The notes below the pieces were generated by a model. It was not told the DNA's origin, made no database searches, and saw nothing but the letters and a program-made list of their open reading frames with translations. The translations under genes and the position numbers were made by a program. A stretch of DNA of 64,000 nt, from positions 1 to 64,000 of the IMG/VR virus record IMGVR_UViG_3300037400_002699; one strand, 5' to 3'. Positions 1 to 64,000 of this stretch are shown here, one piece after another; positions within the stretch are counted from its first letter, which is position 1; every line of letters begins with the position of its first letter. This stretch comes from a virus (taxonomy: Duplodnaviria > Caudoviricetes).

Positions 1-228
1 GATTGGGACGAAGAAAAGGATGATAATGGTGTTCACCTGTCATACATTGGCAGGCATGGTGAAACGACCTTGCTTATTGATAAGGTTAGATTCTCTAAGG
101 CAAAGGCTGGTTTTGGCTACATTGATGCGCATATCGCTGCGGAGGATGGTAATGGGTGTGATTACTGGATGATGGGCAGTGAGTTTGGTAATGATGCCGA
201 CTATATCTATGATAACATTATATGGTAA
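1..228 (+). CDS. 3' end of hypothetical acidic phage protein (partial)
   Basis: Frame 1 open from base 1 (DWDEEKDD...DNIIW) to TAA at 226-228. Confidence 0.6.
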   Translation, partial: DWDEEKDDNGVHLSYIGRHGETTLLIDKVRFSKAKAGFGYIDAHIAAEDGNGCDYWMMGSEFGNDADYIYDNIIW

Positions 229-274
229 GACTGATGATGAAGATTTGAAGTAATAACATATAAAGTGATAGAGT

Positions 275-661
275 ATGAGACATTTTAGTACATTCGCAAT
301 GGTAGTCCTGCTGTTGACGCTTTCTATAGCCTCTTATGGGCTGTCACAGGACATTGAAAAGGTGAAGCCCTCACAACTGCAAGGGAAGTATATAACAGAC
401 GATTCTGAGGCTTTCTACACGTTTACTGGTGACAGCCTCTATATTGATTGCGCTGGAAGTGGTTGCGGCATCCATGCCTATAGTCTGAGATACACCAAGA
501 ATGATTTCAGTGAGTGTGACTTGGAAGAGACGGTAGTAGACTTATACACAGGCAGGGAGTTCAAGGAGAGGCATCACTTTAAGTTCTTAAAGCATGGTGA
601 CAGGGTTTCTGTGATGCTGGGAAGTAAAACAATAGACGTGATTAAGAAAGTGTTTCCATAA
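275..661 (+). CDS. Secreted/exported hypothetical protein
   Basis: 128 aa ORF with hydrophobic N-terminal signal-peptide-like segment (FAMVVLLLTLSIASYG). Confidence 0.65.
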   Translation: MRHFSTFAMVVLLLTLSIASYGLSQDIEKVKPSQLQGKYITDDSEAFYTFTGDSLYIDCAGSGCGIHAYSLRYTKNDFSECDLEETVVDLYTGREFKERHHFKFLKHGDRVSVMLGSKTIDVIKKVFP

Positions 662-692
662 TCATATTTACAGGTTTTAGGTTTTTTAACAG

Positions 693-741
693 TCTGGAAA
701 GGGCATAAATTTGCTTTTTCCAGATTTTTTTTATATCTTTG
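693..741 (+). promoter_or_regulatory. Composite terminator hairpin + Bacteroidota sigma promoter
   Basis: Stem TCTGGAAAGGGCA/TGCTTTTTCCAGA with T-tract, TTTG in loop/arm, TATCTTTG (-7 box) at 734-741. Confidence 0.7.
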
Positions 742-768
742 CACCAGTTAATTGAAACATTAAAATAA

Positions 769-1095
769 ATGGAACAGAACGAAAGTAAAATTTGGGAAAA
801 GTTCTACGGCAAGAAGATTTGCACGGAGAAACTAAACATTGAGGGTTTTAAGAAGCCCATTGAGTTTGACATCTACGACGGTCATGCTGTCTGTGAAAAC
901 TACAGGGGTCACAGGTTTGATATGTTCTACCCACAGATGAAAGCAATCAAGGACAGCAAGGAAATGGCTGATGCCATCATCGAGTCTGTTGGTGGGATTG
1001 AATGTGCCGACGAGATTACCGTACTACACATTCTTATTGCGTTTAACACGCTGTATAAGGACGGTGTTGAGATTAAGCCAAAAGAGGTAGAATAA
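769..1095 (+). CDS. Hypothetical early protein
   Basis: 108 aa ORF directly downstream of promoter, A-rich start context. Confidence 0.7.
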   Translation: MEQNESKIWEKFYGKKICTEKLNIEGFKKPIEFDIYDGHAVCENYRGHRFDMFYPQMKAIKDSKEMADAIIESVGGIECADEITVLHILIAFNTLYKDGVEIKPKEVE

Positions 1096-1129
1096 TCATT
1101 TATTATGGAAACTTAAACATTTAAGCATC

Positions 1130-1300
1130 ATGAGGAAATATACTATTCAATTGAATTATAATGCCTCCATCATCGTGGATGTAACTGGTAACGATGAGGG
1201 TGAGGCTCTGGATAATGCCCGTAACTTGGCAGAGGAAGCAGACATTAAGGAGTTTACCATCTGTGGCGAGAGGGAGAGCCAGATATTAAGACAGGAGTGA
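1130..1300 (+). CDS. Small acidic hypothetical protein (56 aa, MRKYYIQLNYNAS...)
   Basis: ATG 1130 to TGA 1298-1300 read by hand; below ORF-track cutoff. Confidence 0.6.
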   Translation: MRKYTIQLNYNASIIVDVTGNDEGEALDNARNLAEEADIKEFTICGERESQILRQE

Positions 1301-1361
1301 TTTTAGTTTTGTTCATAGGTTTTTTGTTGTTTTAGTTATTGGTTAATTATTGGTTGTATTT

Positions 1362-1394
1362 GGGAGGTACAGGATGCTGTGCCTCCCTCTTTTT
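1362..1394 (+). terminator. Intrinsic terminator
   Basis: GGGAGGTACAG-gatg-CTGTGCCTCCC followed by T-tract. Confidence 0.7.
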
Positions 1395-1445
1395 GTAAAG
1401 AAACCAGAAAAATTTTATATGTATGGAAAAAAAGTTAGGAAATTA

Positions 1446-1477
1446 TTTGGTTATCTCAAATATTTTGTCTACTTTTG
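1446..1477 (+). promoter_or_regulatory. Bacteroidota primary-sigma promoter
   Basis: TTTG at 1446 and TACTTTTG at 1470-1477. Confidence 0.75.
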
Positions 1478-1554
1478 CAGCGTGAAAGGGAAACAACAAC
1501 CCAATCACCCCCAGATTGGATAGTCCATCTGGGGAACTTAACAACAAAATCATT

Positions 1555-2085
1555 ATGGCTACAAGAAGTTGTGTAATTGTTAAGGTTCGTCCAGAGGACA
1601 TCGGTAAGATGTTCAAGTTCGATGCCAACAAACTGCCAAAGGGAGTGAAGTTAGACGATTGGCTCGAAAAGGATTCAGACGGTAAGGTATGGCTCGATGA
1701 AGTAGGAGAAGAGCGCAGCAAGAGCGTAGAACTCCAGAACGTATATATCGGCATCTACTGCCATTGGGATGGTTACATTAAGGGTGGCGTAGGTGATTCT
1801 CTGAAAGCGAAGTTCAACGATTACGAGACTGCACGGAATCTGATTGTAGGAGGCTTTTGCAGTTGCATCGAAGACAGCAAGGTACGTCACTATGCCAACA
1901 GAGGCACACCAGAGCAGAAGTGGATTTACGAGAAGTGGAACGACATTAAGCCAATTCAAGGCAAGACCCAGAAAGAGGTTTACGAGCATATCGACTGCCA
2001 GCACATCTATCTTTTTGACGAGGCTCGTGGCGGTTGGCTGCACAAGGAAATCGGCTGGTCTAAGTCTGGATTTAAGAAGTATTAA
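1555..2085 (+). CDS. Conserved phage hypothetical protein (MATRS...YCHWDGY family)
   Basis: MATRS start and IYCHWDGY motif typical of a widespread phage protein family; ATG 1555 preferred over upstream TTG. Confidence 0.75.
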   Translation: MATRSCVIVKVRPEDIGKMFKFDANKLPKGVKLDDWLEKDSDGKVWLDEVGEERSKSVELQNVYIGIYCHWDGYIKGGVGDSLKAKFNDYETARNLIVGGFCSCIEDSKVRHYANRGTPEQKWIYEKWNDIKPIQGKTQKEVYEHIDCQHIYLFDEARGGWLHKEIGWSKSGFKKY

Positions 2086-2099
2086 AAGGAGGTTTAATC

Positions 2100-2318
2100 A
2101 TGGAGTATAAGAGTGAAACAGGCTATGTAGCCACCGATACATTGAGCGGTATTGACATATATGATGCTGATGGTAATTTCGTCGTGGAGTTGCAGGGATT
2201 ATCCCTATCACGCTTCGAAGATGAAGATGGAAACATCAATGACAACCAGTTGGAAGAAGAAATCCGTAACACATTGGATGCACAGGAGTTTCTGGATTAC
2301 CAAGCAGAGTATTGTTAA
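2100..2318 (+). CDS. Small acidic hypothetical protein
   Basis: 72 aa, D/E-rich, follows previous gene. Confidence 0.65.
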   Translation: MEYKSETGYVATDTLSGIDIYDADGNFVVELQGLSLSRFEDEDGNINDNQLEEEIRNTLDAQEFLDYQAEYC

Positions 2319-2398
2319 AGATGTCAAAAATATGACGTGAAATTTTGATTTCTCAAAAAAAACTTATATCTTTGCACTACTAAAACAAGGTACGAGTT

Positions 2399-2521
2399 AT
2401 GAGTAAAAAGAAATTTCTACGCTCCATTGCCAACATTCGAGTCGTGGCGATGCCAAGCAAAGTAAGAGAAAACGAGGACGGTACTAAGACACAGCTCTAC
2501 AAAATCCGTCCAATGCGTTAG
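2399..2521 (+). CDS. Small basic peptide (40 aa, MSKKKFLRS...)
   Basis: ATG 2399 to TAG 2519-2521, directly after promoter TATCTTTG at 2367-2374. Confidence 0.45.
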   Translation: MSKKKFLRSIANIRVVAMPSKVRENEDGTKTQLYKIRPMR

Positions 2522-2524
2522 GTC

Positions 2525-3294
2525 GCCGCACGGGTTGGCAGCAGCCCCCAGACCAAGTAGTATTAACATTAAAAGTATGCAGCGATGAATAGTAATGAAC
2601 GACCCCCGCCCTAATGGGTGAATATAGTTAGACAGTTCGGAATATTATATAATCGAGTATGAATTTTAAAATGTAAAGGGGTGCATGGAAAAATCCCCAC
2701 ATCATAGAGTATGATTAGAGACCGACCCAACTAAGGAATGATACTTAGATGATAGACGATTTTAATAAAATGAAAAAACCCCAACAAGGTGGAGATAGGG
2801 TAAAGTTCGTGTAACGTTATAATGCCGCCGCATAAGTAAACTTTAATGCCAGGGCAAAGTGAGTTTGGAACACATGAGATAGTTCCGTCCGAGCCGATTA
2901 AGTGTCAATGAGCGACCAATATCCAGAGAGCCGCCATTTCCGAGGCACATTGCGCCCCCAGCCGCTACAAAAGAGAGCCGCATTTGGACGCATCCGTATG
3001 GCTATTAAACCACTGCCAAGGGCGATTAGGGCATACCGAAGTTGAGACAAGACCGCATAAGGAGTAACGTGCGCACAATTCTACTACCAAGCAATGCGGA
3101 TGTTAGTTATAGGATGCCCATTTTTCAACAGAGAGGGGCGATATTAGGCGAGCGAACCAATTTAGCCGAGTATATGCGCTTGCCATGCCCCATTAGAGAG
3201 TGAGGTGGGAGTGACCCACACAGATGTCGAACTGCGCTGCTTAACGCACTCGCCTTTGCCATCAAGGTGTGGTGTCCCACCCCGCTCATTTTTT
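2525..3294 (+). ncRNA. Candidate large structured non-coding RNA (GOLLD/ROOL-like class or new)
   Basis: ~770 nt without ORF, many long-range complementary segments including crossing (pseudoknot) helices, ends in closing stem 3198-3210/3275-3287 plus T-tract, immediately before a tRNA. Confidence 0.55.
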
Positions 3295-3297
3295 CAT

Positions 3298-3370
3298 GTG
3301 TCTATAGCTCAGTTGGTAGAGCGCCACATTTGATATGTGGGGGTCGGGGGTTCGAGTCCCTCTGGGCGCA
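3298..3370 (+). tRNA. Atypical tRNA, anticodon TGA (Ser-type) on a short-variable-loop body
   Basis: Cloverleaf: GTGTCTA/TGGGCGC acceptor, GCTC/GAGC D-stem, CCACA/TGTGG anticodon stem with loop TTTGATA, GGGGG-TTCGAGT-CCCTC T-arm; no encoded CCA. Confidence 0.75.
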
Positions 3371-3425
3371 CCCTCGTTGCGTTGTGATAACGCTGTTTGT
3401 TTTCCATAATGATTGTTAGGTTGAG

Positions 3426-3465
3426 GGGAGCACTCCAGATAAGGGGTGCTCCCATTGTTTTTTCT
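3426..3465 (+). terminator. Intrinsic terminator
   Basis: GGGAGCACTCC-agataa-GGGGTGCTCCC then T-rich tail. Confidence 0.7.
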
Positions 3466-3547
3466 TAATTTTCTCTAAAATATTTGGTAGTTTCGATTTT
3501 TTTGCCTAATTTTGCAGTGTCAAACAATTAAAGCAATAAGATTTATT

Positions 3548-3847
3548 ATGGAAAAAGAGATTATCGCCCTATTAAAGAGCAAAGGAATGACCAGAATGGG
3601 ATTCGGGCACAATGTCGAAATCACATCAGAGTTCGATGAAGATGGTGATGAATATCCAAGCATCGTCAATGCAGTTGAGATTACTGAATCTGGGCTGATT
3701 GCCTACGATTCAAATGACGAGGACGAAAACGGAGAGTATGACCCTTATTGGGAGGTATCTGAACTGCCAGAGGATATACAAAAGGAAATCCTGTGGGCAC
3801 TAAACACATTCCCTTGGGATGTCTGGAATTGGGAGGCTTATAAATAA
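3548..3847 (+). CDS. Acidic hypothetical early protein
   Basis: ATG 3548 after promoter TAATTTTG at 3507; very D/E-rich. Confidence 0.7.
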   Translation: MEKEIIALLKSKGMTRMGFGHNVEITSEFDEDGDEYPSIVNAVEITESGLIAYDSNDEDENGEYDPYWEVSELPEDIQKEILWALNTFPWDVWNWEAYK

Positions 3848-3864
3848 CTTAAACAACAAGTATT

Positions 3865-4287
3865 ATGGTTATAGGAGAATTAAAGGTTGTAAAGACCTCA
3901 AAGGTAAAGAACAATTACTATTATGGTGACTATGAGATTGTAGATACTTTCACACATTGCATTGTGAACGAGAAGTATGAAAAACTTGTTTCGCCAGAGA
4001 ACGGCATACACATTGTGGTAGAGTCCATCGACGGTGATAAACTGGACATTACAGCAAGCAAATATGCTTTCACGGGTGAGGATGAGAAGTATTGTGACAA
4101 GGACACAGAGTTTTCAACGTCGTTTTGTTTTGCTGGACATGTATATGAAATTGCTGTCAATGCTCGTGGGCAACTTGCATCTCTTGATGAATGGTATAGT
4201 ATTAGTGATTTCGAGGACAGTAATGAACCAGACAATCACTATAAAGCTAAGAGTAATGGTATCAAGTGGGAAGTTTTAAAACAATAA
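3865..4287 (+). CDS. Hypothetical early protein
   Basis: 140 aa ORF in operon. Confidence 0.7.
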   Translation: MVIGELKVVKTSKVKNNYYYGDYEIVDTFTHCIVNEKYEKLVSPENGIHIVVESIDGDKLDITASKYAFTGEDEKYCDKDTEFSTSFCFAGHVYEIAVNARGQLASLDEWYSISDFEDSNEPDNHYKAKSNGIKWEVLKQ

Positions 4288-4328
4288 GATTTAGAGATTG
4301 AGTTTGGGTATTTTATCTAAAAAGTGTT

Positions 4329-4376
4329 AAAAGTGAGGCTATTATTTGGTAGTCTCACTTTTTTTGCCTAATTTTG
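4329..4376 (+). promoter_or_regulatory. Composite terminator hairpin + promoter (repeat family)
   Basis: AAAAGTGAGGCTA-ttatttgg-TAGTCTCACTTTT, then TAATTTTG at 4369. Confidence 0.8.
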
Positions 4377-4406
4377 CAGTGTCAAACAACATTAAATATA
4401 AGAGAT

Positions 4407-4715
4407 ATGGAATTACAAAATTTTGAGAACACTCTTAGTGACGGCACAAAGGTTGTCACTTTGGGATTTACAAAGGATTGGAACGACATCGTTATTAAGA
4501 TGTTAGAATCTGATTCTGATTCATTCGGTAACTACTCTCTGGAACAGCAAGACCCAGAAATGGTGAACGTCTGGATTTCTGATGCTTTCAGTGAGGGAAA
4601 CACAGAGTATGCAGAAGCATTGCGGGATGGTTTAGCCCATGATGCTGACATCTACACTCTCGAAGATGGTATTGGCGATTTCCGTCAGCAGTTAGGTGAA
4701 GTAATAGTGTATTAA
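4407..4715 (+). CDS. Acidic hypothetical early protein
   Basis: ATG 4407 after promoter. Confidence 0.7.
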   Translation: MELQNFENTLSDGTKVVTLGFTKDWNDIVIKMLESDSDSFGNYSLEQQDPEMVNVWISDAFSEGNTEYAEALRDGLAHDADIYTLEDGIGDFRQQLGEVIVY

Positions 4716-4735
4716 CAATTAAAACAGGTAAGAAT

Positions 4736-4999
4736 ATGGCTGAGACTACGATTAAAAACATCTACTATGTGGATGAAAACGACAACACCAAGGGCAATGT
4801 CCTTGCGGTTAATGGTGATGTTGATATGAGGAAACAAGAGGTGATTGATAAAATTGCTGAGAAGTTAGTGGATATATTCTCTTTTGTCCCTTATATCTTG
4901 CTGCATAAGGAAGAGATTGCAAGGTGCATCGCATATCACAACTTTGCCAATATCCATGAATATACTTTTGGCGTGGAAGAGATTGATTTCTTGTCATAA
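4736..4999 (+). CDS. Hypothetical protein
   Basis: 87 aa ORF, A-rich start context. Confidence 0.65.
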   Translation: MAETTIKNIYYVDENDNTKGNVLAVNGDVDMRKQEVIDKIAEKLVDIFSFVPYILLHKEEIARCIAYHNFANIHEYTFGVEEIDFLS

Positions 5000-5016
5000 T
5001 TCGTTAAAATAATGTT

Positions 5017-5064
5017 AAAAGATGAGGCTACATTTGGTAGTCTCATTTTTTTTATCTAATTTTG
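5017..5064 (+). promoter_or_regulatory. Composite terminator hairpin + promoter (repeat family)
   Basis: ATGAGGCTA-catttgg-TAGTCTCAT + T-tract, TAATTTTG at 5057. Confidence 0.8.
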
Positions 5065-5082
5065 CACCAGAGTTAAAACAAT

Positions 5083-5382
5083 ATGAGTATGGGAAAAGAG
5101 CAATTAAATCAGATTGGCGACAATGTTCTGGAAAGTGAGTTCTTTCAGAAATACGCCTACAAGGGGCACTGGACGAGTGGCAGTAGTACAGAAGTTTACC
5201 CTCTCACCGTCAACATGGTAGACATGAGCATTGTGATTCAACTGGATTGTAACACCCTTCGAGGGATTAAACAAGCCCTTGACAAGTTAGTCAGACAGAT
5301 TGGTGAACATCTGGTTAGGAGGTACTACATTTGGAAAACTGATGGTAGTTGCCCCAATGAAGCAAGAATCTATTTTAAATAA
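5083..5382 (+). CDS. Hypothetical early protein
   Basis: 99 aa ORF after promoter. Confidence 0.65.
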   Translation: MSMGKEQLNQIGDNVLESEFFQKYAYKGHWTSGSSTEVYPLTVNMVDMSIVIQLDCNTLRGIKQALDKLVRQIGEHLVRRYYIWKTDGSCPNEARIYFK

Positions 5383-5389
5383 TACAACT

Positions 5390-5521
5390 ATGGGTAAGAA
5401 AGATAAGCAAAACAAAAGTAACGACTTTCTGGTTACATCATGGTTTCTGGCAACGCCAGTGCCAGACTACACCAGTCTGATTGAGCAACAGAGCAAGGTG
5501 TATTATTCACCAGTACGTTAA
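5390..5521 (+). CDS. Small hypothetical protein (MGKKDKQ...)
   Basis: ATG 5390 with A-rich context, in operon. Confidence 0.45.
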   Translation: MGKKDKQNKSNDFLVTSWFLATPVPDYTSLIEQQSKVYYSPVR

Positions 5522-5540
5522 ACAATTAATACTGTATATT

Positions 5541-5639
5541 ATGTTTTGGATATTTCTAATAGTTTCTCTGGGCATTCTGGTCTACGATATAGTGACCGAC
5601 CCAAAGTTTAAGGAAAAACTTAAAGAAGTGGAGGAATAG
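5541..5639 (+). CDS. Small membrane peptide (32 aa, MFWIFLIVSLGILVY...)
   Basis: Single hydrophobic helix followed by charged tail; read by hand. Confidence 0.5.
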   Translation: MFWIFLIVSLGILVYDIVTDPKFKEKLKEVEE

Positions 5640-5641
5640 TT

Positions 5642-5776
5642 ATGGTAATGCGACTTTATATGAAACCAGACCCAGGGATGTATATGCCAGTTCTGGTTGA
5701 CGCATTCGGCAGCGTTGAGTACCATCCGAAGCATCACAAGCTAAAAGGATGGCAGAAAGCAAAAAAACATCGCTAA
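5642..5776 (+). CDS. Small hypothetical protein (44 aa)
   Basis: ATG 5642 to TAA 5774-5776, tightly coupled to previous ORF. Confidence 0.45.
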   Translation: MVMRLYMKPDPGMYMPVLVDAFGSVEYHPKHHKLKGWQKAKKHR

Positions 5777-5836
5777 AAATTTGGAATTACGAGAAAAAAT
5801 TTATATCTTTGCACAAGAATTAATATTTATAGTAAC

Positions 5837-6112
5837 ATGGCACAGAGAGCAAGAGCTATCAAGAACGGATTCGACAACTGCGTGTTCATCAGCAAGGACA
5901 TTGAAAAGGTTGTTAAGATACTGAGTGACAGAATCGCTGAGCACGATGTATTCACAGAGAATCCACAGGATATTAAGATGAGTCGTATCGACGACACTCA
6001 TGACCGATTATCTTTAACATTCAGTAACGGCACACTGGATGGTATTGTCACGTGGACTAAGACGAGCAATGGCTCGCACTACTTATTCCATTTTGACGTA
6101 GAAGAGAACTAA
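5837..6112 (+). CDS. Hypothetical early protein
   Basis: 91 aa ORF after promoter TATCTTTG at 5804. Confidence 0.7.
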   Translation: MAQRARAIKNGFDNCVFISKDIEKVVKILSDRIAEHDVFTENPQDIKMSRIDDTHDRLSLTFSNGTLDGIVTWTKTSNGSHYLFHFDVEEN

Positions 6113-6188
6113 ATTTATTTGTACTCATAAAGGTAATAATAAAAATTGAGCCATCCAAGTCTGTGACAGATATGGGTGGTTTTTTTTT

Positions 6189-6204
6189 TGTTTCACGTGG
6201 AACA
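6189..6204. promoter_or_regulatory. parS centromere-like site
   Basis: TGTTTCACGTGGAACA; reverse complement TGTTCCACGTGAAACA matches the bacterial chromosomal parS consensus TGTTNCACGTGAAACA. Confidence 0.75.
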
Positions 6205-6205
6205 T

Positions 6206-6290
6206 GCGACGGTGGTGGAACTGGCGTACACACATCCCTTAAAAGGATGCAGTCCGAAGGGGCTTGCGGGTTCGAATCCCGCCCGTCGTA
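6206..6290 (+). tRNA. tRNA-Leu (anticodon TAA)
   Basis: GCGACGG/CCGTCGT acceptor, CATCC-CTTAAAA-GGATG anticodon arm, long variable arm, GCGGG-TTCGAAT-CCCGC T-arm, A73. Confidence 0.92.
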
Positions 6291-6307
6291 CATTGTTAAA
6301 GAGTATT

Positions 6308-6355
6308 AAAAATGAGGCTATTATTTGGTAGTCTCATTTTTTTTGTTTAATTTTG
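6308..6355 (+). promoter_or_regulatory. Composite terminator hairpin + promoter (repeat family)
   Basis: ATGAGGCTA-ttatttgg-TAGTCTCAT + T-tract, TAATTTTG at 6348. Confidence 0.8.
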
Positions 6356-6379
6356 CCACATAAATAAGCATATAAGAGT

Positions 6380-6667
6380 ATGAAAAGATTTAAAGTTAGA
6401 ATTACAGACAATAATGGTTTCTATCGTGAGTTTGACGATGGCACTGCCATTGGAGGCAGTTATGGAGACCCACATGTGGCTACAATGAGCCTCAATGAGA
6501 CAGAATTTAAGGCTCTTACGATGTTCATGGGACAGGTGAGTGATTTGCGTCATGATGTAGCACTATTTAACTTTTCCCAGTGCTGTGTGCTAACTCCTTG
6601 GCATAAGAGGGTGATTTGTAAGACATTTCCCCAGATTACAGAACAAGTAACAATTGAAATCTTATAA
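6380..6667 (+). CDS. Hypothetical early protein
   Basis: 95 aa ORF after promoter. Confidence 0.65.
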   Translation: MKRFKVRITDNNGFYREFDDGTAIGGSYGDPHVATMSLNETEFKALTMFMGQVSDLRHDVALFNFSQCCVLTPWHKRVICKTFPQITEQVTIEIL

Positions 6668-6679
6668 GACTATATAATT

Positions 6680-7150
6680 ATGGAAAGAGAAGAGATTTTA
6701 AAGCAGTTACATGACATTATCGGAGGCAAGAAGTTTACGTTTTCCGAGGCGTTCATTAAGAAAGAGGGACACGTTCTTAAAATAGGTCAAGACAGACCTT
6801 ATTCTGCTGTCACAAAGAAGTATTTATATGTGTCCTGCTTTGCGGTCTACAAGTGGGATGAGGAACAACAGGAGTATGGTACATCCATCCAGAAGTTTCC
6901 CATCTACTACAACAGAATGGCAGGTAAGTTTGTAGATAAGGTGGCGTTAAATGATATGTTCACCAAGGACTTACAGAAAGTTCTGGATATGGTTGAGGTT
7001 GCTCTTTGGTGGGAGAAAAATATACGTCTGCCAGAGATTCAGAAGCAACTTGATGAGGTTAGCAAGTATGCTGCCATCTACGACAAGAAAATACATCCGC
7101 ACTATGCAGAGAAAGAAGAATTAAATAGTAAGAAATATGAAGAATGTTAA
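6680..7150 (+). CDS. Hypothetical protein
   Basis: 156 aa ORF in operon. Confidence 0.7.
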   Translation: MEREEILKQLHDIIGGKKFTFSEAFIKKEGHVLKIGQDRPYSAVTKKYLYVSCFAVYKWDEEQQEYGTSIQKFPIYYNRMAGKFVDKVALNDMFTKDLQKVLDMVEVALWWEKNIRLPEIQKQLDEVSKYAAIYDKKIHPHYAEKEELNSKKYEEC

Positions 7151-7514
7151 GATTTACGAGGGCTACAAGAAAAAGGCAGATTTCCTGCTGAATTTCCAAC
7201 TATGCCGTGCCTATCTGGGTGAGAATTGTAAGAAGGTAACAGACGCTGTTGAGGCTATCCTGTTGTACAAGTTTAGGGGCGAAATTGACACGAGTAGCCC
7301 AGATGCATACAAGGCGTTCACCTCCAAGGTGAGAGCCACAGGAGGCAAACAGCATGCTGCTGTTGAACTGCCCCTACAGGATTTCAAGGACTCTGTGGAG
7401 AACATTCTGGCTAAGTTCGTAGAGAACAAGTTTGACCGTATGGTATCAGCTGTCAAAATCAATCTGGGCGCATACCCGCTGAAATTCAGAGATATCATCG
7501 AGCAGTATAGTTAA
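7137..7514 (+). CDS. Hypothetical protein
   Basis: 125 aa ORF overlapping previous stop. Confidence 0.7.
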   Translation: MKNVKIYEGYKKKADFLLNFQLCRAYLGENCKKVTDAVEAILLYKFRGEIDTSSPDAYKAFTSKVRATGGKQHAAVELPLQDFKDSVENILAKFVENKFDRMVSAVKINLGAYPLKFRDIIEQYS

Positions 7515-7664
7515 CTCTTTCCATATCTTATATTTTGTTGTTGACGGGGCTGGGGTGTACTAGGCACTCCAGCCTTACTTTTTTCTTAAATAATCTTAAA
7601 ATATTTGGTAGTTACAGGATTTTTGCCTAATTTTGCAGTGTCAAACAATTAAAGCAATAAGATT

Positions 7665-7946
7665 ATGAAGTTAAAACATTGGCAAGGTTACGGTTCAGTT
7701 GAGGTGAAAAAGGTGTCAAAGACTACCTTTAACAACAACTGGGGCGAGAAGAAGACAAAACTCGTGTTGTCTGTAAAGGGCAATCATGAGTGCGGCTTGG
7801 TTCGTGACGACATCTATGATGTTAAACGCTGGCTTTTTGACAGGTTCGAGAAGAATTTCTCTGGAGAGTACTACGACATTGACATGAGCATCAAAGACGA
7901 TTATGTTGATGGTGTTGAGGTGGCTACCTACACGTTCATTTATTAA
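7665..7946 (+). CDS. Hypothetical early protein
   Basis: 93 aa ORF after promoter TAATTTTG at 7628. Confidence 0.7.
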   Translation: MKLKHWQGYGSVEVKKVSKTTFNNNWGEKKTKLVLSVKGNHECGLVRDDIYDVKRWLFDRFEKNFSGEYYDIDMSIKDDYVDGVEVATYTFIY

Positions 7947-7965
7947 CAGGTAATACAACAGGATT

Positions 7966-8199
7966 ATGAGATACGGCATGATTATCAGTAAGCACAACGC
8001 TGACCCAGAATATAAGAATGATATTGCTGATTGGAGAGGCGTTACATCCATTCTTCGTAATGGGCTTGACCAGTGGACTACGAGCGTTCACATCTATAAG
8101 TATAGTAGTGATAACCGCTTACTTGGCGAGAAACACGTCACGATGGGAAACATCTGTGATGTTGCGTTTGCATTGAGAGATAAGGACGTATTATTATAA
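7966..8199 (+). CDS. Hypothetical protein
   Basis: 77 aa ORF in operon. Confidence 0.6.
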   Translation: MRYGMIISKHNADPEYKNDIADWRGVTSILRNGLDQWTTSVHIYKYSSDNRLLGEKHVTMGNICDVAFALRDKDVLL

Positions 8200-8219
8200 A
8201 CAACTTAACAAATAAGATT

Positions 8220-8984
8220 ATGGGAAAGAATAAACTATTATCAAGGTTTCGTCTGGCTAATAGATTACTGAAAATCTACCAGCACGAGGGCAGCACAGGT
8301 TTTTGGCTGCGTGGCGTTCTCTACGAAGATAAGTGGGACACAAGTGTTTCGCCCAACAAGCATAGCTTGGTTCTTACCAGTGCGGCTAATTTCTACGCAA
8401 AGGACAATGAGGCTACCGAGCACAGGGTGAGAGAGTATTTCGGCATGACGTTTGCAAGACCTGTTACGTCTGATGGTTATATCGACGTTAATCACAGAAT
8501 TATCTGGACAAACGACAACTACGACGAGTGGGAGGCGTGTATGCTGATAGACTATCCAAATGAAGAGTCACGAGAGGAAGAGGGTATCACCATCGACTAC
8601 GAGACCTATCACGAGGAATGTGGTAACAGCCTGTATGACGAAAGGGGAAATCTGAATGTTCCTGTTGATGGAATTATCGTATGCTTCGCCAGATTGGGTC
8701 TCTGGGATGGAACACATATTGGAGCAAAGTGTATCGGCACTAATGTTAGACAAATCCTGTATTCCGATTGTGACTACCTTGACTGGTATTGTGACCGATA
8801 TAATGTTCGTTGTGATGCAACACACCACGACGGCAGTAACAGCTACCTGTATAGGGTTGCAAAGGACAGGGAAGAGGCTCGTAGGCTTATTAATAAGATA
8901 GCTGACGGCGAAATGACAGAAGAACAATTCAGAAAGGCTACAAAGAGTCTGCGTCCTTATGTAGCAAAGGTGTACGGATGGTAA
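8220..8984 (+). CDS. Conserved phage hypothetical protein
   Basis: 254 aa; C-terminal LGLWDG...HHDG.N.YLYR motifs seen in gut-phage hypotheticals. Confidence 0.75.
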   Translation: MGKNKLLSRFRLANRLLKIYQHEGSTGFWLRGVLYEDKWDTSVSPNKHSLVLTSAANFYAKDNEATEHRVREYFGMTFARPVTSDGYIDVNHRIIWTNDNYDEWEACMLIDYPNEESREEEGITIDYETYHEECGNSLYDERGNLNVPVDGIIVCFARLGLWDGTHIGAKCIGTNVRQILYSDCDYLDWYCDRYNVRCDATHHDGSNSYLYRVAKDREEARRLINKIADGEMTEEQFRKATKSLRPYVAKVYGW

Positions 8985-8992
8985 AATATGTT

Positions 8993-9040
8993 AAAAGTGA
9001 GACTATTATTTGGTAGTCTCACTTTTTTTGTCTAATTTTG
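8993..9040 (+). promoter_or_regulatory. Composite terminator hairpin + promoter (repeat family)
   Basis: AAAAGTGAGACTA-ttatttgg-TAGTCTCACTTTT, TAATTTTG at 9033. Confidence 0.8.
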
Positions 9041-9063
9041 CAGTGTCAAACAATTAAATAATA

Positions 9064-9750
9064 ATGATTATGGGAAAATCAGACGGAATCACAAGAAGTA
9101 GAAGTAAGGTAGGTGAGACCTACAAAGGCTTTTCAATTATTAGCGTCTTAGCTATTCATCATTGGTGGAATCACTATGATGGACGCTATGAAATGACAAA
9201 ACAATATGAGACCAAGAGAGAGGTTTACTACGAGTTCTGTAAAGAGGGTAACGAGAACAGACCCGCACAGGCTTATAGTGTATATCCTTATCCAAAGACT
9301 ATTGAGGCTATAAAGGAGGCTATTGACAAGATGATTTCTGGCGAGGTAATCTATTTCACTGATGCTGAGCGTGAGAAGTATGTGTATGCACCTAACCGAA
9401 AGTGTGATTGGGGTTATGGCTACGAGTCATTAATGAAGATTCTAAAGGAGCATAAAAAGGCTGACAAACGCATGAAACTCCTGTTGGAAGATAGACTTGA
9501 TGATGCTAATTTCCACTACGAGGCAGGAGAACTTTCACAGGAGCATTACGACGAGTTGGAGAAGTATATCACAGACCACTACACTTTCCATGAGAAGTTT
9601 GAGATTTATACCTACACGAAGTCGAAGCGTATCAAAGACCCCAAGAGATTAGAGGCACACATTAAGAGTGCTATCGAGGATTACTTTAAGGAGCATAAGA
9701 TGGACGTGGGAGATACATCCGTCGAAGTTAAGTTCTGTGAGGACTGGTAG
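9064..9750 (+). CDS. Hypothetical early protein
   Basis: 228 aa ORF after promoter. Confidence 0.75.
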   Translation: MIMGKSDGITRSRSKVGETYKGFSIISVLAIHHWWNHYDGRYEMTKQYETKREVYYEFCKEGNENRPAQAYSVYPYPKTIEAIKEAIDKMISGEVIYFTDAEREKYVYAPNRKCDWGYGYESLMKILKEHKKADKRMKLLLEDRLDDANFHYEAGELSQEHYDELEKYITDHYTFHEKFEIYTYTKSKRIKDPKRLEAHIKSAIEDYFKEHKMDVGDTSVEVKFCEDW

Positions 9751-9793
9751 GACTTAAATAAGTACAAAGAGGTTATATAAAATAATCACGAGC

Positions 9794-10039
9794 ATGAAGA
9801 TACAGATATTACACGCATCTGTCAACCCAGACAAATACGACGTTAAGCGTCTGGGTGACATGTGCTTTAGTGAAGCCAGAGAGTTCTTCGATGATGATAA
9901 CATCGGCTGTTGCAATTGGGGCATCGACGAAGTTGATGCAGAAGTATTCAATACCAGACTCTATAAGCCAGAAGGTGTTATGTATGGAGACACAAGCGAC
10001 GTGCTGTTTGTCTGGTTTAAGTTAGTGCCTTGGAGATAA
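9794..10039 (+). CDS. Hypothetical protein
   Basis: 81 aa ORF after GACTT-N4-AAGTAC..GTTATAT motif. Confidence 0.65.
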   Translation: MKIQILHASVNPDKYDVKRLGDMCFSEAREFFDDDNIGCCNWGIDEVDAEVFNTRLYKPEGVMYGDTSDVLFVWFKLVPWR

Positions 10040-10069
10040 TAATATTAATTTATATAAAAGCGTAAAATT

Positions 10070-10387
10070 ATGAGAAAAGAAAATTGCAGAAAGAAGATGA
10101 GCCGTGTGGCACGCTCAATCAATGTGTTTCGTAAGAGCCTCAAAGAACAGGAGGCTAAGAACAAAGCCCTGCGTGACCAGATTACGCCAAGGTGGGGTGA
10201 CAAGTCAAAGGATGGCGTGGTGAAAGACCTGTCTAAAAACCTCGCTGTAGGGCGTTTGAACGTTCGGGCTTACCAGACAGCACTCCATGAGTTGAAAGCC
10301 AACCTAAAGGCTTATAACTTTGAGTATGACTGCCTCGTCGGTGCTGAAGAAAACGAAATGAAATGGAGGGCAGCACACACCGCATGA
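10070..10387 (+). CDS. Basic helical hypothetical protein
   Basis: 105 aa K/R-rich ORF. Confidence 0.65.
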   Translation: MRKENCRKKMSRVARSINVFRKSLKEQEAKNKALRDQITPRWGDKSKDGVVKDLSKNLAVGRLNVRAYQTALHELKANLKAYNFEYDCLVGAEENEMKWRAAHTA

Positions 10388-10425
10388 CCTCCTAAGGAGC
10401 TATAACCAGATTCTTAATGTTTGTT

Positions 10426-10473
10426 AAAAGTGGAACTATTTTTTGGTGGTTTCACTTTTTTTGTTTACTTTTG
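10426..10473 (+). promoter_or_regulatory. Composite terminator hairpin + promoter (repeat family)
   Basis: AAAAGTGGAACTA-ttttttgg-TGGTTTCACTTTT, TACTTTTG at 10466. Confidence 0.75.
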
Positions 10474-10502
10474 CAGCGTCAAACAATTAAACATCAAACA
10501 TT

Positions 10503-10748
10503 ATGGCAAAGCAAATTATCAAAATTGGAACAAAGGTTAAGTATCGCCTACATGGTGACAGAACTCCTAAGACTGCTAAGGTTGTTGGTATCGAGAAATG
10601 TGAGTGTGGCGAGAAGTATGGTGAGCCTGTTGATGAGGTTGATTTCAGATACAGAGTATGCAACTTTGGTGCTGGTGTAGAGTACACCTTCTCTCTGGAT
10701 GATGACCATTGGTGCTATGGTGAGCAAATCATCGGCATCGTAGAGTAG
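10503..10748 (+). CDS. Small SH3/Tudor-like hypothetical protein
   Basis: IKIGTKVKY...WCYGEQI pattern, 81 aa, after promoter. Confidence 0.65.
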   Translation: MAKQIIKIGTKVKYRLHGDRTPKTAKVVGIEKCECGEKYGEPVDEVDFRYRVCNFGAGVEYTFSLDDDHWCYGEQIIGIVE

Positions 10749-10817
10749 TCTGGACTTGAATAAGTACAAGCCAGTTATATCAATCACACGTATGCGCAAT
10801 TTAAACAGCATGGTATT

Positions 10818-11309
10818 ATGGAAGTAACAGAGATTTATCAGCAGATTAAAGAACAGCATCCAAATCTGGTAGAAAATAAACTGGACAGGAGCAGTCTGGA
10901 GAGTGACGGCGAGAGACAAACCATCTACGGTGACTTGATGGACTGGATGAGAGACTACTACACGCTCATTCCTCTGGCTGACAGGGAACAGGTAGTTAGG
11001 CTGCTGTTGGGCGATTACGTCATACAGCATCCCTTCTGTCTCCAGAAAGTTTATATAGTACAGCAGGAAAGTAACGTCGATGGTGAAGTGCTGTTCAATG
11101 CAGTCCCCTGTGTCAGCGAAGAGACAGCAAAGAAACTCATGCAGGACGAGATTAGGACGTTATTGAATGAGAGCCATTTTATCGCTTTCATAGACAGACC
11201 TGACGACTTTATTCTTGAACAGACAGATACCTCTTACTATATCGAGGACACCTGTGACGACTACTACGAGGACATAAGGATAATAGAGAAAGTCATAGTA
11301 ATTCGTTAA
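10818..11309 (+). CDS. Acidic hypothetical protein
   Basis: 163 aa ORF. Confidence 0.7.
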   Translation: MEVTEIYQQIKEQHPNLVENKLDRSSLESDGERQTIYGDLMDWMRDYYTLIPLADREQVVRLLLGDYVIQHPFCLQKVYIVQQESNVDGEVLFNAVPCVSEETAKKLMQDEIRTLLNESHFIAFIDRPDDFILEQTDTSYYIEDTCDDYYEDIRIIEKVIVIR

Positions 11310-11317
11310 TAATTGTT

Positions 11318-11366
11318 AAAAGTGGGGCTGTTTCTTTGGCAGTTCCACTTTTTTTTGCTAATTTTG
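11318..11366 (+). promoter_or_regulatory. Composite terminator hairpin + promoter (repeat family)
   Basis: AAAAGTGGGGCTG-tttctttgg-CAGTTCCACTTTT, TAATTTTG at 11359. Confidence 0.75.
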
Positions 11367-11390
11367 CAGCGTCAAACAATTTAAAACAAC

Positions 11391-12203
11391 ATGATTATGG
11401 AAAGAACATTTGAAATTATCCCCAACTACATTGACACCATACTGGTGAGCAATACACCTGCAAACCGTAGGGCGTTTAAGAAACTGGAAGAGCCTTTTAA
11501 GAGCCTCTACAAGTTCGACGAGAACGGTGAGTGTGAAATTGAAATGGAGTTCTACGACGGACTGGCAATCGCCACTGATGGCAGCGGACTCTTTATGACC
11601 TATTATAAGATGGACTGCATCAAGGAATGCACGAGAAAGCAGAACGCCATCTGTGATTACACTGGCATCGACGATGGAATCAATCAGTACGACGTGTGTA
11701 TGAAGTATGGAATACTGGATTGTGACCCAAAGAATAAGGCGTTTGTGAAGTCCACTTATAACAACGCCTATAGGATGTCAGAAACATTCATCCTGCTTGC
11801 TGCCGACATCTATCAGAAGATTTATAATATGTCTGAGGTCGGAGGCTACGACGTAGCAGTAGACCTGCTCCATAATGCTGCTATACGCTTCGAGCGTGAA
11901 TTGAACTGGCAGGGAGGCAGCGAGGAACGTGACTACATACTGGAAATGGAGCAGTTCGAAGAGAGAGAACTGGCACGGCTTCGCAGCATCTATAGCACTG
12001 GCGATGAGGAAGAGGAATACGTCGATAGGAACGGCAAGCAGATTATCGTCGGCAGTAAGGTCATTTGGTATGACCCCGAAGAAGAGGCAAGAGATTTATC
12101 TCGTGTGTACAACGTAGATGATATTGGCAGTGATATGGTCTATATATCCGACGAGTTCAGTGAGGCAGAAGTGCTACCGCAGGAACTGGAAGTGGTTGGT
12201 TAA
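11391..12203 (+). CDS. Multi-domain acidic hypothetical protein
   Basis: 270 aa; C-terminal DRNGKQI.VG.KV.W.DPE..E.EV...EL SH3-like module. Confidence 0.75.
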   Translation: MIMERTFEIIPNYIDTILVSNTPANRRAFKKLEEPFKSLYKFDENGECEIEMEFYDGLAIATDGSGLFMTYYKMDCIKECTRKQNAICDYTGIDDGINQYDVCMKYGILDCDPKNKAFVKSTYNNAYRMSETFILLAADIYQKIYNMSEVGGYDVAVDLLHNAAIRFERELNWQGGSEERDYILEMEQFEERELARLRSIYSTGDEEEEYVDRNGKQIIVGSKVIWYDPEEEARDLSRVYNVDDIGSDMVYISDEFSEAEVLPQELEVVG

Positions 12204-12211
12204 AAAATATT

Positions 12212-12260
12212 AAAAGATTGGGCTATCATTTGGTAGTTCCAATCTTTTTGTTTAATTTTG
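12212..12260 (+). promoter_or_regulatory. Composite terminator hairpin + promoter (repeat family)
   Basis: AAAAGATTGGGCTA-tcatttgg-TAGTTCCAATCTTTT, TAATTTTG at 12253. Confidence 0.75.
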
Positions 12261-12324
12261 CATCGTCAAACAGTATAATGTACTTAGAAAAGTACAAGTA
12301 GGTTATATTAAAAGCAATATCACT

Positions 12325-12516
12325 ATGGAAGTAAGAATTACATTTAGAAGCGAGATTTACATCAATGGCGATAGTCTGGAAGATGTATCAAAGAAGTGGG
12401 AATCTCTGGAATTATTCTCTGATGAAGCCAACGCTTGTGGTGCTTGTGAGATTGAACTCGTAAGTGTTGAGGATGAAGATAACAACGACATTAAGTCAGA
12501 GTTTGACAGACTATAA
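12325..12516 (+). CDS. Small acidic hypothetical protein
   Basis: 63 aa, strongly D/E-rich. Confidence 0.65.
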   Translation: MEVRITFRSEIYINGDSLEDVSKKWESLELFSDEANACGACEIELVSVEDEDNNDIKSEFDRL

Positions 12517-12530
12517 TTAAGGTTTGGACT

Positions 12531-12761
12531 ATGACACAGGTAGTAAGAATAGGACAAGGCAGAAGCAAGTCTGGAAAGATTCTGGATAGAGGTACGGTCT
12601 GGTTTAATATCGACTCTAAGGAGGCTTGGGAACGCTGCATCCATGAATGGAGTATGAAGAAGTATAGCTGTAAGCCTGTTTACCTGTCAAAGAATGGCAG
12701 GGCGTACAAGCAAATCTCTGGTGAGCAGTTGCTACGACTTGGCGACACGTTTAAATCTTAG
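12531..12761 (+). CDS. Small basic hypothetical protein
   Basis: 76 aa ORF. Confidence 0.6.
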   Translation: MTQVVRIGQGRSKSGKILDRGTVWFNIDSKEAWERCIHEWSMKKYSCKPVYLSKNGRAYKQISGEQLLRLGDTFKS

Positions 12762-12773
12762 TATTATATCTAT

Positions 12774-12923
12774 ATGAATGACGACAGGTATTACGACCCA
12801 TTTACAGGACGCAGGACAGCTCCCTACCCCAGTCCTGTACATGTTAGGAGCATGAGAGAGATTAAGGCTGACTTTAACAGGCATATCCAGAGTCATGCCA
12901 AGAGTAAAACGAGACCACATTAA
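12774..12923 (+). CDS. Small hypothetical protein (49 aa, MNDDRYYDP...)
   Basis: ATG 12774 to TAA 12921-12923, followed by hairpin terminator. Confidence 0.5.
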   Translation: MNDDRYYDPFTGRRTAPYPSPVHVRSMREIKADFNRHIQSHAKSKTRPH

Positions 12924-13082
12924 TAAGGCTTGGGACTACCAAAATAGGGTAGTTCCGAGCTTTTTTCTTAAAAGATGTTAAATATTCGAGAAAAATTTGG
13001 TGGTTAGAAAAAATCGTTGTACCTTTGCCAGCGAATCCAACCGATAGTAGTTGGTAAACGTCAAATCAAAACTAAAAAAGTT

Positions 13083-13838
13083 ATGGCAAACAAACTTAGT
13101 TCCATCTATTTTGGAAGTAGAAAGAATGGTGAAGTAATCACAGAGAGAACCAGCGAGTTAGCAGCCTATTACGCAGCAGTGAATGTATTCCCAGTGCTGA
13201 CAACTGATGAAGAAGTGGAGTTGGCTTTTCAGACTAAGGCTGGTAACAAGGCTGCAAAGGAGAAGTTAATCAACTCTAATCTGCGTGGTGTTATCTCCAT
13301 TGTAAGAGAGCATTACGATGGTTGTGGCGGTTGCCTTACTACTATGGATTTGATTTCTGCTGGCAATATAGGTCTGATGAAAGCCGTAGATAAGTTCGAC
13401 CCTACCATTGGCGTGAAGTTCTTATCATTCGCAGTCAATGACATTCGTGCTGCCATTCTCGAAGAGATTAAGAAGTCAAGCCGCATCGTAGCCGACTACC
13501 ATAAGGATGCTACCACAAAGCACACATCGCTGGATGCTCCCCTTACTGATGATGATAATAACGCCACATTGGGTGACGTGCTTTGCACCACAACTGATAA
13601 AGAGCCTAACGAATCATTGCTGACTGACCTATTGAGAGTTATCAATATCCTGCTGGACGAAAAGGAAGCCAATATCATTTGCGTACTCTATGGCATTGGC
13701 ACTACGGCAAAAAGCAGATGGCAGATTGCAGAGGACTACGGACAGACAGAGGAAAGAATTAGGCAGATTTCAGTTACTGCCATTGGCAAGTTAAAGGCTA
13801 ATAAAAATGCTATGATTCTGCTGTCTAAGTATATTTAA
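13083..13838 (+). CDS. RNA polymerase sigma70-family factor (RpoD-like, degenerate region 2.3)
   Basis: Region 1.2 (LTTDEEVELA), region 2 (EKLINSNLRGVISI..DLISAGNIGLMKAVDKFDP), region 4 HTH (QIAEDYGQTEERIRQI); ATG 13083 after promoter at 13020. Confidence 0.88.
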   Translation: MANKLSSIYFGSRKNGEVITERTSELAAYYAAVNVFPVLTTDEEVELAFQTKAGNKAAKEKLINSNLRGVISIVREHYDGCGGCLTTMDLISAGNIGLMKAVDKFDPTIGVKFLSFAVNDIRAAILEEIKKSSRIVADYHKDATTKHTSLDAPLTDDDNNATLGDVLCTTTDKEPNESLLTDLLRVINILLDEKEANIICVLYGIGTTAKSRWQIAEDYGQTEERIRQISVTAIGKLKANKNAMILLSKYI

Positions 13839-13962
13839 AGAGCCTGACCCCACCATCAATGTGGTGGTGGGGATTTCTTAAAAGATATTAAAAAATCGAG
13901 AAATATTTGGTAGTATCAGAAATAATGACTACCTTTGCAGCGACAATTTAAACAACATCATT

Positions 13963-14655
13963 ATGGTACAGAGCATTAACATTAATAAGTTCCTTTTCGG
14001 TAGGACAAGGGCAGAGAAGAAGTTAGAGGTCATTAAGAACCTTAGTGCAAAAGAAGTGATGAACGTCAATGATGCAACCATCATCCGCATCTACAAGGAG
14101 TGCAGGGATGGCAGGGACAGATTCTACATCAATTCAGAGCGCAGAGTTGGCAACGATTGGAATAGCACCATCGAGTTCATCTATGAGTATCAAGGCAGGG
14201 CAATTCTGATGCTCTATATTCAAAATAGTAGCACTGATTCATCAATCAGTAAAAGTCTGTCAGAGTTCAAGAGAGGTGGCACTTGGTATGGGCATATCAG
14301 AGGTTCATATACCTACAATTCAGAGGACATCGTTCGCACCCTGCGCTGCATCCTTATGGAGTACGTCTATTGGAAGTATATCGAGAGGGCAGAGAGGGAT
14401 AAGGCAAAGAAGTTGGAATCCATTGCAGGATGGAAGATTATTAATCCCGTAGTGGACTATTTCTACAAGAATATGAGATTAGACAACTTGCCTTTCTCCT
14501 ATGCCACAACGACACCGAGATACAACCAATACTGCAAGGGTAAGAAAGCACTTGAAGAATACGCAAAGAGCCATGTAGACGAGTTGTTTGGCAAGTCGGT
14601 GGAAGAACTCCAAGCCATATACAAAGAAGTCTTTAGAAAGGCTGCAAATTGGTAA
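13963..14655 (+). CDS. Hypothetical early protein
   Basis: 230 aa ORF after promoter TACCTTTG at 13930. Confidence 0.75.
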   Translation: MVQSININKFLFGRTRAEKKLEVIKNLSAKEVMNVNDATIIRIYKECRDGRDRFYINSERRVGNDWNSTIEFIYEYQGRAILMLYIQNSSTDSSISKSLSEFKRGGTWYGHIRGSYTYNSEDIVRTLRCILMEYVYWKYIERAERDKAKKLESIAGWKIINPVVDYFYKNMRLDNLPFSYATTTPRYNQYCKGKKALEEYAKSHVDELFGKSVEELQAIYKEVFRKAANW

Positions 14656-14829
14656 GAAGTTTTGTTTTGTGTCATAACATATTAAGTTTTAGGTTTTTAG
14701 TTATTCATTCTGTGTGGCTGGGCGCTTGTGAAAGTCCCCAGCCATTTTTTTCTTAAATAATCTTAATAAATTTGGTAGTATGGAAAATTATGACTATCTT
14801 TGTACCCGAAATCAATAAACAACAAAGTT

Positions 14830-15138
14830 ATGGCAAACGTATCAACAACAAGATTTATCGTAGTGGTGTTCATTGATGGAGTTGGATGCACACTACAAGA
14901 GGGCAATGTGATGTCTTGGTTCTTCCGTCACTATCCGAAGTCCTACAAGTATTTTGAGTGCGCAAGGAAAAAGGCTAACACCCTGCTCTACCAATACAGA
15001 TGTGATAAGGTCTGTGTGTTCAAGGTAGAACTTGAAGAAAGACTATCGTGCGACCAATATAAGAAGTGGTGCGAGGACGAAAACAGAAATATGTGGGATT
15101 CATCTAAGTTATTCAATGATATTGATATAAGGTTATGA
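14830..15138 (+). CDS. Hypothetical early protein
   Basis: ATG 14830 after promoter at 14795. Confidence 0.65.
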   Translation: MANVSTTRFIVVVFIDGVGCTLQEGNVMSWFFRHYPKSYKYFECARKKANTLLYQYRCDKVCVFKVELEERLSCDQYKKWCEDENRNMWDSSKLFNDIDIRL

Positions 15139-15249
15139 AGAAGTATAAGTATATTAACGGCATCAAGCATAAGGCAATAGGTTACACATACGATGGTAAG
15201 CCAATAGGCTGGATTGCTTGCGGTAAGAACGATTAAAATGATTAAGACT

Positions 15250-15540
15250 ATGATACTGAAAAAAGACATTAAAATCGTTAATGAGTTTCTTGGTACTACT
15301 GATGTAAAAAGCATCATAAGTCCATTGAAATGCATTAGAACTTACTTTAAAGGGAATAGTATTGACAATGACGGACACGTTAATCATAAAAACATCATTA
15401 TGGTAGTAACTCCAATGATGTATGATTACAATGAGCCATTAGAGTTTTTTATAGGTGCTGCAAGTGCTGGAGGTGTTAAGCTAAAGATTGTTGAACATAA
15501 GGTAGGAACAAATTTCGTTAGAACATTAGAGGAGGAATAA
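15250..15540 (+). CDS. Hypothetical protein
   Basis: ORF in operon, ATG 15250 chosen. Confidence 0.6.
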   Translation: MILKKDIKIVNEFLGTTDVKSIISPLKCIRTYFKGNSIDNDGHVNHKNIIMVVTPMMYDYNEPLEFFIGAASAGGVKLKIVEHKVGTNFVRTLEEE

Positions 15541-15542
15541 AT

Positions 15543-15731
15543 ATGAGAAGAAAGATTATCAAGAAGGTGAATATCTACTCAGTAGATTGGCTTCACAATG
15601 GCTTCTGCTATCGCACCACAATGGGATGCACTTGGGAAGATGTTCTGGATTGTAAGAGGGCAGCAAGACTGATGGGCGAGAAGATTGAGTATCAAAAGTA
15701 TGATGTGAGAAAAGACGTATATACACTATAA
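15543..15731 (+). CDS. Small hypothetical protein
   Basis: 62 aa, coupled to previous stop. Confidence 0.6.
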   Translation: MRRKIIKKVNIYSVDWLHNGFCYRTTMGCTWEDVLDCKRAARLMGEKIEYQKYDVRKDVYTL

Positions 15732-15744
15732 AACAATAACGATT

Positions 15745-15987
15745 ATGGAAGAACTTAAAGAGAACGTTAGAAAACAAATCCTTAGCCTATTCCAATGGTG
15801 GGATGCAAGCGACATTGAAAGCATCCAGAGCGCAATTCTGGATGATGTGTGTAAGGACGTGGTAGAAACATCTGGTTATCCAGACTACAATGATTCCGAT
15901 ATTCGGATTGCTATTAAGAGAACTATCGTAAACAACTTACAAAACTTTAATGAGTTATGCAAAAGAAGAGAACATTTGGGGACTTAA
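15745..15987 (+). CDS. Hypothetical protein
   Basis: 80 aa ORF. Confidence 0.65.
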   Translation: MEELKENVRKQILSLFQWWDASDIESIQSAILDDVCKDVVETSGYPDYNDSDIRIAIKRTIVNNLQNFNELCKRREHLGT

Positions 15988-16289
15988 GGAAAGGTAGTTA
16001 TTTCTGGTCTGCTGGTATCGGTAGTGTAACCAGACAAAGGGTGTTTTGGATTGATAGGACTGATGATAAAGTAAAGTTTGGGACATCTTGGTACACAATG
16101 AAAAGTATTACCGTCGCCAACGATGCAACTGAATACATTGATGATTCGAAACGTTGGTTTACTGATAAACAAGATGCCAGAAGATGTGCCTATGAGTTAA
16201 TCCAGAAGGAGGTTAAAGATGCCGAGATTCACCTAAATTGGCTGAAAGAACGTGCAGAGTCGTTTAGGAGGAATTTTATCGATTGTTAA
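15957..16289 (+). CDS. Hypothetical protein
   Basis: 110 aa ORF overlapping previous. Confidence 0.65.
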   Translation: MQKKRTFGDLRKGSYFWSAGIGSVTRQRVFWIDRTDDKVKFGTSWYTMKSITVANDATEYIDDSKRWFTDKQDARRCAYELIQKEVKDAEIHLNWLKERAESFRRNFIDC

Positions 16290-16397
16290 AATATTATAAA
16301 AAATGGGACTATCTCTTGGTAGTTCCATTTTTTATTATTACCTTTGCACACAGAAACCTAAGGATAGTCCGAAGGTAATACTTAAAACATCATTATT

Positions 16398-16640
16398 ATG
16401 GCAAAGCAAACAACAAGACCTCTGTACGAGGTAGCAGAAGAAATCCGCAAGGATTGGAAGAACATCTACTTTGGTGCAAAACCTTACCTTGACGCAATGT
16501 CGTGCCTGGAGTCAGTCAATGACAACTATGGTTGGGACTCTGGTAAGAGCATCGTACTCTATTTCCTTGCAAACGCATGTAGCTGGAGAGGTGAAACCGC
16601 CAGACGCATCAAGAAGGAACTTAACGCTATGGTAAAGTAA
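16398..16640 (+). CDS. Conserved small phage protein (RPLYE.A.EI..DWK..YFGA.PYLDAM family)
   Basis: Recognisable widespread phage hypothetical motif; follows composite promoter at 16298-16346. Confidence 0.75.
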   Translation: MAKQTTRPLYEVAEEIRKDWKNIYFGAKPYLDAMSCLESVNDNYGWDSGKSIVLYFLANACSWRGETARRIKKELNAMVK

Positions 16641-16706
16641 GAATAACATCACCCGCCACCACTTTGATGGCGGGTTCTAATATAAACAATTAAAAACAAC
16701 AACATT

Positions 16707-17513
16707 ATGAGACAGCAAGTAGTAAGAAATTCAGAGGGTGAGCCAATGGGTATTGAGTACGTTCGTGACCAGTACGAAGAGGAAGAGGCTTTGTGTGAGG
16801 AGATGCAGATGAGGGCAGAAGACCCCATGTATGCAGCCAGACAAGAGGATGCCTATTGGTATCAGCAAGCGGTGGCTTGTTTCGAGGAGAAGGGCATCCA
16901 AGTCCCTTATAGTGTTATTAATGCACTCAAGTGCGAACTCCGCAAGAAGGAGGCTAAGAGGGAGGAGGAGAAGGCTCTCAAAGAGGCTGAACCTACCCTC
17001 AACTACCTCAACGAGAAACTGCCTAACTGCCAGTTCTATGCCAACTATTTCTCAGAGTCTTGGGATGAGGTTGCTCACGTGGAGATTGGGTGCAAGAACC
17101 GCCCCTATCGCTGGGAACTCGCTGAGGTCATTGCTGGCTTGACCGATGAGGATTGGAAGAAGGGTATCAGCATCGAGGATTATTTCAGCTATAACGAGTG
17201 CAAGACCCTCGTACACGGCGATGCTGGCAGATACTGGGGTTGCTACGTTCGTAGTTGGACGGCTGAGGAGAATTGCGGTAGTGAGTTCTTGTTTGCTCTC
17301 GCTAAGAACTGGCTGGATGAAAAGCAGACACCAAACGTACCAGAGGAGGAGAGATACCTACAAGCCATCTGGCATATCTCACCAGCCACCGATGACTGCG
17401 GCAATAGTCTTCGTGAGGAGTTCGAGAGAAAACACCCAGACTGCCTCATCTGGAGTGGTGAGATTCGCCACAATGGGGACTACAATGACATCATTTGTTT
17501 CCATTGGAGTTAA
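16707..17513 (+). CDS. Hypothetical protein
   Basis: 268 aa, acidic, strong codon bias. Confidence 0.75.
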   Translation: MRQQVVRNSEGEPMGIEYVRDQYEEEEALCEEMQMRAEDPMYAARQEDAYWYQQAVACFEEKGIQVPYSVINALKCELRKKEAKREEEKALKEAEPTLNYLNEKLPNCQFYANYFSESWDEVAHVEIGCKNRPYRWELAEVIAGLTDEDWKKGISIEDYFSYNECKTLVHGDAGRYWGCYVRSWTAEENCGSEFLFALAKNWLDEKQTPNVPEEERYLQAIWHISPATDDCGNSLREEFERKHPDCLIWSGEIRHNGDYNDIICFHWS

Positions 17514-17619
17514 AAACTCTTAAAAGATTGGGACTATTGATTGTAGTTCCAATCTTTTTTCTTACCTTTGCAAACGGAAACCCAAGGATAGTCCAAGGGT
17601 ACAACTTAACAACAACATT

Positions 17620-17874
17620 ATGATTACCGCAGAACAAGCAAAGCAGTACACTAAGAAGTTCGAACCAAATAAGGAGTTGGTAGAACAAGTAGAAGAACAA
17701 ATCAAGAGAGGTGAGCGTCACATTCACGTTTACACTACCCGCTATTGCCGTGACTATGCAGAGGACTTTGCAAAGTATTGTAGAGAGCAAGGCTACACCA
17801 ACGCACGCATTGAGGACATCTACAACCGCAGAACGGGTGAGAGAGGTGGCAATTATCTCGCTATCGACCTTTAA
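17620..17874 (+). CDS. Hypothetical early protein
   Basis: 84 aa after composite promoter 17522-17570. Confidence 0.7.
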   Translation: MITAEQAKQYTKKFEPNKELVEQVEEQIKRGERHIHVYTTRYCRDYAEDFAKYCREQGYTNARIEDIYNRRTGERGGNYLAIDL

Positions 17875-17938
17875 GGCATCAGTGGGGTGGGGAAACTCCC
17901 CATCCCTTTAATCATTAACAATTCAAACTATTAGTAAT

Positions 17939-18661
17939 ATGAGAATCGAAAACAAGACAAGAGAGCAAGTAACTAACTTGATTGCAAAACACATCAAGGA
18001 GTGCTTTAAGACTATGGGTAGCCGTACCAATATGAATCTTGACATCGACCTTTCTAATTGGGTGTGCGGCATGGGACGTGACAAGAAGTGGAGCAATTCA
18101 GAAATCCGCTTTGGTGGAAACTCTTACATATTCAAGGACAAGGAAATCACTGATGCAGCATTTATCCGTATGCTTAATGATGCTGCTGCCCTTTCCAATG
18201 TAAGATGCAAGGTGTATAGCCAAACCTATGGTGATGGTTACTGGACACCGCAGGAGGTACGTTTCGAGAGATTGGAAATTTATGCCAAGCCATGCAAGGA
18301 GTTCATCAGCCTATATAAACTATTAGAGAAGTATGCTGACAAGTCACTGGGCGAAACAGAAGTGTTCTTTGCAAGGGTATGTGGCAAACGTTCAAGTTGG
18401 TCGGAGAGTGGCAGACGTTCATATCTCTGCTATGATGCCAAGCAATGTCAGAACATCATCGACACCATTCGCAAGCACAGAACAAGCAAGGACACCCTTA
18501 GATTTGACGTAGAAGAGTATTTCTCTCACGGGGACGAATGCGAATATAAGATAGCACAATACCAAGAATCAGAGTGGTATGGTAGCAACCAAACCAAACT
18601 GCATATCACCATCAAGACACCAAACGGCAAGGTTAAAGCAGACTACAAGTTTGGTGTGTAG
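17939..18661 (+). CDS. Hypothetical protein
   Basis: 240 aa ORF. Confidence 0.75.
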   Translation: MRIENKTREQVTNLIAKHIKECFKTMGSRTNMNLDIDLSNWVCGMGRDKKWSNSEIRFGGNSYIFKDKEITDAAFIRMLNDAAALSNVRCKVYSQTYGDGYWTPQEVRFERLEIYAKPCKEFISLYKLLEKYADKSLGETEVFFARVCGKRSSWSESGRRSYLCYDAKQCQNIIDTIRKHRTSKDTLRFDVEEYFSHGDECEYKIAQYQESEWYGSNQTKLHITIKTPNGKVKADYKFGV

Positions 18662-18892
18662 TACTTTTATAAGTACATATTGCATAATGCTATACGATTT
18701 AAGTTTTGATTAATTATGTTTCATACTTAGCCAGCATCAGTTGTGAAACTCGTGCTGGTTTTTTTTATATGTATATAAGACTTAAAAAAGTACATTAGTT
18801 ATATACACAACATAATACACATATCACCACATTATATAATACCATAACACATCATATATGATTATCATAATGTAAAATAATATTATTGTGTA

Positions 18893-18908
18893 TGTTCCAC
18901 GTGAAACA
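18893..18908. promoter_or_regulatory. parS centromere-like site
   Basis: TGTTCCACGTGAAACA, exact match to chromosomal parS consensus. Confidence 0.8.
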
Positions 18909-18959
18909 TCACACATACATCACGACGTACACACATAACACGTCGTGCTACACCACAAG

Positions 18960-19285
18960 CACACCAGCACGACGGACACCAGCACTCCCAGCTACCAGCG
19001 ACGTGACAGGCGACAGGTACACACACCAGCACTCCCAGCCACCAGCCTGCAAGCTACCAGCATACCAGCAGGAACACCAGCCAACTACCATCCTGCTGGA
19101 CTCTGGACGGCTACCAGCATCAACCAGCCTACCAGCATGACGACCCCCTATATAACCCCCTACCCCCTACGATTTGTCAAGATTTTTCTTTGACACATAT
19201 TACTTCGTAATATAATAGATTTGCCGCTTGTAAGAATTTTTTACCTCCCCCAGCCTGCTGGTAGCCAGCACTCCCAGCATCACAC
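18960..19285 (+). repeat. Dispersed CCAGC (GCTGG) repeat tract, C/A-rich non-coding region
   Basis: 16 CCAGC copies on the plus strand; CCAGCACTCCCAGC three times here and again at 20940. Confidence 0.75.
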
Positions 19286-19409
19286 CCTGCTGATTTCTAA
19301 AAATTCCTTAAATTTCCTAAATTTCTCATAAATTGTTTGGTGGTTTGCTGGGAAAGCACTAATTTTGCACCCGAAATTCAATGTTTAATTTAATTAAAAC
19401 TTAATCGTT

Positions 19410-20936
19410 ATGGCAAAAATGAATTTTTCTCAGTATCAGTTGAACATCTTCAACGAAGTTGAAAACGGTAACACAAACCTTGCTATCAATGCAGTTGCTG
19501 GTAGTGGTAAGACCACCACAATTGTGGAATGCTGCAAGCGACTCCACTTGGGCAAATTTGACGTGAAGTTTTTGGCGTTCAATAACTCTATCGTTAAGGA
19601 GTTATCCTACAAAATTGGCTCTTATGCCGACGTTTCAACCCTGCATTCTTTTGGCTACTCAGTACTGAAAAAGATTGCTGGCAAAGACCGTAAATTCAAC
19701 ATTAACGATAGAAAGTATATCAATATCATTAAGACTGATAATATGCTTTCCCTTAATCGTGATGATAAGGACTACATTAAGGCTTTAAACAATGCTGATA
19801 AGTTGTTCCGTTTGTGCCGTATTAACCTTATCCAGCAGGGTGATATTGAATCTATTAAAGCCATTTGTGAGGAACACTCTATCACTCCGCTGGCTAATGA
19901 AGTTAGTGTAGTTAATATCCTGCTGGCTGATGCCTATGAACTTAACCTTAATGGCAAGTTGGAAATTGATTTTACTGATATGCTGGTGCTCCCGCTTTCC
20001 TATCCCCAGCAGATTCCCAGCTATAAGGTGGTTTTCATTGATGAATGCCAAGACCTATCAGCCGCACAACGTGAACTGATGCTTGCAGCCGCAAAGGGGG
20101 GCAGATTTGTAGCCGTTGGCGATAGACGACAAGCTATCAATGGTTTTGCTGGTGCTGATTGTCAGTCATTCAATAAGATTGCTACACTCCCCAACACAAA
20201 GGAATTGCCCTTGTCCGTGAACTATCGGTGTGGCTATAACATCATTGAACTTGCCCAAGAGATAGTGCCTGAAATCCAAGCTCATCAGGGTGCTATCGCT
20301 GGCGAAGTTTCCAGCACTAACAATGTCACTTTAGACACGTTTAAGGCTAATGATATGGTGCTTTGCCGTACCGCTGCTCCCTTAGTTGTTATGTGCCTTA
20401 AACTTATCCGTGCTGGTGTAACGGCAGTTGTTAAGGGTCGTGACATTGCCAATGGTCTTATAACTATGATTGATAAGAGTAAGGCAAAGACCGTGAAGGG
20501 CTTTGAAACTTGGGCTGATAACGAGAAAAACAAGCTGGCTAAAGAGATTGCAAAGAAAGAGCAAATGACCCCAGAGGAAGCAAAGGAAACTGGTAGATAT
20601 ATTGCCTATTGTGACCGTATCGACTGCATTCTTTGTATTGGCGAAAATAACTCTAACTTGGATGCAGTTAAAAACACTATTGAGCAACTTTTCAATGATG
20701 CCAACATTGCCAATGCCGTGACGCTTAGTACTTGCCACAAATCAAAAGGTTTGGAATCAAATAGAGTTGTTATCCTGCTGCCTAATAAACTCCCGCTTAC
20801 TTGGAAAGGGCAAAAGGATTGGGAGTTAGAGCAGGAAATGAACTTGCGCTATGTGGCAATAACACGAGCCAAGAAAGAATTGGTATTTGTCAATATGGAG
20901 CAAAAAGACCTTTTTGCAGTGGAATTTAAAAAGTAA
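19410..20936 (+). CDS. UvrD/Rep-family SF1 helicase
   Basis: AVAGSGKT, DECQD, VGD..QAI.GFAGAD, LSVNYRC, TCHKSKGLE, YVAITRAK motifs. Confidence 0.93.
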   Translation: MAKMNFSQYQLNIFNEVENGNTNLAINAVAGSGKTTTIVECCKRLHLGKFDVKFLAFNNSIVKELSYKIGSYADVSTLHSFGYSVLKKIAGKDRKFNINDRKYINIIKTDNMLSLNRDDKDYIKALNNADKLFRLCRINLIQQGDIESIKAICEEHSITPLANEVSVVNILLADAYELNLNGKLEIDFTDMLVLPLSYPQQIPSYKVVFIDECQDLSAAQRELMLAAAKGGRFVAVGDRRQAINGFAGADCQSFNKIATLPNTKELPLSVNYRCGYNIIELAQEIVPEIQAHQGAIAGEVSSTNNVTLDTFKANDMVLCRTAAPLVVMCLKLIRAGVTAVVKGRDIANGLITMIDKSKAKTVKGFETWADNEKNKLAKEIAKKEQMTPEEAKETGRYIAYCDRIDCILCIGENNSNLDAVKNTIEQLFNDANIANAVTLSTCHKSKGLESNRVVILLPNKLPLTWKGQKDWELEQEMNLRYVAITRAKKELVFVNMEQKDLFAVEFKK

Positions 20937-21459
20937 CTCCCAGCACTCCCAGCACAATCCCCAGCCGATATGGTTGGGGATTTTTCTTTTATCCCGATAT
21001 AAGAGAAATACGGATGATGCCCGTAAACCTATCAGAAATCGCCCACAATGGGCGAACACCCAGCCAAAGGTATAATTAACCCCCAGCACCACTTTAAGCG
21101 ATTGTGGGCGTTTTTTCGCTGGTTTGCTGGTATCACCCAGCAGGGATAAAAATCGACCTATTAACGCACAAATTGGATAATACGCAAAAATTGGCATTTT
21201 TGCTATTTTAGAATTAGCAAAATGATGCCTTATATCTATTTCTTATGATTGGAAACAAGAAAAATGCACTTTTTTGCGAAAAAAATCGTTTTTTTCTTGC
21301 AGGGATGGAAAATAATGCTTAACTTTGCAGCAGAAATCAGAAATGATGCGCTCTTTGACATATTGAAACACAATGCGGGTCACGGCAAAGTGGCAAATCA
21401 GAGTTAATTAACGTCCGTCCTACGGACACAATTTTTTAATTACTAATTGTACTACAATT

Positions 21460-22113
21460 ATGAAAAAGAACATTGCAATGCGGATGATTATCTCATTCGT
21501 TGAATTAACCGAGATTTTAGTAAACTTGTTCGGAACAAAGAAAAACGGCGAGCCTGCAAACGGCTGCGTTATGTGTTCGGCTACTTGGTTCAAGGACACT
21601 GATTCGTTCAATAACGATTTGGTAGCCGTTAAGCTAAACGGGGTCGGCAGGGCACTGAAAGTTAATAACCCCTACTACAATCGCTTGCAGGCTATCAAGG
21701 TCGGCAACAATATCCAGTTTGGTTATTCATACCAAAACGGGGTCAATAACCACCTGCACAAGCAGGGAGAAGAAAAAACCTTTGAATCGGGCAAACTCAC
21801 TTGGGGACACTGGTATAACTACAACGGCATCGAGCAGGTAAATAAGATTATCGAGCATAACGATAACCTTTACATACGGCTCTATTACTGCAAGAACACT
21901 GCTATCGACACTATCTATTTCTTAGACGGAAAAAGAGTTACCGATAAAAACATTATCGCTGACATCGAAAGCCACATCAAGGAAAGAGATTGGAACATTA
22001 AGACACAAGAAAATGCAGGTCTTGCACCCGAAGAGCAGGTACACCCGTTTGCAGTCAAATACGCAAACCTTAAACACATCAGCATCGGTGGCGGTAGATA
22101 TACGTTACTCTAA
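21460..22113 (+). CDS. Hypothetical protein
   Basis: 217 aa ORF, promoter TAACTTTG at 21320, terminator at 22121-22149. Confidence 0.75.
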   Translation: MKKNIAMRMIISFVELTEILVNLFGTKKNGEPANGCVMCSATWFKDTDSFNNDLVAVKLNGVGRALKVNNPYYNRLQAIKVGNNIQFGYSYQNGVNNHLHKQGEEKTFESGKLTWGHWYNYNGIEQVNKIIEHNDNLYIRLYYCKNTAIDTIYFLDGKRVTDKNIIADIESHIKERDWNIKTQENAGLAPEEQVHPFAVKYANLKHISIGGGRYTLL

Positions 22114-22120
22114 GAAGAAA

Positions 22121-22149
22121 AGGTAGTCGGAAACGGCTACCTTTTTTTT
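22121..22149 (+). terminator. Intrinsic terminator
   Basis: AGGTAGTCG-gaaa-CGGCTACCT + T-tract. Confidence 0.75.
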
Positions 22150-22460
22150 GTGCCCATACGCCAACTATCAGCCTGGCGATTCCAGGGCACACACACCCGC
22201 ACACATACACGCACACGCATAAGGAAACACACACAATATCAAAACTTTCGATTTAAGGCTATTTTTAAGCCTTCTGACAGGCTTTTGTTACGTTTTGGTA
22301 TAGTTTATAGTCCATACCAAAAAAAACGGCTTAAAACGCCTTATTTTAAGTCTAACCCAGTCAGCATCAGGAACTTATGGTAAAAAGTTTTTACATCAGC
22401 CACTTACATATAGTATATAGGTTTTTTTATTGGTAAAAACTCTTTACATCGCCCAGTATA

Positions 22461-22507
22461 CCCCCCACCTATCCCCCCACCTATGTCCCCCACCCCCAGC
22501 CCCCCAG
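22461..22507 (-). other. G-quadruplex-forming sequence (five G5-6 tracts on minus strand)
   Basis: Plus strand CCCCCCACCTATCCCCCCACCTATGTCCCCCACCCCCAGCCCCCC. Confidence 0.6.
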
Positions 22508-22737
22508 TTTTTAACACTATGTGGGTTGGACAGTTTGCTAAATAAAATTTCGGAAAAATTTTTGCCATTTGTTGAAGGTGGCCGCCTTTTTCTTTTTCAT
22601 CATGTTGTTCGAAAAAAATTCTGGAAAAAATTTTTGAAAATTCTGTAGACGGGTTATTATTTATAGGAAACGATATACTTGTTGACACTAAATTATATAA
22701 ATGCAGTCCTTATGGCTGCATTTTCAGTATATACTGA

Positions 22738-22744
22738 TATTTAT
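22738..22744 (+). promoter_or_regulatory. Putative phage late promoter TATTTAT(A)
   Basis: Same motif about 10-60 nt upstream of genes at 22777, 23304, 31176, 43393, 44713(-), 52739(-), 52803, 57991, 60390, 63963. Confidence 0.6.
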
Positions 22745-22776
22745 TAGAAAATAAGATATTAAATACGTATTTAGAT

Positions 22777-23208
22777 ATGAATAAGAAACTTATAAGATTA
22801 ACAGAAAGTGACCTTCATAGAATTATCAGAGAGTCAGTTAAGAGAATTATCAATGAAAAAAGATACGAAGATTTTGATGATGATGCTGACTGGAATGGTC
22901 CAAGTGAAATAGACCCTGTAGCCTATGATAATTTTCGTAAGGGGCTTGAAAATAGCGAATCTTGGTATCACCAAAAGAAACAAGATGATGATGAAAAACT
23001 GTATCATGGATATGAAACTGAACCAGAGTGGTATCGTAATCATAATGTAGACGTAAGTAATCCTCCTGGAAGGATGGCTATGAATGCAATGGCAACCGAT
23101 GAAGAAGACCCAGAAGGCACTATTAGAGACATATCACGTAGTTATAATGGAACATGGAAATCAATGTTACCAGCAGCCGAAAGATTTGCTAATAGAAAGA
23201 AAAAATAG
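22777..23208 (+). CDS. Putative head-internal protein with N-terminal IRLTESDLHRIIRESVKRIINE motif
   Basis: Motif shared with 43393 and other late genes; late promoter upstream; terminator at 23223-23250. Confidence 0.75.
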   Translation: MNKKLIRLTESDLHRIIRESVKRIINEKRYEDFDDDADWNGPSEIDPVAYDNFRKGLENSESWYHQKKQDDDEKLYHGYETEPEWYRNHNVDVSNPPGRMAMNAMATDEEDPEGTIRDISRSYNGTWKSMLPAAERFANRKKK

Positions 23209-23303
23209 CATAAAAAACAAAAAGAGCAACCAAAAGTAGGTTGCTCTTTTTGGTGTCAACAAATATATCGTTCCCTATTTATATACATAATATATTATAA
23301 CGA

Positions 23304-24089
23304 ATGAACAAAGATAGTCAGTTACAAAGAGACATTGAAGGATTAAAAAAAATGGGGGTAGATGTTTTTGATGAAAAATATGCTCCTAAGGCGCAGATGG
23401 AAGTCACGCCAGATAAGCAAGTGGAAACAAAAGAATATGTTAATGTATGTAACTTTGTCTATAAGGGTAAGAAGATAGAGGATATTGGCGATGGTGATTC
23501 TTTCGCTTATTTTCCTTGTGACATATATGGTACTCCTAAGTTATATTATGGTGATTCTCATTTTTCCTGTGCTGGTCAAGCATTTGACGACATATTAGAT
23601 TCTTTCAATGCTGGTAGTTCATATTATTGGCTTAACGACCACGAATTTGATTCTACTATAGAAGAGATATGGTGGAACAGTAGTGAAGAGCGAGGCAGGG
23701 TATTTTTTGGGAAATACATTGTAGTTGGCGAGGATGGTCATATACCTTCTCGTGAGTACGTATTGGGTATAATTAAGTATATGGGTGGCAGTCCTAATGA
23801 TTACACAATACTTTTCAATTGGGGCGACGAGGTAAAGGAGCTTCCAGTTAGTTCTTTTTTATCTAGTAATATGAACACTGGCATTAAGCCTTCAGAATTG
23901 CCTGTGCCAGATATTATTAAGAGGATATATGATGAAGTTACCAACAAGAGAGCTGCTGTTGACAAGAAATTCCCTAGTAATATGACGAGGGCTGAGTATT
24001 ATTATTACGCCAGGCAGGAGAGTAGGTTAATAGACAAGATAATAGTTGAGGTTATAAATAGTCATCTTAATAAGGGTTTAATTAGATAG
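23304..24089 (+). CDS. Hypothetical late protein
   Basis: 261 aa; TATTTATA at 23276; C-terminal QES.LIDKII.EVI motif variant. Confidence 0.75.
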   Translation: MNKDSQLQRDIEGLKKMGVDVFDEKYAPKAQMEVTPDKQVETKEYVNVCNFVYKGKKIEDIGDGDSFAYFPCDIYGTPKLYYGDSHFSCAGQAFDDILDSFNAGSSYYWLNDHEFDSTIEEIWWNSSEERGRVFFGKYIVVGEDGHIPSREYVLGIIKYMGGSPNDYTILFNWGDEVKELPVSSFLSSNMNTGIKPSELPVPDIIKRIYDEVTNKRAAVDKKFPSNMTRAEYYYYARQESRLIDKIIVEVINSHLNKGLIR

Positions 24090-24212
24090 TATTATGGAAT
24101 CACTTTCGCAAGTGGTTGAACAGATATGAGAATAAGATGCGTACAATTATTCCTAAAATGATAAATCATGTGATTAATCCTCCTGTCGAGTAACCCCGAA
24201 GGAGAGGAAAGA

Positions 24213-24248
24213 AAAAAAGAAAGGAGACTGCTGAGGTCTCCTTTTTTT
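24213..24248. terminator. Bidirectional terminator at strand-convergence point
   Basis: A-tract, AGGAGAC-tgctgag-GTCTCCT, T-tract between convergent gene blocks. Confidence 0.7.
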
Positions 24249-24249
24249 A

Positions 24250-24645
24250 TTATAGGTTTTTTACTCTATTCATTTTTGCTTCCAGCTCTCTCTTCTTTTT
24301 TCTTAGGATATTCATTGAGAGTTTCTTTGCGTCATCCTTGTTAAGGAAGAGTATATGGTTGGAGGCTATGAATCCAGTCATCCAGGAATCGTCCCTACTG
24401 TTCTTGTGTACGTAGAACATTGGGATGTTGAAGTACTTACTGGAGTTATACATTCTAATTAGGCACATATGTCCTGGCTTTGGGTTTGCCACATAGAATG
24501 CTTTCCCTGGTTCTATGACTGTAAGTTCTCCAGAGTTCCTGTTGACGGTGTAGAGTGTTACATCTAGAGTTGGCTGTTCGTCCTCACCTTTTGCTTGGTA
24601 GAGGTGATACTGGAGGTCATCGAATGTGAGACTACTGTTCTTCAT
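24250..24645 (-). CDS. Hypothetical protein
   Basis: ORF-track frame, ATG at 24645 (MKNSSL) overlaps upstream stop. Confidence 0.65.
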   Translation of the reverse strand: MKNSSLTFDDLQYHLYQAKGEDEQPTLDVTLYTVNRNSGELTVIEPGKAFYVANPKPGHMCLIRMYNSSKYFNIPMFYVHKNSRDDSWMTGFIASNHILFLNKDDAKKLSMNILRKKKRELEAKMNRVKNL

Positions 24646-24979
24646 CCTTGAGACCGTGAATTGGATTTGAGCATGATGCTGTATGGGTGACAGTTGTTGC
24701 CACGCCTCCACGAGAGTCACCAGTGTATGATACTGTCATTATGTATTCACAACCGTCATACTTAACGACATAGACCTTGGTGGTTGCTGTTGACCACTTG
24801 TCGATGACTCCAATCTCTGTGAAGAAAGTGGAATCATTGAACTGTACCTTTTCCTTTGCCTTATATGGGCTTATGGCTTCCTTGTTTGCGTCTTCGCATG
24901 ACGAAGCACTAAAGAGTATGAGTGCCACTACCAACACCAGGTATGGCAACAGGAACTTACTGTTAAGAAATTTTTTCAT
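24632..24979 (-). CDS. Lipoprotein
   Basis: Basic N-terminus, hydrophobic helix, lipobox-like ASSC. Confidence 0.7.
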   Translation of the reverse strand: MKKFLNSKFLLPYLVLVVALILFSASSCEDANKEAISPYKAKEKVQFNDSTFFTEIGVIDKWSTATTKVYVVKYDGCEYIMTVSYTGDSRGGVATTVTHTASCSNPIHGLKDEEQ

Positions 24980-24987
24980 ATTGTTTT

Positions 24988-25842
24988 TTATTTTGGAAAA
25001 TACAACTTTAAATTTGTATAGGTATCATCTGCGATTTTCTTATAGAGGTCTACCCTGCCGACACCATTGCATTGATGGTACATGTCTGTAATAAGGTGTA
25101 GTTTTGGTTCACCCATTACGAACCCACGTTCCTCATCAAATCTGTTTTTCTTCTCAGAAACCAGGAATGCTTTATGGGCATATTTCTCACTTTCGAAGTC
25201 ATATGACACCTTAAGCAAAGGTGCTTGATAAATTGTTCTCAGCACCTCGAACATATGGTCTTCCATTTCTGGTGATTTCTTTCCTGTCTTTTTCTCACGT
25301 TCCAGCTTCTCCTTAAGTAGAATTTGCCAGATGCTTGCCCAGTTTGATTCATATGGGTGAACAAATGAGTCTTCCCTTTCCTCGAAGAACACCTTACCTA
25401 TATATGGTTTAAGAACCTTATGCCAACAGTATTTTGAGTCATCGTTGAGAGTGAGTCCATTGGATATGTCTGGGAGTGGTCTATCATCGAGCTTCTGTTT
25501 GACTGGATTCCAGATAACTCCAAGCTTTGCCAGTGCGATGTTCGTTATGGATTTCTCAGCATCAGTTGCTGGTTTCATATTGTCGGTTCTGAAATTGGAG
25601 CAGAAGTACGGCACACCAGCGTAAACGCACTTTGTCCTTGTCTTATCCCAGATGAAGTCACCATTTGTGAGCTTCTTCGTTGAGTGCATTTCACACTCTG
25701 CTGTATAGATGAGTTGTACAACTGTATGTGACCAATCAACCCTTAGGGGCCTACACTCTATGACAATGTAGACTGTCTTGAAGTTGCTACAATCGTGTAT
25801 TGTCACATAGTCTCCTCTCTTTGGTAAATCAAACTTGCTCAT
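24988..25842 (-). CDS. Hypothetical protein
   Basis: 284 aa ORF in minus-strand operon. Confidence 0.75.
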   Translation of the reverse strand: MSKFDLPKRGDYVTIHDCSNFKTVYIVIECRPLRVDWSHTVVQLIYTAECEMHSTKKLTNGDFIWDKTRTKCVYAGVPYFCSNFRTDNMKPATDAEKSITNIALAKLGVIWNPVKQKLDDRPLPDISNGLTLNDDSKYCWHKVLKPYIGKVFFEEREDSFVHPYESNWASIWQILLKEKLEREKKTGKKSPEMEDHMFEVLRTIYQAPLLKVSYDFESEKYAHKAFLVSEKKNRFDEERGFVMGEPKLHLITDMYHQCNGVGRVDLYKKIADDTYTNLKLYFPK

Positions 25843-25889
25843 ATTTCATAATGTTCGTTATACTTCTTGTCTTAAAATATCGGCTTCTG

Positions 25890-26189
25890 TCATTTTTTCA
25901 CGTAATCTGGTTTACCTAATTGGATTCTGAATTTCTGTGCGCACTCCTGGCAGAGGAACTGATTACCATTGTCAGTGATAATCAGATACATATAGTCTTC
26001 GTCCTTGAAGGGTTTCTCACAGTTGAGGCACTTGGTCTGAGATAGATGCCATCTGAGGTTATGTTTAACTGCCATTTCATGGAACTTACCATAGTTGAAC
26101 CTAGCACCATTTTCTGGTGCTACGTCTTCCACTGTATATGTAGTGGTAGTGACCTTTACAATCTTTGGGAGTTCATTACAATCTTTCAT
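25890..26189 (-). CDS. Zinc-finger hypothetical protein
   Basis: CLNC...CQEC pairs. Confidence 0.7.
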   Translation of the reverse strand: MKDCNELPKIVKVTTTTYTVEDVAPENGARFNYGKFHEMAVKHNLRWHLSQTKCLNCEKPFKDEDYMYLIITDNGNQFLCQECAQKFRIQLGKPDYVKK

Positions 26190-26515
26190 ATGATTTTCTT
26201 TTTATTGATTACCGTTCCTTCGAATGCTTCATCATAGGGGATTGCTTCATCCTCATGTATGAAGACATCGTATCCAAGCACTGGAATTTCCTCGTCGCCA
26301 GTCTCCCACAGCTTTTCACAGATGTAGTATGGTGGGTGTAGTTCACTCACTCTAAACTTGGCATTGGGCTGCGTGACAAGTACCCTGGTGATATGCATGT
26401 CGTTGGGGAAATCCTTGTTAATTTCCTTCTCTGTCCTAAGTCCATAGTAGTACACGTCTTTTGTCTTGTCCTTTGAGCCATCAAAGGAAATCAACTCACC
26501 TATTTTATACTTCAT
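26186..26515 (-). CDS. Hypothetical protein
   Basis: 109 aa, 4-nt overlap with neighbour. Confidence 0.65.
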   Translation of the reverse strand: MKYKIGELISFDGSKDKTKDVYYYGLRTEKEINKDFPNDMHITRVLVTQPNAKFRVSELHPPYYICEKLWETGDEEIPVLGYDVFIHEDEAIPYDEAFEGTVINKKKII

Positions 26516-26933
26516 TGTTTGCTAATTTTTTCATTAATACCATGTCTGAAAGTTTCTCAGCCACCTTGAAGCCACAGCTCTCGTAGAACTTGACCAGGCA
26601 GTAGAGGGGGATATCGTCAGAATATCTTATTGTCGGTTTTGCTATGAGGGTGATATTGACGTTGCTGTAGAGTTTCACGGCGTATTCAACAATCATCTTA
26701 GCCAGTCCCTTGCGTCTGTACTGTCTATTCGTTCTCAAGTCCCAAAGCCATACATTGCTGTTTGGCTCATTGGTTACAGGCTCTATAATGATTGAGCACA
26801 CAATCTCATTGATGGTGGTGTCACGCACTGCTATCTTGGTAGCACCGTTATTGCCATAGTTGACATGGCACACTGTTGTAATATATCTTTTATCCATTTT
26901 ACTTGAGCGCATTAATTTGTTTAAGTGACTCAA
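26505..26933 (-). CDS. GNAT acetyltransferase
   Basis: YRRKGLA acetyl-CoA motif and KFYESCGF. Confidence 0.8.
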   Translation of the reverse strand: MSHLNKLMRSSKMDKRYITTVCHVNYGNNGATKIAVRDTTINEIVCSIIIEPVTNEPNSNVWLWDLRTNRQYRRKGLAKMIVEYAVKLYSNVNITLIAKPTIRYSDDIPLYCLVKFYESCGFKVAEKLSDMVLMKKLANNEV

Positions 26934-27327
26934 CGCACTTACCTATGAACTCCTCATTGAAGAGCTGTTTTCTGATGCTGCTCTTGCCCTTGGTGTTGGC
27001 TTTGTTGTAGTTTTTAACAAGTGACACCATCTTTGCAATGGGTGAGATACTGACACTAACCTCCTCGCGTCTTGTGGGGATTCTTACAGCCTCTATGATG
27101 AAGTCCTTAGCCCACTCTGGTTGGAATGTTTCAACTTTTTCTGAGACACAATCATAGGCGAAGTCAGCCTCCACGTAGGTATATGCCTTATGGATGTCAT
27201 CAGTTAGCTCAAAGTCCCAGTACTGCATTCTAACACCATCAATATACTTGACATGTGTATCCATACTCTTGTAATACTTGACAGAACCATCCTTTTTGGA
27301 TGTAAATTTAACTGCATATCTTGTCAT
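26899..27327 (-). CDS. Hypothetical protein
   Basis: ATG 27327 downstream of minus-strand promoter (TAACTTTGCA at ~27344-27353). Confidence 0.65.
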   Translation of the reverse strand: MTRYAVKFTSKKDGSVKYYKSMDTHVKYIDGVRMQYWDFELTDDIHKAYTYVEADFAYDCVSEKVETFQPEWAKDFIIEAVRIPTRREEVSVSISPIAKMVSLVKNYNKANTKGKSSIRKQLFNEEFIGKCVESLKQINALK

Positions 27328-27438
27328 AATTTTATAATTTTGGTGCAAAGTTAGACAAAAAATCTGAGATATCCAAAGAAATTAACATTAATTAAGGAAA
27401 AAGACACTCATTGGCCTCCTGGTATCTCTCCAGTTCCT

Positions 27439-27711
27439 TTACTGTAGATATGATGTAACGTAAGAGTATGTGGTGAAGAACTTTGTTCCTCCTGTTGTAA
27501 GAACAACGGCAAAGAAGGAGCTATAACTTGACATAAAGTTAAGCAAATTGCAGCATTCGCTGTAGTCAGTAATGTCAAATGAGATTGACGAGTCATAACT
27601 ACCGCCAGTAACCTGGATATCTGCATGATACCCACCTTCCTCATATGGTGTAAGTTCAAACCTTGACACCTGTGGAACTGCTATTCTAAAGATTTTCTCG
27701 AACTTTTTCAT
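27439..27711 (-). CDS. Hypothetical protein
   Basis: 90 aa ORF. Confidence 0.6.
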   Translation of the reverse strand: MKKFEKIFRIAVPQVSRFELTPYEEGGYHADIQVTGGSYDSSISFDITDYSECCNLLNFMSSYSSFFAVVLTTGGTKFFTTYSYVTSYLQ

Positions 27712-28187
27712 AATTTACTAATATAGATGTGATTAGGATATCTACCAAGGACGAAGAGTGTAACTGGGCAAATCCAGAATCTCTTCTGCTGAGTACCGTT
27801 TGCAATATCAGCATCGTCAACCTCCTGCTTATAGTCAGCACCAAGCAGGTACTTATCCAGTATAGACTTTTTTCCAAGGCTTTGTGGAATAAGTTTCTCG
27901 TAGTGGTCGAACTCATGTCCGAAGTACATGCCATATGGATACTTCCTAGCGATAATCTTTATTGTTACCTCGTTCTCACCATTGGCATAGAGTTCACAGA
28001 GTTTGTCAGCCCCGCATACCATTTCAAGGTTGGAATGGTCGAATCCCCAGCCCTTGAACTTGTAGTACCATCTTCTTACGCCGTTGTCTTCCTCACAGAT
28101 GAAGGTGAGCTTGTAGTTCTCCCTGCGTATGATGAAGTTGAACAGCAGTGCCAGTATGGTGTAAATTTTCTTGATAATATTCTTCAT
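27708..28187 (-). CDS. Conserved hypothetical protein (DUF6717-like, tentative)
   Basis: LEMV.GAD.L...W.CPVTLFV...P..IY pattern; promoter at ~28208-28240. Confidence 0.65.
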   Translation of the reverse strand: MKNIIKKIYTILALLFNFIIRRENYKLTFICEEDNGVRRWYYKFKGWGFDHSNLEMVCGADKLCELYANGENEVTIKIIARKYPYGMYFGHEFDHYEKLIPQSLGKKSILDKYLLGADYKQEVDDADIANGTQQKRFWICPVTLFVLGRYPNHIYISKL

Positions 28188-28266
28188 ACTTTATTAATAT
28201 TTTCTGGTGCAAATGTAGACAAAAAAATCGAGATAACCAAAAATTACCTCGATTTTTAACATTTTT

Positions 28267-28725
28267 TTACTCAAGGGCTGCGTTAGCAAATTCCTCTTCA
28301 GTCATTGTCTCCTGTTCATCTGGCTTGATATCCATGAGTTCGATATAAGCCAAGCCCAGTTCTGAGTCTGACTCCCTGCAACGCTTCTCGATACCCTTTA
28401 GCTTCGTTCTGCGTTTGTTAATCTCAACGATGGCTGCACTGATGCATTCCCGCTTTGTGAGGGCGTACACGTCAATTGAGAGACCAATCTCATCATTGTC
28501 CCTTTCGTTCACGTAGCTAGCCAATGCTCTTCGTGGCGTGATGGTTGTGACATCATCTGATAGATTGAGATATATGTTGCTTGGGTATCTGATGATGCTA
28601 CTTATTGTCAGCTCCTTAAACGCCTCACTATTTGGATATCTGTAGATGATTGAATCTACCAGTGAGAGCTTATAAACCTTGTCGTTTACCTTAGCCTCTT
28701 CAAAAAATTTAGTTCTTTCTGCCAT
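28267..28725 (-). CDS. Hypothetical protein
   Basis: 152 aa ORF. Confidence 0.7.
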   Translation of the reverse strand: MAERTKFFEEAKVNDKVYKLSLVDSIIYRYPNSEAFKELTISSIIRYPSNIYLNLSDDVTTITPRRALASYVNERDNDEIGLSIDVYALTKRECISAAIVEINKRRTKLKGIEKRCRESDSELGLAYIELMDIKPDEQETMTEEEFANAALE

Positions 28726-28727
28726 TG

Positions 28728-29120
28728 CTATATTCTTATTAATTGCTTACTTTCAAAATCCCATCTATACCCCACTTCCTTCAATTTTTCAACGAGGAAT
28801 TGTATCTCATAGTTGTTAGCCTTATAGGTGTCATAGCCACTCCCCATAAACACTGGGTGATTTTGTGGGTTTAGGTATCCACGTTTATCCTTGAAATTCC
28901 ACCACACCAGGCAGGAAACAATACCATCATCTGTCATTTCCTTGAATATTTCCACAATGAGGAAATCTCCCTTGTGACCATATACTGATTCTTTATATCT
29001 CACAAGGAAATCGCCATACTTAGGCAATTCATTAAATCTCTTGTTTTGATACAGGTAATGTATTGTTTTCCTAGCTCTTATGCCAAGTTTCGCACTCATT
29101 ATATCAAGTTTCTCGCTCAT
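28728..29120 (-). CDS. Hypothetical protein
   Basis: 130 aa ORF. Confidence 0.7.
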   Translation of the reverse strand: MSEKLDIMSAKLGIRARKTIHYLYQNKRFNELPKYGDFLVRYKESVYGHKGDFLIVEIFKEMTDDGIVSCLVWWNFKDKRGYLNPQNHPVFMGSGYDTYKANNYEIQFLVEKLKEVGYRWDFESKQLIRI

Positions 29121-29773
29121 AGGTCAAGTAGTTTAGCCTTTTTCCAGTTTCTAGTCCAATGTTCATCCGTCTGGACGTGGTTTGGTCTTACATATTTGCA
29201 GACATAGTGTGGGAAATAGTCTATGGCGAATGAATCTGTTATTCTCATGACGATACCTTCCTTCTCCTTGCCGTAGGTTGATGGCTGCTTCATGAGGCCT
29301 GTTATGATTTCCTCAATCTGCTTCTCCGACTCTGCCTCACATATGTACAGTTCTGGCACATGTGGAACATCTAGGATAAATGCCATTTCGACAATTTCGT
29401 CCCAGGAGTACCATCTTTCACCGTCGTTGACTGCGAATATGTGGAAGTAGTTAAGAAGCTTATCGTAGATGATAGAGTGCTCTCCATAGAGGTTTTCACC
29501 GAAGATTTCCTCATTATCTCCTATGGAGTTCTTGATTCTCCAGTAGAGTCCGTCTTGACCCCACAGATTGATTGACCAGGGACTCCTAGTCTCTGCTGAA
29601 TGGGAACGTGCAAAGACTCCACTTTGGCAGAGACAGGTATTCTCTCCGTCAAGTTTCTCTGTGAAGACTATTTTCTTACCACGATAGAAATCAAACCAAT
29701 CACCTTGTAATTTCTTATCATCCTTTGTTGCACCTGGTGAAAAAGGTAGATGATATGTTCTCGGATACTTCAT
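29117..29773 (-). CDS. ATP-dependent RNA ligase family protein
   Basis: KYPRTYHLPFSPG, motif I TEKLDGEN, GEN, EGIV, KYVR. Confidence 0.88.
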   Translation of the reverse strand: MKYPRTYHLPFSPGATKDDKKLQGDWFDFYRGKKIVFTEKLDGENTCLCQSGVFARSHSAETRSPWSINLWGQDGLYWRIKNSIGDNEEIFGENLYGEHSIIYDKLLNYFHIFAVNDGERWYSWDEIVEMAFILDVPHVPELYICEAESEKQIEEIITGLMKQPSTYGKEKEGIVMRITDSFAIDYFPHYVCKYVRPNHVQTDEHWTRNWKKAKLLDL

Positions 29774-29868
29774 AATGGGTTCTCTCTAATATTGTCAATA
29801 ATTCACCCCACTTATAATGTAGGTTACTCCAGAATGCACGCCCTTCTTTTGTATCATTTTATTCTTCA

Positions 29869-31017
29869 TCAGAATCCTATTTTCTTTACTTCCTGCTTGT
29901 TTACGACATTTTCATCATCCTTGTTATAAATGTCAGCTAGAGTCATACCCTTCTTAGTGTCTGGGATAAACTTCTGAGTCTTCTCAATGGTCAATGCATT
30001 GAAAGTGTACTTGAGTGAAAGTCTTCCCTTTCTAAGCAGGGCATCGTCAATCTTGCTCTCTGGACAGTTAAATGAACAAATGAACTTACAGTTGACCGTC
30101 TCACCAATGATACCGTCTGTAAGGTTAAGGAGTGTACCCATGAATGGGTTTCCTTCCTCTCTCTTGGACAGAATCTTCTCGCAGTCCTCCAGTACCACCA
30201 CAGAATTTCTATATTCCAACAGGAATGAGATAAACGCTGATGATGTCACATTGCTAAGGAGGCTGGAATCAATGTACAGGAACTTCTTATCATCGATAAC
30301 ACCGATGAGGTGCTTGATGAGGGAGGTCTTACCAGTACCAGCCTTACCGTTGAAGAGGATAAGCTCCTTATGGTCTGAATTAAGAATCTTGACAATCTTC
30401 TCGTATGGTATGTCATCATTATAGTTCTTGTTGAGGTCAAGTTCCATTCTCTTGAACTCAAGCTGCTGGGTCATAAGACCGCTTGAATAGCCCTGTCTTA
30501 CCCACAGGTATGATGACATATCCTTGGTGTCCAAGTCAACCATCACAAGACTGTCCATGATGTATTCGGCGAGTTGCCCAACAGTATCCTTATTGTCTGT
30601 GAAAATCTTCACGTGTTCGATTCTCTTAATCTCGCTGTCTCCAATGTTGGCACTATATGTTTCTATTACGGCAAAGCCATCCTCAGTTAGGAACATTGCG
30701 ATATTGTTAACTGGGAATGCCACACAGCCAAGCTTTTCAGCAGTGTCGATAAACGAATAGTTCTTGGAATACCTTGTGAACTTATCCTTGGGAGTGACAT
30801 AATCCAGTGAACGCTTGTAAAGCTTCAATGCCTTTGTATCCTTCATTTCGGCAATACCATACTCATAGAGTGGGTTATGACCGTAGACATAGGTAAACAG
30901 GATTCTGTAATTGATTTCTGGACTCATGCCATGATTATCAATTAAAATGTCTGGATAATGTTCAATCAGTACCTTGTTATACTTGTCGATAATCTTTAAT
31001 GGTTGTTTTATCTCCAT
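29869..31017 (-). CDS. AAA+ ATPase
   Basis: Walker A GKAGTGKT, Walker B VVLEDCE, LLNLTDG, DDALLRKGR, C-terminal KKIGF; ATG 31017 after promoter at ~31076. Confidence 0.88.
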   Translation of the reverse strand: MEIKQPLKIIDKYNKVLIEHYPDILIDNHGMSPEINYRILFTYVYGHNPLYEYGIAEMKDTKALKLYKRSLDYVTPKDKFTRYSKNYSFIDTAEKLGCVAFPVNNIAMFLTEDGFAVIETYSANIGDSEIKRIEHVKIFTDNKDTVGQLAEYIMDSLVMVDLDTKDMSSYLWVRQGYSSGLMTQQLEFKRMELDLNKNYNDDIPYEKIVKILNSDHKELILFNGKAGTGKTSLIKHLIGVIDDKKFLYIDSSLLSNVTSSAFISFLLEYRNSVVVLEDCEKILSKREEGNPFMGTLLNLTDGIIGETVNCKFICSFNCPESKIDDALLRKGRLSLKYTFNALTIEKTQKFIPDTKKGMTLADIYNKDDENVVNKQEVKKIGF

Positions 31018-31175
31018 TATATGTTCTTTAATAGTTATACAATACGGGCATAGCGCATGCCCTCCAATTTTTTGTTGCAAAGATATACAAAAATTTTGGA
31101 ATAACCAAACAATTCTACCTTTTAAAGTGATTTTTAACAATATTTATAGGTTGGAAAAAGTATTTATAGTATAAT

Positions 31176-31583
31176 ATGGGTGTTATTAAAAACATAAAAG
31201 AGTCTATTGACGACAAGTCTTCAATGAGTGTGAACAGCATCACCATGTTGGTGTCTGCCATTATGGGCGTTATCATTGGACTTGTCATATGTTTTGTGCT
31301 CATATACGACGTAGTTTACGATGGTAAGGTTGACACCAACTTGACAGACATGGGTATCTTCCTGCTTTGCAGTGGTGGATACATCCTTGGAAGCGGTGTT
31401 CCAAAGGCTTGGGTTGACAGCAAGATGAAGACTCGTTCTTGGGTAGAGAATGAGAAGATGCAGATTGAGGCTGATGAGGACTTGAGAGACTACAGAATGG
31501 AGAGAAAGAGGAAAAGAATGGCTGGAGTTATGCCTCCAGAACCAGAGCCAGATGATGATAATTTAACACCAGATGAACCATAA
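31176..31583 (+). CDS. Two-TM membrane protein (holin-like candidate)
   Basis: Two hydrophobic helices and charged C-tail; twin TATTTATA at 31141 and 31161. Confidence 0.6.
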   Translation: MGVIKNIKESIDDKSSMSVNSITMLVSAIMGVIIGLVICFVLIYDVVYDGKVDTNLTDMGIFLLCSGGYILGSGVPKAWVDSKMKTRSWVENEKMQIEADEDLRDYRMERKRKRMAGVMPPEPEPDDDNLTPDEP

Positions 31584-31606
31584 TAAGATTTAAACATATA
31601 TAGTAT

Positions 31607-32722
31607 ATGAATAAGAAAGTACTTAGTTTTGTAAACAAGCTTGAGGGTTATAAGACAGCCATCAAGGAGCTTCATTGGGATGCTGATAATATGTCCCAGC
31701 ACGAGCTTTGTGACAAGATAGCAGACAGCATAGCTGAATTCCAGGATACTGTATCAGAGGTTGAACAATCAATCACTGGAAAGCTTGCAACTGGTAACTT
31801 GAAACCAGTATCATATAAGGTTACGACATTGAAGAAATTCGTTGAGGATGTATTGGATGCTACCAACACTTTCTACAAGAGTCTTGAGGATGAGGGAGAC
31901 ACATACACTGGCATGAGAAGTGACTGTGAGTCATTCCTGTCAGACATGCAGAGAAATCTCTACCTTGTCAACTTCACCATGAAGGAAGACCTTAAGAGAA
32001 GGCTTGCTAATAGAATCAACGAAGCATACAGGAAGGAAGAAAACATCAAGACGACGTTTCATGGTACAAAGCCTTCCACTGAGAAGGGTTTATTCAAGAG
32101 AATAAATGACCTAACGAAGAATGGGCAGCTTAATACAAGGTTATTTGGCGGTGTGTCTGATGCCCTTGATTTCTACAGGAGAATCCTTGGTAAAATTGGC
32201 AATCTTAGGTGTGTTGATGCCTGTGAAGGTAATAATTACGTTGTTAAGCTTGATACTGAAGGCGGGCTTAGTTATTTAGGCCTTATGAGAATTAAGGATG
32301 CTGAAGAAGGTAAGTGCAAGGCTAGTATTACATTCTCCCCACACGCTGATGCGAACGATGGTGTTGAACCAGAGGAATCAGAGCCTACAATTGAGGATGA
32401 CTTTGATTATGAGGATACTCCAAATAAATACGGAACTGTTCAAAACGATAGAAACTATGAGATTTATGGAGAAGGAAGAATCACCAGGATGACTGGTAGT
32501 GAACTTCACAATCTTATCAAGGAATCTGTAAAAAAGCTGCTTAAAGAAGAGGAAAGTTCATATAGGGGTATCTATATACAGGGCTTAGGATTGCCAGAAG
32601 AGTGGCTAATGCGTAAGATTGACTGGGCTTTTGATGAGAAGGGTTATTCACCAAAGCAAGTTCAGTGGATGGTTGACTGGTTGGCACATGAGACTTCTAA
32701 TGATGAAAATTATAGGCGTTAA
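31607..32722 (+). CDS. Ferritin/Dps-like N-terminal domain fused to further domains
   Basis: KELHW...HELCD..D...FQD..SE ferroxidase-like pattern; internal GSELHNLIKESVKKLLKEE motif. Confidence 0.65.
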   Translation: MNKKVLSFVNKLEGYKTAIKELHWDADNMSQHELCDKIADSIAEFQDTVSEVEQSITGKLATGNLKPVSYKVTTLKKFVEDVLDATNTFYKSLEDEGDTYTGMRSDCESFLSDMQRNLYLVNFTMKEDLKRRLANRINEAYRKEENIKTTFHGTKPSTEKGLFKRINDLTKNGQLNTRLFGGVSDALDFYRRILGKIGNLRCVDACEGNNYVVKLDTEGGLSYLGLMRIKDAEEGKCKASITFSPHADANDGVEPEESEPTIEDDFDYEDTPNKYGTVQNDRNYEIYGEGRITRMTGSELHNLIKESVKKLLKEEESSYRGIYIQGLGLPEEWLMRKIDWAFDEKGYSPKQVQWMVDWLAHETSNDENYRR

Positions 32723-32724
32723 TT

Positions 32725-32976
32725 TTGAATGCTATGATATCAGAGAATATAATAAACAATATAATCAGTGAGTCCATTAATCTTGTTCTTGAGGGAAAGA
32801 GCAGTATTCACATCAAGAAAAAGAACAAGGGAAAGTTCAATGCCTTGAAGAAGAGGACTGGAAAGTCCACTGAGGAGTTGACTCATTCGAAGAACCCGTT
32901 GACCAGGAAGAGGGCCGTGTTTGCTCAAAATGCTAAGAAGTGGTCCCACAAAGGCAGGAAAAATAAAAAGAGTTAA
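32725..32976 (+). CDS. Small basic putative virion DNA-binding protein
   Basis: IHIKKKNKGKF...RKRAVFAQNAKKW motif, resembling one in Bacteroidota phages, preceded by ISE.II.NIISES..LVLE segment. Confidence 0.65.
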   Translation: MNAMISENIINNIISESINLVLEGKSSIHIKKKNKGKFNALKKRTGKSTEELTHSKNPLTRKRAVFAQNAKKWSHKGRKNKKS

Positions 32977-33169
32977 GGAGAGACCTTAACTCTTTTTTCA
33001 TGCCTTTACGGTTATACTTACTTTTGTCCTTGTAGACACGGTTCATTGAAACAAATTGACCGCCGCCATTGCGTTCAAATTGTTCATCACGGCTAATCAT
33101 CCTCAGTATCTTGTACTGTTCCGTGCTCTTCGTTGGTTTACTTTTTTTACACATCTTGGAATCCTCCAT
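32933..33169 (-). CDS. Small basic hypothetical protein
   Basis: 78 aa, overlaps upstream stop. Confidence 0.5.
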   Translation of the reverse strand: MEDSKMCKKSKPTKSTEQYKILRMISRDEQFERNGGGQFVSMNRVYKDKSKYNRKGMKKELRSLLNSFYFSCLCGTTS

Positions 33170-33845
33170 CTTCTGTTAGTATAAACGCTTTTCTGCAATC
33201 AAGGCAAGCCCATGTCTTTGTTATGACTGGGCGTTCCTCCTGTTGTGAATGCCCGAATATCTGGTAAATTCCATCAATATCCTCACTATCCCCTTTTTCT
33301 GCGATGTCAGACCATACTATGCTGCCTATTCTACCAAAGCCGCCTCTTTCTCTTGATACCTGCATAAGTATCTCAGTTCCTTGTCTAAGTCCTTTAAGTT
33401 TATTAAGATTCTCAGCATTAAGGTCTCCTATCAGCTCCTTATGCTGCTCATACCATGACTTCAATACACCTGCATGTGTGAACAGATAATGCTTGTCCCC
33501 CTCATATTCATAAGCAAGCTGGAACAGCCCCCTATTGTTATTAAAGAGTCTATTTATAGACCATGCATGACTTGAGTCGTATCTTGACCTTGTTCTGAAG
33601 TTGCTATCGTAGTATTGATAGTCATGATTTCCAAGAAGCAATATGACCTTATCTGTATGAGCCTTCTTATACTCTATTATATCAGCGAAGTTATTGATTG
33701 CACCCCTCCTGGTGATACCCTCCCAGTTATATGGGTCAAGGTAGTCGCCAAGGAATACGATTTTATCACGCCCCTCAGCATGTCTTTCAACGGCATCTTT
33801 CCAGAACGTCCTACCATGTACATCACCTATTATAAGTATACTCAT
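33147..33845 (-). CDS. Calcineurin-like metallophosphoesterase
   Basis: GDVHG, GDYLD, GNHD, HAG, GHS motifs. Confidence 0.9.
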   Translation of the reverse strand: MSILIIGDVHGRTFWKDAVERHAEGRDKIVFLGDYLDPYNWEGITRRGAINNFADIIEYKKAHTDKVILLLGNHDYQYYDSNFRTRSRYDSSHAWSINRLFNNNRGLFQLAYEYEGDKHYLFTHAGVLKSWYEQHKELIGDLNAENLNKLKGLRQGTEILMQVSRERGGFGRIGSIVWSDIAEKGDSEDIDGIYQIFGHSQQEERPVITKTWACLDCRKAFILTEDGGFQDV

Positions 33846-33894
33846 ATTTTCTTTATGTTATTAGCTCTTTTATTTTTTTATATTTTCTATTTTT

Positions 33895-34536
33895 TTATTT
33901 GGTTTTTTTCATCCACATTTTCATATTTTCTTTCTCTTTTATTTGAGATTGGATTTTAAAGTTCAAATCTAGCCAAGATATTGGGGCATAATCGTTAAAG
34001 TCAACACCAACATCATATTGTGTTGGAAATTCATACTTTAAGACTCGTTCTATATCTAAACCTTTTGGACTGTTTCTAGATAGGTGAACGTGTCCATGAC
34101 ACTGGTACACCAGTCCCTTCGGGTCACGATAAGTACCTCCGTAACATAGGAATGGTACATGATTAAGGTAAACCTTCCTTCCCTCAATCTCCACCTTCAT
34201 CTGAAAGGTTACATAGTCAAATAGCTCCTTTTCTGCTGTAGGTGTCATATTCTTCTCATCGTGGTTTCCCTTGATAAGAATAATGTTACCATTAAGCTGG
34301 CTTCTGATATTCTTCCAGAACGGGTATCCACCCCAAGCAAAATCCCCAAGGTGGAAGACCAATCCATCCGCTGGTACTTTCTTATTCCAGTTTTCAATGA
34401 GCTTGTAGTTCATTTCCTCCACGTCCTTGAACGGGCGGTTACAGAACTCAATGATTCGTTCATGACCCCAGTGAGTATCTGACGTTAGAAATATCTTAGA
34501 GCCATCTGGATATTTTATATCAATATTCTCTTTCAT
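33895..34536 (-). CDS. Calcineurin-like phosphoesterase
   Basis: SDTHWGH, HLGDF, GNHD, GHVH motifs. Confidence 0.9.
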   Translation of the reverse strand: MKENIDIKYPDGSKIFLTSDTHWGHERIIEFCNRPFKDVEEMNYKLIENWNKKVPADGLVFHLGDFAWGGYPFWKNIRSQLNGNIILIKGNHDEKNMTPTAEKELFDYVTFQMKVEIEGRKVYLNHVPFLCYGGTYRDPKGLVYQCHGHVHLSRNSPKGLDIERVLKYEFPTQYDVGVDFNDYAPISWLDLNFKIQSQIKEKENMKMWMKKTK

Positions 34537-34591
34537 TGTGCAAAGTTATATATTTTTTTTCTGAAAAACAAAAAATCGTGGTTAAAGTCTG

Positions 34592-35452
34592 TTAAAGTAT
34601 CATTTTTAGGTCTTCGATGTTAAGTGCGTTATAGACAAATTCGTATGTGTCGTCATTGTATGTAATCTTAACACCGTTATTTTCCAGCATTTCAACACTC
34701 TTTATTGCATCCTTGTTAAATTCTATTGGTGAGTAGGTGAACATATCCCTTGATAGCATGAGCATGTCAAGGGTTGACATCTTTGCTATTTCACCCTCAG
34801 TACCATTTTCCAGTATTCTATTAAACTCTTTATCCCTAAAGGCGCAAGACCTTTCATAATTATCCATGAAAGCCCCCCATTTAAACAATAGATAATGTAA
34901 CGTGTTGTCATTTATTATAATCCTGTTCCAGCAGTCGTGCCAAGTAAGTGATGTCTCCGACTCATGGTTCGATATATTCTCCAGGGTTGTCCTGGTGACA
35001 AACCAACAGTTGCCTCCAAGTTCCTCTATGAGTTCCTTTTCATTCTTGAATCTTACGTCATCAATCACATAATTTTCATTCGGGTTTATCATGGCACGTA
35101 TCCTGTTAACGTGCCAATCCTTGTTATACTTTCTGATTAAGTCAGTACCTATAAACTGAAGCATCTGTCTTACGGTGTTTATGACTTTACCGTGACACTT
35201 CTCCCTTACGACATCCAATGGTATCTCAGTCTCTTCAGCAAGAATCTCGCACATATCGTCACCAATTGTAATTCCTATGTCGATTCCCTTGTTTTTGGCT
35301 TCGTTGAGTCCATCAATGGAAATATCCAGGAGGTCTGCACAGAGTTGCTTAAGTGGTAAGGCAAAGTACAACTTACGATACCCCAAGTTCTCACAGACTT
35401 TCGCAAGTTCCGTCTTTCCAGAACGCATGCGGCCAGCAAATCCGATAATCAT
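34592..35452 (-). CDS. Deoxynucleoside monophosphate kinase (T4 gp1-like)
   Basis: IIGFAGRMRSGKT, FALPLK, RQMLQFIGTD, IDDVRF.NE, HESE. Confidence 0.85.
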   Translation of the reverse strand: MIIGFAGRMRSGKTELAKVCENLGYRKLYFALPLKQLCADLLDISIDGLNEAKNKGIDIGITIGDDMCEILAEETEIPLDVVREKCHGKVINTVRQMLQFIGTDLIRKYNKDWHVNRIRAMINPNENYVIDDVRFKNEKELIEELGGNCWFVTRTTLENISNHESETSLTWHDCWNRIIINDNTLHYLLFKWGAFMDNYERSCAFRDKEFNRILENGTEGEIAKMSTLDMLMLSRDMFTYSPIEFNKDAIKSVEMLENNGVKITYNDDTYEFVYNALNIEDLKMIL

Positions 35453-35454
35453 AG

Positions 35455-35790
35455 TTATTCCTCCTCTTCTTCTTTATCCTCTTCCTCACCCCTGTCTTGT
35501 AAGGCAGTGTTGATAAGGTCTATCAAGTCCTTGAGTGGTATATTACCCATGACCTTATAGATAGGGTCGTCGTTCTCATCAAACAGGATTGTGGTTGGTA
35601 TTGACCTAATGCCAAGCTTCTCGAATGTAGGTGACATATCCTTGCGTTTTTCGATATTGATTACCTCAAATTCCAAATCCTTATATTCCTCCATTTCGCT
35701 GACTTTCCTAAACGTAGGTGCATAGTTTCTACATGGTATACACCAGTCAGCTGAGTATTTTACTACTTTTTTTACTTTATTAGTGTTCAT
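35455..35790 (-). CDS. Thioredoxin-like protein
   Basis: ADWCIPC active site, IRSIPT. Confidence 0.88.
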   Translation of the reverse strand: MNTNKVKKVVKYSADWCIPCRNYAPTFRKVSEMEEYKDLEFEVINIEKRKDMSPTFEKLGIRSIPTTILFDENDDPIYKVMGNIPLKDLIDLINTALQDRGEEEDKEEEEE

Positions 35791-37580
35791 CTTCTTCTAA
35801 TTTTTACGTTTTTCTTATTTCTAAATATATCATTGAATGAATTAATTCCTCTCGAAGAATTCATACTGATTGTGGAGCTTGTAGGTATTCTCTTCTCTAC
35901 TGGCTTTGCATTGGCAATTATAGCCCTTGCTGAATTCTCATTAATGATTGTGGTGGTTGACTTTCCAAGAATCCTGTTGACCTGGTACTCAATCCTTGCA
36001 AGTTTTGACGTACTATTAGCGTTAGTTGCATCAAAATCCTGGAAGTCTTTCTCGTCGATGAATCCAAGTGTATCTTTAGCCCTGGTGTATGCGACATACA
36101 TGAGGTTTTGCTCCTGCCTTATCTCCCAGTCCTTCTGTGCCGCCTTGCTAGGCATGAGTGAAGGACAGACAATGTAGACGTTATTTGCCTCCAAACCTTT
36201 AGCCTTGTGAATGGTTGACAATGCTATTCCAGTTCCCTTCTTGTCGCCCTTCGGGAATATCTCATCAATTCTCTTGATAAGTTCATCCGTTTGGTTGATT
36301 CCCTCTGATAATATCTCAAGAGCCTTTATCATATCCATCTTATTTTCGATTATAGGGCTTTTTAAGGCTGTCTGAGCGTCGATTCCAGAGCGTACCATGA
36401 TGTTATTCCTCGTGGTAAATAAATCGTCGTAGAGCCTTGCAAATAAGCCATCAGACCTACAGTCAGCATTGATTACATCTTGCTTGGTACTCATCACGAG
36501 CTTCTTTAGGTTGCTCCCTATGTCCTTGCCCCTAATGAAGGCTTTCTTACCAATCTTCAGAAACTCGTTATAGACCTGGATAAGTGGTGCATTGTTTCTG
36601 CACAGTATCATATCACCATCCTCTACCATATCCAGTGGTACATTATATAATACCTTACCTTCTCTACCTCCAGCTTCATTCCATTCTATAGAAGGTACAA
36701 TCTGCTTTGCGTAGTCAACAATGTTCCTTCCACAGCGATATGAAATACTGAGTGGTAGGCATGTGGTATTAGGTATTGATAGTATCTTATTGAATGACTC
36801 TGGGTCGGCCCCCGCAAAACTATAGAGGCACTGGTTTCTGTCGCCAATGGAGATAAGCCTCGTGCCCATCTTGAAACACTTCAACACAAGCTCTCTCTCG
36901 GCTTTGTTCATATCCTGGCATTCATCTACCATAATGAAGTCGTAAAGCAGTCCCAGTGGCTTCAAATTAAGCACATGAGGCAACCATACCATGTCTGTAT
37001 AATCTATATCTTCCAGATGGTTCTTTCCCCACTCCATAACCTTCAATGCTACAGACTTTTCGTCAGCAAACGTCTCGATACCATATCTGGTTTCTATGAA
37101 CTCCAGGTCTTTCTCAGTCTGACAGAGATAAAATCTTCCGAAATCAACATACTTCTTGATATTATCCATATACTTGAAGTAGTCCTTTGGTGATAACCTA
37201 CGGAGGTTTATAGTGGTATAATCGCGTATGAAGTTCCTTATGTGGGACTCATATTTGAATGGTTCTGGAACAATAGATATCGTCGGGAGGTTTCTCTTAA
37301 TCATAGTAAAGCCAAGACCGTGAAGTGTCTTTACCTCCACGTTTTCAAACTTCTTTGTCTTCTTGGTTAGTTCCTCCACAATGTCCCTGTTGAACGCTGC
37401 CATCAGTATCTTTTTGTCCTCTGGTATCAGTTCAAGACATTTGATAAGCGTTGTTGTTTTTCCAGCACCAGCAGCAGCCTCTACTACTATATGACCACTA
37501 CCGTGAAGTATCTGGTCGAATATGGCCGTCTGGTATTTACTAGGTACAAAATTATCAACTTCTTTCTTCTTTCTTGACAT
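35787..37580 (-). CDS. UvrD/Rep-family SF1 helicase (second paralog)
   Basis: AAAGAGKT, DECQD, IGD.NQ..Y.FAGAD, LSISYRC, TIHKAKGLE, YVAYTRAK. Confidence 0.93.
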   Translation of the reverse strand: MSRKKKEVDNFVPSKYQTAIFDQILHGSGHIVVEAAAGAGKTTTLIKCLELIPEDKKILMAAFNRDIVEELTKKTKKFENVEVKTLHGLGFTMIKRNLPTISIVPEPFKYESHIRNFIRDYTTINLRRLSPKDYFKYMDNIKKYVDFGRFYLCQTEKDLEFIETRYGIETFADEKSVALKVMEWGKNHLEDIDYTDMVWLPHVLNLKPLGLLYDFIMVDECQDMNKAERELVLKCFKMGTRLISIGDRNQCLYSFAGADPESFNKILSIPNTTCLPLSISYRCGRNIVDYAKQIVPSIEWNEAGGREGKVLYNVPLDMVEDGDMILCRNNAPLIQVYNEFLKIGKKAFIRGKDIGSNLKKLVMSTKQDVINADCRSDGLFARLYDDLFTTRNNIMVRSGIDAQTALKSPIIENKMDMIKALEILSEGINQTDELIKRIDEIFPKGDKKGTGIALSTIHKAKGLEANNVYIVCPSLMPSKAAQKDWEIRQEQNLMYVAYTRAKDTLGFIDEKDFQDFDATNANSTSKLARIEYQVNRILGKSTTTIINENSARAIIANAKPVEKRIPTSSTISMNSSRGINSFNDIFRNKKNVKIRRR

Positions 37581-37696
37581 CTTTTTCTTTTAGTGCAAAG
37601 ATATATAAAAAAAGTTAAAAAAACAAATTTATCAAAACAAAAAAATGGACTAGAAGCGAATCTAGTCCATTTTTTTTTTCTGTCTACGTTCTTCTT

Positions 37697-38536
37697 TTAC
37701 TCATCCTGGAAGATGTCACGGAGGTAGTTACGCAGGTGGGGGTTCTTCTCAAGGGTGTCCTTGATTTTGTTCTTGAGGTTGACCACTGAGGGGTCAATTG
37801 GAGCACCACCGTTACGTGCTGCACGAAGTTCTGCCATACGTCTGTCCTTGTCCTCAAGGAAGTGTACGAGCTGCTCACGGCTTGCGCTCTCAACGTCAAT
37901 CTCACCGTCCCACAGCTTGCTCTGGATGATGTCCACGAGCTGCTCACGCTCCATCGTGTTGAAAGGAGGACGCTGCTGCTGACCAGGTGCTGGCTTTGGC
38001 CAAGGCTTGAATCTGCCGTTAGCACCACGAGGCTGAACGCCTACTGGAGCTGGTTCGGGCATTTCCTGGCGATGGAAGTCATCGAACAGACCTGGAGGAG
38101 GTGGGGGCATTGTGCCTGGACGACGCATAGGAGCACCTGGACGCTGTGGCATTGGCATAGGTGTACCAGGACCGAAGCCTCCCTGCGGACGCTGTGGATG
38201 GTTTGGAATAGGGCGACCCTGTGGAGTGAAACCCTGGGGCTGCTCTGCTGGAGGAACGGGAGCACCGTTTTCCATAGCGAGAGGAGACTCCTCTACGGGC
38301 TTAATCTCAAGGACGTTGCCAGTTGCGATGAGCAACTTTGCGAAGGTAGTGAGGGTAATCTCACCGTTTCCATCGAGAATCTGCGCCAGCTCTGCCTCGG
38401 AAATTGCAAGTGCGTAAGCCAACTCACTGCGAGAAGTGTTAACCTCCTGCATAAACTGCATCATTCTGTTACGAATGTCATTCTTAGCCTGGCGAACCCA
38501 CTCGCTAGAGGCTGAAAGTAAAATCTGTCTATTCAT
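37697..38536 (-). CDS. XRE-type HTH protein with long proline-rich linker
   Basis: SRSELAYALAISEAELAQILDG HTH; ~100 aa P/G/Q/R-rich low-complexity middle; own promoter at ~38574. Confidence 0.75.
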   Translation of the reverse strand: MNRQILLSASSEWVRQAKNDIRNRMMQFMQEVNTSRSELAYALAISEAELAQILDGNGEITLTTFAKLLIATGNVLEIKPVEESPLAMENGAPVPPAEQPQGFTPQGRPIPNHPQRPQGGFGPGTPMPMPQRPGAPMRRPGTMPPPPPGLFDDFHRQEMPEPAPVGVQPRGANGRFKPWPKPAPGQQQRPPFNTMEREQLVDIIQSKLWDGEIDVESASREQLVHFLEDKDRRMAELRAARNGGAPIDPSVVNLKNKIKDTLEKNPHLRNYLRDIFQDE

Positions 38537-38621
38537 TTTAAAACTGTTTGTTAGTTAAATTTCTAATTCACGGTGCAAAGATATATATTTTCTGTGAGAA
38601 AACAAAATCCCTTAACACTTT

Positions 38622-39839
38622 TTAAGATAAATGATATGCTTTCTTCCTTATGTCGATAAGAAGGTCATTCACGAATGACTCGTCAATCTTCTTAGGAAGG
38701 TTTGACTTCTCAATTGCTTCATCAAGGTTTGCCTTATCCTTGTTTACAATCTCCATAAGCTCATCATACTCGAACTGATGATTTCTAACAGCCATAAGGA
38801 AGTCTCTGTCACCAGCAACACGTCTGTCAAGAATAAGTCCGTCACCGTTTGCAATCTCCTTACCCATACGGATAAGTCTGATGCAGTGCATCATGTTCTT
38901 TGAGTCATAGTTCTTGTCGAGGTTTGACTCATAACGCTTCTGGTTACGGTTCTGCTCCCAGTCCTTGTACTCCTTATACTTCTTGCAGTGGTCTTTGAAA
39001 CCACTCTCGTTGTATATCATGTGAACAAGAGGCTTCTCACCCTTTGTAACAGAAGAGCAACGCATATCAGTAGCCTCGTCAAGGCACATACCACGATAAT
39101 GCTTTACCTCCTTATTCTGCTCGAACCACTCCATAAGGGCGTAATCCTTAGACATAAGGTCGTAGAACTCAAGAGCGAACTCAAACGCCTTTCCACCAAG
39201 GTGCATAAAATCACCTGCTCTCTTGAAGTTATTTGCCTCGAAGTGAGCACCCCAGTCATAGTATACACCGTAGGTATCGTGCATATTAGGGATATGTACC
39301 AGACCACAGAAGTCCTTGTTAAGGCCACGGTTCTCCAGCCAGTTCTTAATCTTAGTACTACCCTGTGCATGGAAAGTATATGCAAAGTCGAATGGAGTCA
39401 GACGCTCGTGCATAGGATTCACAATCTTCTTGTTTAGCCCACGAGCCTTACCAATCTGCTGCACAGCATAACCTACAAACGGTGCAAAACACTGCTTGGT
39501 AATGAACTTATTCTTGTTTGCAAACAACTCAGCAAGAATAGGAGAAGGCTTGGTGATAACCTTATCCTCTGGAACAAAGAGTGACTCGATAATGCTGGGG
39601 TTGGACTTCATAAGCATGTGCATGTACTTACGAAGCTCATACCAGGTATTATCGTTCTTTGCATCAGCAACAAGCTCCTGGTAGCCAAGACCGATACCAA
39701 GCAGGGTATCGTGCGGGGCAATGAAGAGTCCGCTGCTGTCAACGTCACTATCTTCTGTCGCTAATCCATAGAGGTGAGAACCCCTAACGTACTCGTAAAG
39801 GAGTCTACCATCTTCTCTGATTTTATCGAAATTAGTCAT
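38622..39839 (-). CDS. RlaP/YcgL-like pol-beta nucleotidyltransferase
   Basis: RGSHLYGL..EDSDVD motif, KSNP..IESLF, YD.KNMMH..RL. Confidence 0.85.
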   Translation of the reverse strand: MTNFDKIREDGRLLYEYVRGSHLYGLATEDSDVDSSGLFIAPHDTLLGIGLGYQELVADAKNDNTWYELRKYMHMLMKSNPSIIESLFVPEDKVITKPSPILAELFANKNKFITKQCFAPFVGYAVQQIGKARGLNKKIVNPMHERLTPFDFAYTFHAQGSTKIKNWLENRGLNKDFCGLVHIPNMHDTYGVYYDWGAHFEANNFKRAGDFMHLGGKAFEFALEFYDLMSKDYALMEWFEQNKEVKHYRGMCLDEATDMRCSSVTKGEKPLVHMIYNESGFKDHCKKYKEYKDWEQNRNQKRYESNLDKNYDSKNMMHCIRLIRMGKEIANGDGLILDRRVAGDRDFLMAVRNHQFEYDELMEIVNKDKANLDEAIEKSNLPKKIDESFVNDLLIDIRKKAYHLS

Positions 39840-39860
39840 ATTTATTTTAATTTATTAGTT

Positions 39861-40655
39861 TCAAAAAAAGACGTTTTTTTCAGTAAGAAATTTTTCCAAA
39901 TCGGTGTAACTTTTAATCATCACATCCTGTATTTTGAAGACATCTTCATCTTTTACAACCAATGTTCCAGTTTTTTCAAAATTGGAGAGATTATTCCAGT
40001 TAATGCTGAATGTTTCCATTAACATATCTTGCATTTGACTTGAATTCTTACCCTGGAGTTCCTTTGGTGAAAATTTTGATTGTGCTAATGATGAAACAGA
40101 ATTCCTTACTGAATCCTTAATGCGCCAAAGTATACAATTTATAAGTTCTTCTCTTGGGATGTTGAACACACGTGCGTCGAACATTGCACCCTTCTCAATG
40201 GCTTTTTCATAAACTTTGTTAAACTTATGTGCGTCCTCGCTAACCTCTACTTTGCTATATGCATCCGTAAACCACTCTGCATATGCGTCAATAAACTTAT
40301 GATTGAAGTACAGTGTACACATAGAAGCAGCCACTGAGCACATCTTCTGTACGCTGTAGTCGAACCAAGCATCTGTGTTAATATCGTTGTAGTCAACCAA
40401 TACAAGTGTAATCTCGTCTGACTGAGTGTAGCCAAGAACACAACCCTGGATTTTCTGACACAGCTTAAGGGTTGTCTCTTGCATCGCCTTCATCAGCACC
40501 TTATCAAACGGTTTATCGAAGCCACGTGTGAAGGTGTGGAATGCTTTACCATCCAGTCTGACAATAACTGGCATACGTCTAACGAGATAGGTCTTAGCCC
40601 TGTTCTCGTAGTAGTTTTTCATCCTGTCACCCAGGCTATCTCTTTTATTTGCCAT
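39861..40655 (-). CDS. tRNA(His) guanylyltransferase Thg1-like protein
   Basis: VRLDGKAFH.FT, YTQSDEI, FDARVF, WR..D..RNS. Confidence 0.92.
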   Translation of the reverse strand: MANKRDSLGDRMKNYYENRAKTYLVRRMPVIVRLDGKAFHTFTRGFDKPFDKVLMKAMQETTLKLCQKIQGCVLGYTQSDEITLVLVDYNDINTDAWFDYSVQKMCSVAASMCTLYFNHKFIDAYAEWFTDAYSKVEVSEDAHKFNKVYEKAIEKGAMFDARVFNIPREELINCILWRIKDSVRNSVSSLAQSKFSPKELQGKNSSQMQDMLMETFSINWNNLSNFEKTGTLVVKDEDVFKIQDVMIKSYTDLEKFLTEKNVFF

Positions 40656-41328
40656 ATTTCTTCTTAATTATTAATGTTGAATCACTGTAATTTATCATTA
40701 TGTCTCCAAACTTCCCAAGCATTGTCTGTCCAAATAGAGGAGAATCGTCAGCACTACCACCTTCTGGGTCTGATGTACATTTGACCGAATCAATCTTGAT
40801 ACCAGCAAGTTCTACTGATTTCAGCATATACTCCACACATTCATGTTCTTGACCATCAGCATATATGCAGGTTGCTGTTCCAACAGGTTTCTTGGAATCA
40901 AGCAGACCCTGGTGTCCCAAGAATAAAACCTCCACTGGTGTTAGGTGTATGCCAGCACACCCTGTATCAAGCAAGAAACGCATTTCTACTCCATTGATTT
41001 TCGGTCTGATATACATCATGTTTTTGTGTATCTCAAGTTTTACCTTAATTACAGAACTGTCAACCTGGTTTCTGACTGGTGCTGGCTTTGGAAGTGTATC
41101 ATTGATAATACCTATTTCAGTAAGTCCTTTAACCGTATCTTTCTTGATTCGTTCAATACTTAAAGCATCTGCAATAAGGTTGTATGTACTGTCCTTATAT
41201 TCAACAAGCTTTTCTCCAGCCTTATCAACAGCAGCTTTACCCCCAACAACAATGACGAAGGTAATTGCTGAAATGATTGCAATTATGAAAACTGTTACAA
41301 AACAGCCAAAGCCTTTTTTATTTTTCAT
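40645..41328 (-). CDS. Membrane-anchored retropepsin-like aspartyl protease
   Basis: N-terminal TM helix; INGV.M.FLLDTG and LFGQ..L motifs. Confidence 0.82.
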   Translation of the reverse strand: MKNKKGFGCFVTVFIIAIISAITFVIVVGGKAAVDKAGEKLVEYKDSTYNLIADALSIERIKKDTVKGLTEIGIINDTLPKPAPVRNQVDSSVIKVKLEIHKNMMYIRPKINGVEMRFLLDTGCAGIHLTPVEVLFLGHQGLLDSKKPVGTATCIYADGQEHECVEYMLKSVELAGIKIDSVKCTSDPEGGSADDSPLFGQTMLGKFGDIMINYSDSTLIIKKKYGK

Positions 41329-41560
41329 TTTCTATCAGTTTTTTTAATTCACGTACACAATCTGAATATCTCCTGTGTCCCTTGGTTACAACCTTACCAT
41401 CCTTTAATGCTCTGAACTCATGGTGGTAATAAACTGAGCATTTGTTAAAGCATGATTGCTCTATATACTCTATGATGTATCCCTTGTACTTATATGTTCT
41501 TAACGCACCAGGCTTACTCCAGGGTGTGCATTCAAACCAAGGTGCTGTTTTACTTTCCAT
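41318..41560 (-). CDS. Hypothetical protein
   Basis: 80 aa ORF overlapping downstream start. Confidence 0.6.
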   Translation of the reverse strand: MESKTAPWFECTPWSKPGALRTYKYKGYIIEYIEQSCFNKCSVYYHHEFRALKDGKVVTKGHRRYSDCVRELKKLIENEK

Positions 41561-41667
41561 TATTAATTATCGTTTTTAGTGATTGTGACATGTTCTTTAT
41601 TTCAAACAATACGTTTTGCAGTTTTTGCAATATTGTTTACGTCCAATCTGAGCCATTACTATCTTAA

Positions 41668-42000
41668 TTAACAGTTATCACATACCATTTCGTACCAAGT
41701 CTCATCTTCATAGATTTTAAACCCTTCAGACTTGTACAGGTGCAGGGCATTATCATTACCATGAGCACAGGAGAGGTAAATTTTTGTACCTTTGTACTTT
41801 TCTTTAATCCACCTTAGCATAGCTCTGCCAATACCCCTGTTTCGGTTTCTCTTATCCCAAATACCGAAACTATGTAAGTACATACCATCCTTTTTAGGAT
41901 AGACTGAAAGAGACCCTATATTGCGTCCAGTAGCTGTTCTAACAGCATATAGCGTACCGAAAGCCCGTCCCTCCTCAAAATTAAATTCTATTCCATTCAT
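41668..42000 (-). CDS. GNAT acetyltransferase
   Basis: RNRGIG, N..ALHLYKSEGF. Confidence 0.85.
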   Translation of the reverse strand: MNGIEFNFEEGRAFGTLYAVRTATGRNIGSLSVYPKKDGMYLHSFGIWDKRNRNRGIGRAMLRWIKEKYKGTKIYLSCAHGNDNALHLYKSEGFKIYEDETWYEMVCDNC

Positions 42001-42095
42001 CTTGCTTATTTATTACTTTTCTGCTGCAAAGATAAATAAAAAAAACGAGATAACCAAATGTTACCCCGTTTTTTTAATGTTTTTTAATGATTGGA

Positions 42096-42602
42096 TTACC
42101 AACCGAAGTCTTCACAATCCCACCAGTGGGTCTCTCCAATCAGCTCACAACCTGGAACTTCGTTCCTCATAGGAGGTGGACAGCTCACTGGCTTACGGAT
42201 TGCACCGCAGCGGTGTGTGATAACGTCCTCTGGAGTTGCCAAACCACGGGCGATGCAGTCCTCACCTGCCTCGACGAACTTGTCGAATGCTGCGTGGTCA
42301 CTCTCGAACTGCCAACGCTTGTCGTAGTCCTCACAACGAGGTTCTGTAATTTTGAACTCTGCGCCGAAACGCTTATTCTCACATGCTGGTGTTCCAGCGA
42401 TTCCCCACTCTGGGGCAGGACCGCCACAACCGCATGGGTTTGGACGAGGTGTCCACTGTGGCTTAGGAGCAGGACGTGGTGTCCATGCTGGCTTGCTACA
42501 ACGAGGCTCTGGTTTTTCAAAAGCTTCCTTCAATGCCTCACTAATCTTCTCAACTACGTTTCCGAACGTAGGAACTCCGATAACAAAAATTTTTGCTTCC
42601 AT
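42096..42602 (-). CDS. Pro/Cys-rich hypothetical protein
   Basis: 168 aa, WTPRP repeats, own promoter at ~42657. Confidence 0.65.
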   Translation of the reverse strand: MEAKIFVIGVPTFGNVVEKISEALKEAFEKPEPRCSKPAWTPRPAPKPQWTPRPNPCGCGGPAPEWGIAGTPACENKRFGAEFKITEPRCEDYDKRWQFESDHAAFDKFVEAGEDCIARGLATPEDVITHRCGAIRKPVSCPPPMRNEVPGCELIGETHWWDCEDFGW

Positions 42603-42817
42603 AACTATTTTAAAAGTTTAAAAATAAGATGTTTTCTGTAAATTTCTGATTTACGATGCAAAGATATATATTTTTTTTCGTAATTCCAAATTTTCGACTA
42701 TTTTTTTTTGAAAAATCTTTCTCTGTCCTTCTCTACCTTATTTAATATAGCAGTCTTAACGTTGTTGCTGAGTGTTGTAGTACACCTGGAGATAGAGCCA
42801 CTCTGTGTCTCGTCTAA

Positions 42818-43267
42818 TTATCTTCTTCCACCTACGTGTCCACCACCCCTTGGTGCTGGTCTTCTAGGCGTAGTTGCTCTCGGTGCTGGTGTTGGTCTGT
42901 TGTTACCAGGCCTTATGTTATTTCTCCCTGGCTCAATACGTCTACCACCAGGTCTGCCAACATGCGCTGGCCTTCTAGGTCTTACAGTTCTGTACTCTGG
43001 GAAATATGGTCTTGTTCTATGTCTGTCAAACACATACACTCTTCCATTGAAGTATCTTGGAGTGTAGTACACATTCCTGTACAAGTACCATAGGAGCACG
43101 TTGTCAGCAGAGTAATATGGAACTCCATATGCCATTACAAGGCGTATATCTATGTTTCCGTCATAGATAGCATATACACCATCAGTTTCTGCCTGTACTG
43201 TAGCTACGCATGATGTCATACAGAGACACATAGCAGCAATTGTCAAAAGTTTAATAAAATTCTTCAT
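42818..43267 (-). CDS. Lipoprotein with Arg/Pro/Gly-rich tail
   Basis: Lipobox MTSC, promoter at ~43294. Confidence 0.7.
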   Translation of the reverse strand: MKNFIKLLTIAAMCLCMTSCVATVQAETDGVYAIYDGNIDIRLVMAYGVPYYSADNVLLWYLYRNVYYTPRYFNGRVYVFDRHRTRPYFPEYRTVRPRRPAHVGRPGGRRIEPGRNNIRPGNNRPTPAPRATTPRRPAPRGGGHVGGRR

Positions 43268-43392
43268 AAGCGTATACTGTTTTCTATAACTAGTGCAAAG
43301 ATATATGTATTTTTTCTAAAATACAAGTATTTATAGAAGAAATAGGGATTTTCTAACGTTTTTTAGGAAAAAGCCTACTGGAGGATAGGAAT

Positions 43393-43779
43393 ATGAAAAA
43401 GGTAATTAGATTAACAGAAGGTGACCTTCACAAGATTGTGAAAGAGTCGGTTAAAAAGATATTGAAGGAGTATAATTTCAATGCTGTTCGCAGTGTTGAA
43501 ACAAAGCTGAAGATGGCTGCTGCAAAAGCTCAATATGGAAGATATAATGAGGCTGCTAGAATGATAGAGGAGGCATCGGAGCTTGTTGAACAGTACAACG
43601 ACAAACTAATCCAAGCATTAGGTGAAGACGAGTATGAGCAACTAGTTAAGATACTAGATGCAATGGTTCGCCCAATGCCCGTAGACGGAAAAATTCTATT
43701 GAGGCTCATAACCAAGGCATTGGCTATCATAAAGAATGGATATAAGACAGATGATAAAATTGAATTTGGTGAAATATAA
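43393..43779 (+). CDS. Putative head-internal protein with IRLTEGDLHKIVKESVKKILKE motif
   Basis: Motif shared with 22777; TATTTATA at 43328. Confidence 0.75.
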   Translation: MKKVIRLTEGDLHKIVKESVKKILKEYNFNAVRSVETKLKMAAAKAQYGRYNEAARMIEEASELVEQYNDKLIQALGEDEYEQLVKILDAMVRPMPVDGKILLRLITKALAIIKNGYKTDDKIEFGEI

Positions 43780-43793
43780 AAAAGGGAGCTTAA

Positions 43794-44225
43794 TCAGCCC
43801 CCCTTTTTTTTATAATGTGACATAGCCTTTTTCAAATAATCGTTTGTTCCTGCTGCTGTGTAGCCAGGACCGCCATTCCAAATTCTGATGGCTTTTTCTA
43901 CGTCGTTGGACTTGTTTAAGTACGTCTGGTACATTACAAACATTTCCTTTGACTTCTGAACGTTATATCTGTCTACCAAGGTATAACGTTTTTTAGATTT
44001 CTTGGCTTTTAACCAAGTATTACACTGCTTCACTAACCCTGGTGTAATCTGTAAGATTCCAGCACAATCACCTATCGGATTATGTGCCTTAGGGTTTCCC
44101 TTACTTTCTACTTGTATGATGGCATCAATTACTGGTGTCCAGTCATACGCTTTTTTCTTTTGTGCCGCTACGCTAATAGGAAGCATCAGCATGCACGTTA
44201 AAATTAATTTTTTCAGTCTCATCAT
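43794..44225 (-). CDS. Lytic transglycosylase (SLT-like) with signal peptide
   Basis: AIIQVES.GNP.A, GILQIT, IRIWNGG. Confidence 0.85.
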   Translation of the reverse strand: MMRLKKLILTCMLMLPISVAAQKKKAYDWTPVIDAIIQVESKGNPKAHNPIGDCAGILQITPGLVKQCNTWLKAKKSKKRYTLVDRYNVQKSKEMFVMYQTYLNKSNDVEKAIRIWNGGPGYTAAGTNDYLKKAMSHYKKKGG

Positions 44226-44239
44226 ATATAAAATTTAGT

Positions 44240-44310
44240 GAGGCTCGTATGCAGTATGCTGCACCGATATGGTGACGATATGTGAGAGCGAGTTACGTCA
44301 CCGTCTCCTC
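44240..44310 (-). ncRNA. Candidate cis-regulatory structured RNA upstream of transglycosylase
   Basis: Three-way junction: GAGG/CCTC, GGTGACG/CGTCACC, TGCAG-cata-CTGCA; GC-rich island in AT-rich spacer. Confidence 0.4.
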
Positions 44311-44323
44311 TTATTAATTAACC

Positions 44324-44713
44324 TTACTTGATGTTCCTCAAGAAGTCGTAACTTGTCAGATTTCCAAGCTTAAGCTTTGGTGACCTGTTGTACCAATCCT
44401 TGGCAATCTGGAGGAACAATCCCTTTCTTTCTAACTCATTTGCTATTAATTTATGATAATTTTCTTCTGATTCTAGTTGGTCTACCACATCGTCAATCCA
44501 TGCGGACTCACTAGTTGGTATTCCGTTCATTAACTTTACGAACACGGCAAGAGGCTTCATCGTGCCATTGCTATTCTTACCCTGGTACTGACCCTGCGTG
44601 TAGTTATCGTCCAAGAATTTCTTCACCATGAGAATCTTGTCTGCATATGATTCATTGATAATCTGCCTTTTGACAGTATCGAAAGCTCTTTCTGATAATA
44701 TTATCTTCTTCAT
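44324..44713 (-). CDS. Hypothetical late protein (KKIILSE...IINES N-terminus)
   Basis: 129 aa; minus-strand TATTTAT at 44733-44739. Confidence 0.7.
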   Translation of the reverse strand: MKKIILSERAFDTVKRQIINESYADKILMVKKFLDDNYTQGQYQGKNSNGTMKPLAVFVKLMNGIPTSESAWIDDVVDQLESEENYHKLIANELERKGLFLQIAKDWYNRSPKLKLGNLTSYDFLRNIK

Positions 44714-44739
44714 GTCATAACATGCATTTATAATAAATA

Positions 44740-45303
44740 TCAGCTTAACAGCTTTTTGTTCAATGGCATCATATAGAACACAGCCTCTGGTATTCTAAAC
44801 ACCTCTATGAACCCTAGCCTCTGCCAGTATGCGTGGGTCTTCAAGTCAATCTCAACTGCAATCCATATAAAATCGTAGTTTTTAATCAAGAACTCAATGT
44901 TGTGGAACAGCATCTTTCTGTCAAGACCTGTGCCCCTCAATCTCTCGTCAATGATGAACGAGTGACCGTTGACCTGTGAGAACTGACCCAGGTAGTCAGC
45001 CATGTCATTATTTATATGTTTCAACGGACTTCCAATGGCTATTGGATATTCACAGAACATCAACAGTCCATAGATGTCGCCCGTGTACTTATCAACCAGC
45101 TTTATAGACTCATCCAGTCTTGCCCTGGACTGTATCAACTGCTGGAAGGCTTCCTCCTCTGAGTACATATCGAATGCCTTGGCTAAAGTGTTGCATATTG
45201 CTTCAATGTCGCCTTGGCAGGTCTTCTGGATTTCTATCCTTTCTAACAAGTCGTTTTTACTTAAATCGTTGTCTACGAGCTTGTTACATAAATCTATCAT
45301 CAT
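44740..45303 (-). CDS. GNAT-like acetyltransferase
   Basis: RLRGTG and YWQRLGF motifs. Confidence 0.7.
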   Translation of the reverse strand: MMIDLCNKLVDNDLSKNDLLERIEIQKTCQGDIEAICNTLAKAFDMYSEEEAFQQLIQSRARLDESIKLVDKYTGDIYGLLMFCEYPIAIGSPLKHINNDMADYLGQFSQVNGHSFIIDERLRGTGLDRKMLFHNIEFLIKNYDFIWIAVEIDLKTHAYWQRLGFIEVFRIPEAVFYMMPLNKKLLS

Positions 45304-45472
45304 AGTCGATAACGATTTACAAGTGCAAAGATATACAATTTTTTTGTAATAACCAAAAATTTACGTATAAATTTACTTATTTTAACAAAAAGGAGAAGGG
45401 ATTTAGTGCCCCCTCCTCCCTAAAAAGTAGTTAATATGATAACAAAATATTTAAAAAATTATGAGGTCTAGT

Positions 45473-47956
45473 TTATTTAATTTCAATCTGCTCATTTGAG
45501 CATGACGCGCTGAATACGTAGTTTGACGGATATTCGTTCGTCAACATGAGGTCTGTAATTTTATCCTCTAAGTTGGTCTGTATAAGCCTTATGATAGGTC
45601 TAGCACCGAACTCCTTGGATTTGAGGGCTTCTGCATGTATACAGGTAACAACATCATCAGTATACGTAATACTATACTCTAACGTATTAAGCCTCTTATT
45701 AAACTTATCTATTTCTAATTTAACAATATCTCTAAGATTATCATCTGATAATGAATTGAAATATACTATCTGGTCCAATCTATTAATAAACTCTGGAGTA
45801 AATTTTTTCTTTAATTCCTTATCAATAATAGATTTCTTATTAGATTCCTCACTGTTAACGAAACCAAGACCATTACCAAGCTCTGCTGCCTTCCTAGCAC
45901 CTATATTCGAGGTCATGAGGACGATAACATTCTTGAAGTTGACAATCTGTCCAGCACTGTCCGTAAGTCGTCCCTCGTCGAATAACTGAAGGAATATGTT
46001 ATAAACCTCCTGGTCTGCCTTTTCAATCTCATCAAGGAGTAATACACAGTGCTGCTTGTGCTTCACAGCCTCAGTAAGCTGCCCACCGTTCTCGTAACCT
46101 ACATATCCTGGTGCTGCTCCAGTAAGCTTTGCTACAGAGTTTTTCTCTGAGTATTCAGACATATCAATCCTTATGAGTGCCTTCTCGTCTCCGAAGATTT
46201 CCTCAGCCAGCTTCTTGGCAATGAGAGTCTTACCAGAACCAGTAGGGCCTACCATTAAGATATTAGCTAGTGTTTTCGACTTGTCACCAAGTCCTACCTT
46301 GTTTCTCTTGATAACCCTGCAAACGCTGTCAACTGCCTCGTCCTGCCCTATGATACTCTCCTTGAGAATCTTGTCGATGTTGGCAATCTTAGCCTTCTCA
46401 CTGACTGACAGCTTGCTCACTGGAATCTTGGTCATTTCAGACACAACGTCTGCAATGTTGTCCTCAGTGATTTCTATTGTATCTATCTTAAGCTTCTTAA
46501 TGTCTCTCTTATAGTCTGCCATGTCTGAAGCCAGTACGTTCTCTTCTATCGTGAGTGAGTCAATGAGTTCAAAGTCTCCGTTATTAAGTGCTGTGTATTT
46601 CTCATTCTCAATTTCTCTCATTCTCTTTTTCGTATTCTGTATTTCTACTGGTTCTCTCTCCAGGAGTGATGTACCAGCACCAGCAAGGTCTATGATATCG
46701 AATGCTGAGTCTGGAAGACACCTGTCAGTAATGTATCTGTCAGCAAGTTCAATTGCTTTCTTAATGGTTTTATCACTGTATGTAACCCTGTGGAATTCTT
46801 CATAATATCTCTTGTTGTGGTCAAGGATTGCAGTCGCCTCCTCTATCGTGTTAGGCTCAATGACAATCTTCTGTAACTTTCTTGAAATAGATGAATTACT
46901 TTCTATTGAGTTCCTGTATTCCTTAAATGTAGTAGTACCGATAATCTTCAGTTTACCTTCTGATAAGGCGTTACTAATCATACCAGATATGTCAGTGTCC
47001 TTATCCTTGCTTCCACTCTTCAATACATTCTGCATGTCGTCGATGAACAGGATATACTTGTCGGATGCTTGTAATTCAGTGAACAATCCATTGATTCTCT
47101 CCTCGAACATTCCTCTAAAGTGTGTTCCACTTACCAATGCCATGATGTTGAGCATTACAATCTCCTTACCTTCAAGCACTGATGGAACTTTACCTTCTTC
47201 AATGAGGTTTGCAAGCCCATAGACGATAGCTGTCTTTCCGCAGCCTCCACGTCCTACCAGAACTGCATTGTTCTTCTTTCTTCTGGAAAGGGTCTTAATG
47301 ATTTCCTTTATCTCATTTTCTCTCCCAATCACGTCGTCAATCTCACCGTTCTTAGCCATCTTGTTGAGGCTTGTGGTGTATTTCGTGATGAAGTCGTCAG
47401 CCAGACTTGACACTGATTTGGCATTGACCTGGCTCTTGAGAGGTATACCATTTCCCTTTGCCTTGAGACCCTTCGGAGCTTTCAACTCACCCTTCTCTTT
47501 ATTAGGAGTATCGCACTTGTTCTGTATGAACTCGTACTCAAGTCTGAACTTGTCGAACACTTCTGCGTTCTTGAATCCGTACTCCTTATTGAGAACAGCA
47601 AGCAGGATGTGTTCTGTTCCTATTTCTATATTCTTTAATTTATCTCTTTCCTTTTGGGCACACTCAAGCAATCTCACCAGCTCATCATTAAATCTGATGT
47701 CGTCCATTTTCACTTGAGGGTTCATATGCGATTCAATAGCAGACACATACACCTTCCTCAGCTCATCCAGGTTGTTTGACATAAGACAGTTGTCAAGGAT
47801 AAGGTTCGCATGACAGTTTCTAATGTCCAGCATTGATAAAATAAGGTACTCTGGTGTAAGTAAGTCCGTAGGGAATTCATGAATGAGGGTATCAGTCATA
47901 TATGACATTACCTCATTAAGTTCTAATGTGTAAGAATTATCTTTTTTTCTACTCAT
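45473..47956 (-). CDS. clpC: ClpC-like Hsp100 AAA+ ATPase
   Basis: Clp-N repeats (TPEYLIL, GTEHILL), VIGRENEI..LSRRKKNN, GCGKT, LPD.A.D..D.AG, UVR-like M domain, GPTGSGKT, DMSEY, PGYVGY, DEIEKA, LGF loop, FGARP. Confidence 0.9.
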   Translation of the reverse strand: MSRKKDNSYTLELNEVMSYMTDTLIHEFPTDLLTPEYLILSMLDIRNCHANLILDNCLMSNNLDELRKVYVSAIESHMNPQVKMDDIRFNDELVRLLECAQKERDKLKNIEIGTEHILLAVLNKEYGFKNAEVFDKFRLEYEFIQNKCDTPNKEKGELKAPKGLKAKGNGIPLKSQVNAKSVSSLADDFITKYTTSLNKMAKNGEIDDVIGRENEIKEIIKTLSRRKKNNAVLVGRGGCGKTAIVYGLANLIEEGKVPSVLEGKEIVMLNIMALVSGTHFRGMFEERINGLFTELQASDKYILFIDDMQNVLKSGSKDKDTDISGMISNALSEGKLKIIGTTTFKEYRNSIESNSSISRKLQKIVIEPNTIEEATAILDHNKRYYEEFHRVTYSDKTIKKAIELADRYITDRCLPDSAFDIIDLAGAGTSLLEREPVEIQNTKKRMREIENEKYTALNNGDFELIDSLTIEENVLASDMADYKRDIKKLKIDTIEITEDNIADVVSEMTKIPVSKLSVSEKAKIANIDKILKESIIGQDEAVDSVCRVIKRNKVGLGDKSKTLANILMVGPTGSGKTLIAKKLAEEIFGDEKALIRIDMSEYSEKNSVAKLTGAAPGYVGYENGGQLTEAVKHKQHCVLLLDEIEKADQEVYNIFLQLFDEGRLTDSAGQIVNFKNVIVLMTSNIGARKAAELGNGLGFVNSEESNKKSIIDKELKKKFTPEFINRLDQIVYFNSLSDDNLRDIVKLEIDKFNKRLNTLEYSITYTDDVVTCIHAEALKSKEFGARPIIRLIQTNLEDKITDLMLTNEYPSNYVFSASCSNEQIEIK

Positions 47957-48081
47957 AATTTTTTTTTGTTTTACATAATAAAATGTAATCATTGACGTTT
48001 AAAAAACAATAAAAAAAGTTTGTAATTTTCTTGCTTTTTTAACATTTTTTATATATCTTTGCAAAAAATAGTTAAGAGACT

Positions 48082-48576
48082 ATGAAGATTTTTAATTTCT
48101 ATTCGAACGATGTTGACAGGACGTGGTATCAGTCCTCTAACATCAAGTACAGCGAGTGCATTGACCATGACAATGACTTGAAGACGTTGATTGTGGTATT
48201 CAACAATGGCACTCAATACAGGTATGAAAAGGTGGATGTCAGAGACTATCTGCTTTTTAAGAACGATGAAAGCCAGGGAAGGGCATTGAATCAGTACATC
48301 AAAACCAAGGGTTATGCCTTTGAGAAGATGGAGAATGCCGACCTAGCTACTCTTGATGGTGAACTCAGCTTCAGAATGGAAGGTGGTGTGTTCATCGACT
48401 ACGACGGTAAAATTATCAAGATGAGGAACAACAAGGATGAGGTTGTGTTCGAGAAGGAGGTAAAGCTTAACAAGGACGCTCTCAATGTCATTTGCGGCAT
48501 CTTGGTAGCTGCTGGTAAGGATGTTAAACTAATCACTACGGAGGAATTCGACAATGGAGAAACAGGAGAAGATTAG
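48082..48576 (+). CDS. KTSC domain protein
   Basis: SSNI...L.V.FNNGT.YRY..V...Y......S.G...N.YIK; promoter TATCTTTG at 48054. Confidence 0.78.
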   Translation: MKIFNFYSNDVDRTWYQSSNIKYSECIDHDNDLKTLIVVFNNGTQYRYEKVDVRDYLLFKNDESQGRALNQYIKTKGYAFEKMENADLATLDGELSFRMEGGVFIDYDGKIIKMRNNKDEVVFEKEVKLNKDALNVICGILVAAGKDVKLITTEEFDNGETGED

Positions 48577-48865
48577 ACAGTACGAGAGGGCACTTGAAAT
48601 GTGGGGAGTGACTGCACAGTTCAAGATGTTGGTTGAAGAGATTGGAGAGTTATTTGCGGCTCTTGGAAAATTTGACAGGAGACGTGTTGAGGAAGATGAT
48701 GTCATAACTGAGATTGCTGATGCATCCATCATGGTTGAGCAAATGGCAACACTTTTTGGATATGACAGATTCGAAGCAGAGAAGGATAGAAAATTACAAA
48801 GATTAAAGGAAAGGCTAGATAAACATGACGAACAAAAGCATAAGCCAGAGGCTCAAGGAAATTGA
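48554..48865 (+). CDS. MazG-like nucleotide pyrophosphohydrolase
   Basis: EEIGEL ... EIADA motifs. Confidence 0.8.
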   Translation: MEKQEKIRQYERALEMWGVTAQFKMLVEEIGELFAALGKFDRRRVEEDDVITEIADASIMVEQMATLFGYDRFEAEKDRKLQRLKERLDKHDEQKHKPEAQGN

Positions 48866-49046
48866 TGAGGAAATATCTGCGCTCTACCAGGAGAAGCATA
48901 TGTTGGAAATGGAACAGCAGGAGTATTGGAGAAAGATGGGCTGGACAGGAACTTTCATTGCAAAGGCTGAAGACGTGCCTATAGCTTGGATGGCTGACTC
49001 AGAAGATAACTTAGATAAACTGTACGAGTATGGGAATACTTATTAG
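48825..49046 (+). CDS. Hypothetical protein
   Basis: 73 aa coiled-coil-like ORF. Confidence 0.55.
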   Translation: MTNKSISQRLKEIDEEISALYQEKHMLEMEQQEYWRKMGWTGTFIAKAEDVPIAWMADSEDNLDKLYEYGNTY

Positions 49047-49581
49047 TTCATTTCCTGGGTGTGGTAAGACTTACTTAATGAACACTCACGGAAGCAAGGC
49101 AAAGATGCTTGATGCAACAACGCTGATGGGAGGAGGACAAGATGGCGAATACAACTACAACCTGTGGGTTGACAACATAATGGATGAGGTCGATGACTAC
49201 GATATTGTCTTTGTTCCAGTTGCAGAAAGGTTGCTTGAAACATTGAATAACAGAAAGATTGACTATGATATTTTCTACCCATCAAAGGACAGGAGAAAGG
49301 AGTTCCTGGAGAATATGGTTAGGAAAAGAGCCTTGAGAAATGATATAATGATGCTTGACAGGGAGTTTGATAAAATTGTTGACAGAATAGATGCAATTGA
49401 GTCTGACAACTGTTACAAGCACAAGATGGAGGAACTTGGTCACTTCATAGGCAATGATGCTGCCATCATGCAGTATATAAATAATGTAGAGTTAAATAAT
49501 AAAAAAAATGAGCAGAAACCTAGCGAAGGAGTGGAGGAATCTCCACGAGGCAAGGAGGATAATGAGGAGGATGAAGCATGA
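49030..49581 (+). CDS. P-loop kinase-like protein
   Basis: ISSFPGCGKT Walker A. Confidence 0.7.
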   Translation: MGILISSFPGCGKTYLMNTHGSKAKMLDATTLMGGGQDGEYNYNLWVDNIMDEVDDYDIVFVPVAERLLETLNNRKIDYDIFYPSKDRRKEFLENMVRKRALRNDIMMLDREFDKIVDRIDAIESDNCYKHKMEELGHFIGNDAAIMQYINNVELNNKKNEQKPSEGVEESPRGKEDNEEDEA

Positions 49582-49663
49582 GCTTCGTGAACTCGATGGT
49601 ATGATGGCAACCGCATGGAAGGAAGTATGCCAACCAGCTAATAATTAATTAAATTAGTATTAT

Positions 49664-50779
49664 ATGAATAATGTAGACAAACAATATCTCTCATTATTAT
49701 CCGATATAATGGAAAATGGTGTTGAGAAGGATACGAGGGCTGGACGTGTCAAGTCCTTATTTGGAAAACAGCTTAGGTTCGACCTCAAGAAGGGATTTCC
49801 ACTGCTTACAACCAAGAAGGTGTTCACCAAGGGTGTTATTCATGAATTGCTGTGGTTCTTACAACGTCCGTACAATTCTCATGGAAGTATGAATATAGAG
49901 TACCTTGTGAGGAATAAGGTATATATCTGGAATGATGACGCTTATAGATGGTACAAGGAATGGATTAATAAAAACATTGTAGAACCACATGAAGTTGATT
50001 ATGAGTTTTTTGTTTGCGTTGGCGATGATGAAAGAGGTAATAAGCCTGGCTTTGAATATTGGATAGATGGTGCTAACAAGAAGGGAAACTTGGAGTGGTT
50101 AATCAATATTGACAAAGAAGAATTCATTGACCTTGTTATCCAAAAGGTTGAAATCCGTACAAACACACATTACAGTTACGTAGGTCAAAAGGTGTATAGA
50201 TTCGGTGACTTAGGACCTGTTTATGGTGCTCAATGGCGTTCATTTGGCTATAGAAGCTATAAAAAAATAGACCAGATACAGAATATCATTGACACCCTTA
50301 AGACCAATCCAAATGACAGGAGAATGCTCTGTGTGGCATATCATCCAGCATTCATCAAGGACATGGCATTGCCTCCTTGTCACGTGATGTTCCAGTTCTA
50401 CACCAGAGAGCTTACGGAGGCTGAGAAGAAAGAATATGGCGTTGACTATGGACTCAGCTGTATGTGGGTACAGCGTAGCGTTGACACGGTATTAGGACTG
50501 CCATTTAACATTGCCTCGTATGCTCTGCTAACGCATATAATAGCTAAGCAGGTCGGAATGATACCAGATGAACTTATAGGAAGTCTTGGCGACTGTCACA
50601 TATATGAAGCTCATTTTGATGCTGTTAAGGAACAGTTGTCTAGAGAAGGTAGTAAAAATTTACCAAAGCTAGAAATTGAAGGAGAACACATAATGATTGA
50701 AGACTTCAAATTTGAAGAGTTTAAAATAGTGGGTTATGAACCAGACCCACCGATTAAAGCACCATTGTTAGTAGGATAA
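49664..50779 (+). CDS. thyA: Thymidylate synthase
   Basis: FPLLTTKK, ELLWFL, LGPVYG.QWR, MALPPCH, QRSVD..LGLPFNIASY, GDCHIY; contains a large insertion. Confidence 0.95.
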   Translation: MNNVDKQYLSLLSDIMENGVEKDTRAGRVKSLFGKQLRFDLKKGFPLLTTKKVFTKGVIHELLWFLQRPYNSHGSMNIEYLVRNKVYIWNDDAYRWYKEWINKNIVEPHEVDYEFFVCVGDDERGNKPGFEYWIDGANKKGNLEWLINIDKEEFIDLVIQKVEIRTNTHYSYVGQKVYRFGDLGPVYGAQWRSFGYRSYKKIDQIQNIIDTLKTNPNDRRMLCVAYHPAFIKDMALPPCHVMFQFYTRELTEAEKKEYGVDYGLSCMWVQRSVDTVLGLPFNIASYALLTHIIAKQVGMIPDELIGSLGDCHIYEAHFDAVKEQLSREGSKNLPKLEIEGEHIMIEDFKFEEFKIVGYEPDPPIKAPLLVG

Positions 50780-51436
50780 ATGGAAAATAATAGAAAGAAA
50801 GACATGAATGTTGAACGTGAGATTGCAGCATTCCTTGACGAATATTTATATTCAAATAATGAACTATTCTCTGAATTTGCAAGAACAGATGGGAAAGATG
50901 AACAAATAAGCGGCTCAGACCTTATTTTAAGTACCTCTGACAAGAGATTATACAGAGTTGTGGTAGATGAGAAGGTTGCTGCAAGATATGCGAACACAGG
51001 ACTTGACACATTCTCTCTTGAGTTATCGTTTATTGGCAAAGGTGAAAAGAAAAGATGTGGTTGGTTTCTTGATTATTCCAAGAAAACCCAATATTATCTA
51101 CTTGGGTGGATTGTAAAGGCTGATATACAGTATGATGAACAAAAGAAGAGGTATGATACTGACAGCATTACAAAAGAGAATATAAAGGAACTTGATTGGT
51201 GTCTTGTATCAAGGGAGAAGATTGTAAAGTTTCTTGAAAAGAAGGGCTGGACTCTTGATAAATTATCAAAGCAAGACCAGAGCATAAGAGGGAGAGGATA
51301 CGTCAAGACAAAGGAGTTTGTTGATGGTATCTCCTTTAGATACAGTGATAGGTATATTGAAAAGCCAATTAATATTTTACTAAAGAAACAAACATATATT
51401 GATTTGTCTGACTATCACGGGAAAATAATGTGCTAA
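50780..51436 (+). CDS. PD-(D/E)xK nuclease-like protein
   Basis: Q..GSDLI...VDEK..., F.LELSF, GWF pattern. Confidence 0.6.
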   Translation: MENNRKKDMNVEREIAAFLDEYLYSNNELFSEFARTDGKDEQISGSDLILSTSDKRLYRVVVDEKVAARYANTGLDTFSLELSFIGKGEKKRCGWFLDYSKKTQYYLLGWIVKADIQYDEQKKRYDTDSITKENIKELDWCLVSREKIVKFLEKKGWTLDKLSKQDQSIRGRGYVKTKEFVDGISFRYSDRYIEKPINILLKKQTYIDLSDYHGKIMC

Positions 51437-51447
51437 AAAAAAATTAA

Positions 51448-51975
51448 ATGATAAATAGAAAACTTAATGAGACAGTTAGGCAATTTTATTTTACTGGACG
51501 GTTGGATGAGGATTTCGTAATGGATTCTGTTAAATATACGCTTGGCGGGGCTGTTGAAAGGTCTACTCAGTCTGAGGACAAATATGACCATATAGACTTC
51601 TGGTGGGACAGCCCAAAGAAGGGAAGGATTGGAATTGATGTCAAGGGGATAAAAAGGAACAGTAGGGGTGATGAAAAGCAAGATGACAGTATACAGTGGC
51701 TTGAGTTACAAGGAATAACAGGTAAGCCTGGGTGGTTATATGGGAAGGCTGAGTATATTGCATTCAGAACGTTCAGCAAGATAATATTTGTAAAGCGTGA
51801 AAAACTGCTTTCTTTTGCTCTAGAATGCGTTAAAGGTAAGGAGACGGTATATGACACGCCAAAGGAGTGTTACGTGCCTTACAAGCGAAAGAAATGGGGT
51901 AGGGATGACCTTTCATTCAAGGTTAATACCAGTGATTTGGAGGAAATTGCAGATTTCTGCATTGATTGTGCTTAA
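51448..51975 (+). CDS. PD-(D/E)xK nuclease-like protein
   Basis: HIDF...IGIDVKG, WLEL..G..GWLYG.A.YIAF. Confidence 0.7.
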   Translation: MINRKLNETVRQFYFTGRLDEDFVMDSVKYTLGGAVERSTQSEDKYDHIDFWWDSPKKGRIGIDVKGIKRNSRGDEKQDDSIQWLELQGITGKPGWLYGKAEYIAFRTFSKIIFVKREKLLSFALECVKGKETVYDTPKECYVPYKRKKWGRDDLSFKVNTSDLEEIADFCIDCA

Positions 51976-52028
51976 GATACTTGTACGCAAGTGTAGCTGT
52001 AATTAAGGTACTGAGAGGTCAGTACCTT

Positions 52029-52739
52029 TTATTTTGGAATTCTATTAAGTTTCCATATGGACGTTTGTATGTAATCAAACGCTAAATATATTGGATTTTT
52101 CATGAACCTATCATCAGAATCTACAACTTCATCACGAGTCTTTTTCATTTCTTTTTCAAGAGTTTCTACGTTAAGTTTTCCTGTGAATCTATTCTTAGAG
52201 TACAGCCAAACTAGCATATCATTAATATCATCAAGTCTACCTATACTCCAAAGAGCCAAAGGTTTAAGCTGTCCGTTAAGATACTTATCAAAGAATCCTT
52301 TGTCAATAAGGTCTGCAACAGCCTTTTTACAGTCCCTATTTGTCTCATAGTTATTTCTTTCCTGTTCTATAAGCATATAATCGTATAATTCTTCAAGTGA
52401 CATATTCTTAAACTGTGGCTTTATTTTTTTTTCAACATATTCAACCTGCTTTTTTGAGAATGGTATATTACCTATTGAATGATATATCTTGTAATCATCA
52501 AATTCTGGAAGTTTCTCGCCATTATCAATCATCTTAATTGTTTTTGCAAATGCTATCTGATGTATAATTTTGTCTTTATTACCATTATATCTGCTTTGGT
52601 AGTAGGGGTAAAACAGCCATCTAGCTTTATTCATCTTGTCATTTGTGACGAAAAAATCACCATCCTGGTAAAAATTATTATTTCCAGGATTACCAAATAG
52701 TGATACAAACTTGGCTTTTGTTATTTTTACTCTTTTCAT
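52029..52739 (-). CDS. Hypothetical late protein
   Basis: 236 aa; minus-strand TATTTATA at 52754-52761. Confidence 0.7.
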   Translation of the reverse strand: MKRVKITKAKFVSLFGNPGNNNFYQDGDFFVTNDKMNKARWLFYPYYQSRYNGNKDKIIHQIAFAKTIKMIDNGEKLPEFDDYKIYHSIGNIPFSKKQVEYVEKKIKPQFKNMSLEELYDYMLIEQERNNYETNRDCKKAVADLIDKGFFDKYLNGQLKPLALWSIGRLDDINDMLVWLYSKNRFTGKLNVETLEKEMKKTRDEVVDSDDRFMKNPIYLAFDYIQTSIWKLNRIPK

Positions 52740-52753
52740 CTGCCTTTTTTTGT

Positions 52754-52772
52754 TATAAATAGAGTATTTATA
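52754..52772. promoter_or_regulatory. Back-to-back divergent late promoter pair
   Basis: TATAAATA-gag-TATTTATA between divergent genes 52739(-) and 52803(+). Confidence 0.6.
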
Positions 52773-52802
52773 GAGAAATAACTTTATAAATTACATTTTG
52801 AT

Positions 52803-53141
52803 ATGAAGAGTAATATATTAGACTACATGTACGAGGGTTATGGCTATGATATGGATAACCAGCTCCTTTATGTTGACGTTGAGAATTACGAAGAGGCTCT
52901 TACAGAGGTGTCAAAGATGTCAACCGCTGGAATGGAGACCCTTACACACCAGGGTATCGTAGGTCACGAGCCACAGCTTAAGGTTGAGGATGCTAGGAAG
53001 TACTCAGAAGTTGGACAGTTCATTTCTGAGAATGGTGCTAACTACACAGACCTTAGACAGGGTGTTTGTGCTTGCAACGCTAACGGTTCTACCAACCCAA
53101 GTCCAGTTGAGCCAGAGGATGGTGGAGAGAATGGTAATTAA
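52803..53141 (+). CDS. Acidic hypothetical late protein
   Basis: 112 aa, highly biased codons. Confidence 0.7.
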   Translation: MKSNILDYMYEGYGYDMDNQLLYVDVENYEEALTEVSKMSTAGMETLTHQGIVGHEPQLKVEDARKYSEVGQFISENGANYTDLRQGVCACNANGSTNPSPVEPEDGGENGN

Positions 53142-53162
53142 TTAGATTTCATATTGTTTTGA

Positions 53163-56100
53163 ATGGGAAAGACTATTAGATTTAACGAGAATGGTTTAAT
53201 AGCAATTAAGGGCAAATTAAACGAAATTATGGTTGGCACTGATGGTGTCAGCCATAATGACGTTTATGGTAATGTTAAGCTATATCATGGCACTACCATC
53301 GATGCATTACTTATGATTATGGAAAGTGGTGTGATGTCAGCGAAGCGTGGAAAACAGCATGGGGAAACATATGGTGTTAATTGGTTCTCGTTGAAGAATG
53401 GTGATAATTTTAATAAGGGGGTATTATTTTCCATTGAAGTCCCAGGGGATGTCTTTAATGAGAGATTTAGGATGATGAATAGCTCTGAGGCAGTATCAAA
53501 GGATGATGACCTGGATATAACTGGTTTTAACCTAACTATTGAAAAGATATGCGGCTTATCAAGAGGGGCTATAAAAAATGCATATGACAGATATGTAAGT
53601 AATGGTGATAGATATCCATTGGAGAGCATTGGATATTTATTTGACCATTTTATTGAAAAAGTGCAAGACGATGACGTTTTGTTCCCTAGCATCTTATATC
53701 ATAATTGGGATAAATATTATCCAATGATTATGAAGAATATACTTGGAAATAATATTAATGAGAGTGTTGCAAAAGAGTTTGCTCCAGTTACTAGTATTGG
53801 TATGGAAAAAGGTGGCGGACCTGGGTTATATGCCCATAAAAAGGAAGTTGATGAAGAAATTGACTTTGATGATAATGGCATGTCAATCAATGACGATAAA
53901 ATACTTGGAAAATACAATCTCAAAGACTTGATACTGTCAAAAACTGGTAACTACGTAACTCTTAACAAAATAGTTGCTAATGAACTTGGTAAGGGGTGTG
54001 GTAGTAAATTTATGGAAGAACTTGCTAGAATTGCCGATAAAAATGGTTGGATTCTAGTTCTTACTCCAGACACTGCATTTGGCGGTTCTTCTGTTTCAAG
54101 GTTGAAGAATTTCTACAAACGATTTGGGTTTGTTCCAAATAAGGGGAAAAATACTGATTTTAACACCAGGGAATCTATGATAAGAAAACCATTAAACGAA
54201 AATAAGTATGATGATTTGTTTGATATACGTAATACAAATAAAAAGATATCAGACTGTGAAGAAGCTATTTCATATTTCAAAAATGTTTCTGATGAGATAA
54301 GGGAGAAAAAGGAGCACATATCTAGTAAATATGGGTGTAAAAGTATGTTTTTTATTGCTAGTATTAATCAAGGGGTAATACAGGCGAACCAGAATGATGT
54401 TAATGAATTTCATAGATTGAGTGACGAAAGGAGAGAAATAGAAGAAAAAATAAAAACTCTCAAAGATTTAATTAAAGAGATAGAGAAGGAAGAAAAAAGG
54501 GAAAAAGAAGCACAAAAGTATCGTTTAGAACAAGAAGAGAATGATAGAATATTTTCTTTAGTAATTGATGAATATGGAACAACAAATAGAATAGAAAATG
54601 CTGAGTATATACTTCCAGACGGAACTATGCTATATTCTGGAGGAGACCATAGAGGTATTGCTAGTATTTATGCTACGAATAATATTAGTATTTTTGATGA
54701 TAAATATCGCTACAATTATGTTGTAGATTTTTTGAATCGTGGCGCAATTAGGTGTCGTATGTTTGACGGGGATGGTATTCTAGATATGACAAGAGAGCCA
54801 ACAGGCAAGCAATACCAAGTTATTAATACATTTGCCCGTTATGCAAGTAATATTAATATAGATTTCACTAGCAATGAAGGAGAAACATTGAATTCAGTAT
54901 CATATTCCAATGCAACGCCACAGAGAATTACTAGCGATATATACAAGTACTATAACGAAGGTATTATACCGCAAGAAAATTCACGATTTGAATCAAAGAA
55001 AAGCAAAAGTATCGTAATATCAGAAAATAAACTTGACGTTATAAAAGAAAATATTGAATCAGAGGTTGAATCGTCAGAGGTTGACCTTTCTTCGTTCAAG
55101 AAACGTGATACACTACCACCAAAGATATGGAAGGATGAAGAGACACTTAACTCAAAGGTTAGATTGAAACTTCTTGACATTGCAGATGACTTCTGGAAGT
55201 TCGTTAACCTTACCTGGGTTGAACCAAAGGGAATTATTATAACTGGCTCTATATGCAACTTCAACTGGTCTAAGTTCTCAGATATAGACCTACACCTAGT
55301 GGTTGACTTTAATGAGATTGACAGCAAAACTGAATTTGTTAAACAATATCTCGATTCGAAGAAGAACGAGTGGAATGCAGAGCATGAGGGATTGAAGATA
55401 ATGGGATTCCCTGTTGAGTTGTATACACAGGATGTTAGCGATAATGTTGAGGCTGGTGGAATATATGACCTGGAGGAGAATGCGTGGATTAGGAAACCTA
55501 ACCCACACACCATTAAGAGCATAGGCCTTGAGAAGTTTGACATCAAGCGCAAGGCGGCTGAGATAATGACAATCATTGATGAAATGTACAAGACATTATC
55601 ATCGACTGATGACGGATATGAAGTAAGTAAGATTGGTGAGGACGCAAGCTACCTATGGGAAAAGGTAAAGAGCTTGAGAAAGAAGAGCCTCACGAAGCGC
55701 GGAGAAAACGGTGCGGGAAATATAGTGTACAAGGTACTTAGAAGAACTGGATACCTTGATAAACTATTTAAATTATTCTCAGCAACATATGATAAGTCAA
55801 ATTCAATAACTGAGGGCGTACAATATGACAGACTTCGCAATGACCAGGTGTTCAGATACCGTGTCATAGCTGATATGGTTAAAGATGGATATGTATTTCA
55901 TGGTACTGGTGAAGACGGAAACGGAGTTGAATGGGATGCTGTTGACCCATCTAAAATAAAGGGTGGCAGCAGAGGAACGTATGGTTATGGTATATACTTT
56001 TCAGACCATGCATATAAGTGTGAGAAATATGCTGGCTACAGTGGTGGGCATTTCATAATAGCAAACATAAAAGGTTTTAACCTCATTAATTTGAGAGACA

Positions 56101-57938
56101 AAATCGATAAGGAAAATAATATCTTTGTTGATAAACAAGTAGAATATCATCGTTTGTGCGATGCATTGGATAATGCTAGAAACAACAGAGAGTATGACAT
56201 GATATTAGCCAAGATAGATGAATATAAGGAAACTGTTGACAAGGAGTTGCTGTATGAAATCACTAGAATCATCGACAAATCTGATGGCGATATTACCTAT
56301 GGGTATCTTAATGAGAACATACCATTGTTGTGGTATATGGAAGGTGATAGCAGAAAAAGGGTTTCAAACTTATATCTTTCTTTAGGCATTGATGGATTTG
56401 CTGTAGACACTGAATTTGTGATATTCAATTTCGATAAACTTAATAACGCCATTGTTAAAAATAAGGAAGAATTGATTTTACAATATGTACAGAAGGCTGG
56501 ATTATCAGAATCTGCCAAGCAATACCTCAAGGTTCTGAAGGAGGAATTTGCAATGGATGGTTCGTCTGAAGGAAACCCTTACGAGAAGAGGTGGAAGGCA
56601 GAGCGTGATGCATTAAAAAACTTTGTTGCCAATTATGGTAAACTGATGCAGTCGAAGGAAGACAATAAGATGGGAAGACTGTACAAGGTCTATTATGACG
56701 AAACGATGTCAAATCTCATAGGATATAACTACTGCATCTGTGTGCAGTGGGATGAATTAACAATGAAACCTAAGAGTACAGTATATATTAGGGCGTTGGA
56801 TAAATTCACTCCATTTATAAGGAGAAATTTGCAATATGATGATAGAGGGTTAGATAACCAAAGAGGTACTTATGATGATAACAGATTTGTTAGAGAATCA
56901 GTAGATGAATTGAATTTATATCATTCTAGCTATAGTAGTTTCGATAAGTTCAATCATAGGAAATATCTAAGTTCTGGTGCTGGTTCTCAAACCTTTGGGT
57001 GGGGAACTTATCTTACAGATTCATATCCTATAGCAAAAGACTATGCTGAAAAGTTTATATTATTGAAATTTAATGAATTTATTGTTAAGGCAGAACCAGA
57101 GAAGTACATTGAAAATAATGGGTCATATGACGAAGAACTAATTAAAGAAGCTGCTAAAACATATAAACAAATAGTAAGATTCAATATTTCATTTAATCCA
57201 GATAAAAGATGGAGTAAAAATTCTTTTAATTCTTCATTAAAAACTGATGAAAATGCAACTGAAAACTATGACAGTGCTTTGAAGGAATACGAACAAGCAA
57301 TACAAATGGCAAAGTCTTGGGCTGAAAATGTTCTTAAAACAGAATTTAATCTTGAAGAATTCAAAGCAAATTATTCAAAAAATAGCATTCTAAAGTTTTC
57401 TAAACAAGAATATATTAATAACGTCAATAGACAAAATGCAATATATCAATTAGTAAAAGAAATGATAAATAATATATGGGATGATGCTGATAAGCACGTT
57501 AGAAAAGAATCCTATATATATGAAGTAGAGACACCAGATGATAATGGCTTAAATTATATTGATTTAAATAATGAAGTTCCAAATGAAATCATAGAAAGCA
57601 TAACTAGTACTCTTTCTAAAATATCAAGAAGATATGGAGGTGAATGGAAAACAATGAGTAAGTGGCGTGAATTCTTATCTTATTGTAATAACGCTCCCAA
57701 AGGAGAAGATATACATGATGAGCTTGGAAAACTAGTAGGAGTAGAAACTTCTATTGGTAATTATGATAAAGCCATATCATTATTCTTACTACAGTGCGGA
57801 ATTGATGGATTCAAATATAAAGCTGGAACTATTTATGGCTTACCAGATGGAGCAGATGAAAATTCTACAAATTATGTTATTTTTGATGCTAATAAAGTAA
57901 GAATCGTTAGTAAGAACCTATTTACTGATACTTTTTAG
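53163..57938 (+). CDS. Polyvalent multi-enzyme protein (ART-like, GNAT, pol-beta nucleotidyltransferase, two ART-PolyVal-like domains)
   Basis: LYHGT..; GKGCGS..M..L...AD..LKNFYKRFGF; ITGSICNFNWSKFSDIDLH; FHGT..GYGIYFSD; YHSS..F.KF..GAG.Q.FGWG.Y.T...GIDG..Y...NYVIFD. Confidence 0.82.
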   Translation: MGKTIRFNENGLIAIKGKLNEIMVGTDGVSHNDVYGNVKLYHGTTIDALLMIMESGVMSAKRGKQHGETYGVNWFSLKNGDNFNKGVLFSIEVPGDVFNERFRMMNSSEAVSKDDDLDITGFNLTIEKICGLSRGAIKNAYDRYVSNGDRYPLESIGYLFDHFIEKVQDDDVLFPSILYHNWDKYYPMIMKNILGNNINESVAKEFAPVTSIGMEKGGGPGLYAHKKEVDEEIDFDDNGMSINDDKILGKYNLKDLILSKTGNYVTLNKIVANELGKGCGSKFMEELARIADKNGWILVLTPDTAFGGSSVSRLKNFYKRFGFVPNKGKNTDFNTRESMIRKPLNENKYDDLFDIRNTNKKISDCEEAISYFKNVSDEIREKKEHISSKYGCKSMFFIASINQGVIQANQNDVNEFHRLSDERREIEEKIKTLKDLIKEIEKEEKREKEAQKYRLEQEENDRIFSLVIDEYGTTNRIENAEYILPDGTMLYSGGDHRGIASIYATNNISIFDDKYRYNYVVDFLNRGAIRCRMFDGDGILDMTREPTGKQYQVINTFARYASNINIDFTSNEGETLNSVSYSNATPQRITSDIYKYYNEGIIPQENSRFESKKSKSIVISENKLDVIKENIESEVESSEVDLSSFKKRDTLPPKIWKDEETLNSKVRLKLLDIADDFWKFVNLTWVEPKGIIITGSICNFNWSKFSDIDLHLVVDFNEIDSKTEFVKQYLDSKKNEWNAEHEGLKIMGFPVELYTQDVSDNVEAGGIYDLEENAWIRKPNPHTIKSIGLEKFDIKRKAAEIMTIIDEMYKTLSSTDDGYEVSKIGEDASYLWEKVKSLRKKSLTKRGENGAGNIVYKVLRRTGYLDKLFKLFSATYDKSNSITEGVQYDRLRNDQVFRYRVIADMVKDGYVFHGTGEDGNGVEWDAVDPSKIKGGSRGTYGYGIYFSDHAYKCEKYAGYSGGHFIIANIKGFNLINLRDKIDKENNIFVDKQVEYHRLCDALDNARNNREYDMILAKIDEYKETVDKELLYEITRIIDKSDGDITYGYLNENIPLLWYMEGDSRKRVSNLYLSLGIDGFAVDTEFVIFNFDKLNNAIVKNKEELILQYVQKAGLSESAKQYLKVLKEEFAMDGSSEGNPYEKRWKAERDALKNFVANYGKLMQSKEDNKMGRLYKVYYDETMSNLIGYNYCICVQWDELTMKPKSTVYIRALDKFTPFIRRNLQYDDRGLDNQRGTYDDNRFVRESVDELNLYHSSYSSFDKFNHRKYLSSGAGSQTFGWGTYLTDSYPIAKDYAEKFILLKFNEFIVKAEPEKYIENNGSYDEELIKEAAKTYKQIVRFNISFNPDKRWSKNSFNSSLKTDENATENYDSALKEYEQAIQMAKSWAENVLKTEFNLEEFKANYSKNSILKFSKQEYINNVNRQNAIYQLVKEMINNIWDDADKHVRKESYIYEVETPDDNGLNYIDLNNEVPNEIIESITSTLSKISRRYGGEWKTMSKWREFLSYCNNAPKGEDIHDELGKLVGVETSIGNYDKAISLFLLQCGIDGFKYKAGTIYGLPDGADENSTNYVIFDANKVRIVSKNLFTDTF

Positions 57939-57990
57939 AAAATTTTGATATTTATATTAAAAATAAGTTTGAAAAATTAATATATTAATT

Positions 57991-59763
57991 ATGAATAAAG
58001 TAAACACTAACGACACTCTTAACAGAATGAAGTCATTAATGAATTACGGACTTCAGACTGAGAGCAAGAAAGCACCATACAGTGCTGTTGAGTACCAGAA
58101 GGTTGGTGCTGACGGAAAGGTTTATGGTATTGTACGTGAAGGTACTAAGTATTACATAAAGACTGCTCCTAACAAGCAAAACCTTATTAAGGAAGACTTT
58201 GGCTATATTGGTGGTTTCAGAAACAGAAAAGAGAACGAGTACACCAGTTACGCTAATGCTCAGAAAAACTTTGACATGAAGATGATGTCTCTTAAGGAGG
58301 CTTATAATAACCCTACCTTCAATGTAGAGTCTTGGGACTTGAATAAGAAGGAATTGGTTGTTACTGAGGCTTCTGACAAGATGAAGGGTGAGATTCTTCG
58401 TGAGCGTCAGATTATGAAGAACGCTATGAACATCATGGAGAAGAAGACCACTAGCGAGTGTGGAATTTCTGCTGAAATCGCTGGAACACAGAAGGCTAAT
58501 ATGCCTAGTGGAAAGATTGAAACTGGTAATGCTCCAGCCCATAGTGGACCTTTTGAGGAGTGCGGTGATAAGGAACTTCCAAAGGAGATGAAAGAATCTG
58601 TTGTTAAAGAAGAAGAGGTTCTTGGTTGGAACAGAAAGAGTCCAGACTATATGGACAAGTCTCACGGAACTGAAATCGGTGACAGCGCACCATTCGACGA
58701 TGCTGAGGCACGTAACATTGATAACCAGGACAAGAAGGTAACAAAGACTGGTGAAATGAAGAACGGTGTTGTTGAGAATCACGGTGTTTCAATGCATGAC
58801 ACTGACAACCAGAACAAGCCTGGTGTAGGTGTTGGTGAAGGCCCTTCAGATGACAACAACAAACCATTCGATGCTGAGAAGGGAAAGCAGATTGACGAGG
58901 CTGTAGATGGTCTCGATACCCCTCCAATGGATGATGCAGAAGGTGGAGAAGAGCCAATGGGTGATGAGCCAATGGGTGACGAAGCTCCAATTGACGATGC
59001 TGGTGCTGAGGGTGAGCCAGTTGATACTGGAATCGGTGATGAGGCTGGACTTGACGATGAGGAAGGTCTTGACGATGTTGACCTTGATGATGAAGAAGGC
59101 CTTGACGATGATTTCGAGGATGAAGACCCATACGACGAAGAGCTTGAAAACCGTCTTGATTCACTTGAGGATAAGCTTGACATGATTATGAATAAGCTTG
59201 GCGTAGACGAGCCAGCAGTTGACGCTGACAACTACGAGGACGATGACCTATTCGGTGATGAGGACTTCGAGGATGATGACGAGTTTGGTGACGATGACTT
59301 TGAGGGTGAGGAAGGCTTCGGTGAGGATGACCTTGGTGGCACTCCAGAAGACGATGAGTTCGAGGATGAAGACGAGGATGAGTACCCAATGGAGTCAAGA
59401 CGTAGACGTGGCGTTCAGATTTTCGAGACAAGGGCATTCAAGAGAGCAATGCGTAGGAATAGACTTAATGAAGAGGGTATGACCCCATTCACTGATGCAG
59501 GTCGTGTTCCATCTGGAAATATGAACAAGCTCGATGACTTCGGAAAGCACCCAGCATATCAGAAGGTTGTTATGGATTTGCCACCAAAGGATATGAAGGA
59601 ATTCCCTGGCAACTATGACATGAACGACGATTCTGTTAAGAACGACACACCTTATGGTGAGAAGATTGGTGATGGTGCTCCATTCGACATTGACCCAGAG
59701 GCAATCGATAACGCAATTGCTGAAGCTTTTGACCGTTTAAAAAAAAAAGGTAATAGAGGATAA
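57991..59763 (+). CDS. Highly acidic putative prohead scaffold/core protein
   Basis: 590 aa, RMKSLMNY N-terminus, long D/E tract, many (I/L/V)-x-E sites; TATTTATA at 57949. Confidence 0.65.
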   Translation: MNKVNTNDTLNRMKSLMNYGLQTESKKAPYSAVEYQKVGADGKVYGIVREGTKYYIKTAPNKQNLIKEDFGYIGGFRNRKENEYTSYANAQKNFDMKMMSLKEAYNNPTFNVESWDLNKKELVVTEASDKMKGEILRERQIMKNAMNIMEKKTTSECGISAEIAGTQKANMPSGKIETGNAPAHSGPFEECGDKELPKEMKESVVKEEEVLGWNRKSPDYMDKSHGTEIGDSAPFDDAEARNIDNQDKKVTKTGEMKNGVVENHGVSMHDTDNQNKPGVGVGEGPSDDNNKPFDAEKGKQIDEAVDGLDTPPMDDAEGGEEPMGDEPMGDEAPIDDAGAEGEPVDTGIGDEAGLDDEEGLDDVDLDDEEGLDDDFEDEDPYDEELENRLDSLEDKLDMIMNKLGVDEPAVDADNYEDDDLFGDEDFEDDDEFGDDDFEGEEGFGEDDLGGTPEDDEFEDEDEDEYPMESRRRRGVQIFETRAFKRAMRRNRLNEEGMTPFTDAGRVPSGNMNKLDDFGKHPAYQKVVMDLPPKDMKEFPGNYDMNDDSVKNDTPYGEKIGDGAPFDIDPEAIDNAIAEAFDRLKKKGNRG

Positions 59764-60322
59764 AGAGCCTAACAAACCACCTAAGTATTTGGATATAGAA
59801 GACGAAATAGGTGGAGATATTAAAAATAATCTAAACAGTGACCCACTAGAAGGTGGTATTGATGGGGTGGATAATTTAGACACATCATTGTCTTCAGTGG
59901 ACACTGGATTAGGTGGCGACGTTACACAGACAGATAATCTTGGCGGTGATATGTCTGGAGACATGACTGGAATGGCAGGCGACCCAAATGCACTTAGTGC
60001 AGGAGGAAACCCAGAGGTACAGCAGTTTGTCCAGGACTTCCAGAATTCTGACCCAGAGACACAGAATAGTACCATGAAGTACTTTGATAGTCAGAAAAAG
60101 GATGGCGGCACTGACCAACCAGCTGATGCAGCAATGCCACCATCACCAGGAGCAATGCCAGAGTCAAAGTTCAACTTCAAGAGAATAATTGATGAGACTT
60201 TCTCAGCAATTTTCGGTGATGGAAACCAAAGCAACTTTGAAAGAGGGACGACTGACAGACCTCAGACAGTAGTAGGTGAGGATGCTTTAACACAGTTAGA
60301 CAATCCATATTTACCAAGATAA
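59741..60322 (+). CDS. Acidic ORF, probable frameshift extension of 57991 gene
   Basis: Frame open from 59741, no ATG near its 5' end, +1 relative to upstream gene at an A10 run. Confidence 0.55.
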   Translation, partial: KKKVIEDKEPNKPPKYLDIEDEIGGDIKNNLNSDPLEGGIDGVDNLDTSLSSVDTGLGGDVTQTDNLGGDMSGDMTGMAGDPNALSAGGNPEVQQFVQDFQNSDPETQNSTMKYFDSQKKDGGTDQPADAAMPPSPGAMPESKFNFKRIIDETFSAIFGDGNQSNFERGTTDRPQTVVGEDALTQLDNPYLPR

Positions 60323-60326
60323 CATA

Positions 60327-60356
60327 AAGGGGATACCAACGGGGTATCCCTTTTTT
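60327..60356 (+). terminator. Intrinsic terminator
   Basis: GGGATACC-aacgg-GGTATCCC + T-tract. Confidence 0.75.
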
Positions 60357-60389
60357 GTTTGCAATGATATTTATATTAAAATTAATCTT

Positions 60390-60887
60390 ATGAAAGTATA
60401 CGTTAAGAAAGATAAGGTATTGAAGCTTCTTGGAGAAGGTAAGGTGTTCTCAAAGAAGGATTTAATTTTAAGAGAATTTGGTGGAGACACTAATAGCAGT
60501 GATGACGACACTGTTTCAATAAACCTATCACCAGATAATACCAATAAAAACCCATCACAGTTATCACAAAACGCAATAACTGCAAGAAATACAGTAACAG
60601 CACCTGGTAAAAAAATTGTCGGAAATGTTCCTGTTGAAGATGTCAATGGTGTTACTGCTCCAACATTATCACAGAATGACCCTGGTAACGATATGACAAT
60701 TGACTCATCAGATAATACCAGCACAGGCATAAAGAATGCAGCAGTTGCTGCTTCTAAGGCTAGGGTTGGTTCTGTTACAGTTCCAATTAAGGATTCTGTA
60801 AAGTCAAAGAAGGTTATGGATGAAATGAGAGCCAATTCAATACCATTTACAAAGTCAGAGTTAACAAAGTTTCTAAAGAGTCTTTAA
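60390..60887 (+). CDS. Hypothetical late protein
   Basis: 165 aa; TATTTATA at 60368. Confidence 0.7.
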   Translation: MKVYVKKDKVLKLLGEGKVFSKKDLILREFGGDTNSSDDDTVSINLSPDNTNKNPSQLSQNAITARNTVTAPGKKIVGNVPVEDVNGVTAPTLSQNDPGNDMTIDSSDNTSTGIKNAAVAASKARVGSVTVPIKDSVKSKKVMDEMRANSIPFTKSELTKFLKSL

Positions 60888-63800
60888 TGAAAAAGATATA
60901 CATCAACGAAAGTCAAATTAATAAGGAACTACTGCTTCCAAAGTTCCTCTTTGATGCAGTGGTTAAACATGAGACCTCCCTTGGGGATAATCCAGCATTC
61001 CCAGAGGAGGATGACTACCCGTTTGACTATACTGTTCTGAAAGAGGGGTTCAAGGATGTATGCGAACAGATGAAGGATGTTGGTATACCTATAACTAGCA
61101 CTGATGATATGGTATCAGAACTTGGTGCTATGGTCAATATGGCGAAGGAGCTGGAAAAGCCTGTAAGGGATTCACTTACAAAGATTTGCGAGAATGCAAT
61201 CAACAGGCTGTTTGCAATACCAGAGGGTGCTGTAAACATAAGATGCAGGCTTGTTGACAAGGTTACATATGGTAGCTCAATAGGAGTTACTCCAGAGATT
61301 TCCACCGACAGAAAGTTTAGATTTAAGGATATAAAGGACTTTGGTTTATCAAAGGCTGCAATTGCCAAGAGAAGACTTATTAATTCCCTTATTATGGGTG
61401 CTTCGGACTTTTACATGTCAATGATTACGTTGTACCAGGAAGACATTAATAAGCTTAATCCAGAACTTCTCGGACTGTATGACAAAATAATAACGCTTAA
61501 CAGGTATCTTACATTTGTCCTTGATGAAGAACTAAGTGATGAGAAGCCAAAGCAGGGGTCATTTGTGGAAGTACATGTTGGAAGTAACGGTAAGAAGAAT
61601 ACAATAGATGCACAGGGTGTCATATTCCCATTGCTATTCCATGACTTAATTAAGGGATTCTTCGAGCTATTTTCAGTTCATGGTTTGCCTCTTGATGGCG
61701 AGAAGGCTAAATATATAATCGGAAAGTCTGATTTCCTTCTTGCTGAGCCTTGGGATATGAGGTTTGGAACAAAGTTATGGCAGCTTATCTTTGATAGGCT
61801 GGAACTTGCTGAGGATACAAATATTGTACCTTATGTTTTTATGGAACTCGTTAAGCTGCCAACTGAAGAATTTAACCCAGTTATGCAGGAGTTGTTTATG
61901 CAGACTGAGAAAGGTGATGAAATCATTGGTAAGCTTATTGAGAAGTCAAGGTATAACGATGGATACCAGAAGTTCCAGAATAGGATTAATGCCAGAAATG
62001 TAGATAGGTCGATGATTGCTGATAGCTATTTCACTGCTTCTGAACTAGATGGATACGATATTGATGGTGAGGAAGATGGAGACGTTATCCAAGAGGATAT
62101 AATCACAGAATCCCAGGAATCTAAGTCAATATCTGCCGCAAAGAAACTTGTAATGCAGAAATTTGGATATGATGAGCAAGAAGCGGACGAATTTGTTAGA
62201 ATAAAGTTAAGAAACGACATACCATCTCTAAGAGATGTAGCCGCTAAGTTTACACTTGGTGTGACAAGAATGTTTTGTGACTATGAGTTGGAAGACGCTA
62301 ATACGATAAATAGGCTAAACAGAACACTAAAAATTGTTGGTTCTGAAGCGCATATTAATGAATATGATAGAAATCTCAACGGACTGTCAGCAGATGAACT
62401 CATAGACAGATTCTCACAGGCAATGACAGATAATGTTAATGCTGAGAGGGAACAAGATTCTAAGTTTATACCTGTTAAGCCCTCTGAATATACTATAGTA
62501 AAAATAGATTCATATAAGCAAGCCACTAAATATGGTAAATATACAGACTGGTGTATCACACATTATAAAAATAATTATGATAACTATACATGTAACGGTA
62601 TAAACCAGGTGTATTTTTGTTTAAAACCTGGTTTTAATAAACTATTAAGGAAAAAAGGAAGTAACTATCCACTCGACGAATATGGTTTATCAATGATTTC
62701 TGTTATCGTGGACGAGGACGGAGGACTTGCTTATTGTACATGTCGTTGGAATCACGGTGATGAGAATGATGGCTCATGTGATGACAGTGTTATGGACTAT
62801 AACGGCATTAGAGAACTGATGCAGGTTAGGTTCTTTGACACCTTTAAACCAAATAATAAGTGGAAGGAGTTTATTAGTTCGACGATGGAACGCCTTGCAC
62901 GAGGAGAAAACCCAGCAGACGTATTTGATTATTATGCTTATACAAATCTAGGATTTAGTGTAGTAGGTTTCGAAGAACTGGAGAGATATAATGTTATTGA
63001 TAAAGAAAACAATTTCATATCTGATAAATGGTATGTTTCCATTAAGCTTAACAATATTGGTGTTTTCATTGTTGAAGATAGTTCATATAAAAAGAGTTAT
63101 ATGGATTTAAATGGTAATGTAATATCAGAGAAATATAACGATATTGAAATTGACACTTATGACGGTTTGGCTATTGTTAGGAGAGATAGAAAATATAATT
63201 GGATTAAGCCGAATGGTGAAAGATTAAATAATGATTGGTATAATTGGGTCGGTAATTTTAAATACGGCCCAGCTCAAGTAGGTTCTGAAAAAGGAAAGAA
63301 TTTTGTTAACACCAACGGTGAATTAATGTGTAAAAGATGGTACGATGATATACACAGCATGACACTGAATAAAGATGGCACAATGGTAACGTTAGGTAAT
63401 AAAACAAATTACATTGATGCTAATGGTAATGAAATATCCAGTGAGTGGTTTGATGGAGGTTTCTATCGTTTTAACTATGGCTTTGTTGGTGTGTATAAAA
63501 ATTATGGTAACAACGTTACCCGTGCTAATTTTATTGACACTAAAGGAAATCTTTTATGTGATAAATGGTTTAAATCAATTATTAAAGATTTTAATAGAAA
63601 TGGAATTGCTGAGGTTACTGATGAACATGAAATGTTATATACAATAAACAGACGTGGAAAAATCACTAACACTGGAAAATATTATGGTGATTGGAAAGAA
63701 TATTCTGCTGACCCAGAATGTGTTAAAAAAGAAGTTAACAAGTTTGATACCCTTTTATATTACTTGATGACAGATGGGCAATGTAATTTATCATGTGCAG

Positions 63801-63901
63801 ACGTATCTTTCCATGAATGGCTTATACAAAATTATCCAAGTTTGAATTATTCTGTTTATTTTACAAATAAGTATTTTACAGAATTTTATAAAAAGAGATA
63901 G
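60887..63901 (+). CDS. Large multi-domain late protein with C-terminal WG-type beta repeats
   Basis: 1004 aa; KKIYINES N-terminus; IQEDIITES junction; WCIT-containing middle domain; repeated NF/YI..NG....W.D units. Confidence 0.72.
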   Translation: MKKIYINESQINKELLLPKFLFDAVVKHETSLGDNPAFPEEDDYPFDYTVLKEGFKDVCEQMKDVGIPITSTDDMVSELGAMVNMAKELEKPVRDSLTKICENAINRLFAIPEGAVNIRCRLVDKVTYGSSIGVTPEISTDRKFRFKDIKDFGLSKAAIAKRRLINSLIMGASDFYMSMITLYQEDINKLNPELLGLYDKIITLNRYLTFVLDEELSDEKPKQGSFVEVHVGSNGKKNTIDAQGVIFPLLFHDLIKGFFELFSVHGLPLDGEKAKYIIGKSDFLLAEPWDMRFGTKLWQLIFDRLELAEDTNIVPYVFMELVKLPTEEFNPVMQELFMQTEKGDEIIGKLIEKSRYNDGYQKFQNRINARNVDRSMIADSYFTASELDGYDIDGEEDGDVIQEDIITESQESKSISAAKKLVMQKFGYDEQEADEFVRIKLRNDIPSLRDVAAKFTLGVTRMFCDYELEDANTINRLNRTLKIVGSEAHINEYDRNLNGLSADELIDRFSQAMTDNVNAEREQDSKFIPVKPSEYTIVKIDSYKQATKYGKYTDWCITHYKNNYDNYTCNGINQVYFCLKPGFNKLLRKKGSNYPLDEYGLSMISVIVDEDGGLAYCTCRWNHGDENDGSCDDSVMDYNGIRELMQVRFFDTFKPNNKWKEFISSTMERLARGENPADVFDYYAYTNLGFSVVGFEELERYNVIDKENNFISDKWYVSIKLNNIGVFIVEDSSYKKSYMDLNGNVISEKYNDIEIDTYDGLAIVRRDRKYNWIKPNGERLNNDWYNWVGNFKYGPAQVGSEKGKNFVNTNGELMCKRWYDDIHSMTLNKDGTMVTLGNKTNYIDANGNEISSEWFDGGFYRFNYGFVGVYKNYGNNVTRANFIDTKGNLLCDKWFKSIIKDFNRNGIAEVTDEHEMLYTINRRGKITNTGKYYGDWKEYSADPECVKKEVNKFDTLLYYLMTDGQCNLSCADVSFHEWLIQNYPSLNYSVYFTNKYFTEFYKKR

Positions 63902-63962
63902 ACCGAAATCTATCTCTTTTTTATTTAATGTTATATTTATTAAAATTTAGAAAGTTACAATT

Positions 63963-64000
63963 ATGATATACGATAGACACGAAATGGCCGTTGAATATGC
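63963..64000 (+). CDS. 5' start of next late gene (partial)
   Basis: ATG 63963 after terminator 63893-63921 and TATTTAT at 63934. Confidence 0.45.
   Translation, partial: MIYDRHEMAVEY

Follow-up and report, generated by a model that had tools for sequence, protein, structure and literature searches.

U-rich candidate anti-start-codon tracts before the terminators of early transcripts in a large phage of Prevotella-type bacteria

The window analysed here, a stretch of 64,000 nucleotides, comes from a large phage whose hosts are Prevotella-type bacteria of the gut or rumen, and several of its early transcripts, one tRNA transcript included, carry U-rich tracts in their 3' tails. A first-pass annotation had described seven operon ends of the same layout, and this layout is common to six of them (S1, S2, S3, S5, S6 and S7, beginning at 653, 1301, 3374, 7515, 14656 and 18662), in which a U-rich tract with CAU, predicted to be single-stranded, is followed by a strong terminator. 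S8 is a new member, S4 is doubtful, and S3 ends a tRNA transcript and not a protein gene. The features are listed below with the evidence for each in brackets.

653–690, plus strand: S1 tract, in which GTTTCCATAAT overlaps the stop codon of gene 275–661 and is followed by GGTTTTAGGTTTTTT (profile, shuffles, fold, conservation)
691–734, plus strand: S1 terminator hairpin and T-run (fold)
1301–1361, plus strand: S2 tract, TTCATAGGTTTTTTGTTGTTTTAGTTATT... (conservation in relatives)
1362–1394, plus strand: S2 terminator (fold)
3297–3373, plus strand: tRNA, anticodon UGA, class I body, with S3 as its trailer (ARAGORN; Rfam tRNA, 60 bits)
3374–3425, plus strand: S3, a 5' hairpin GCGTTGTGATAACGC (3379–3393) and then the seed TGTTTGTTTTCCATAATGATTGTTAGGTTGAG (recurrence, covariation)
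3426–3463, plus strand: S3 terminator (hairpin call; paired changes across the family)
6113–6189, plus strand: S4, doubtful, an A-rich linker and terminator before tRNA-Leu (composition, relatives)
7515–7545, plus strand: S5 tract, CTCTTTCCATATCTTATATTTTGTTGTTGAC (RNAduplex, conservation)
7546–7586, plus strand: S5 terminator (fold)
14656–14715, plus strand: S6 tract, GTCATAACATATTAAGTTTTAGGTTTTTAGTTATTCAT (profile, shuffles, S3-family model)
14716–14751, plus strand: S6 terminator with GUGA loop (sequence, fold)
18662–18731, plus strand: S7, a palindrome GTACTTTTATAAGTAC, then GCATAATGC and a U-rich tract (profile, shuffles, relative G001)
18732–18767, plus strand: S7 terminator with GUGA loop (sequence, fold)
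45377–45480, minus strand: S8, an extra member after a minus-strand gene, CCTCATAATTTTTTAAATATTTTGTTATCAT... and then a terminator (profile, S3-family model, shuffles)

The tract 5' of each of the six terminators is 30–70 nt long, contains CAT and consists of 44–58% T. Terminator-like hairpins lie at 691–726, 1362–1387, 3426–3453 and 7546–7576 in S1, S2, S3 and S5, and those of S6 and S7 (14716–14743 and 18732–18759) were read from the sequence and then folded; the TGTGA(A) loops that several terminators share are GNRA tetraloops (GUGA). In centroid folds of the six tails and two relatives, the tracts are unpaired in S1, S2, S3 and S5 and partly paired in S6 and S7, and the folding energy of the terminators reaches z-scores of −2.5 to −4.5. 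S1, S2, S5, S6 and S8 run in the sense orientation from the last stop codon through the tract to the operon's own terminator, and S3 begins one base after the tRNA and extends to the terminator of that transcript, an arrangement that is also found in relatives. S4 has weak duplex z-scores, and its membership is doubtful because it is 46% A and its linker, unlike its hairpin, is not kept in the relatives G001 and G002; it is probably not a family member.

The reverse complements of the tracts had been proposed to resemble A-rich, SD-less translation starts, and a profile of 43 curated plus-strand starts of the phage (window −25 to +7) bears this out. The best minus-strand matches to the profile in the first 20 kb fall at 14675 (S6, the top match with 16 bits), 18685 (S7, 14.3 bits), 659 (S1), 3407 (S3) and 7524 (S5), and these make up five of the eight minus-strand matches of at least 9.5 bits in that region, where S4 and S2 rank 15th and 19th. 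A binomial estimate gives about 5e-6 for five of eight matches inside the 770 nt upstream of 11 GC-rich terminators, and genome-wide only three antisense matches occur in 118 kb of coding sequence. S8 contains an antisense match at 45461. With 2000 dinucleotide shuffles per tract, the likeness exceeds that of the shuffled controls for S8 (p = 0.001), S7 (0.0015), S6 (0.005), S3 (0.009), S4 (0.015) and S1 (0.02) and not for S2 in this genome (p = 0.36), while S5, too short for the profile shuffles, has RNAduplex z-scores of −4.4 to −6.7. For most sites, the likeness to starts thus goes beyond what composition explains.

The S2 core is, judging by sequence comparison, under purifying selection. 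Anchoring on the upstream gene, S2 was found in 12 of 14 distinct loci and was absent from the other two, and its 30-nt core has an identity of 0.83 vs 0.48 at synonymous third positions, which are near saturation, whereas the terminators are unrelated. S3 occurs in about 17 IMG/VR phage contigs, always behind a tRNA or tRNA-like element (of 19 sequences scanned, namely 18 relatives and the window, 9 have a tRNA according to ARAGORN, and in the others a T-arm-like sequence is visible by eye). Its seed is invariant beside different tRNAs, and both flanking hairpins show compensatory changes, with a covariation score of 0.45 vs 0.16 in shuffles that was exceeded in none of 500, and with all nine terminator pairs changed on both sides across the family; S3 as well is, by these comparisons, under purifying selection. 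Furthermore, a covariance model built from S3-type tails only recovers S6 (23.4 bits, E = 0.014), S8 (19.1 bits), S1 (17.2 bits) and S2 in the window, together with extra paralogues in other phages. The sequence evidence supports the view that the tracts are genuine paralogues, forming one family that is antisense to SD-less start regions.

The tracts behave as modules that are attached to the terminator and retained when the upstream genes change. S1 is present in G001, L155 and G002, and in G002 it persists though the upstream gene is mostly deleted (only its signal peptide is left) and the tract is read in a shifted frame. S5 is 98% identical in G001, where it stands behind a different, inserted gene, and it is kept in G002, with more distant versions found by anchoring on the upstream gene. 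S7 is likewise kept in G001 behind another inserted gene; in that genome the original gene is separated from S5 and from S7 by other genes, and the junction falls exactly at the stop codon. S6 is 97.7% identical in G001 and absent in G002, and TTTTTAGTTATTCAT is common to S6 and an element of G002.

The pairing partners of the tracts were compared across 154 phage starts (38 early and 116 others). At equal leader A content, S1, S2, S3, S5 and S7 pair better with the early starts (p = 2e-6 for S1, 5e-8 for S3 and 4e-8 for S5), and this preference was not found for S6 and S8. The ten best partners of S3 are all early genes, as are nine of ten for S5, and among early genes S2 pairs best with 769, which opens the operon of S2 itself. 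No specific long target was found in the phage, the longest perfect matches of 11–14 nt being near chance for 134 kb. The exact complementarity that had been pointed out between 653–665 (S1) and 11391–11403 stands, but an equally long match lies inside a coding sequence at 53312, and in the close relative G001 the match is not conserved and does not covary. An apparent signal of co-adaptation between S3 variants and local starts proved to be an artefact. Host mRNAs had been included among the proposed targets under a host-takeover reading, for which no specific support emerged: the best pairing is with the phage's own early starts, and partial matches in 301 Prevotellaceae genomes (54 vs 38 for a shuffled control) are not clearly above background.

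The FopS family of Bacteroides thetaiotaomicron consists of multicopy paralogous sRNAs with a seed antisense to SD-less start regions, of which FopS-10 blocks the in-vitro translation of a susC mRNA (PMC11697453). The printed seed is likewise U-rich, contains CAU and directly precedes a Rho-independent terminator, the design has been shown to repress translation in Bacteroides, one FopS is derived from a 3'UTR, and a copy has been noted in a phage (PMC11697453). The phage tracts resemble FopS/GibS in being multicopy in one genome and in having an unpaired U-rich CAU seed with a terminator directly after it, whereas FopS has its own sigma-ABfr promoters and its seed at the 5' end; the phage tracts are operon or tRNA tails with no promoter found, and their best partners are phage early genes and not susC. 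Local alignment to the printed 35-nt FopS consensus reveals a weak, collinear similarity (p = 0.007–0.05) for the S2 of relative L147 and for S1, S3 and S6 (about 0.02–0.05 for these three), and no significant alignment for S2 (p = 0.21), S5 and S7 of the window; TTTTTCATAGT is common to the FopS seed and the commoner S2 type, which occurs in relatives such as L147. Rfam gave no FopS/GibS match at E ≤ 10 in 1–20 kb or 2300–3480, the presence of such a model in Rfam 15 being unconfirmed. The resemblance to FopS that had been suggested in the first-pass annotation lies in the build and the weak similarity; with no own promoter found and no Rfam match at E ≤ 10, the tracts are at most candidate members of the family.

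CpxQ, SroC and DapZ are 3'UTR-derived sRNAs that carry the terminator of their mRNA, and the prophage RNA DicF is cut from the dicB operon and blocks the ftsZ start. The phage tracts share with them the 3' end of a coding transcript, a conserved seed upstream of a shared terminator and, as proposed, release by processing, and DicF is in addition phage-derived and occludes a start region; however, each of those RNAs comes from a single gene, acts on specific targets and requires Hfq or ProQ, whereas the phage tracts form a battery of paralogues with a generic anti-start seed in a phylum that is not known to have Hfq. The 3' external transcribed spacer of Escherichia coli leuZ is an sRNA sponge, and the tRNA cluster of phage T4 carries the stable RNAs C and D, for which we know of no function. 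Similarly, S3, which occurs in large phages, trails a tRNA in its transcript, and tRNA 3' processing would set it free, but the leuZ spacer sponges sRNAs and not mRNAs. T4 also has RegA, a translational repressor of early mRNAs, and RegB, a nuclease that cuts early Shine-Dalgarno sites. The likeness to these is a functional analogy in the proposed outcome only, a shut-off of the phage's own early-class translation through start regions; the T4 agents are proteins, whereas the phage agent would be RNA acting on starts without Shine-Dalgarno sequences.

That the S tracts are 3'-end-derived RNAs that occlude start regions is, on the sequence features described, the likeliest reading, to which we give not quite an even chance, and in it we infer processing, pairing in cells and an effect on translation. 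A terminator-protected 3' fragment would outlive the decay of its mRNA, or would be freed by tRNA 3' processing in the case of S3, and would then pair with A-rich SD-less start regions over about positions −30 to +8, AUG included, and keep 30S subunits off the mRNA. Its best predicted partners are the phage's own early-class leaders, which have one consensus as parts of a repeated promoter-leader cassette, and similar host starts could also pair; the result would therefore likely be a dose-dependent damping of early translation, and of some host translation, which would grow as early transcripts accumulate as an RNA counterpart of the T4 protein RegA. Against this, a generic anti-start RNA that is part of its own target mRNAs requires some additional control, and none is evident. 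Moreover, descent from inverted leaders alone would also give complementarity to early leaders.

Such descent is part of the explanation in which the tracts are functionless relics, either inverted copies of the promoter-leader cassette before terminators or sequences that arose by chance in T-rich spacers. When reverse-complemented, S5 does align with the leader at 4381–4412, from GTCAA to ATGGAA, cassette shuffling is rife in the region, and G002 conserves neither S4 nor S6. Beyond the leader, however, no tract continues as an inverted promoter, conservation across distant phages is far higher in the S2 and S3 cores than at synonymous sites and in flanking hairpins, and S1 persists after the loss of its gene, and we regard this origin without function as quite improbable. 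That the sites are start regions of genuine minus-strand genes is hardly credible, even though their profile scores of 10–16 bits are inside the range of true starts and a 58-aa ORF begins at 14675. The minus-strand ORFs are short (7 aa at S1, 9 at S5, 20 at S2, about 33 at S3, about 37 at S7 and 58 at S6) and antisense through conserved plus-strand genes or a tRNA, each has a plus-strand terminator immediately upstream in the minus-strand sense, and the peptide at S1 varies in length and sequence among relatives. The earlier statement that minus-strand promoters are lacking was confirmed near five of six sites in a scan for TAnnTTTG, and the case of real minus-strand genes, named beforehand as refuting, was checked and not found. 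On the plus strand, no −7 box lies within 150 nt upstream of S1, S3, S5, S6 or S7, and S2 has a −7 box (TAGTTTTG) at 1304 without a −33 element. S7 may have a promoter-like motif of its own; its palindrome resembles a motif repeated at 9750, 10752 and 12280.

A cis-acting 3'UTR element, in which the U-rich tract binds a protein or sets mRNA stability or termination efficiency and the antisense likeness is secondary, is unlikely but deserves more weight. The tract is always directly upstream of the terminator and travels with it, it is unpaired in predicted folds, and no specific target emerged for it; the binding protein could be, for example, ribosomal protein S1, a phage factor or an RbpB-like RRM protein, and RbpB is known to bind single-stranded parts of U-rich sRNAs, FopS included. 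A spacer or generic U-rich site, however, needs no ordered arrangement of CAU and anti-leader that beats dinucleotide shuffles, it leaves unexplained why early-class starts are preferred when A content is equal, and S3 trails a tRNA, not an mRNA. It is very unlikely that the tracts are specific antisense regulators of certain host genes, with the S3-type seed directed against a BspA-type surface-protein mRNA and the start likeness incidental. A gene for a 2365-aa BspA-LRR protein on a true Prevotellaceae chromosome contig does contain a perfect 34-nt complement to the commonest S3-type seed, confined to the single-stranded seed, but this is the single such site among 185,579 species genomes, with none in a metagenome scan, and it lies at a domain joint that homologues do not share, so it may be a remnant of phage DNA. 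Furthermore, the S3 variant of the window differs inside the matching stretch, and the other S tracts have no such site.

Occlusion of start regions by 3'-end-derived RNAs could extend to a whole clade of large Prevotellaceae phages, with a conserved battery of tails, borne by early operons and by a tRNA-like transcript, acting in trans as generic anti-start-codon RNAs that silence both the early class of the phage itself and host mRNAs similar to it, a possibility that is tentative and on balance doubtful. To our knowledge, Bacteroidota have neither Shine-Dalgarno-led initiation nor Hfq; their translation control is poorly understood, and FopS is the main worked example of a start-occluding sRNA family there. 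The conserved seeds are short and defined, for example TTTTCCATAAT..TTGTTAGGTT and TTCATAGTTTTTTATTGTTTTAT, and could mark this phage clade in rumen and gut metagenomes. If the proposal is true, phages of Bacteroidota would use start-region occlusion in multiple copies within their transcript ends, tRNA or tRNA-like units could act as release handles for anti-start RNAs, and the battery would achieve with RNA alone an early shut-off like that of RegA/RegB, suited to a host phylum without Shine-Dalgarno sequences.

The phage contig is 134,273 bp long, has a G+C content of 39% and contributes its first 64 kb as the window. Some 43 small early genes lie tightly packed on the plus strand of positions 1-19,000, and their promoters belong to promoter-leader cassettes of Bacteroidota type that occur repeatedly (TTTG ... 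TAnnTTTG ... GTCAAACAAttaaa ... attATGg). Class A hairpins, which are A/T-flanked (repeat families D1-D4), are joined to many of these cassettes, and since the next promoter takes its -33 TTTG from the loop of such a hairpin, terminator and promoter together make up a single repeated cassette. The remaining transcription units end in GC-rich class B hairpins, and every site described in the first-pass annotation lies directly ahead of one of these. The tracts, U-rich and CAU-containing tails ahead of a terminator, and the class A hairpins are as follows:

653 (+), tract S1
1301 (+), tract S2
3374 (+), tract S3
6117 (+), tract S4, A-rich and doubtful
7515 (+), tract S5
14656 (+), tract S6
18662 (+), tract S7
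45377-45480 (-), tract S8, added later
4329-4362, 5020-5050, 6308-6341, 8993-9026, 10426-10459, 11318-11352, 12212-12248, 16296-16335 and 17522-17558, class A terminators (extended hairpins, loop ATTTGG giving the -33 TTTG)

Two syntenic relatives were found in IMG/VR, UViG_3300028805_000055 (G001, ~86-95% DNA identity) and UViG_3300037400_003463 (G002, ~66-83%), and a search of deposited phages returned no near match. The promoters are of Bacteroidota type, the leaders lack SD sequences and a Prevotellaceae MAG contains a related sequence, all of which points to Prevotellaceae as the putative host. The window carries further repeats. Genes 9794, 10818 and 12325 each have ahead of them a palindrome, G(G/T)ACTTnnAnAAGTACA, with GTTATAT after it (repeat family D9; copies at 9750-9781, 10752-10783, 12280-12311 and 18775-18805, a variant at 18662-18690, and L013:2085-2250 among the loci from relatives), and two copies stand before an S-like element in G002; the motif might serve as another type of promoter or as an operator, perhaps recognised by the sigma-like protein that the phage encodes at 13083-13838. 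Two 17-nt copies of TGTTTCACGTGGAACAT (6189-6205 and 18892-18908, inverted pair I12) form a perfect inverted pair and are parS-like, and the copy after the S4 hairpin is also kept in G001 and G002. Gene 19410-20936 is flanked by gene-free stretches rich in CCAGCA/CACAC repeats (18800-19300, 20930-21130 and 22150-22520; D12/D15), which may be related to replication or packaging.

The common layout proposed for seven operon ends holds for six of them, while at S4 only the hairpin is conserved in relatives, and S4 was therefore dropped from the family. With CAT as the anchor, the tracts follow the pattern TT(T)CCATAAT..GTTTTAGGTTTTT; GTTTTAGGTTTTT is common to S1 and S6, TTTTAGTTATT to S2 and S6, and TTTTTAGTTATTCAT to S6 and an element of G002, and the complements give the leader consensus cTTAAAAC-N10-ATTATGGAAA, spacing included. 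In centroid folds the tract is unpaired in S1, S2, S3 and S5 and partly unpaired in S6 and S7, and a strong hairpin is predicted at the end of every tail. The TGTGA(A) reported as shared between terminator loops is indeed present and corresponds to GUGA, a tetraloop of the GNRA class that commonly stabilises hairpins. An initial global alignment of all seven sites (MAFFT) yielded nothing useful, and the pattern CATAA..GTTTTAGGTTTTT gave for the most part chance matches in IMG/VR. A covariance model built on S3 only scored S6 (23.4 bits), S8 (19.1), S1 (17.2) and S2 (13.1) in the window, with E-values that are marginal singly (0.014 to 3). Its window matches number eight, of which four belong to the sites investigated here and one more to S8, and it also picks up orthologues of these four tracts and extra paralogues in other phages. 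On these comparisons the tracts are a family and not seven coincidences.

Their behaviour in relatives indicates that the tract goes with the terminator, not with the gene. In G001, where S5 is 98% identical, it is separated from its associated gene by an additional gene as well as a promoter and a tRNA-like unit, and S7 is likewise displaced by a different inserted gene, both junctions lying at the stop codon. In G002 only the signal peptide is left of the gene preceding S1 and the reading frame across GTTTCCATAAT is shifted, yet the tract and its start-like complement are kept. S6 is 97.7% identical in G001 and absent in G002. For S2, a search anchored on the protein of gene 1130-1300 yielded 14 distinct loci, 12 of which have a CAT-containing U-rich tract after the stop codon, in most close to (T)TTCATAGTTTTTTATTGTTTTAT. 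Among eight distinct orthologues, with the two loci lacking the core omitted, mean identity is 0.76 for amino acids, 0.48 for synonymous third positions and 0.83 for the 30-nt core; between loci L155 and L132 the values are 0.62, 0.37 and 0.90. The terminators behind these cores are unrelated, and the identities indicate that the S2 core is conserved beyond neutral expectation.

S3 is the clearest case among the tails. It begins one base after a tRNA (3297-3373), and a seed-pattern search of IMG/VR recovered ~17 copies judged true, on contigs between 12 and 412 kb long, every one after a tRNA or tRNA-like element, these elements differing in sequence. The layout consists of a small hairpin GCGTTGTGATAACGC, the proposed single-stranded seed (C)TCTTTGTTTTCCATAAT(TTGA/GAA/GA)ATTGTTAGGTT(TTTAGTT/GAGG) and the terminator. 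In a model-based alignment of 18 copies, in which 19 seed positions are fixed by the search pattern itself and G001 and G002 were found by synteny instead, both sides change in 9/9 terminator pairs and in 2/5 pairs of the 5' hairpin, 96.6% of cells are paired (shuffles, 82%), and the covariation score of 0.45 (shuffles, 0.16) was exceeded by none of 500 shuffles. The window tRNA combines a class I body with the Ser anticodon UGA, and ARAGORN gives 2-nt or 4-nt 'anticodons' to six of the relatives' S3-linked elements and calls no tRNA in ten, where a T-arm-like sequence is nevertheless visible. These odd tRNAs (window 3297-3373; loci L131, L135, L143, L147, L149 and L151) may be tRNA-like processing handles.

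The region preceding the tRNA (2399-3296) contains one short ORF (2399-2521) and 770 nt that have no ORF and a higher G+C content; parts of this unit recur upstream of S3-type tails in other phage contigs (L136, 82% over 511 nt; L147, 92% over 183 nt). It matches no Rfam family at E<=10 and may be a large structured RNA transcribed together with the tRNA. An anchor placed in it retrieved five already known contigs only (G001 and four found by the pattern), and the S3 seed is present in all five.

That the reverse complements of the tracts read as SD-less translation starts was borne out by a profile of 43 curated starts (-25 to +7) scanned over both strands of the first 20 kb. The best minus-strand matches are at 14675 (S6, 16.0 bits), 18685 (S7, 14.3), 659 (S1, 11.1), 3407 (S3, 10.3) and 7524 (S5, 9.8), true starts scoring 9-24 bits, and S4 (7.5) and S2 (6.2) are also within the top 19. 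Five of the eight matches of at least 9.5 bits fall in the 770 nt in all that lie upstream of the eleven class B hairpins (binomial estimate ~5e-6), and 118 kb of coding sequence in the whole genome holds only three antisense matches, S1 among these. The whole-genome scan also uncovered S8 (~45461), which follows a minus-strand gene. Against 2000 dinucleotide shuffles per tract, p is 0.02 for S1, 0.009 for S3, 0.005 for S6, 0.0015 for S7, 0.001 for S8 and 0.015 for S4; start-likeness is thus not explained by composition, S2 excepted (p=0.36). RNAduplex against the 43 early starts gave top-five z values of -6.0 (S5), -4.2 (S1), -2.7 (S7), -2.3 (S2 and S6) and -1.6 (S3 and S4), and an inverted-repeat list independently matches tracts with start regions (I7, I10, I11, I15, I19, I20 and I22). 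A weaker antisense start-like match (4990-5012, 10.4 bits) occurs at the end of gene 4736-4999, before a class A hairpin, its CAT formed by the last codon TCA and the stop TAA, an arrangement that several distant orthologues of S5 also have.

Start-like sequences might simply be the starts of real minus-strand genes, which is scarcely credible here. The minus-strand ATGs open frames of 7, 9, 20, ~33, ~37 and 58 codons, all antisense to plus-strand genes or to the tRNA, a plus-strand terminator obstructs the minus-strand route into each site and, in agreement with the first-pass annotation, the minus-strand TAnnTTTG box is lacking upstream at five of six sites. On the plus strand, too, no promoter was found ahead of the tracts, and each tract is thus the tail of the transcript from the preceding unit.

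Within the phage, the predicted pairing partners of most tails are biased. Among all 154 called starts of the genome, 25% of them early, the ten best partners of S3 and nine of the ten best of S5 are early genes, and early starts pair more strongly than the rest with S3 (p=5e-8), S5 (4e-8), S1 (2e-6), S2 (0.002) and S7 (0.004), with no such preference for S6 and S8; leader A content is equal (0.45 early, 0.46 other). A long specific target is absent from the phage genome, perfect matches reaching 11-14 nt only. Several specific pairings were considered and rejected. The reported complementarity of S1 to gene 11391 is a real, exact 13-nt match, but G001 alters S1 without a matching target change, and a second match of the same length falls within a coding sequence. 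The idea that a tail pairs with the opening gene of its own operon fits S2 (rank 1 of 43 early starts, second among all) and S5 (rank 2) but not S1, S3 and S6, so it is not general, and pairing with the next operon's start fits S7 only. An apparent co-adaptation of S3 variants with local starts arose from the element's own antisense pseudo-ORF.

For host start regions, partial complements (16-23 nt) of S3-type RNA occur in 54 of 301 Prevotellaceae genomes; a shuffled query gives 38, which is not clearly different, and the genome count itself is therefore not informative, but 8 of 11 inspected real matches lie exactly on the starts of 150-500-codon ORFs. The exact-pattern search gave one Prevotellaceae match among species genomes. 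At G003:C1:18055-18088 (L159:2055-2088), 34 nt are perfectly complementary to the most frequent S3-type seed, and the match does not go beyond the single-stranded seed; this site lies in frame inside a 2365-aa BspA-LRR/MBG surface-protein gene on a Prevotellaceae MAG chromosome, at a domain joint not shared by homologues. A metagenome scan for such a site found only another sRNA copy, and the protein after the BspA site has no phage relatives in IMG/VR. The BspA site may be a target or a decoy, or else a scar that phage DNA left behind.

Bacteroidota initiation relies on an unstructured A-rich leader, and the tails have the anatomy of base-pairing RNAs, a conserved unpaired seed beside a protective terminator and, in S3, a 5' hairpin. 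In Bacteroides thetaiotaomicron, the sRNA FopS-10 pairs with the start-region leader of susC mRNA and blocks its translation (PMC11697453). For these reasons we tentatively favour, at somewhat less than even confidence, the reading that the tails act as anti-start RNAs. They would be released from early transcripts by processing and would pair in cells with start regions, and would affect translation chiefly of the phage's own early class, and of similar host mRNAs too. That the tails are instead cis-acting protein-binding or stability elements, tied as they are to their terminators, is rather unlikely; it would leave the preference for early starts unexplained. Relics of inverted leaders could share the leader consensus, and this is improbable given the conserved cores of S2 and S3. 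Specific antisense against host genes, as the BspA site might suggest, is quite improbable.

The anti-start reading has several parallels. CpxQ and prophage DicF are 3'UTR-derived sRNAs, 3'ETS-leuZ is a tRNA trailer RNA and stable RNAs occur in the T4 tRNA cluster; the position and proposed biogenesis of the tails match the former two, and those of S3 the latter. The resemblance to FopS noted at first pass stands in the tail design, which is the same as in FopS/GibS, and in a weak collinear similarity to FopS. This falls short of establishing membership, as the phage tails have no promoter of their own and no Rfam match at E<=10. The FopS paper already records one member derived from a 3'UTR and a copy of FopS carried by a phage (PMC11697453), and a literature search of limited coverage found no description of such tails in Bacteroidota phages. 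The proposed outcome would parallel that of T4 RegA/RegB. To conclude, the comparisons argue for a real conserved family of RNA tails, for which a putative anti-initiation role is plausible.

Follow-up and report, generated by a model that had tools for sequence, protein, structure and literature searches.

Introduction

GOLLD and ROOL have been described mainly from Firmicutes-type hosts and metagenomes. Both are phage RNAs that are often found near tRNA islands and that multimerize by kissing loops, some of them palindromic; in solved structures, their conserved terminal loops make symmetric kissing contacts between chains. GOLLD is composed of a conserved core and a poorly conserved part, and ROOL was discovered in rumen samples (bioRxiv 10.1101/2024.12.08.627333). 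With regard to leader peptides, TnaC undergoes arrest at its own stop codon (PMC8450073), and ribosome coupling at polyproline blocks terminator hairpins and Rho loading (PMC5021804).

The locus studied here lies on a 64,000-nt stretch of DNA (the window) of a Caudoviricetes virus, positions 1 to 64,000 of IMG/VR record IMGVR_UViG_3300037400_002699. The original prediction, made from the sequence, placed a ~770-nt non-coding RNA at 2525-3294, co-transcribed with a tRNA and belonging either to GOLLD or ROOL or to a new large RNA class. We find that 2525-3294 is a conserved structured RNA cassette that is not purely non-coding, and that the cassette RNA belongs to no described RNA family. The order of elements is promoter, 40-aa gene, two mini-ORFs, modular RNA, U-tract and an abutting tRNA-like element (Table 1).

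Table 1. Features of the locus, in coordinates of the window.
Feature	Position	Strand	Parts and basis
Bacteroidota-type promoter	2344..2374	+	-33 TTTG 2344-2347; -7 TAnnTTTG 2367-2374; 19-nt gap; motif scan
Gene for a conserved basic 40-aa protein, first cistron	2399..2521	+	
Mini-ORF1, polyproline arrest-type leader peptide	2585..2614	+	MNSNERPPP-stop
Mini-ORF1 stop-codon hairpin	2607..2620	+	CGCCC / GGGUG, stop in loop
Swappable cassette: structured RNA and 5' two-thirds of tRNA-like element	2630..3339	+	
Mini-ORF2	2711..2734	+	MIRDRPN-stop
Domain-2 hairpin	2899..2950	+	GUGUC 2902-2906/GGCAC 2944-2948 around AUGAGCG 2908-2914/CGCCAU 2932-2937
Domain 3, core common to five stem types	3027..3120	+	covariance model R1
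Domain-3 parts			P_out 3029-3034/3114-3119; AAGUU 3039-3043; P_mid 3053-3058/3094-3099
Domain-3 parts, apical			P_in 3061-3066/3082-3088; 15-nt loop 3067-3081
Palindrome GUGCGCAC in 15-nt terminal loop of domain 3	3069..3076	+	
Hairpin module U	3135..3191	+	GGGGCG/UGCCCC around GGCGAGCG/CGCUUGCC
Long terminal hairpin module T and U6 tract	3198..3294	+	stem 3198-3210/3275-3287; U6 3289-3294
tRNA-like element	3297..3373	+	ARAGORN Ser-UGA, U at position 37; Rfam tRNA
3' element	3379..3463	+	small hairpin and U-run 3379-3393; UUUUCCAUAAU..UUGUUAGGUU; terminator hairpin 3426-3453

Promoter, coding content and composition

The promoter is the sole Bacteroidota-type motif between 2344 and 3507 (motif scan) and is kept in the relative G001; the original proposal of a shared transcript for the RNA and the adjoining tRNA-like element, started from the 2367 promoter, fits the sequence. 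The 40-aa protein encoded by the first cistron has a mean column identity of 82% over six homologues and matches no Pfam or PHROG family, and none of the GenBank phages encodes it. It occurs in 30 protein clusters and a 57-59-aa version in 286, making a small-protein family of more than 300 protein clusters beside the RNA.

Under table 11 the ORFs that overlap 2525-3294 do not exceed 54 aa, and no long frame opens there with TAG read as Q or under table 4. The description of this region as ORF-free and GC-richer than other spacers is accurate for the ORFs and for 2801-3300 (G+C 0.48-0.55, against 0.30-0.45 in spacers nearby), but not for the AT-rich 5' part at 2600-2800 (G+C 0.375-0.395). Similarly, the term “770-nt non-coding” suits the lack of a long ORF and the structured 3' part, but the 5' third contains two conserved mini-ORFs. 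The entire 770 nt is not in excess of shuffled sequences in fold stability (z = -1.15 on the + strand, 0.12 on the - strand), and the first 40% of the reported sequence, counted from the 5' end, and domain 2 give no thermodynamic signal relative to shuffles, with z ~0 for both 2760-2894 and 2895-3026. The 3' modules beat their shuffles, with z = -2.90 for 3027-3123, -3.22 for 3130-3194 and -3.73 for 3195-3296.

Searches of the window at the Rfam gathering score returned tRNA as the sole family. At E ≤ 10 with lax filters nothing convincing was recovered on 2300-3500, and eight relatives searched at E ≤ 1 gave tRNA only. There was also no match to tmRNA, RNase P RNA or group I and group II introns (Rfam, ARAGORN).

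A covarying core in the 3' part of the RNA

Domain 3 is a three-tier stacked hairpin in which the internal-loop motifs AAGUU and GGUUAUAGG (in this copy) are conserved. Using cmsearch, we recovered 37 matches (27 distinct) and later 50 (32 distinct); the 32 distinct sequences represent five stem types and come from contigs of rumen and pig-gut phages. We chose a covariance model because the register of the outer helix differs between types, and in MAFFT alignment A5 one column-wise structure could not hold this helix. In the resulting alignment, which is fitted to the model and thus favors the structure, 93.7% of the domain-3 cells are paired (67.6% in shuffles), both sides have changed in 18 of 23 pairs, and the covariation score is 0.603 versus 0.187 (0 of 500 shuffles). 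Slid controls were 36-55% paired. RNAalifold, applied to a MAFFT alignment not fitted to structure, recovered the apical stem with 5/6 pairs compensatory, and the window's own MFE fold contains the same domain-3 helices (z = -2.90). Frequent G-U pairs (UG:11 and GU:6 at single pairs) and the better fold of the + strand (z = -2.90, against -1.43 for the - strand) point to a domain-3 RNA with the sequence of the + strand. Phages share the core even where the small proteins beside it are only 36-40% identical to those of the window. AAGUU (3039) could also pair at long range with AAACUU (2839; the 5' start of the core in other types); both motifs are invariant, and L200 is without the AAACUU partner.

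The palindrome GUGCGCAC in the terminal loop is present in 31 of the 32 distinct domain-3 sequences, while the neighbouring stem covaries. The palindrome itself shows no covariation in any relative, and in its sole variant (L143) both outer positions are changed and complementarity is not restored. A loop-loop duplex of GUGCGCAC has a predicted free energy of -16.7 kcal/mol. The palindrome may be a site of self-association; a dimeric protein might just as well bind there, on RNA or on DNA.

All seven complementary pairs listed in the original prediction are present where it had placed them, as are both copies of GAGAGCCGC (at 2926 and 2973); relatives support two of the seven helices, two are invariant, one occurs in the closest relatives only and two fail. 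GGGCAT/ATGCCC shows compensatory change in relatives, relatives are compatible with the 3198/3275 stem, and both GGCGAGCG/CGCTTGCC and TAAAGTT/AACTTTA are invariant, hence uninformative. GTCCGA/TTGGAC does not form in either of the two relatives; GCATCCGTAT/ATGCGGATGT breaks down in L133 and competes with the covariation-supported CCGCAT 3053 / ATGCGG 3094. The suggested pseudoknot GTTGAGA/TTTCAAC is retained solely via wobble pairs in the closest type, and none of the four remaining types has it.

Other hairpin modules and the tRNA-like element

In the domain-2 hairpin, two inner-stem pairs show double-sided changes (G-C to A-U and C-G to U-A; MAFFT alignment). One pair of the outer stem appears as C-G, U-G and U-A; this stem was read by eye, with a 2-nt gap having been misplaced by MAFFT in alignment A8. 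Module U (z = -3.22; 0 of 200 shuffles equally stable) is common to type-A relatives and L150 but is invariant, and hence uninformative on covariation. Types A and C, as well as L150, have modules homologous to module T (z = -3.73), and positions that are U-G and A-C in the window are Watson-Crick pairs in L133. Extensive structure supported by covariation among homologs, of the GOLLD- and ROOL-like kind sought by the original prediction, is found in domain 3 and, modestly, in the domain-2 hairpin, while the other modules are stable but invariant.

The 3198-3294 hairpin has a predicted stability of -41.9 kcal/mol and is directly followed by U6. A terminator consensus scanner made no call here, presumably because the apical part exceeds its 3-8-nt loop limit. 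The motif scan placed no promoter between this hairpin and the tRNA-like element, and full termination at 3198-3294 would therefore silence the latter. The hairpin and U-tract could be a real terminator, in which case the two parts would not be one precursor.

ARAGORN and Rfam confirm the predicted tRNA adjoining the region, with a score of 60 bits against tRNA model RF00005 (gathering score 29). Its loop, UUUGAUA with U37, is not a canonical anticodon loop, and the anticodon is not conserved: a 2-nt indel relative to G001 shifts the call from Ser-UGA to Gln-UUG, and in syntenic elements the anticodon arm has a triplet for Leu, Lys or Arg, a tetraloop, or 50 nt of inserted sequence. Judged by these comparisons, 3297-3373 belongs to the tRNA look-alikes with a non-conserved anticodon arm. 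The element of the closest relative resembles a normal tRNA-Gln, and 3297-3373 may have a true tRNA function. In the 3' element that follows, UUUUCCAUAAU..UUGUUAGGUU is conserved and the 3426-3453 terminator hairpin is strong.

Mini-ORFs in the 5' third

The RPPP of mini-ORF1 is invariant across 30 distinct nucleotide versions, which differ by synonymous changes (CGA, AGA, CGT or CGC for Arg, and all four codons for the first Pro). Every version has an in-frame ATG, the stop lies 0-4 codons past PPP in 29 of the 30, and the length is 6-13 residues, one version excepted. A hairpin equivalent to that at the mini-ORF1 stop (CCC..GGG, or GCC..GGC, GCCUU..AAGGC) is present in most family members, and B-type members have a weak hairpin and U5 immediately 3' of this stop. 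Each of the 11 distinct versions of mini-ORF2 has its ATG in frame and terminates 0-1 codon past RDRP, with an N-terminal length that varies in whole-codon steps; a match to the mini-ORF2 pattern in L140 is due to chance and does not represent a relative. The stop codons of both mini-ORFs are placed in small hairpin loops.

This codon-level conservation, as expected of leader or arrest peptides, indicates selection on the mini-ORFs as peptides, and both are evidently translated, as judged from the pattern of substitutions. The proposal of a new large RNA class applies to the 3' two-thirds, with its covarying core and 32 distinct sequences, but not to the 5' third, which is evidently a translated leader. 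Leader regulation of this type is little known in Bacteroidota, for which the RPPP-stop and RDRP-stop mini-ORFs with stops in loops would be a new, sharply defined leader motif.

Cassette exchange and distribution

Homology to L166 ends at ~2629 and resumes at 3340, and homology to L158 ends at ~2615 and resumes at 3342. These two phages are ~89-93% identical to the window in the flanks and carry a different, shorter RNA in between; the structured RNA and the tRNA-like element are swapped together. The long RNA is dispensable or replaceable, because near-identical phages are without it. We counted 77 distinct complete cassettes, and at least 48 of these have the core. Every cassette type, the short ones of 142-300 nt among them, has a mini-ORF, a hairpin with U-run and, downstream, the tRNA-like element. 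The architecture is mosaic, with modules shuffled among types and one module relocated in L148. The cassette is always at the same locus and is single-copy in this genome.

The carriers are uncultured Bacteroidota jumbo phages from rumen and pig gut, on contigs of up to ~430 kb (L133 and L134 are one and the same 412-kb contig). A blastn search against GenBank phages matched the tRNA part alone. Based on the helicase, the nearest cultured relatives are the Bacteroides phages DAC/SJC (38% identity); a search of DAC22 with the domain-3 model gave no match. The pattern GAGAGCCGC..GAGAGCCGC in viral contigs yielded mostly chance matches and one relative, L055. Two metagenome matches to an earlier form of the core pattern (L156, L157) are chance occurrences in coding DNA. 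In 185,579 prokaryote genomes the core pattern had one chance match, in a GC-rich coding region (L220), and so yielded no prophage copy or host assignment.

Interpretation and alternatives

We consider it moderately probable that 2585-3373 is one copy of a cassette that encodes a large, modular phage RNA of a new class, with an arrest-type leader and a tRNA mimic. Ribosomes would pause where the mini-ORFs end in Pro-stop, melting the stop-codon hairpins and shielding the 5' end of the RNA; by analogy with TnaC or with polyproline/EF-P-dependent coupling, this pausing could license or stabilize synthesis of the long untranslated RNA. RNase P might then cleave where the tRNA mimic begins, leaving an RNA with a protective hairpin and U-tract, and the released 0.5-1 kb RNA would act in trans, probably self-associating via its palindromic loop, as GOLLD, ROOL and OLE do by symmetric kissing loops. 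The complete scheme, a new phage RNA class that forms a dimer or particle via the palindromic loop, is licensed by arrest, is cut by RNase P at the tRNA mimic and is exchanged as a unit, is put forward tentatively and, taken as a whole, is unlikely.

The presence of a mini-ORF, a hairpin with U-run and the tRNA-like element in all types, even the 142-300-nt cassettes, would also suit a leader that acts only in cis, i.e., a ribosome-dependent attenuator of the tRNA(-like) gene in which the long RNA is a spacer or hitch-hiker without trans function. The weak hairpin and U5 right after the mini-ORF1 stop in B-type members and the near-identical phages without the long RNA point the same way. However, a spacer would keep neither a 95-nt domain by compensatory change across five stem types nor a nearly invariant loop, and the supposed target is least constrained in the anticodon arm, where decoding matters; a solely cis-acting leader has, in our opinion, a small but real chance of being correct. 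Rather less probable is a selfish or mobile element at the RNA level (intron-like, ribozyme-bearing or homing) that resides beside a tRNA gene and is structured for its own mobility. Presence/absence and type swapping between flanks that are 89-93% identical, sharp boundaries at ~2629 and ~3340, and mosaic modules, including the one relocated in L148, are in its favor, but there is no group I, group II or other Rfam ribozyme match, no endonuclease, reverse transcriptase or transposase ORF in or beside the cassette, and no target-site duplication or terminal repeat at the junctions that we read; the cassette also keeps to one locus, and this genome has a single copy of it.

Assignment to GOLLD or ROOL, as first suggested, did not hold up: there is no match to RF01998 or RF03087 in the window (E ≤ 10) or in eight relatives (E ≤ 1), and the hosts are Bacteroidota rather than Firmicutes-type. 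Despite a general resemblance (phage-borne, 0.5-1 kb, tRNA-adjacent, core and variable parts, rumen), we regard even a divergent member of these classes as very improbable. The original prediction would have been undermined by a decayed protein-coding gene, and the weak z for the whole region and its dispensability in close relatives are compatible with decay or with functionless sequence. We give such readings hardly any credence, as no frame opens under any of three codes (tables 11, 4 and TAG=Q), substitutions obey base pairing and not codons, and the core is conserved where the flanking small proteins are just 36-40% identical.

Should the cassette RNA prove to be a third class, unrelated to the other two and carried by abundant jumbo phages of Bacteroidota, then large ornate RNAs would be a general phage strategy. 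The locus provides several experimental handles, namely two arrest-type mini-ORFs, a 3' tRNA mimic and one mutable palindromic loop, and the near-identical phages with another cassette are natural “knock-outs”.

Comparison with known systems

The mascRNA of MALAT1 is a tRNA-like 3'-end processing signal, and to our knowledge the known signals of this kind are eukaryotic. Like mascRNA, the tRNA-like element folds as a cloverleaf whose acceptor, D and T arms are intact, and it immediately follows a long ncRNA that ends in a stable structure; it differs in that cleavage by RNase P is putative here and in that the closest relative's element may be a working tRNA-Gln. The HIV-1 dimerization initiation site is a kissing hairpin with a loop palindrome flanked by purines. 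Domain 3 similarly has a purine-flanked palindrome in a hairpin loop, but the palindrome is 8 nt long, the loop is 15 nt, and dimers are putative here.

TnaC has 24 residues, and mini-ORF1, at which stalling is presumed, is far shorter (6-13 residues, with the one exception). An Arg-Pro(-Pro-Pro) 0-4 codons before the stop is reminiscent of TnaC (...RP-stop), polyproline/EF-P-dependent stalls and RAPP motifs, as these are described in PMC8450073, PMC5021804 and PMC10951233. Very short ORFs at the 5' end of a transcript, with an untranslated part downstream, are likewise a feature of arrest and leader peptides; unlike arrest leaders, the mini-ORFs precede a structured RNA instead of an enzyme gene, and they have no known sensor ligand.

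The cassette RNA is distinguished from ROOL and GOLLD by having no detectable sequence or structure similarity to them, by its Bacteroidota jumbo phage hosts, by the arrest-type mini-ORFs 5' of the RNA, by the fused tRNA mimic with a freely varying anticodon arm, by exchange of the whole unit as a cassette, and by a multimerization that is putative here. Like ROOL and GOLLD, it is phage-encoded, ~0.5-1 kb in length, multi-domain and tRNA-adjacent; it shares with GOLLD a conserved core and variable parts and with ROOL an origin in the rumen, and its predicted assembly may be likened to the OLE dimer or to the GOLLD and ROOL cages.

Locus layout and relatives

The window covers the initial 64 kb of a 134-kb IMG/VR virus record, estimated by CheckV to be ~45% complete. 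Most of its early genes are preceded by Bacteroidota-type promoters (TTTG, ~19 nt, TAnnTTTG), and the best cultured matches of one helicase are to Bacteroides, Chryseobacterium and Flavobacterium phages, at ≤38% identity. Relatives derive from rumen, ruminant-gut and pig-gut assemblies (contigs up to ~430 kb). A 93%-identical copy is located in a 154-kb contig, the relative G001, and more distant phages were retrieved via neighbouring proteins and conserved motifs.

The gene-free stretch 2525-3294, originally predicted to encode an ornate non-coding RNA, is a real feature that lies outside every described RNA family. It has no ORF longer than 54 aa (table 11), and neither reading TAG as Gln nor table 4 opens anything long; the high GC content ascribed to it holds for the 3' two-thirds and not for the remainder. 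Each of the seven complementary pairs originally proposed is present where it was placed. As the entire stretch folds no better than shuffled sequence (z -1.15), evidence must come from comparison. Rfam 15 was compared with the window at the gathering score, with 2300-3500 under lax filters at E≤10, and with eight relatives at E≤1; tRNA was the only match, so that assignment to GOLLD or ROOL, or to tmRNA, RNase P or group I/II introns, is not supported.

The common layout runs from the gene for a small basic protein (40-41 aa in the window's clade, 57-59 aa in a larger clade) through a mini-ORF, a non-coding RNA of highly variable length, a hairpin with U-run and a tRNA-like element to a conserved 3' element with terminators. 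A single promoter serves the entire layout in the window, and the 57-59-aa clade has a separate promoter immediately 5' of the mini-ORF. The small-protein gene (L180:2501-2671 in a relative with the longer form) is always directly upstream of the RNA cassette. Its product forms 30 protein clusters of the 40-41-aa form and 286 clusters of the 57-59-aa form, which has a central insertion; neither form matches Pfam or PHROGs, and no GenBank phage encodes the protein, a candidate partner of the RNA.

In the 57-59-aa clade an extra conserved non-coding module of ~230 nt (GGGUAGG ... GGGGAAACCUACC; L180:2675-2930) separates the cassette promoter from the small-protein gene (also in L133, L136 and L139); in L148 it is relocated 3' of domain 3. 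Across the phage family, no other part of the locus is as well conserved as the 3' element. The phage also carries an RlaP-type gene, which may bear on host defences that target tRNAs.

Features of the window
Feature	Position	Details
Promoter	2344-2374	
Small basic protein gene	2399-2521	
Mini-ORF1	2585-2614	MNSNERPPP-stop; 30 distinct nucleotide versions
Mini-ORF2	2711-2734	MIRDRPN-stop; 11 versions
Upstream hairpin	2899-2950	
Domain 3	3027-3120	
Outer stem	3029-3034 with 3114-3119	plus CC/GG
Internal loop		5' side invariant AAGUU; 3' side GGUUAUAGG in window, GGUUUAGAG in other types
Middle stem	3053-3058 with 3094-3099	
Apical stem	3061-3066 with 3082-3088	one bulge
Terminal loop		15 nt, ACGUGCGCACAAUUC
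Downstream module	3135-3191	z -3.22
Long hairpin, with U6 after it	3198-3287	z -3.73
tRNA-like element	3297-3373	loop UUUGAUA with U37
3' element	3379-3465	GCGUUGUGAUAACGC, U-run, UUUUCCAUAAU..UUGUUAGGUU, then strong terminator
UvrD-type helicase	19410-20936 (+)	
UvrD-type helicase	35787-37580 (-)	
RlaP-type nucleotidyltransferase	38622-39839 (-)	'RNA repair pathway'
ClpB-like ATPase	45473-47992 (-)	double AAA+

A conserved base-paired core

Family alignments reveal a patchwork of modules arranged about a single constant element, domain 3, which is a conserved, plus-strand, base-paired RNA core. Five stem types share its geometry and have quite different stem sequences; the apical stem is GGAGUA/UACUACC in the window and UGUGAUA/UAUCAGCA, CCCCUCA/UGAGGGG, GGAGCA/UGCUGCC or GGGGUA/UACCCC in the others. 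A covariance model trained on 12 sequences of one type gave full-length matches in the other types (37 matches, 27 distinct, in a first search and 50, 32 distinct, in a second). In the model alignment, paired cells amounted to 93.7% vs. 67.6% in shuffles, both sides had changed in 18 of 23 pairs (138 cells), and the covariation score was 0.603 vs. 0.187 (0/500 shuffles); sliding the partner by 1-3 columns, as a control, reduced pairing to 36-55%. Because this alignment is fitted to the structure through the covariance model, an independent check was made: RNAalifold on a plain MAFFT alignment recovered the apical stem, with compensatory changes in 5 of its 6 pairs. The window's own MFE fold has the same three stems (z -2.90 vs. 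-1.43 for the opposite strand), and frequent G-U pairs likewise indicate a plus-strand RNA.

Covariation of domain 3 across the five types supports, for the 3' two-thirds, the earlier suggestion of a new large RNA class. The predicted helix GGGCAT/ATGCCC is the outer stem, which covaries across types and has A-U for G-C in the relative L133. The 3198/3275 stem agrees with its relatives; GGCGAGCG/CGCTTGCC and TAAAGTT/AACTTTA are essentially invariant. Two proposed helices fail in comparison: GTCCGA/TTGGAC is disrupted in the two relatives, and GCATCCGTAT/ATGCGGATGT is lost in L133 and competes with the supported middle stem. The proposed pseudoknot GTTGAGA/TTTCAAC is sustained in L133 by wobble pairs only and has no counterpart in other types.

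Outside domain 3, the upstream hairpin is common to the window and the commonest type and has two compensatory pairs in an unfitted alignment. The downstream module and the long hairpin are stable and occur in some other types, scarcely varying; thermodynamic signal is absent from 2760-2894 and 2895-3026.

The terminal loop contains a palindrome, GUGCGCAC, kept in 31 of 32 distinct sequences. The sole altered copy, L143:735-829 (-), has CUGCGCAU in its place, with both outer positions changed and not complementary. A cassette variant at L223:2200-3000 and its relatives L224-L228 keep the internal-loop motif AAGUU ... GUUAGUUUAAAG, closed by GCCAC/GUGGC, and lack the palindromic apical hairpin; the two parts of domain 3 are thus separable.

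Mini-ORFs in the leader

Judged by its sequence, the 5' third is a translated-looking leader with arrest-type mini-ORFs. In mini-ORF1, R-P-P-P is invariant in all 30 versions despite varied codons (Arg: CGA 12, AGA 14, CGT 2, CGC 2; all four codons for the first Pro). Its ATG is in frame throughout, despite 2, 5 or 6 residues before RPPP, and in 29 of 30 versions one or other of the three stop codons comes 0-4 codons downstream. All 11 versions of mini-ORF2 start at an in-frame ATG and terminate 0-1 codon past RDRP, and their lengths vary by whole codons. In most members the final Pro codons pair with a downstream G-run, and the stop codon falls in the loop of the resulting small hairpin (CCC..GGG, GCC..GGC or, with a CCU codon, GCCUU..AAGGC). 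A stop preceded by Pro, Pro-Pro or Arg-Pro at the end of the peptide is a classic context for slow termination or arrest, and by analogy ribosomes would stall at the mini-ORFs. Related work concerns TnaC (PMC8450073), polyproline/EF-P and transcription-translation coupling (PMC5021804) and RAPP motifs (PMC10951233).

tRNA-like element and cassette exchange

The RNA has a tRNA mimic at its 3' side. ARAGORN and Rfam both uphold the original tRNA call, and the element scores 60 bits as a tRNA but has the loop UUUGAUA with U37; the G001 copy (L115:1589-1662) reads Gln-UUG. Relative to G001, the window has a 2-nt TA insertion in the anticodon loop, with which ARAGORN assigns 'Ser(UGA)' instead of tRNA-Gln(UUG) and position 37 is U; the tRNA may thus be disabled or altered in the window. 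In other members the anticodon position holds Leu, Lys or Arg triplets, a tetraloop, a 50-nt insertion or an arm that cannot be recognised, so that decoding is the part left free to vary. Acceptor, D and T arms are retained in most members but not in L133, where a long-range helix closes a fold unlike that of a tRNA; the features needed by RNase P, RNase Z and the CCA-adding enzyme are therefore generally kept. The element begins 0-3 nt past the hairpin and U-run, with no promoter between. We infer that it directs 3'-end processing of the upstream RNA; in the window's clade it may also act as a true tRNA.

The RNA segment is exchanged as a cassette. In relatives with flanks 89-93% identical to the window, homology ends at ~2629 (L166) or ~2615 (L158), just 3' of the mini-ORF1 region, and resumes at 3340-3342, within the T arm of the tRNA-like element; between the breakpoints these phages have an RNA that is shorter and of another kind, together with a further variant of the tRNA-like element. 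Phages with swapped cassettes include contigs whose 40-aa protein is the same as that of G001. Of 77 distinct complete cassettes, at least 48 have the domain 3 core (lengths 494-1070 nt), 10 are of a second type and 19 are others. The complete A-type arrangement is rare, but its core domain occurs widely and covaries. The core is single-copy in the window's genome; a search of 185,579 prokaryote genomes gave a single chance match and no true copy, blastn gave none in GenBank phages, and Bacteroides phage DAC22 has no match to the domain 3 model.

Proposed mechanism and comparison with known RNAs

The stretch is best regarded as representing a new class of large, modular RNA in phages, one whose translated-looking leader is unusual. 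Under the mechanism we propose, ribosomes pausing at the Pro-stop ends would open the stop-codon hairpins, and pausing would protect or license the untranslated RNA; RNase P would free the RNA, which would act in trans and may self-associate. Two GUGCGCAC loops are predicted to form an 8-bp duplex (~-16.7 kcal/mol), and such self-association may resemble that of OLE, GOLLD and ROOL, which occur in phages or prophages, often close to tRNA islands, and whose assemblies involve symmetric kissing loops (bioRxiv 10.1101/2024.12.08.627333).

Follow-up and report, generated by a model that had tools for sequence, protein, structure and literature searches.

A conserved 27-residue peptide on unrelated proteins of a giant rumen Prevotella phage, a candidate capsid-targeting propeptide

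In bacteriophage T4, capsid-targeting sequences (CTS) are present on the internal proteins IPI, IPII and IPIII, on Alt and on gp24, and the gp21 prohead protease cuts them off (Mullaney and Black 1996; PMC9026906, PMC3012670, PMC5694885). Long N-terminal propeptides, which are cut by a gp21-type protease, are also carried by the ejection and inner-body proteins of the giant phages SPN3US, phiKZ and 201phi2-1; the paralogues gp53 and gp54 of this group share an identical 15-residue N-terminus that has been interpreted as CTS-like (PMC5694885, PMC7411985, PMC10052503).

A 27-residue leader, M-x-K-K-x-IRLTESDLHRIVKESVxRILxE (hereafter the tag), was found at the N-termini of seven unrelated proteins, and internally in an eighth, encoded by a 134-kb contig. 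The contig comes from an uncultured giant phage of rumen Prevotella, whose head is of the T4 type, and represents approximately 45% of a T4-like jumbo phage genome of roughly 300 kb. Our analysis suggests that this peptide is probably a capsid-targeting propeptide that works like the T4 CTS but is longer.

As in T4, a short N-terminal peptide ending in L/I-x-E is present on otherwise unrelated, fast-evolving proteins whose genes are scattered as separate late units, and the phage has a gp23-type capsid, an acidic scaffold core, a gp21-family protease and an ADP-ribosyltransferase among the cargo. The propeptide of T4 gp24 (MAKINELLRE↓S; the arrow marks the actual or candidate cut) and the start of the tag (MAKKLIRLTE↓S) follow the same pattern over the first ten residues only, a stretch too short for a test of homology; this comparison, which covered gp24, revealed no detectable sequence homology to the T4 CTS. 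The tag differs from the T4 CTS in its length (27 versus 10–20 residues), in its three candidate cleavage sites and in being often internal or repeated and carried by transposons into bacterial chromosomes. Known here from sequence alone, it is also far more widespread and conserved: the tag family comprises 5,759 protein clusters (at 50% identity), nearly all from rumen or gut Prevotella jumbo phages, with 8–19 tags per complete genome among the relatives. The phages mentioned above are giants like this one, and many of their internal head proteins have propeptides that bear several x-E cleavage sites. However, those propeptides are 80–160 residues long, contain A/S/G-x-E sites and have no single portable motif, whereas the tag is one compact motif reused on hundreds of unrelated cargo proteins. 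Encapsulin cargo-loading peptides are also short and portable, and direct unrelated cargo into an HK97-fold shell, but they are typically C-terminal and uncleaved, attach to the shell itself and have no sequence relation to the tag.

A profile built from the tag copies themselves was used to scan the 134-kb genome. This analysis revealed eight places scoring 35–62 bits, far above the noise level (the next best match, 5.6 bits), which rules out chance or low complexity as the origin of the tag. All eight are on the + strand: three (22777, 43393 and the internal copy at 32477) lie within the window (the whole 64,000-nt stretch analyzed) and five (68968, 69364, 76019, 106032 and 129114) outside it. 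A preliminary description of this DNA had noted near-identical N-termini at 22777 and 43393 and a further copy inside a Dps-like gene; translation and the profile bear out the former, and the latter is present as described. The tag lacks any existing annotation, and the database names of its members all read “hypothetical protein”, with the exception of two that share an evidently spurious automatic name. A tblastn search of 50,697 deposited phage records gave no match to the tag and hence no cultured phage carrier, and a literature search by motif letters returned nothing relevant.

The features identified in the window are listed in Table 1. The cargo of the 22777 protein is acidic, is probably disordered and matched no known family in Pfam or PHROGs. 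The tagged gene at 43393 forms a + strand island amid − strand genes. The gene with the internal copy is the second in a + strand unit starting at 31176 (TATTTAT at 31141 and 31161), and the family matches of its product are weak (DUF5856, E = 5e-4; phrog_858, E = 1.5e-4). The part of this protein that follows the tag occurs elsewhere as a stand-alone, N-terminally tagged protein of 83 aa (P0117), which identifies the internal copy as the result of a gene fusion. The same domain order recurs in relatives, and one relative (L089) has a Dps-like gene in its head module. Among the best 150 tagged proteins, approximately half of the tag copies are internal or one of two to three per protein. The start Met is retained in 45 of the 117 internal copies, suggesting the fusion of whole cassettes. 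The preliminary description had overlooked these frequent internal and multiple copies, as well as carriage of the tag by IS1595 elements in bacterial chromosomes.

Table 1. Tags, tag-like starts and associated features in the window.
Feature	Position	Strand	Evidence
TATTTAT, candidate late promoter element, 39 nt 5′ of tagged gene 22777	22738..22744	+	motif scan
Full 27-residue tag (M1-E27) of 143-aa protein (22777-23208)	22777..22857	+	profile 60.0 bits, translation
Three-part fusion protein (Dps-like/DUF5856 domain at the N-terminus, tag, small C-terminal domain)	31607..32722	+	
Internal tag RITRMTGSELHNLIKESVKKLLKE, residues 293-316 of 371-aa protein (31607-32722)	32477..32548	+	profile 47.3 bits
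80-aa basic protein with degenerate leader ISENIINNIISESINLVLE, not a demonstrable tag copy	32734..32976	+	no profile score
TATTTAT, 65 nt 5′ of tagged gene 43393	43328..43334	+	motif scan
Full tag (M1-E26, N-terminus one residue shorter) of 128-aa helical protein (43393-43779)	43393..43470	+	profile 60.1 bits
129-aa protein whose start (MKKIILSE...IINES) weakly resembles the tag; copy not demonstrable	44324..44713	−	no profile score
1591-aa multidomain protein with tag-like start MGKTIRFNENGL	53163..57938	+	matches to PHROGs of giant phage proteins
590-aa acidic protein (pI 4.2, 26% Asp+Glu)	57991..59763	+	composition; TATTTAT 42 nt 5′
1004-aa protein directly 5′ of terminase, half-tag start MKKIYINESQ	60887..63901	+	no profile score

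The contig encodes a gp23-like capsid protein, a portal, a terminase and a prohead protease (70568–71257), the last matching Peptidase_S77 (87 bits versus a cut-off of 27) and also phrog_207. An S77 protease of the gp21 type is encoded by all four complete relatives that bear the tag and by 13 of the 32 records, where approximately 14 would be expected from record completeness if every such phage encoded one; this co-occurrence could simply reflect a single phage lineage. Comparison of gene order revealed that this genome and seven of the eight relatives compared share the arrangement terminase, portal, 311-aa protein, a 145-aa gene with one to four tag genes, protease, scaffold and capsid. 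The tag genes beside the protease occupy the slot of the T4 core genes 67 and 68. The capsid protein contains a conserved (I/L)-x-E↓AT at residue 60, within the N-terminal region aligned to the propeptide of T4 gp23, whose own cleavage site is LTE↓A. The motif [LI]-x-E is in excess in the core-like proteins, with 17 occurrences versus 6.9 expected in the 311-aa protein (68021–68956) and 11 versus 5.7 in the scaffold. Every tag-bearing transcription unit has TATTTAT 15–71 nt upstream, and the motif is located within the same distance upstream of the terminase, portal, protease, scaffold, capsid and tail genes, in agreement with the TATTTAT(A)-led units recognized earlier.

An acidic scaffold encoded at 57991 had been proposed as the binding partner of the tag. 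The protein is indeed acidic, but the slot of T4 gene 22 is held by 71434–73038, outside the window, which rules out 57991 as the main scaffold. The two proteins have only one 18-residue motif in common (E = 0.001), and 57991 is at best weakly paralogous to the scaffold of the gene 22 position.

Pfam and PHROG searches with the tagged proteins, 124 family representatives and the largest tagged proteins of the complete relatives gave nothing informative beyond weak DUF5856 and ART matches, and an Atlas search with the 106032 cargo gave no usable match. The cargo proteins have no common family, and the tag is their sole common feature. The cargo at 76019 is an ART-PolyVal/AcrIF11-like ADP-ribosyltransferase; T4 Alt is an ADP-ribosyltransferase that is packaged and processed (PMC9026906). 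Across 150 representative tagged proteins, the cargo is depleted of [LI]-x-E (126 observed versus 177 expected, ratio 0.71, z = −4.3), whereas untagged neighbouring proteins are enriched in it (ratio 1.20); the control motifs [LI]xD, [LI]xK and Ex[LI] are similarly enriched in both sets. The depletion was replicated on IMG/VR loci (0.76 versus 1.20). No depletion was observed in the cargo of this genome alone (8 observed versus 8.0 expected).

The anatomy of the tag was examined in 375 distinct copies. Glu10, Glu19 and Glu27 are conserved in 98%, 83% and 93% of these, respectively, with Asp almost never in their place (1% at position 27), and each has L, I or V at position −2 (L 77% and I 16% at position 25). 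Conservation collapses directly past Glu27, with a drop in information content from 3.76 to 0.59 bits, and the end of the tag fits L/I-x-E, the gp21 cleavage rule. At T4 gp21 sites, Asp in place of Glu blocks processing (PMC9026906). The polar residues Thr9, His14 and Ser20 are invariant, which goes beyond what a cleavage site by itself would account for. AlphaFold2 modelling of the 43393 protein predicted that residues 1–8 are extended and that a helix begins at residue 9 (pLDDT 84–95 across the tag). A ribbon-helix-helix DNA-binding domain can be ruled out, since it consists of a strand and two helices (~45 residues) and the tag conserves a strand and one helix only (27 residues); no ribbon-helix-helix profile match was found, nor any Pfam match to that domain on any tagged protein.

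The invariant polar residues, the 27-residue length and the confidently predicted strand and amphipathic helix would also suit a general cytoplasmic protein-protein interaction module acting independently of the capsid, either in oligomerisation or in docking on a hub of the host or the phage (for example RNA polymerase, a nucleoid protein or a chaperone), and providing a common partner for effectors. Such a module would accommodate the internal tags, the proteins with two or three copies and the occurrence of the tag in bacterial chromosomes. However, it does not account for the sharp stop of the tag at a strict Glu within L/I-x-E, for the specific scarcity of this motif in the cargo, for the conserved site beside the prohead protease or for the promoter motif in common with the head genes, and we consider it rather unlikely.

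Another explanation, quite improbable in our view, is that the tag acts chiefly as a pro-peptide, a safety catch by which effectors stay inactive until it is cut off by the prohead protease, with loading achieved via other features of the cargo. It draws on the three hydrophobic-x-E sites inside the tag, the avoidance of L/I-x-E by the cargo and the potential toxicity of the ADP-ribosyltransferase. However, since the cargo proteins share only the tag, no other common loading signal is visible, and a single short peptide does both jobs in T4 (PMC9026906).

Synonymous variation was observed at every codon of the tag: the fixed amino acids use both Leu codon families, and position 11 uses both Ser families. 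Codon choice at some positions deviates from background. Free synonymous variation with fixed amino acids indicates selection on the peptide, and the same variation rules out that the tag is conserved solely as DNA or RNA sequence.

Analysis of the relatives and of Prevotella chromosomes revealed tagged genes as passengers of IS1595 elements, located inside 25-bp terminal inverted repeats with a DDE_Tnp_IS1595 transposase, an organization like that of the transporter IS of this family. These elements have 8-bp target duplications (perfect at L040, L091, L093 and L110), and the tagged passenger is a phage-type gene that retains the phage TATTTAT motif. No IS1595 transposase or remnant was found in this genome, the window included. 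In the tagged genes carried by IS elements, the N-terminal “R-x-S-N-H” domain had no sequence match in Pfam, PHROG or PDB; its AlphaFold2 model was poor (pLDDT 60) and gave no Foldseek match. One speculative and fairly unlikely scenario is that the tag is a capsid ticket exploited by mobile elements, in which IS1595 passengers in Prevotella chromosomes, preceded by the TATTTAT late motif of the phage, would be switched on by jumbo phage infection alone and loaded into progeny capsids, either as a “Trojan horse” of host or transposon origin sabotaging or hitch-hiking with virions, or in a transposon trade of injected effectors between phages and hosts. Two IS1595 elements have tag DNA that is 90% identical and unrelated flanks on both sides, which, with the start Met kept in internal copies and the deviating codon choice, might point to a DNA-level recombination handle for cargo cassette swaps (cf. 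the demarcation motifs of polymorphic toxins and the conserved sequences flanking the internal-protein locus of T-even phages), but a peptide of little importance is highly improbable given the selection on its amino acids, and such a handle is compatible with the propeptide explanation rather than a true alternative to it.

Looser variants of the tag had been reported at 32725, 44713, 53163 and 60887 and at the C-terminus of the 23304 product. None of these gave a profile score, and the 23304 C-terminus is without any support, but some of the variants grade into fuller tags in orthologues from other phages (53163 and 32734, and likewise 107074). The pattern hydrophobic-x-hydrophobic-[TNS]-E-[SGNQ], picked after the data were seen, is present in the first seven residues of 9 of 173 predicted proteins (0.47 expected), including 53163, 60887 and 107074. 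The orthologue of 32734 in L041 begins ITLSESEFFKIVREAI; in L025 and L046 the Dps-like protein ends in a fused version of this domain. For the 1591-aa protein, one orthologue begins MRKVTINESDLLKIKE, and residues 422–601 have a fully tagged homologue of 273 aa (L081/L082); L/I-x-E is not avoided (25 observed versus 20 expected), and the gene had no megablast match in deposited phage genomes. This product is a possible packaged “polyvalent” protein with a putative tag. The start of the 1004-aa protein is kept as MKKIY(I/L)xE(S/N) in close orthologues and is missing from distant ones, and its residues 756–887 have a homologue in L085, a fully tagged protein of 181 aa. The gene at 44324–44713 is preceded by TATTTAT (26 nt upstream), and its L012 orthologue begins MKRIIISENGL.

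A portable N-terminal tag that carries unrelated cargo into the prohead and is then cut off at a Glu, as the preliminary description envisaged, is the best-supported reading of these data. The T4-type head with its S77 protease, the gene 67/68 synteny, the L/I-x-E end, the late motif, the ADP-ribosyltransferase cargo and the family-wide avoidance of the site by the cargo argue for it. Most of the looser variants are not demonstrable as copies, and the 57991 partner is at best weakly paralogous to the scaffold. The support for loading and cleavage, all of it read from sequence, is circumstantial. According to this model, the tagged proteins would be produced late in infection, alongside the head proteins. 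The extended KK-x-IRLT and the basic amphipathic helix ESDLHRIVKESVxRILxE would dock onto an acidic prohead core, which may consist of the scaffold and the L/I-x-E-rich 311-aa protein, and possibly 57991. Shell formation would enclose the docked cargo, and the S77 gp21-type protease would cut after Glu27, with probable additional cuts at Glu10 and Glu19. The mature cargo, a diverse and fast-evolving set that includes the ADP-ribosyltransferase, would thus be freed inside the head and injected with the DNA. Counting against a capsid role are the length, nearly three times that of the T4 CTS, the invariant Thr9, His14 and Ser20, the frequent internal or repeated copies, the undiminished L/I-x-E count in the cargo of this genome alone, and the chromosomal IS1595 passengers, for which no capsid is present unless a phage infects.

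If the tag is a true loading label, sequence alone would identify the proteins packed and injected by thousands of uncultured giant Prevotella phages. The tagged proteins, almost all of unknown function, would then be likely first-strike effectors of anti-defence or host takeover. The CTS principle of T4 would be extended to a distant T4-like branch in a much more conserved and modular form, and the 27-residue peptide would provide a ready handle for loading foreign proteins into such phages. It would also connect what is packed into capsids with the movement of transposons between the genomes of phages and hosts.

Scanning the entire 134,273-bp viral contig, the first 64 kb of which form the window, with a profile built from tag copies revealed the 27-residue leader peptide at eight places (35–62 bits; next match 5.6 bits). 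The preliminary description had quoted the tag at the N-termini of proteins 22777 and 43393 (named by start coordinate) and inside a Dps-like gene; both translations and the internal copy are exactly as given there. Tag genes located amid minus-strand neighbours form small plus-strand islands. The coordinates of the relevant features are collected in the table.

Coordinates of features (Lnnn, loci; L001, a locus of this genome)
Feature	Location	Strand	Remarks
Tag copies inside the window	22777, 43393, 32477 (internal)	+	profile match
Tag copies beyond the window	68968, 69364, 76019, 106032, 129114	+	profile match
Terminase	63963-65843		
Portal	65904-67949		
311-aa protein, between portal and tag genes	68021-68956 (L001:4021-4956)		L/I-x-E enrichment
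Prohead protease, T4 gp21 family	70568-71257		Peptidase_S77 and phrog_207 matches
Scaffold, gene 22 slot	71434-73038		
Major capsid protein, gp23-type	73108-75144		
Tagged 176-aa protein, predicted ADP-ribosyltransferase cargo	76019-76549 (L001:12019-12546)		~900 bp downstream of capsid gene, past two small genes
Tag-holding units with upstream TATTTAT(A)	22777, 43393, 106032, 129114; units starting at 31176, 68021, 75367		
TATTTAT(A) sites in the window	22738, 31141, 31161, 43328, 44739(-), 52765, 57949, 60368, 63934		
Genes with K(I/V)HGNKYDYSK N-terminus	85213-86577, 120038-121039		also several ORFs in L083-L090
IS1595 elements (relatives and Prevotella genomes)	L103, L113, L110, L091, L093, L107, L040, L060		
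R-x-S-x-H N-terminal domain	L103:5398-6000, L102, L107, L060, L008, L079		

The contig is approximately 45% complete (CheckV) and is therefore a fragment of a genome of roughly 300 kb. The closest deposited relatives of its capsid protein are encoded by T4-like phages that infect Flavobacterium and Microcystis and are only distantly related (38–41% identity), followed by thousands of T4-like phages at approximately 26% identity. Since the relatives originate from rumen metagenomes, and nearly all of the few bacterial genomes with the motif belong to Prevotella or Segatella, the host of the phage is very probably a rumen Prevotella.

Analysis of 375 distinct tag copies, drawn from about 80 viral loci as well as 150 representative proteins, gave the consensus M-(N)-K-K-L-I-R-L-T-E-S-D-L-H-R-I-V-K-E-S-V-(N/K)-(R/K)-I-L-x-E. 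Residues 6 to 27 carry 3–4 bits of information per position, and at residue 28 the content falls from 3.76 to 0.59 bits; the tag is therefore a sharply bounded module. Its acidic anchors are Glu10 (98%), Glu19 (83%) and Glu27 (93%), with L, V/I and L/I, respectively, two residues before them, and Asp essentially never occurs at these positions. AlphaFold2 predicted an extended conformation for residues 1–8 and a helix from residue 9 (pLDDT 84–95). Every position shows synonymous codon variation (Leu is encoded by codons of both families, as is Ser at position 11); selection thus acts on the peptide, rather than on DNA or RNA.

The tag is genuine, has sharp limits, lacks annotation and is extremely widespread. 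Among 1.84 billion proteins, its profile matched 5,759 representatives of 50% identity clusters (E ≤ 0.001), of which 1,163 pass E ≤ 1e-10. All tagged members looked up are unnamed or termed “hypothetical protein”, save for a single, evidently spurious, automatic name carried by two of them; no Pfam family was found for the tag or the cargo (the rest of a tagged protein), and no tag was found in deposited phage genomes. The best 150 proteins hold 242 tags (125 N-terminal), with two or three copies in 88 proteins, and 45 of the 117 internal copies retain the start Met. Complete tag-bearing genomes (295–413 kb) contain 8–19 tags each.

The internal copy in the window (32477) is a fusion like those with a retained start Met, and the domain downstream of it is also known as a separate protein with its own tag (P0117). 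The Dps-like/DUF5856 domain, the tag, the small domain and a basic 80-aa protein (31607-32976) are separate or fused, varying among relatives; the fused Dps-like proteins are of 580–650 aa (loci compared: L025, L046, L136, L134), and in one relative (L089) a Dps-like gene lies within the head module. The Dps-like/DUF5856 protein may be a packaged DNA-binding protein.

Looser variants had also been proposed for 32725, 44713, 53163 and 60887, and for the C-terminal end of 23304. None of these gave a profile score; three of the first four are indirectly supported, and 23304 is unsupported. A pattern of the first half of the tag, picked after the data were seen, was found at nine N-termini (0.47 expected), including those of 53163, 60887 and 107074. 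Moreover, orthologues of 53163, 32734 and 107074 in other phage begin with fuller versions (MRKVTINESDLLKIKE, ITLSESEFFKIVREAI and MRIIRLTENQ, respectively), and internal segments of the 1591-aa (53163) and 1004-aa (60887) proteins are homologous to small fully tagged proteins elsewhere.

The order of the head module (terminase, portal, 311-aa protein, 145-aa gene, protease, scaffold, capsid) is kept in all eight relatives compared. The 145-aa gene is adjoined by two tag genes in this genome and by one to four in seven of the relatives; in the eighth, genes with the half-tag (likeness to the first half) are found in their place. The equivalent slot in T4 is occupied by genes 67 and 68, encoding small prohead core proteins. 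The protease of this genome, encoded on the minus strand, scored 87 bits against Peptidase_S77 (cut-off 27). An S77 protease is encoded in 13 of the 32 large tag-bearing IMG/VR records: in all four complete genomes, and in nine fragments, compared with approximately ten predicted from summed completeness estimates. In two genomes (G025 and G026) it lies within a protein of 607–609 aa. In relatives, a portal (1126 aa) and a terminase (788 aa) match the reference as two separated pieces (L089:2469-5849 and L090:10647-13013; also L085:8809-10632), a pattern that suggests inteins or other insertions. Repeated genes sharing the K(I/V)HGNKYDYSK N-terminus are dispersed over the head and tail modules of the phage and its relatives; these may be a mobile, homing-endonuclease-like gene family.

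T4 gp21 cleaves after Glu in L/I-x-E, and Asp at this site stops processing, leaving targeting unaffected (PMC9026906). The tag ends in exactly L/I-x-E and is strict against Asp. The site (I/L)-x-E↓AT is kept at residue 60 of the capsid protein, in an N-terminal region aligning with the propeptide of T4 gp23, which is itself cleaved at LTE↓A; hence the protease has probably kept its specificity. L/I-x-E is enriched in the 311-aa protein (17 vs 6.9 expected) and in the acidic 534-aa scaffold (11 vs 5.7 expected), as degraded core proteins would show, and the 311-aa protein is likely to be one such degradable component of the prohead core. It is kept in all relatives, in some with long N-terminal extensions (546–764 aa). 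The pentapeptide from the centre of the tag, hydrophobic-(K/R)-E-S-hydrophobic, occurs 13 times in the proteome (1.0 expected); outside the tags, both the scaffold and the capsid protein carry it N-terminally, and the 311-aa protein also contains it.

If tagged proteins encounter such a Glu-specific protease and have to withstand it, their cargo would be expected to avoid L/I-x-E. This prediction was tested with 243 cargo segments, 23,295 residues in all, belonging to 150 proteins at most 50% identical, the expectation being derived from composition-preserving shuffles. The motif [LI]-x-E was observed 126 times vs 177 expected (ratio 0.71, z −4.3), whereas proteins of this genome that lack the tag are enriched in it (1.20, z +4.6). 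For control motifs the cargo and untagged sets show equal enrichment: [LI]-x-D (1.25 and 1.24, respectively), [LI]-x-K (1.19 and 1.13) and, in reverse order, E-x-[LI] (1.31 and 1.11). A second data set, of IMG/VR loci, gave the same outcome (tagged 0.76, untagged neighbours 1.20). No avoidance was observed in the seven cargo proteins of this genome taken alone (8 vs 8.0 expected), or in the two large half-tag proteins.

The description of the tag genes as TATTTAT(A)-led proved correct for every tag-holding transcription unit, with the motif placed 15–71 nt upstream. It occurs at the same distance from the terminase, portal, 311-aa, protease, scaffold, capsid and several tail genes, and only once within the first 22 kb (small plus-strand genes). 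The genome contains 96 sites, of which 46 precede a start on the same strand by no more than 150 nt. Reverse-complementing the T4 late promoter TATAAATA gives the motif as it reads on the coding strand. TATTTAT(A) is a candidate late promoter element, its promoter function being inferred, and its placement agrees with co-expression of tagged and structural genes.

No replication, metabolic or tail domain was recognisable on tagged proteins of this genome and its relatives. The cargo of 76019 is predicted to be an ART-PolyVal/AcrIF11-like ADP-ribosyltransferase (feature score 0.94, structural TM-score 0.61, weak Pfam match). T4 Alt, too, is an ADP-ribosyltransferase; after packaging and gp21 trimming it is injected (PMC9026906). 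Injected polyvalent proteins carry ADP-ribosyltransferase in the ART-PolyVal form (PMC7824862).

The tag is, on balance, probably a capsid-targeting and processing propeptide acting like the capsid targeting sequence of T4 internal proteins, from which it is set apart by its length, degree of conservation, number of copies, occurrence within proteins and mobility. Loading into the prohead, as first proposed, is the leading, though unproven, explanation. The suggested partner, the 590-aa acidic protein 57991, resembles the gene 22 slot scaffold in no more than an 18-residue motif and its acidic composition.

Among 185,579 species genomes, an IS1595-family transposase gene lies directly downstream of, and convergent to, the tagged gene at 22 of 40 tag loci; this arrangement, in some cases as remnants, was found at 11 of 78 viral loci. 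In most pairs the stop codons of both genes adjoin or overlap within a TTAA. The tagged gene is a passenger between the terminal inverted repeats (25 bp) of elements that are 2.4–2.8 kb long and have target duplications of 8 bp (e.g. TAAACTAA, TAAATAAT, AAATTTAT, TAAGGAAA), and TATTTAT is located 14–37 nt upstream of it in seven of eight elements. Neither this genome nor the window contains such an element; two are present in chromosomes of cultured Prevotella strains, others in jumbo phages, and a remnant in Segatella bryantii DSM 11371. Many IS-borne genes encode an extra N-terminal domain (130–210 aa) with an invariant R-x-S-x-H, joined to the tag by the conserved linker ENKQY(K/N)xNTN; searches for sequence and fold matches to this domain found none. 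Carriage as an IS1595 passenger explains the spread of tagged cassettes, and the loading system may possibly be used by elements outside the phage.
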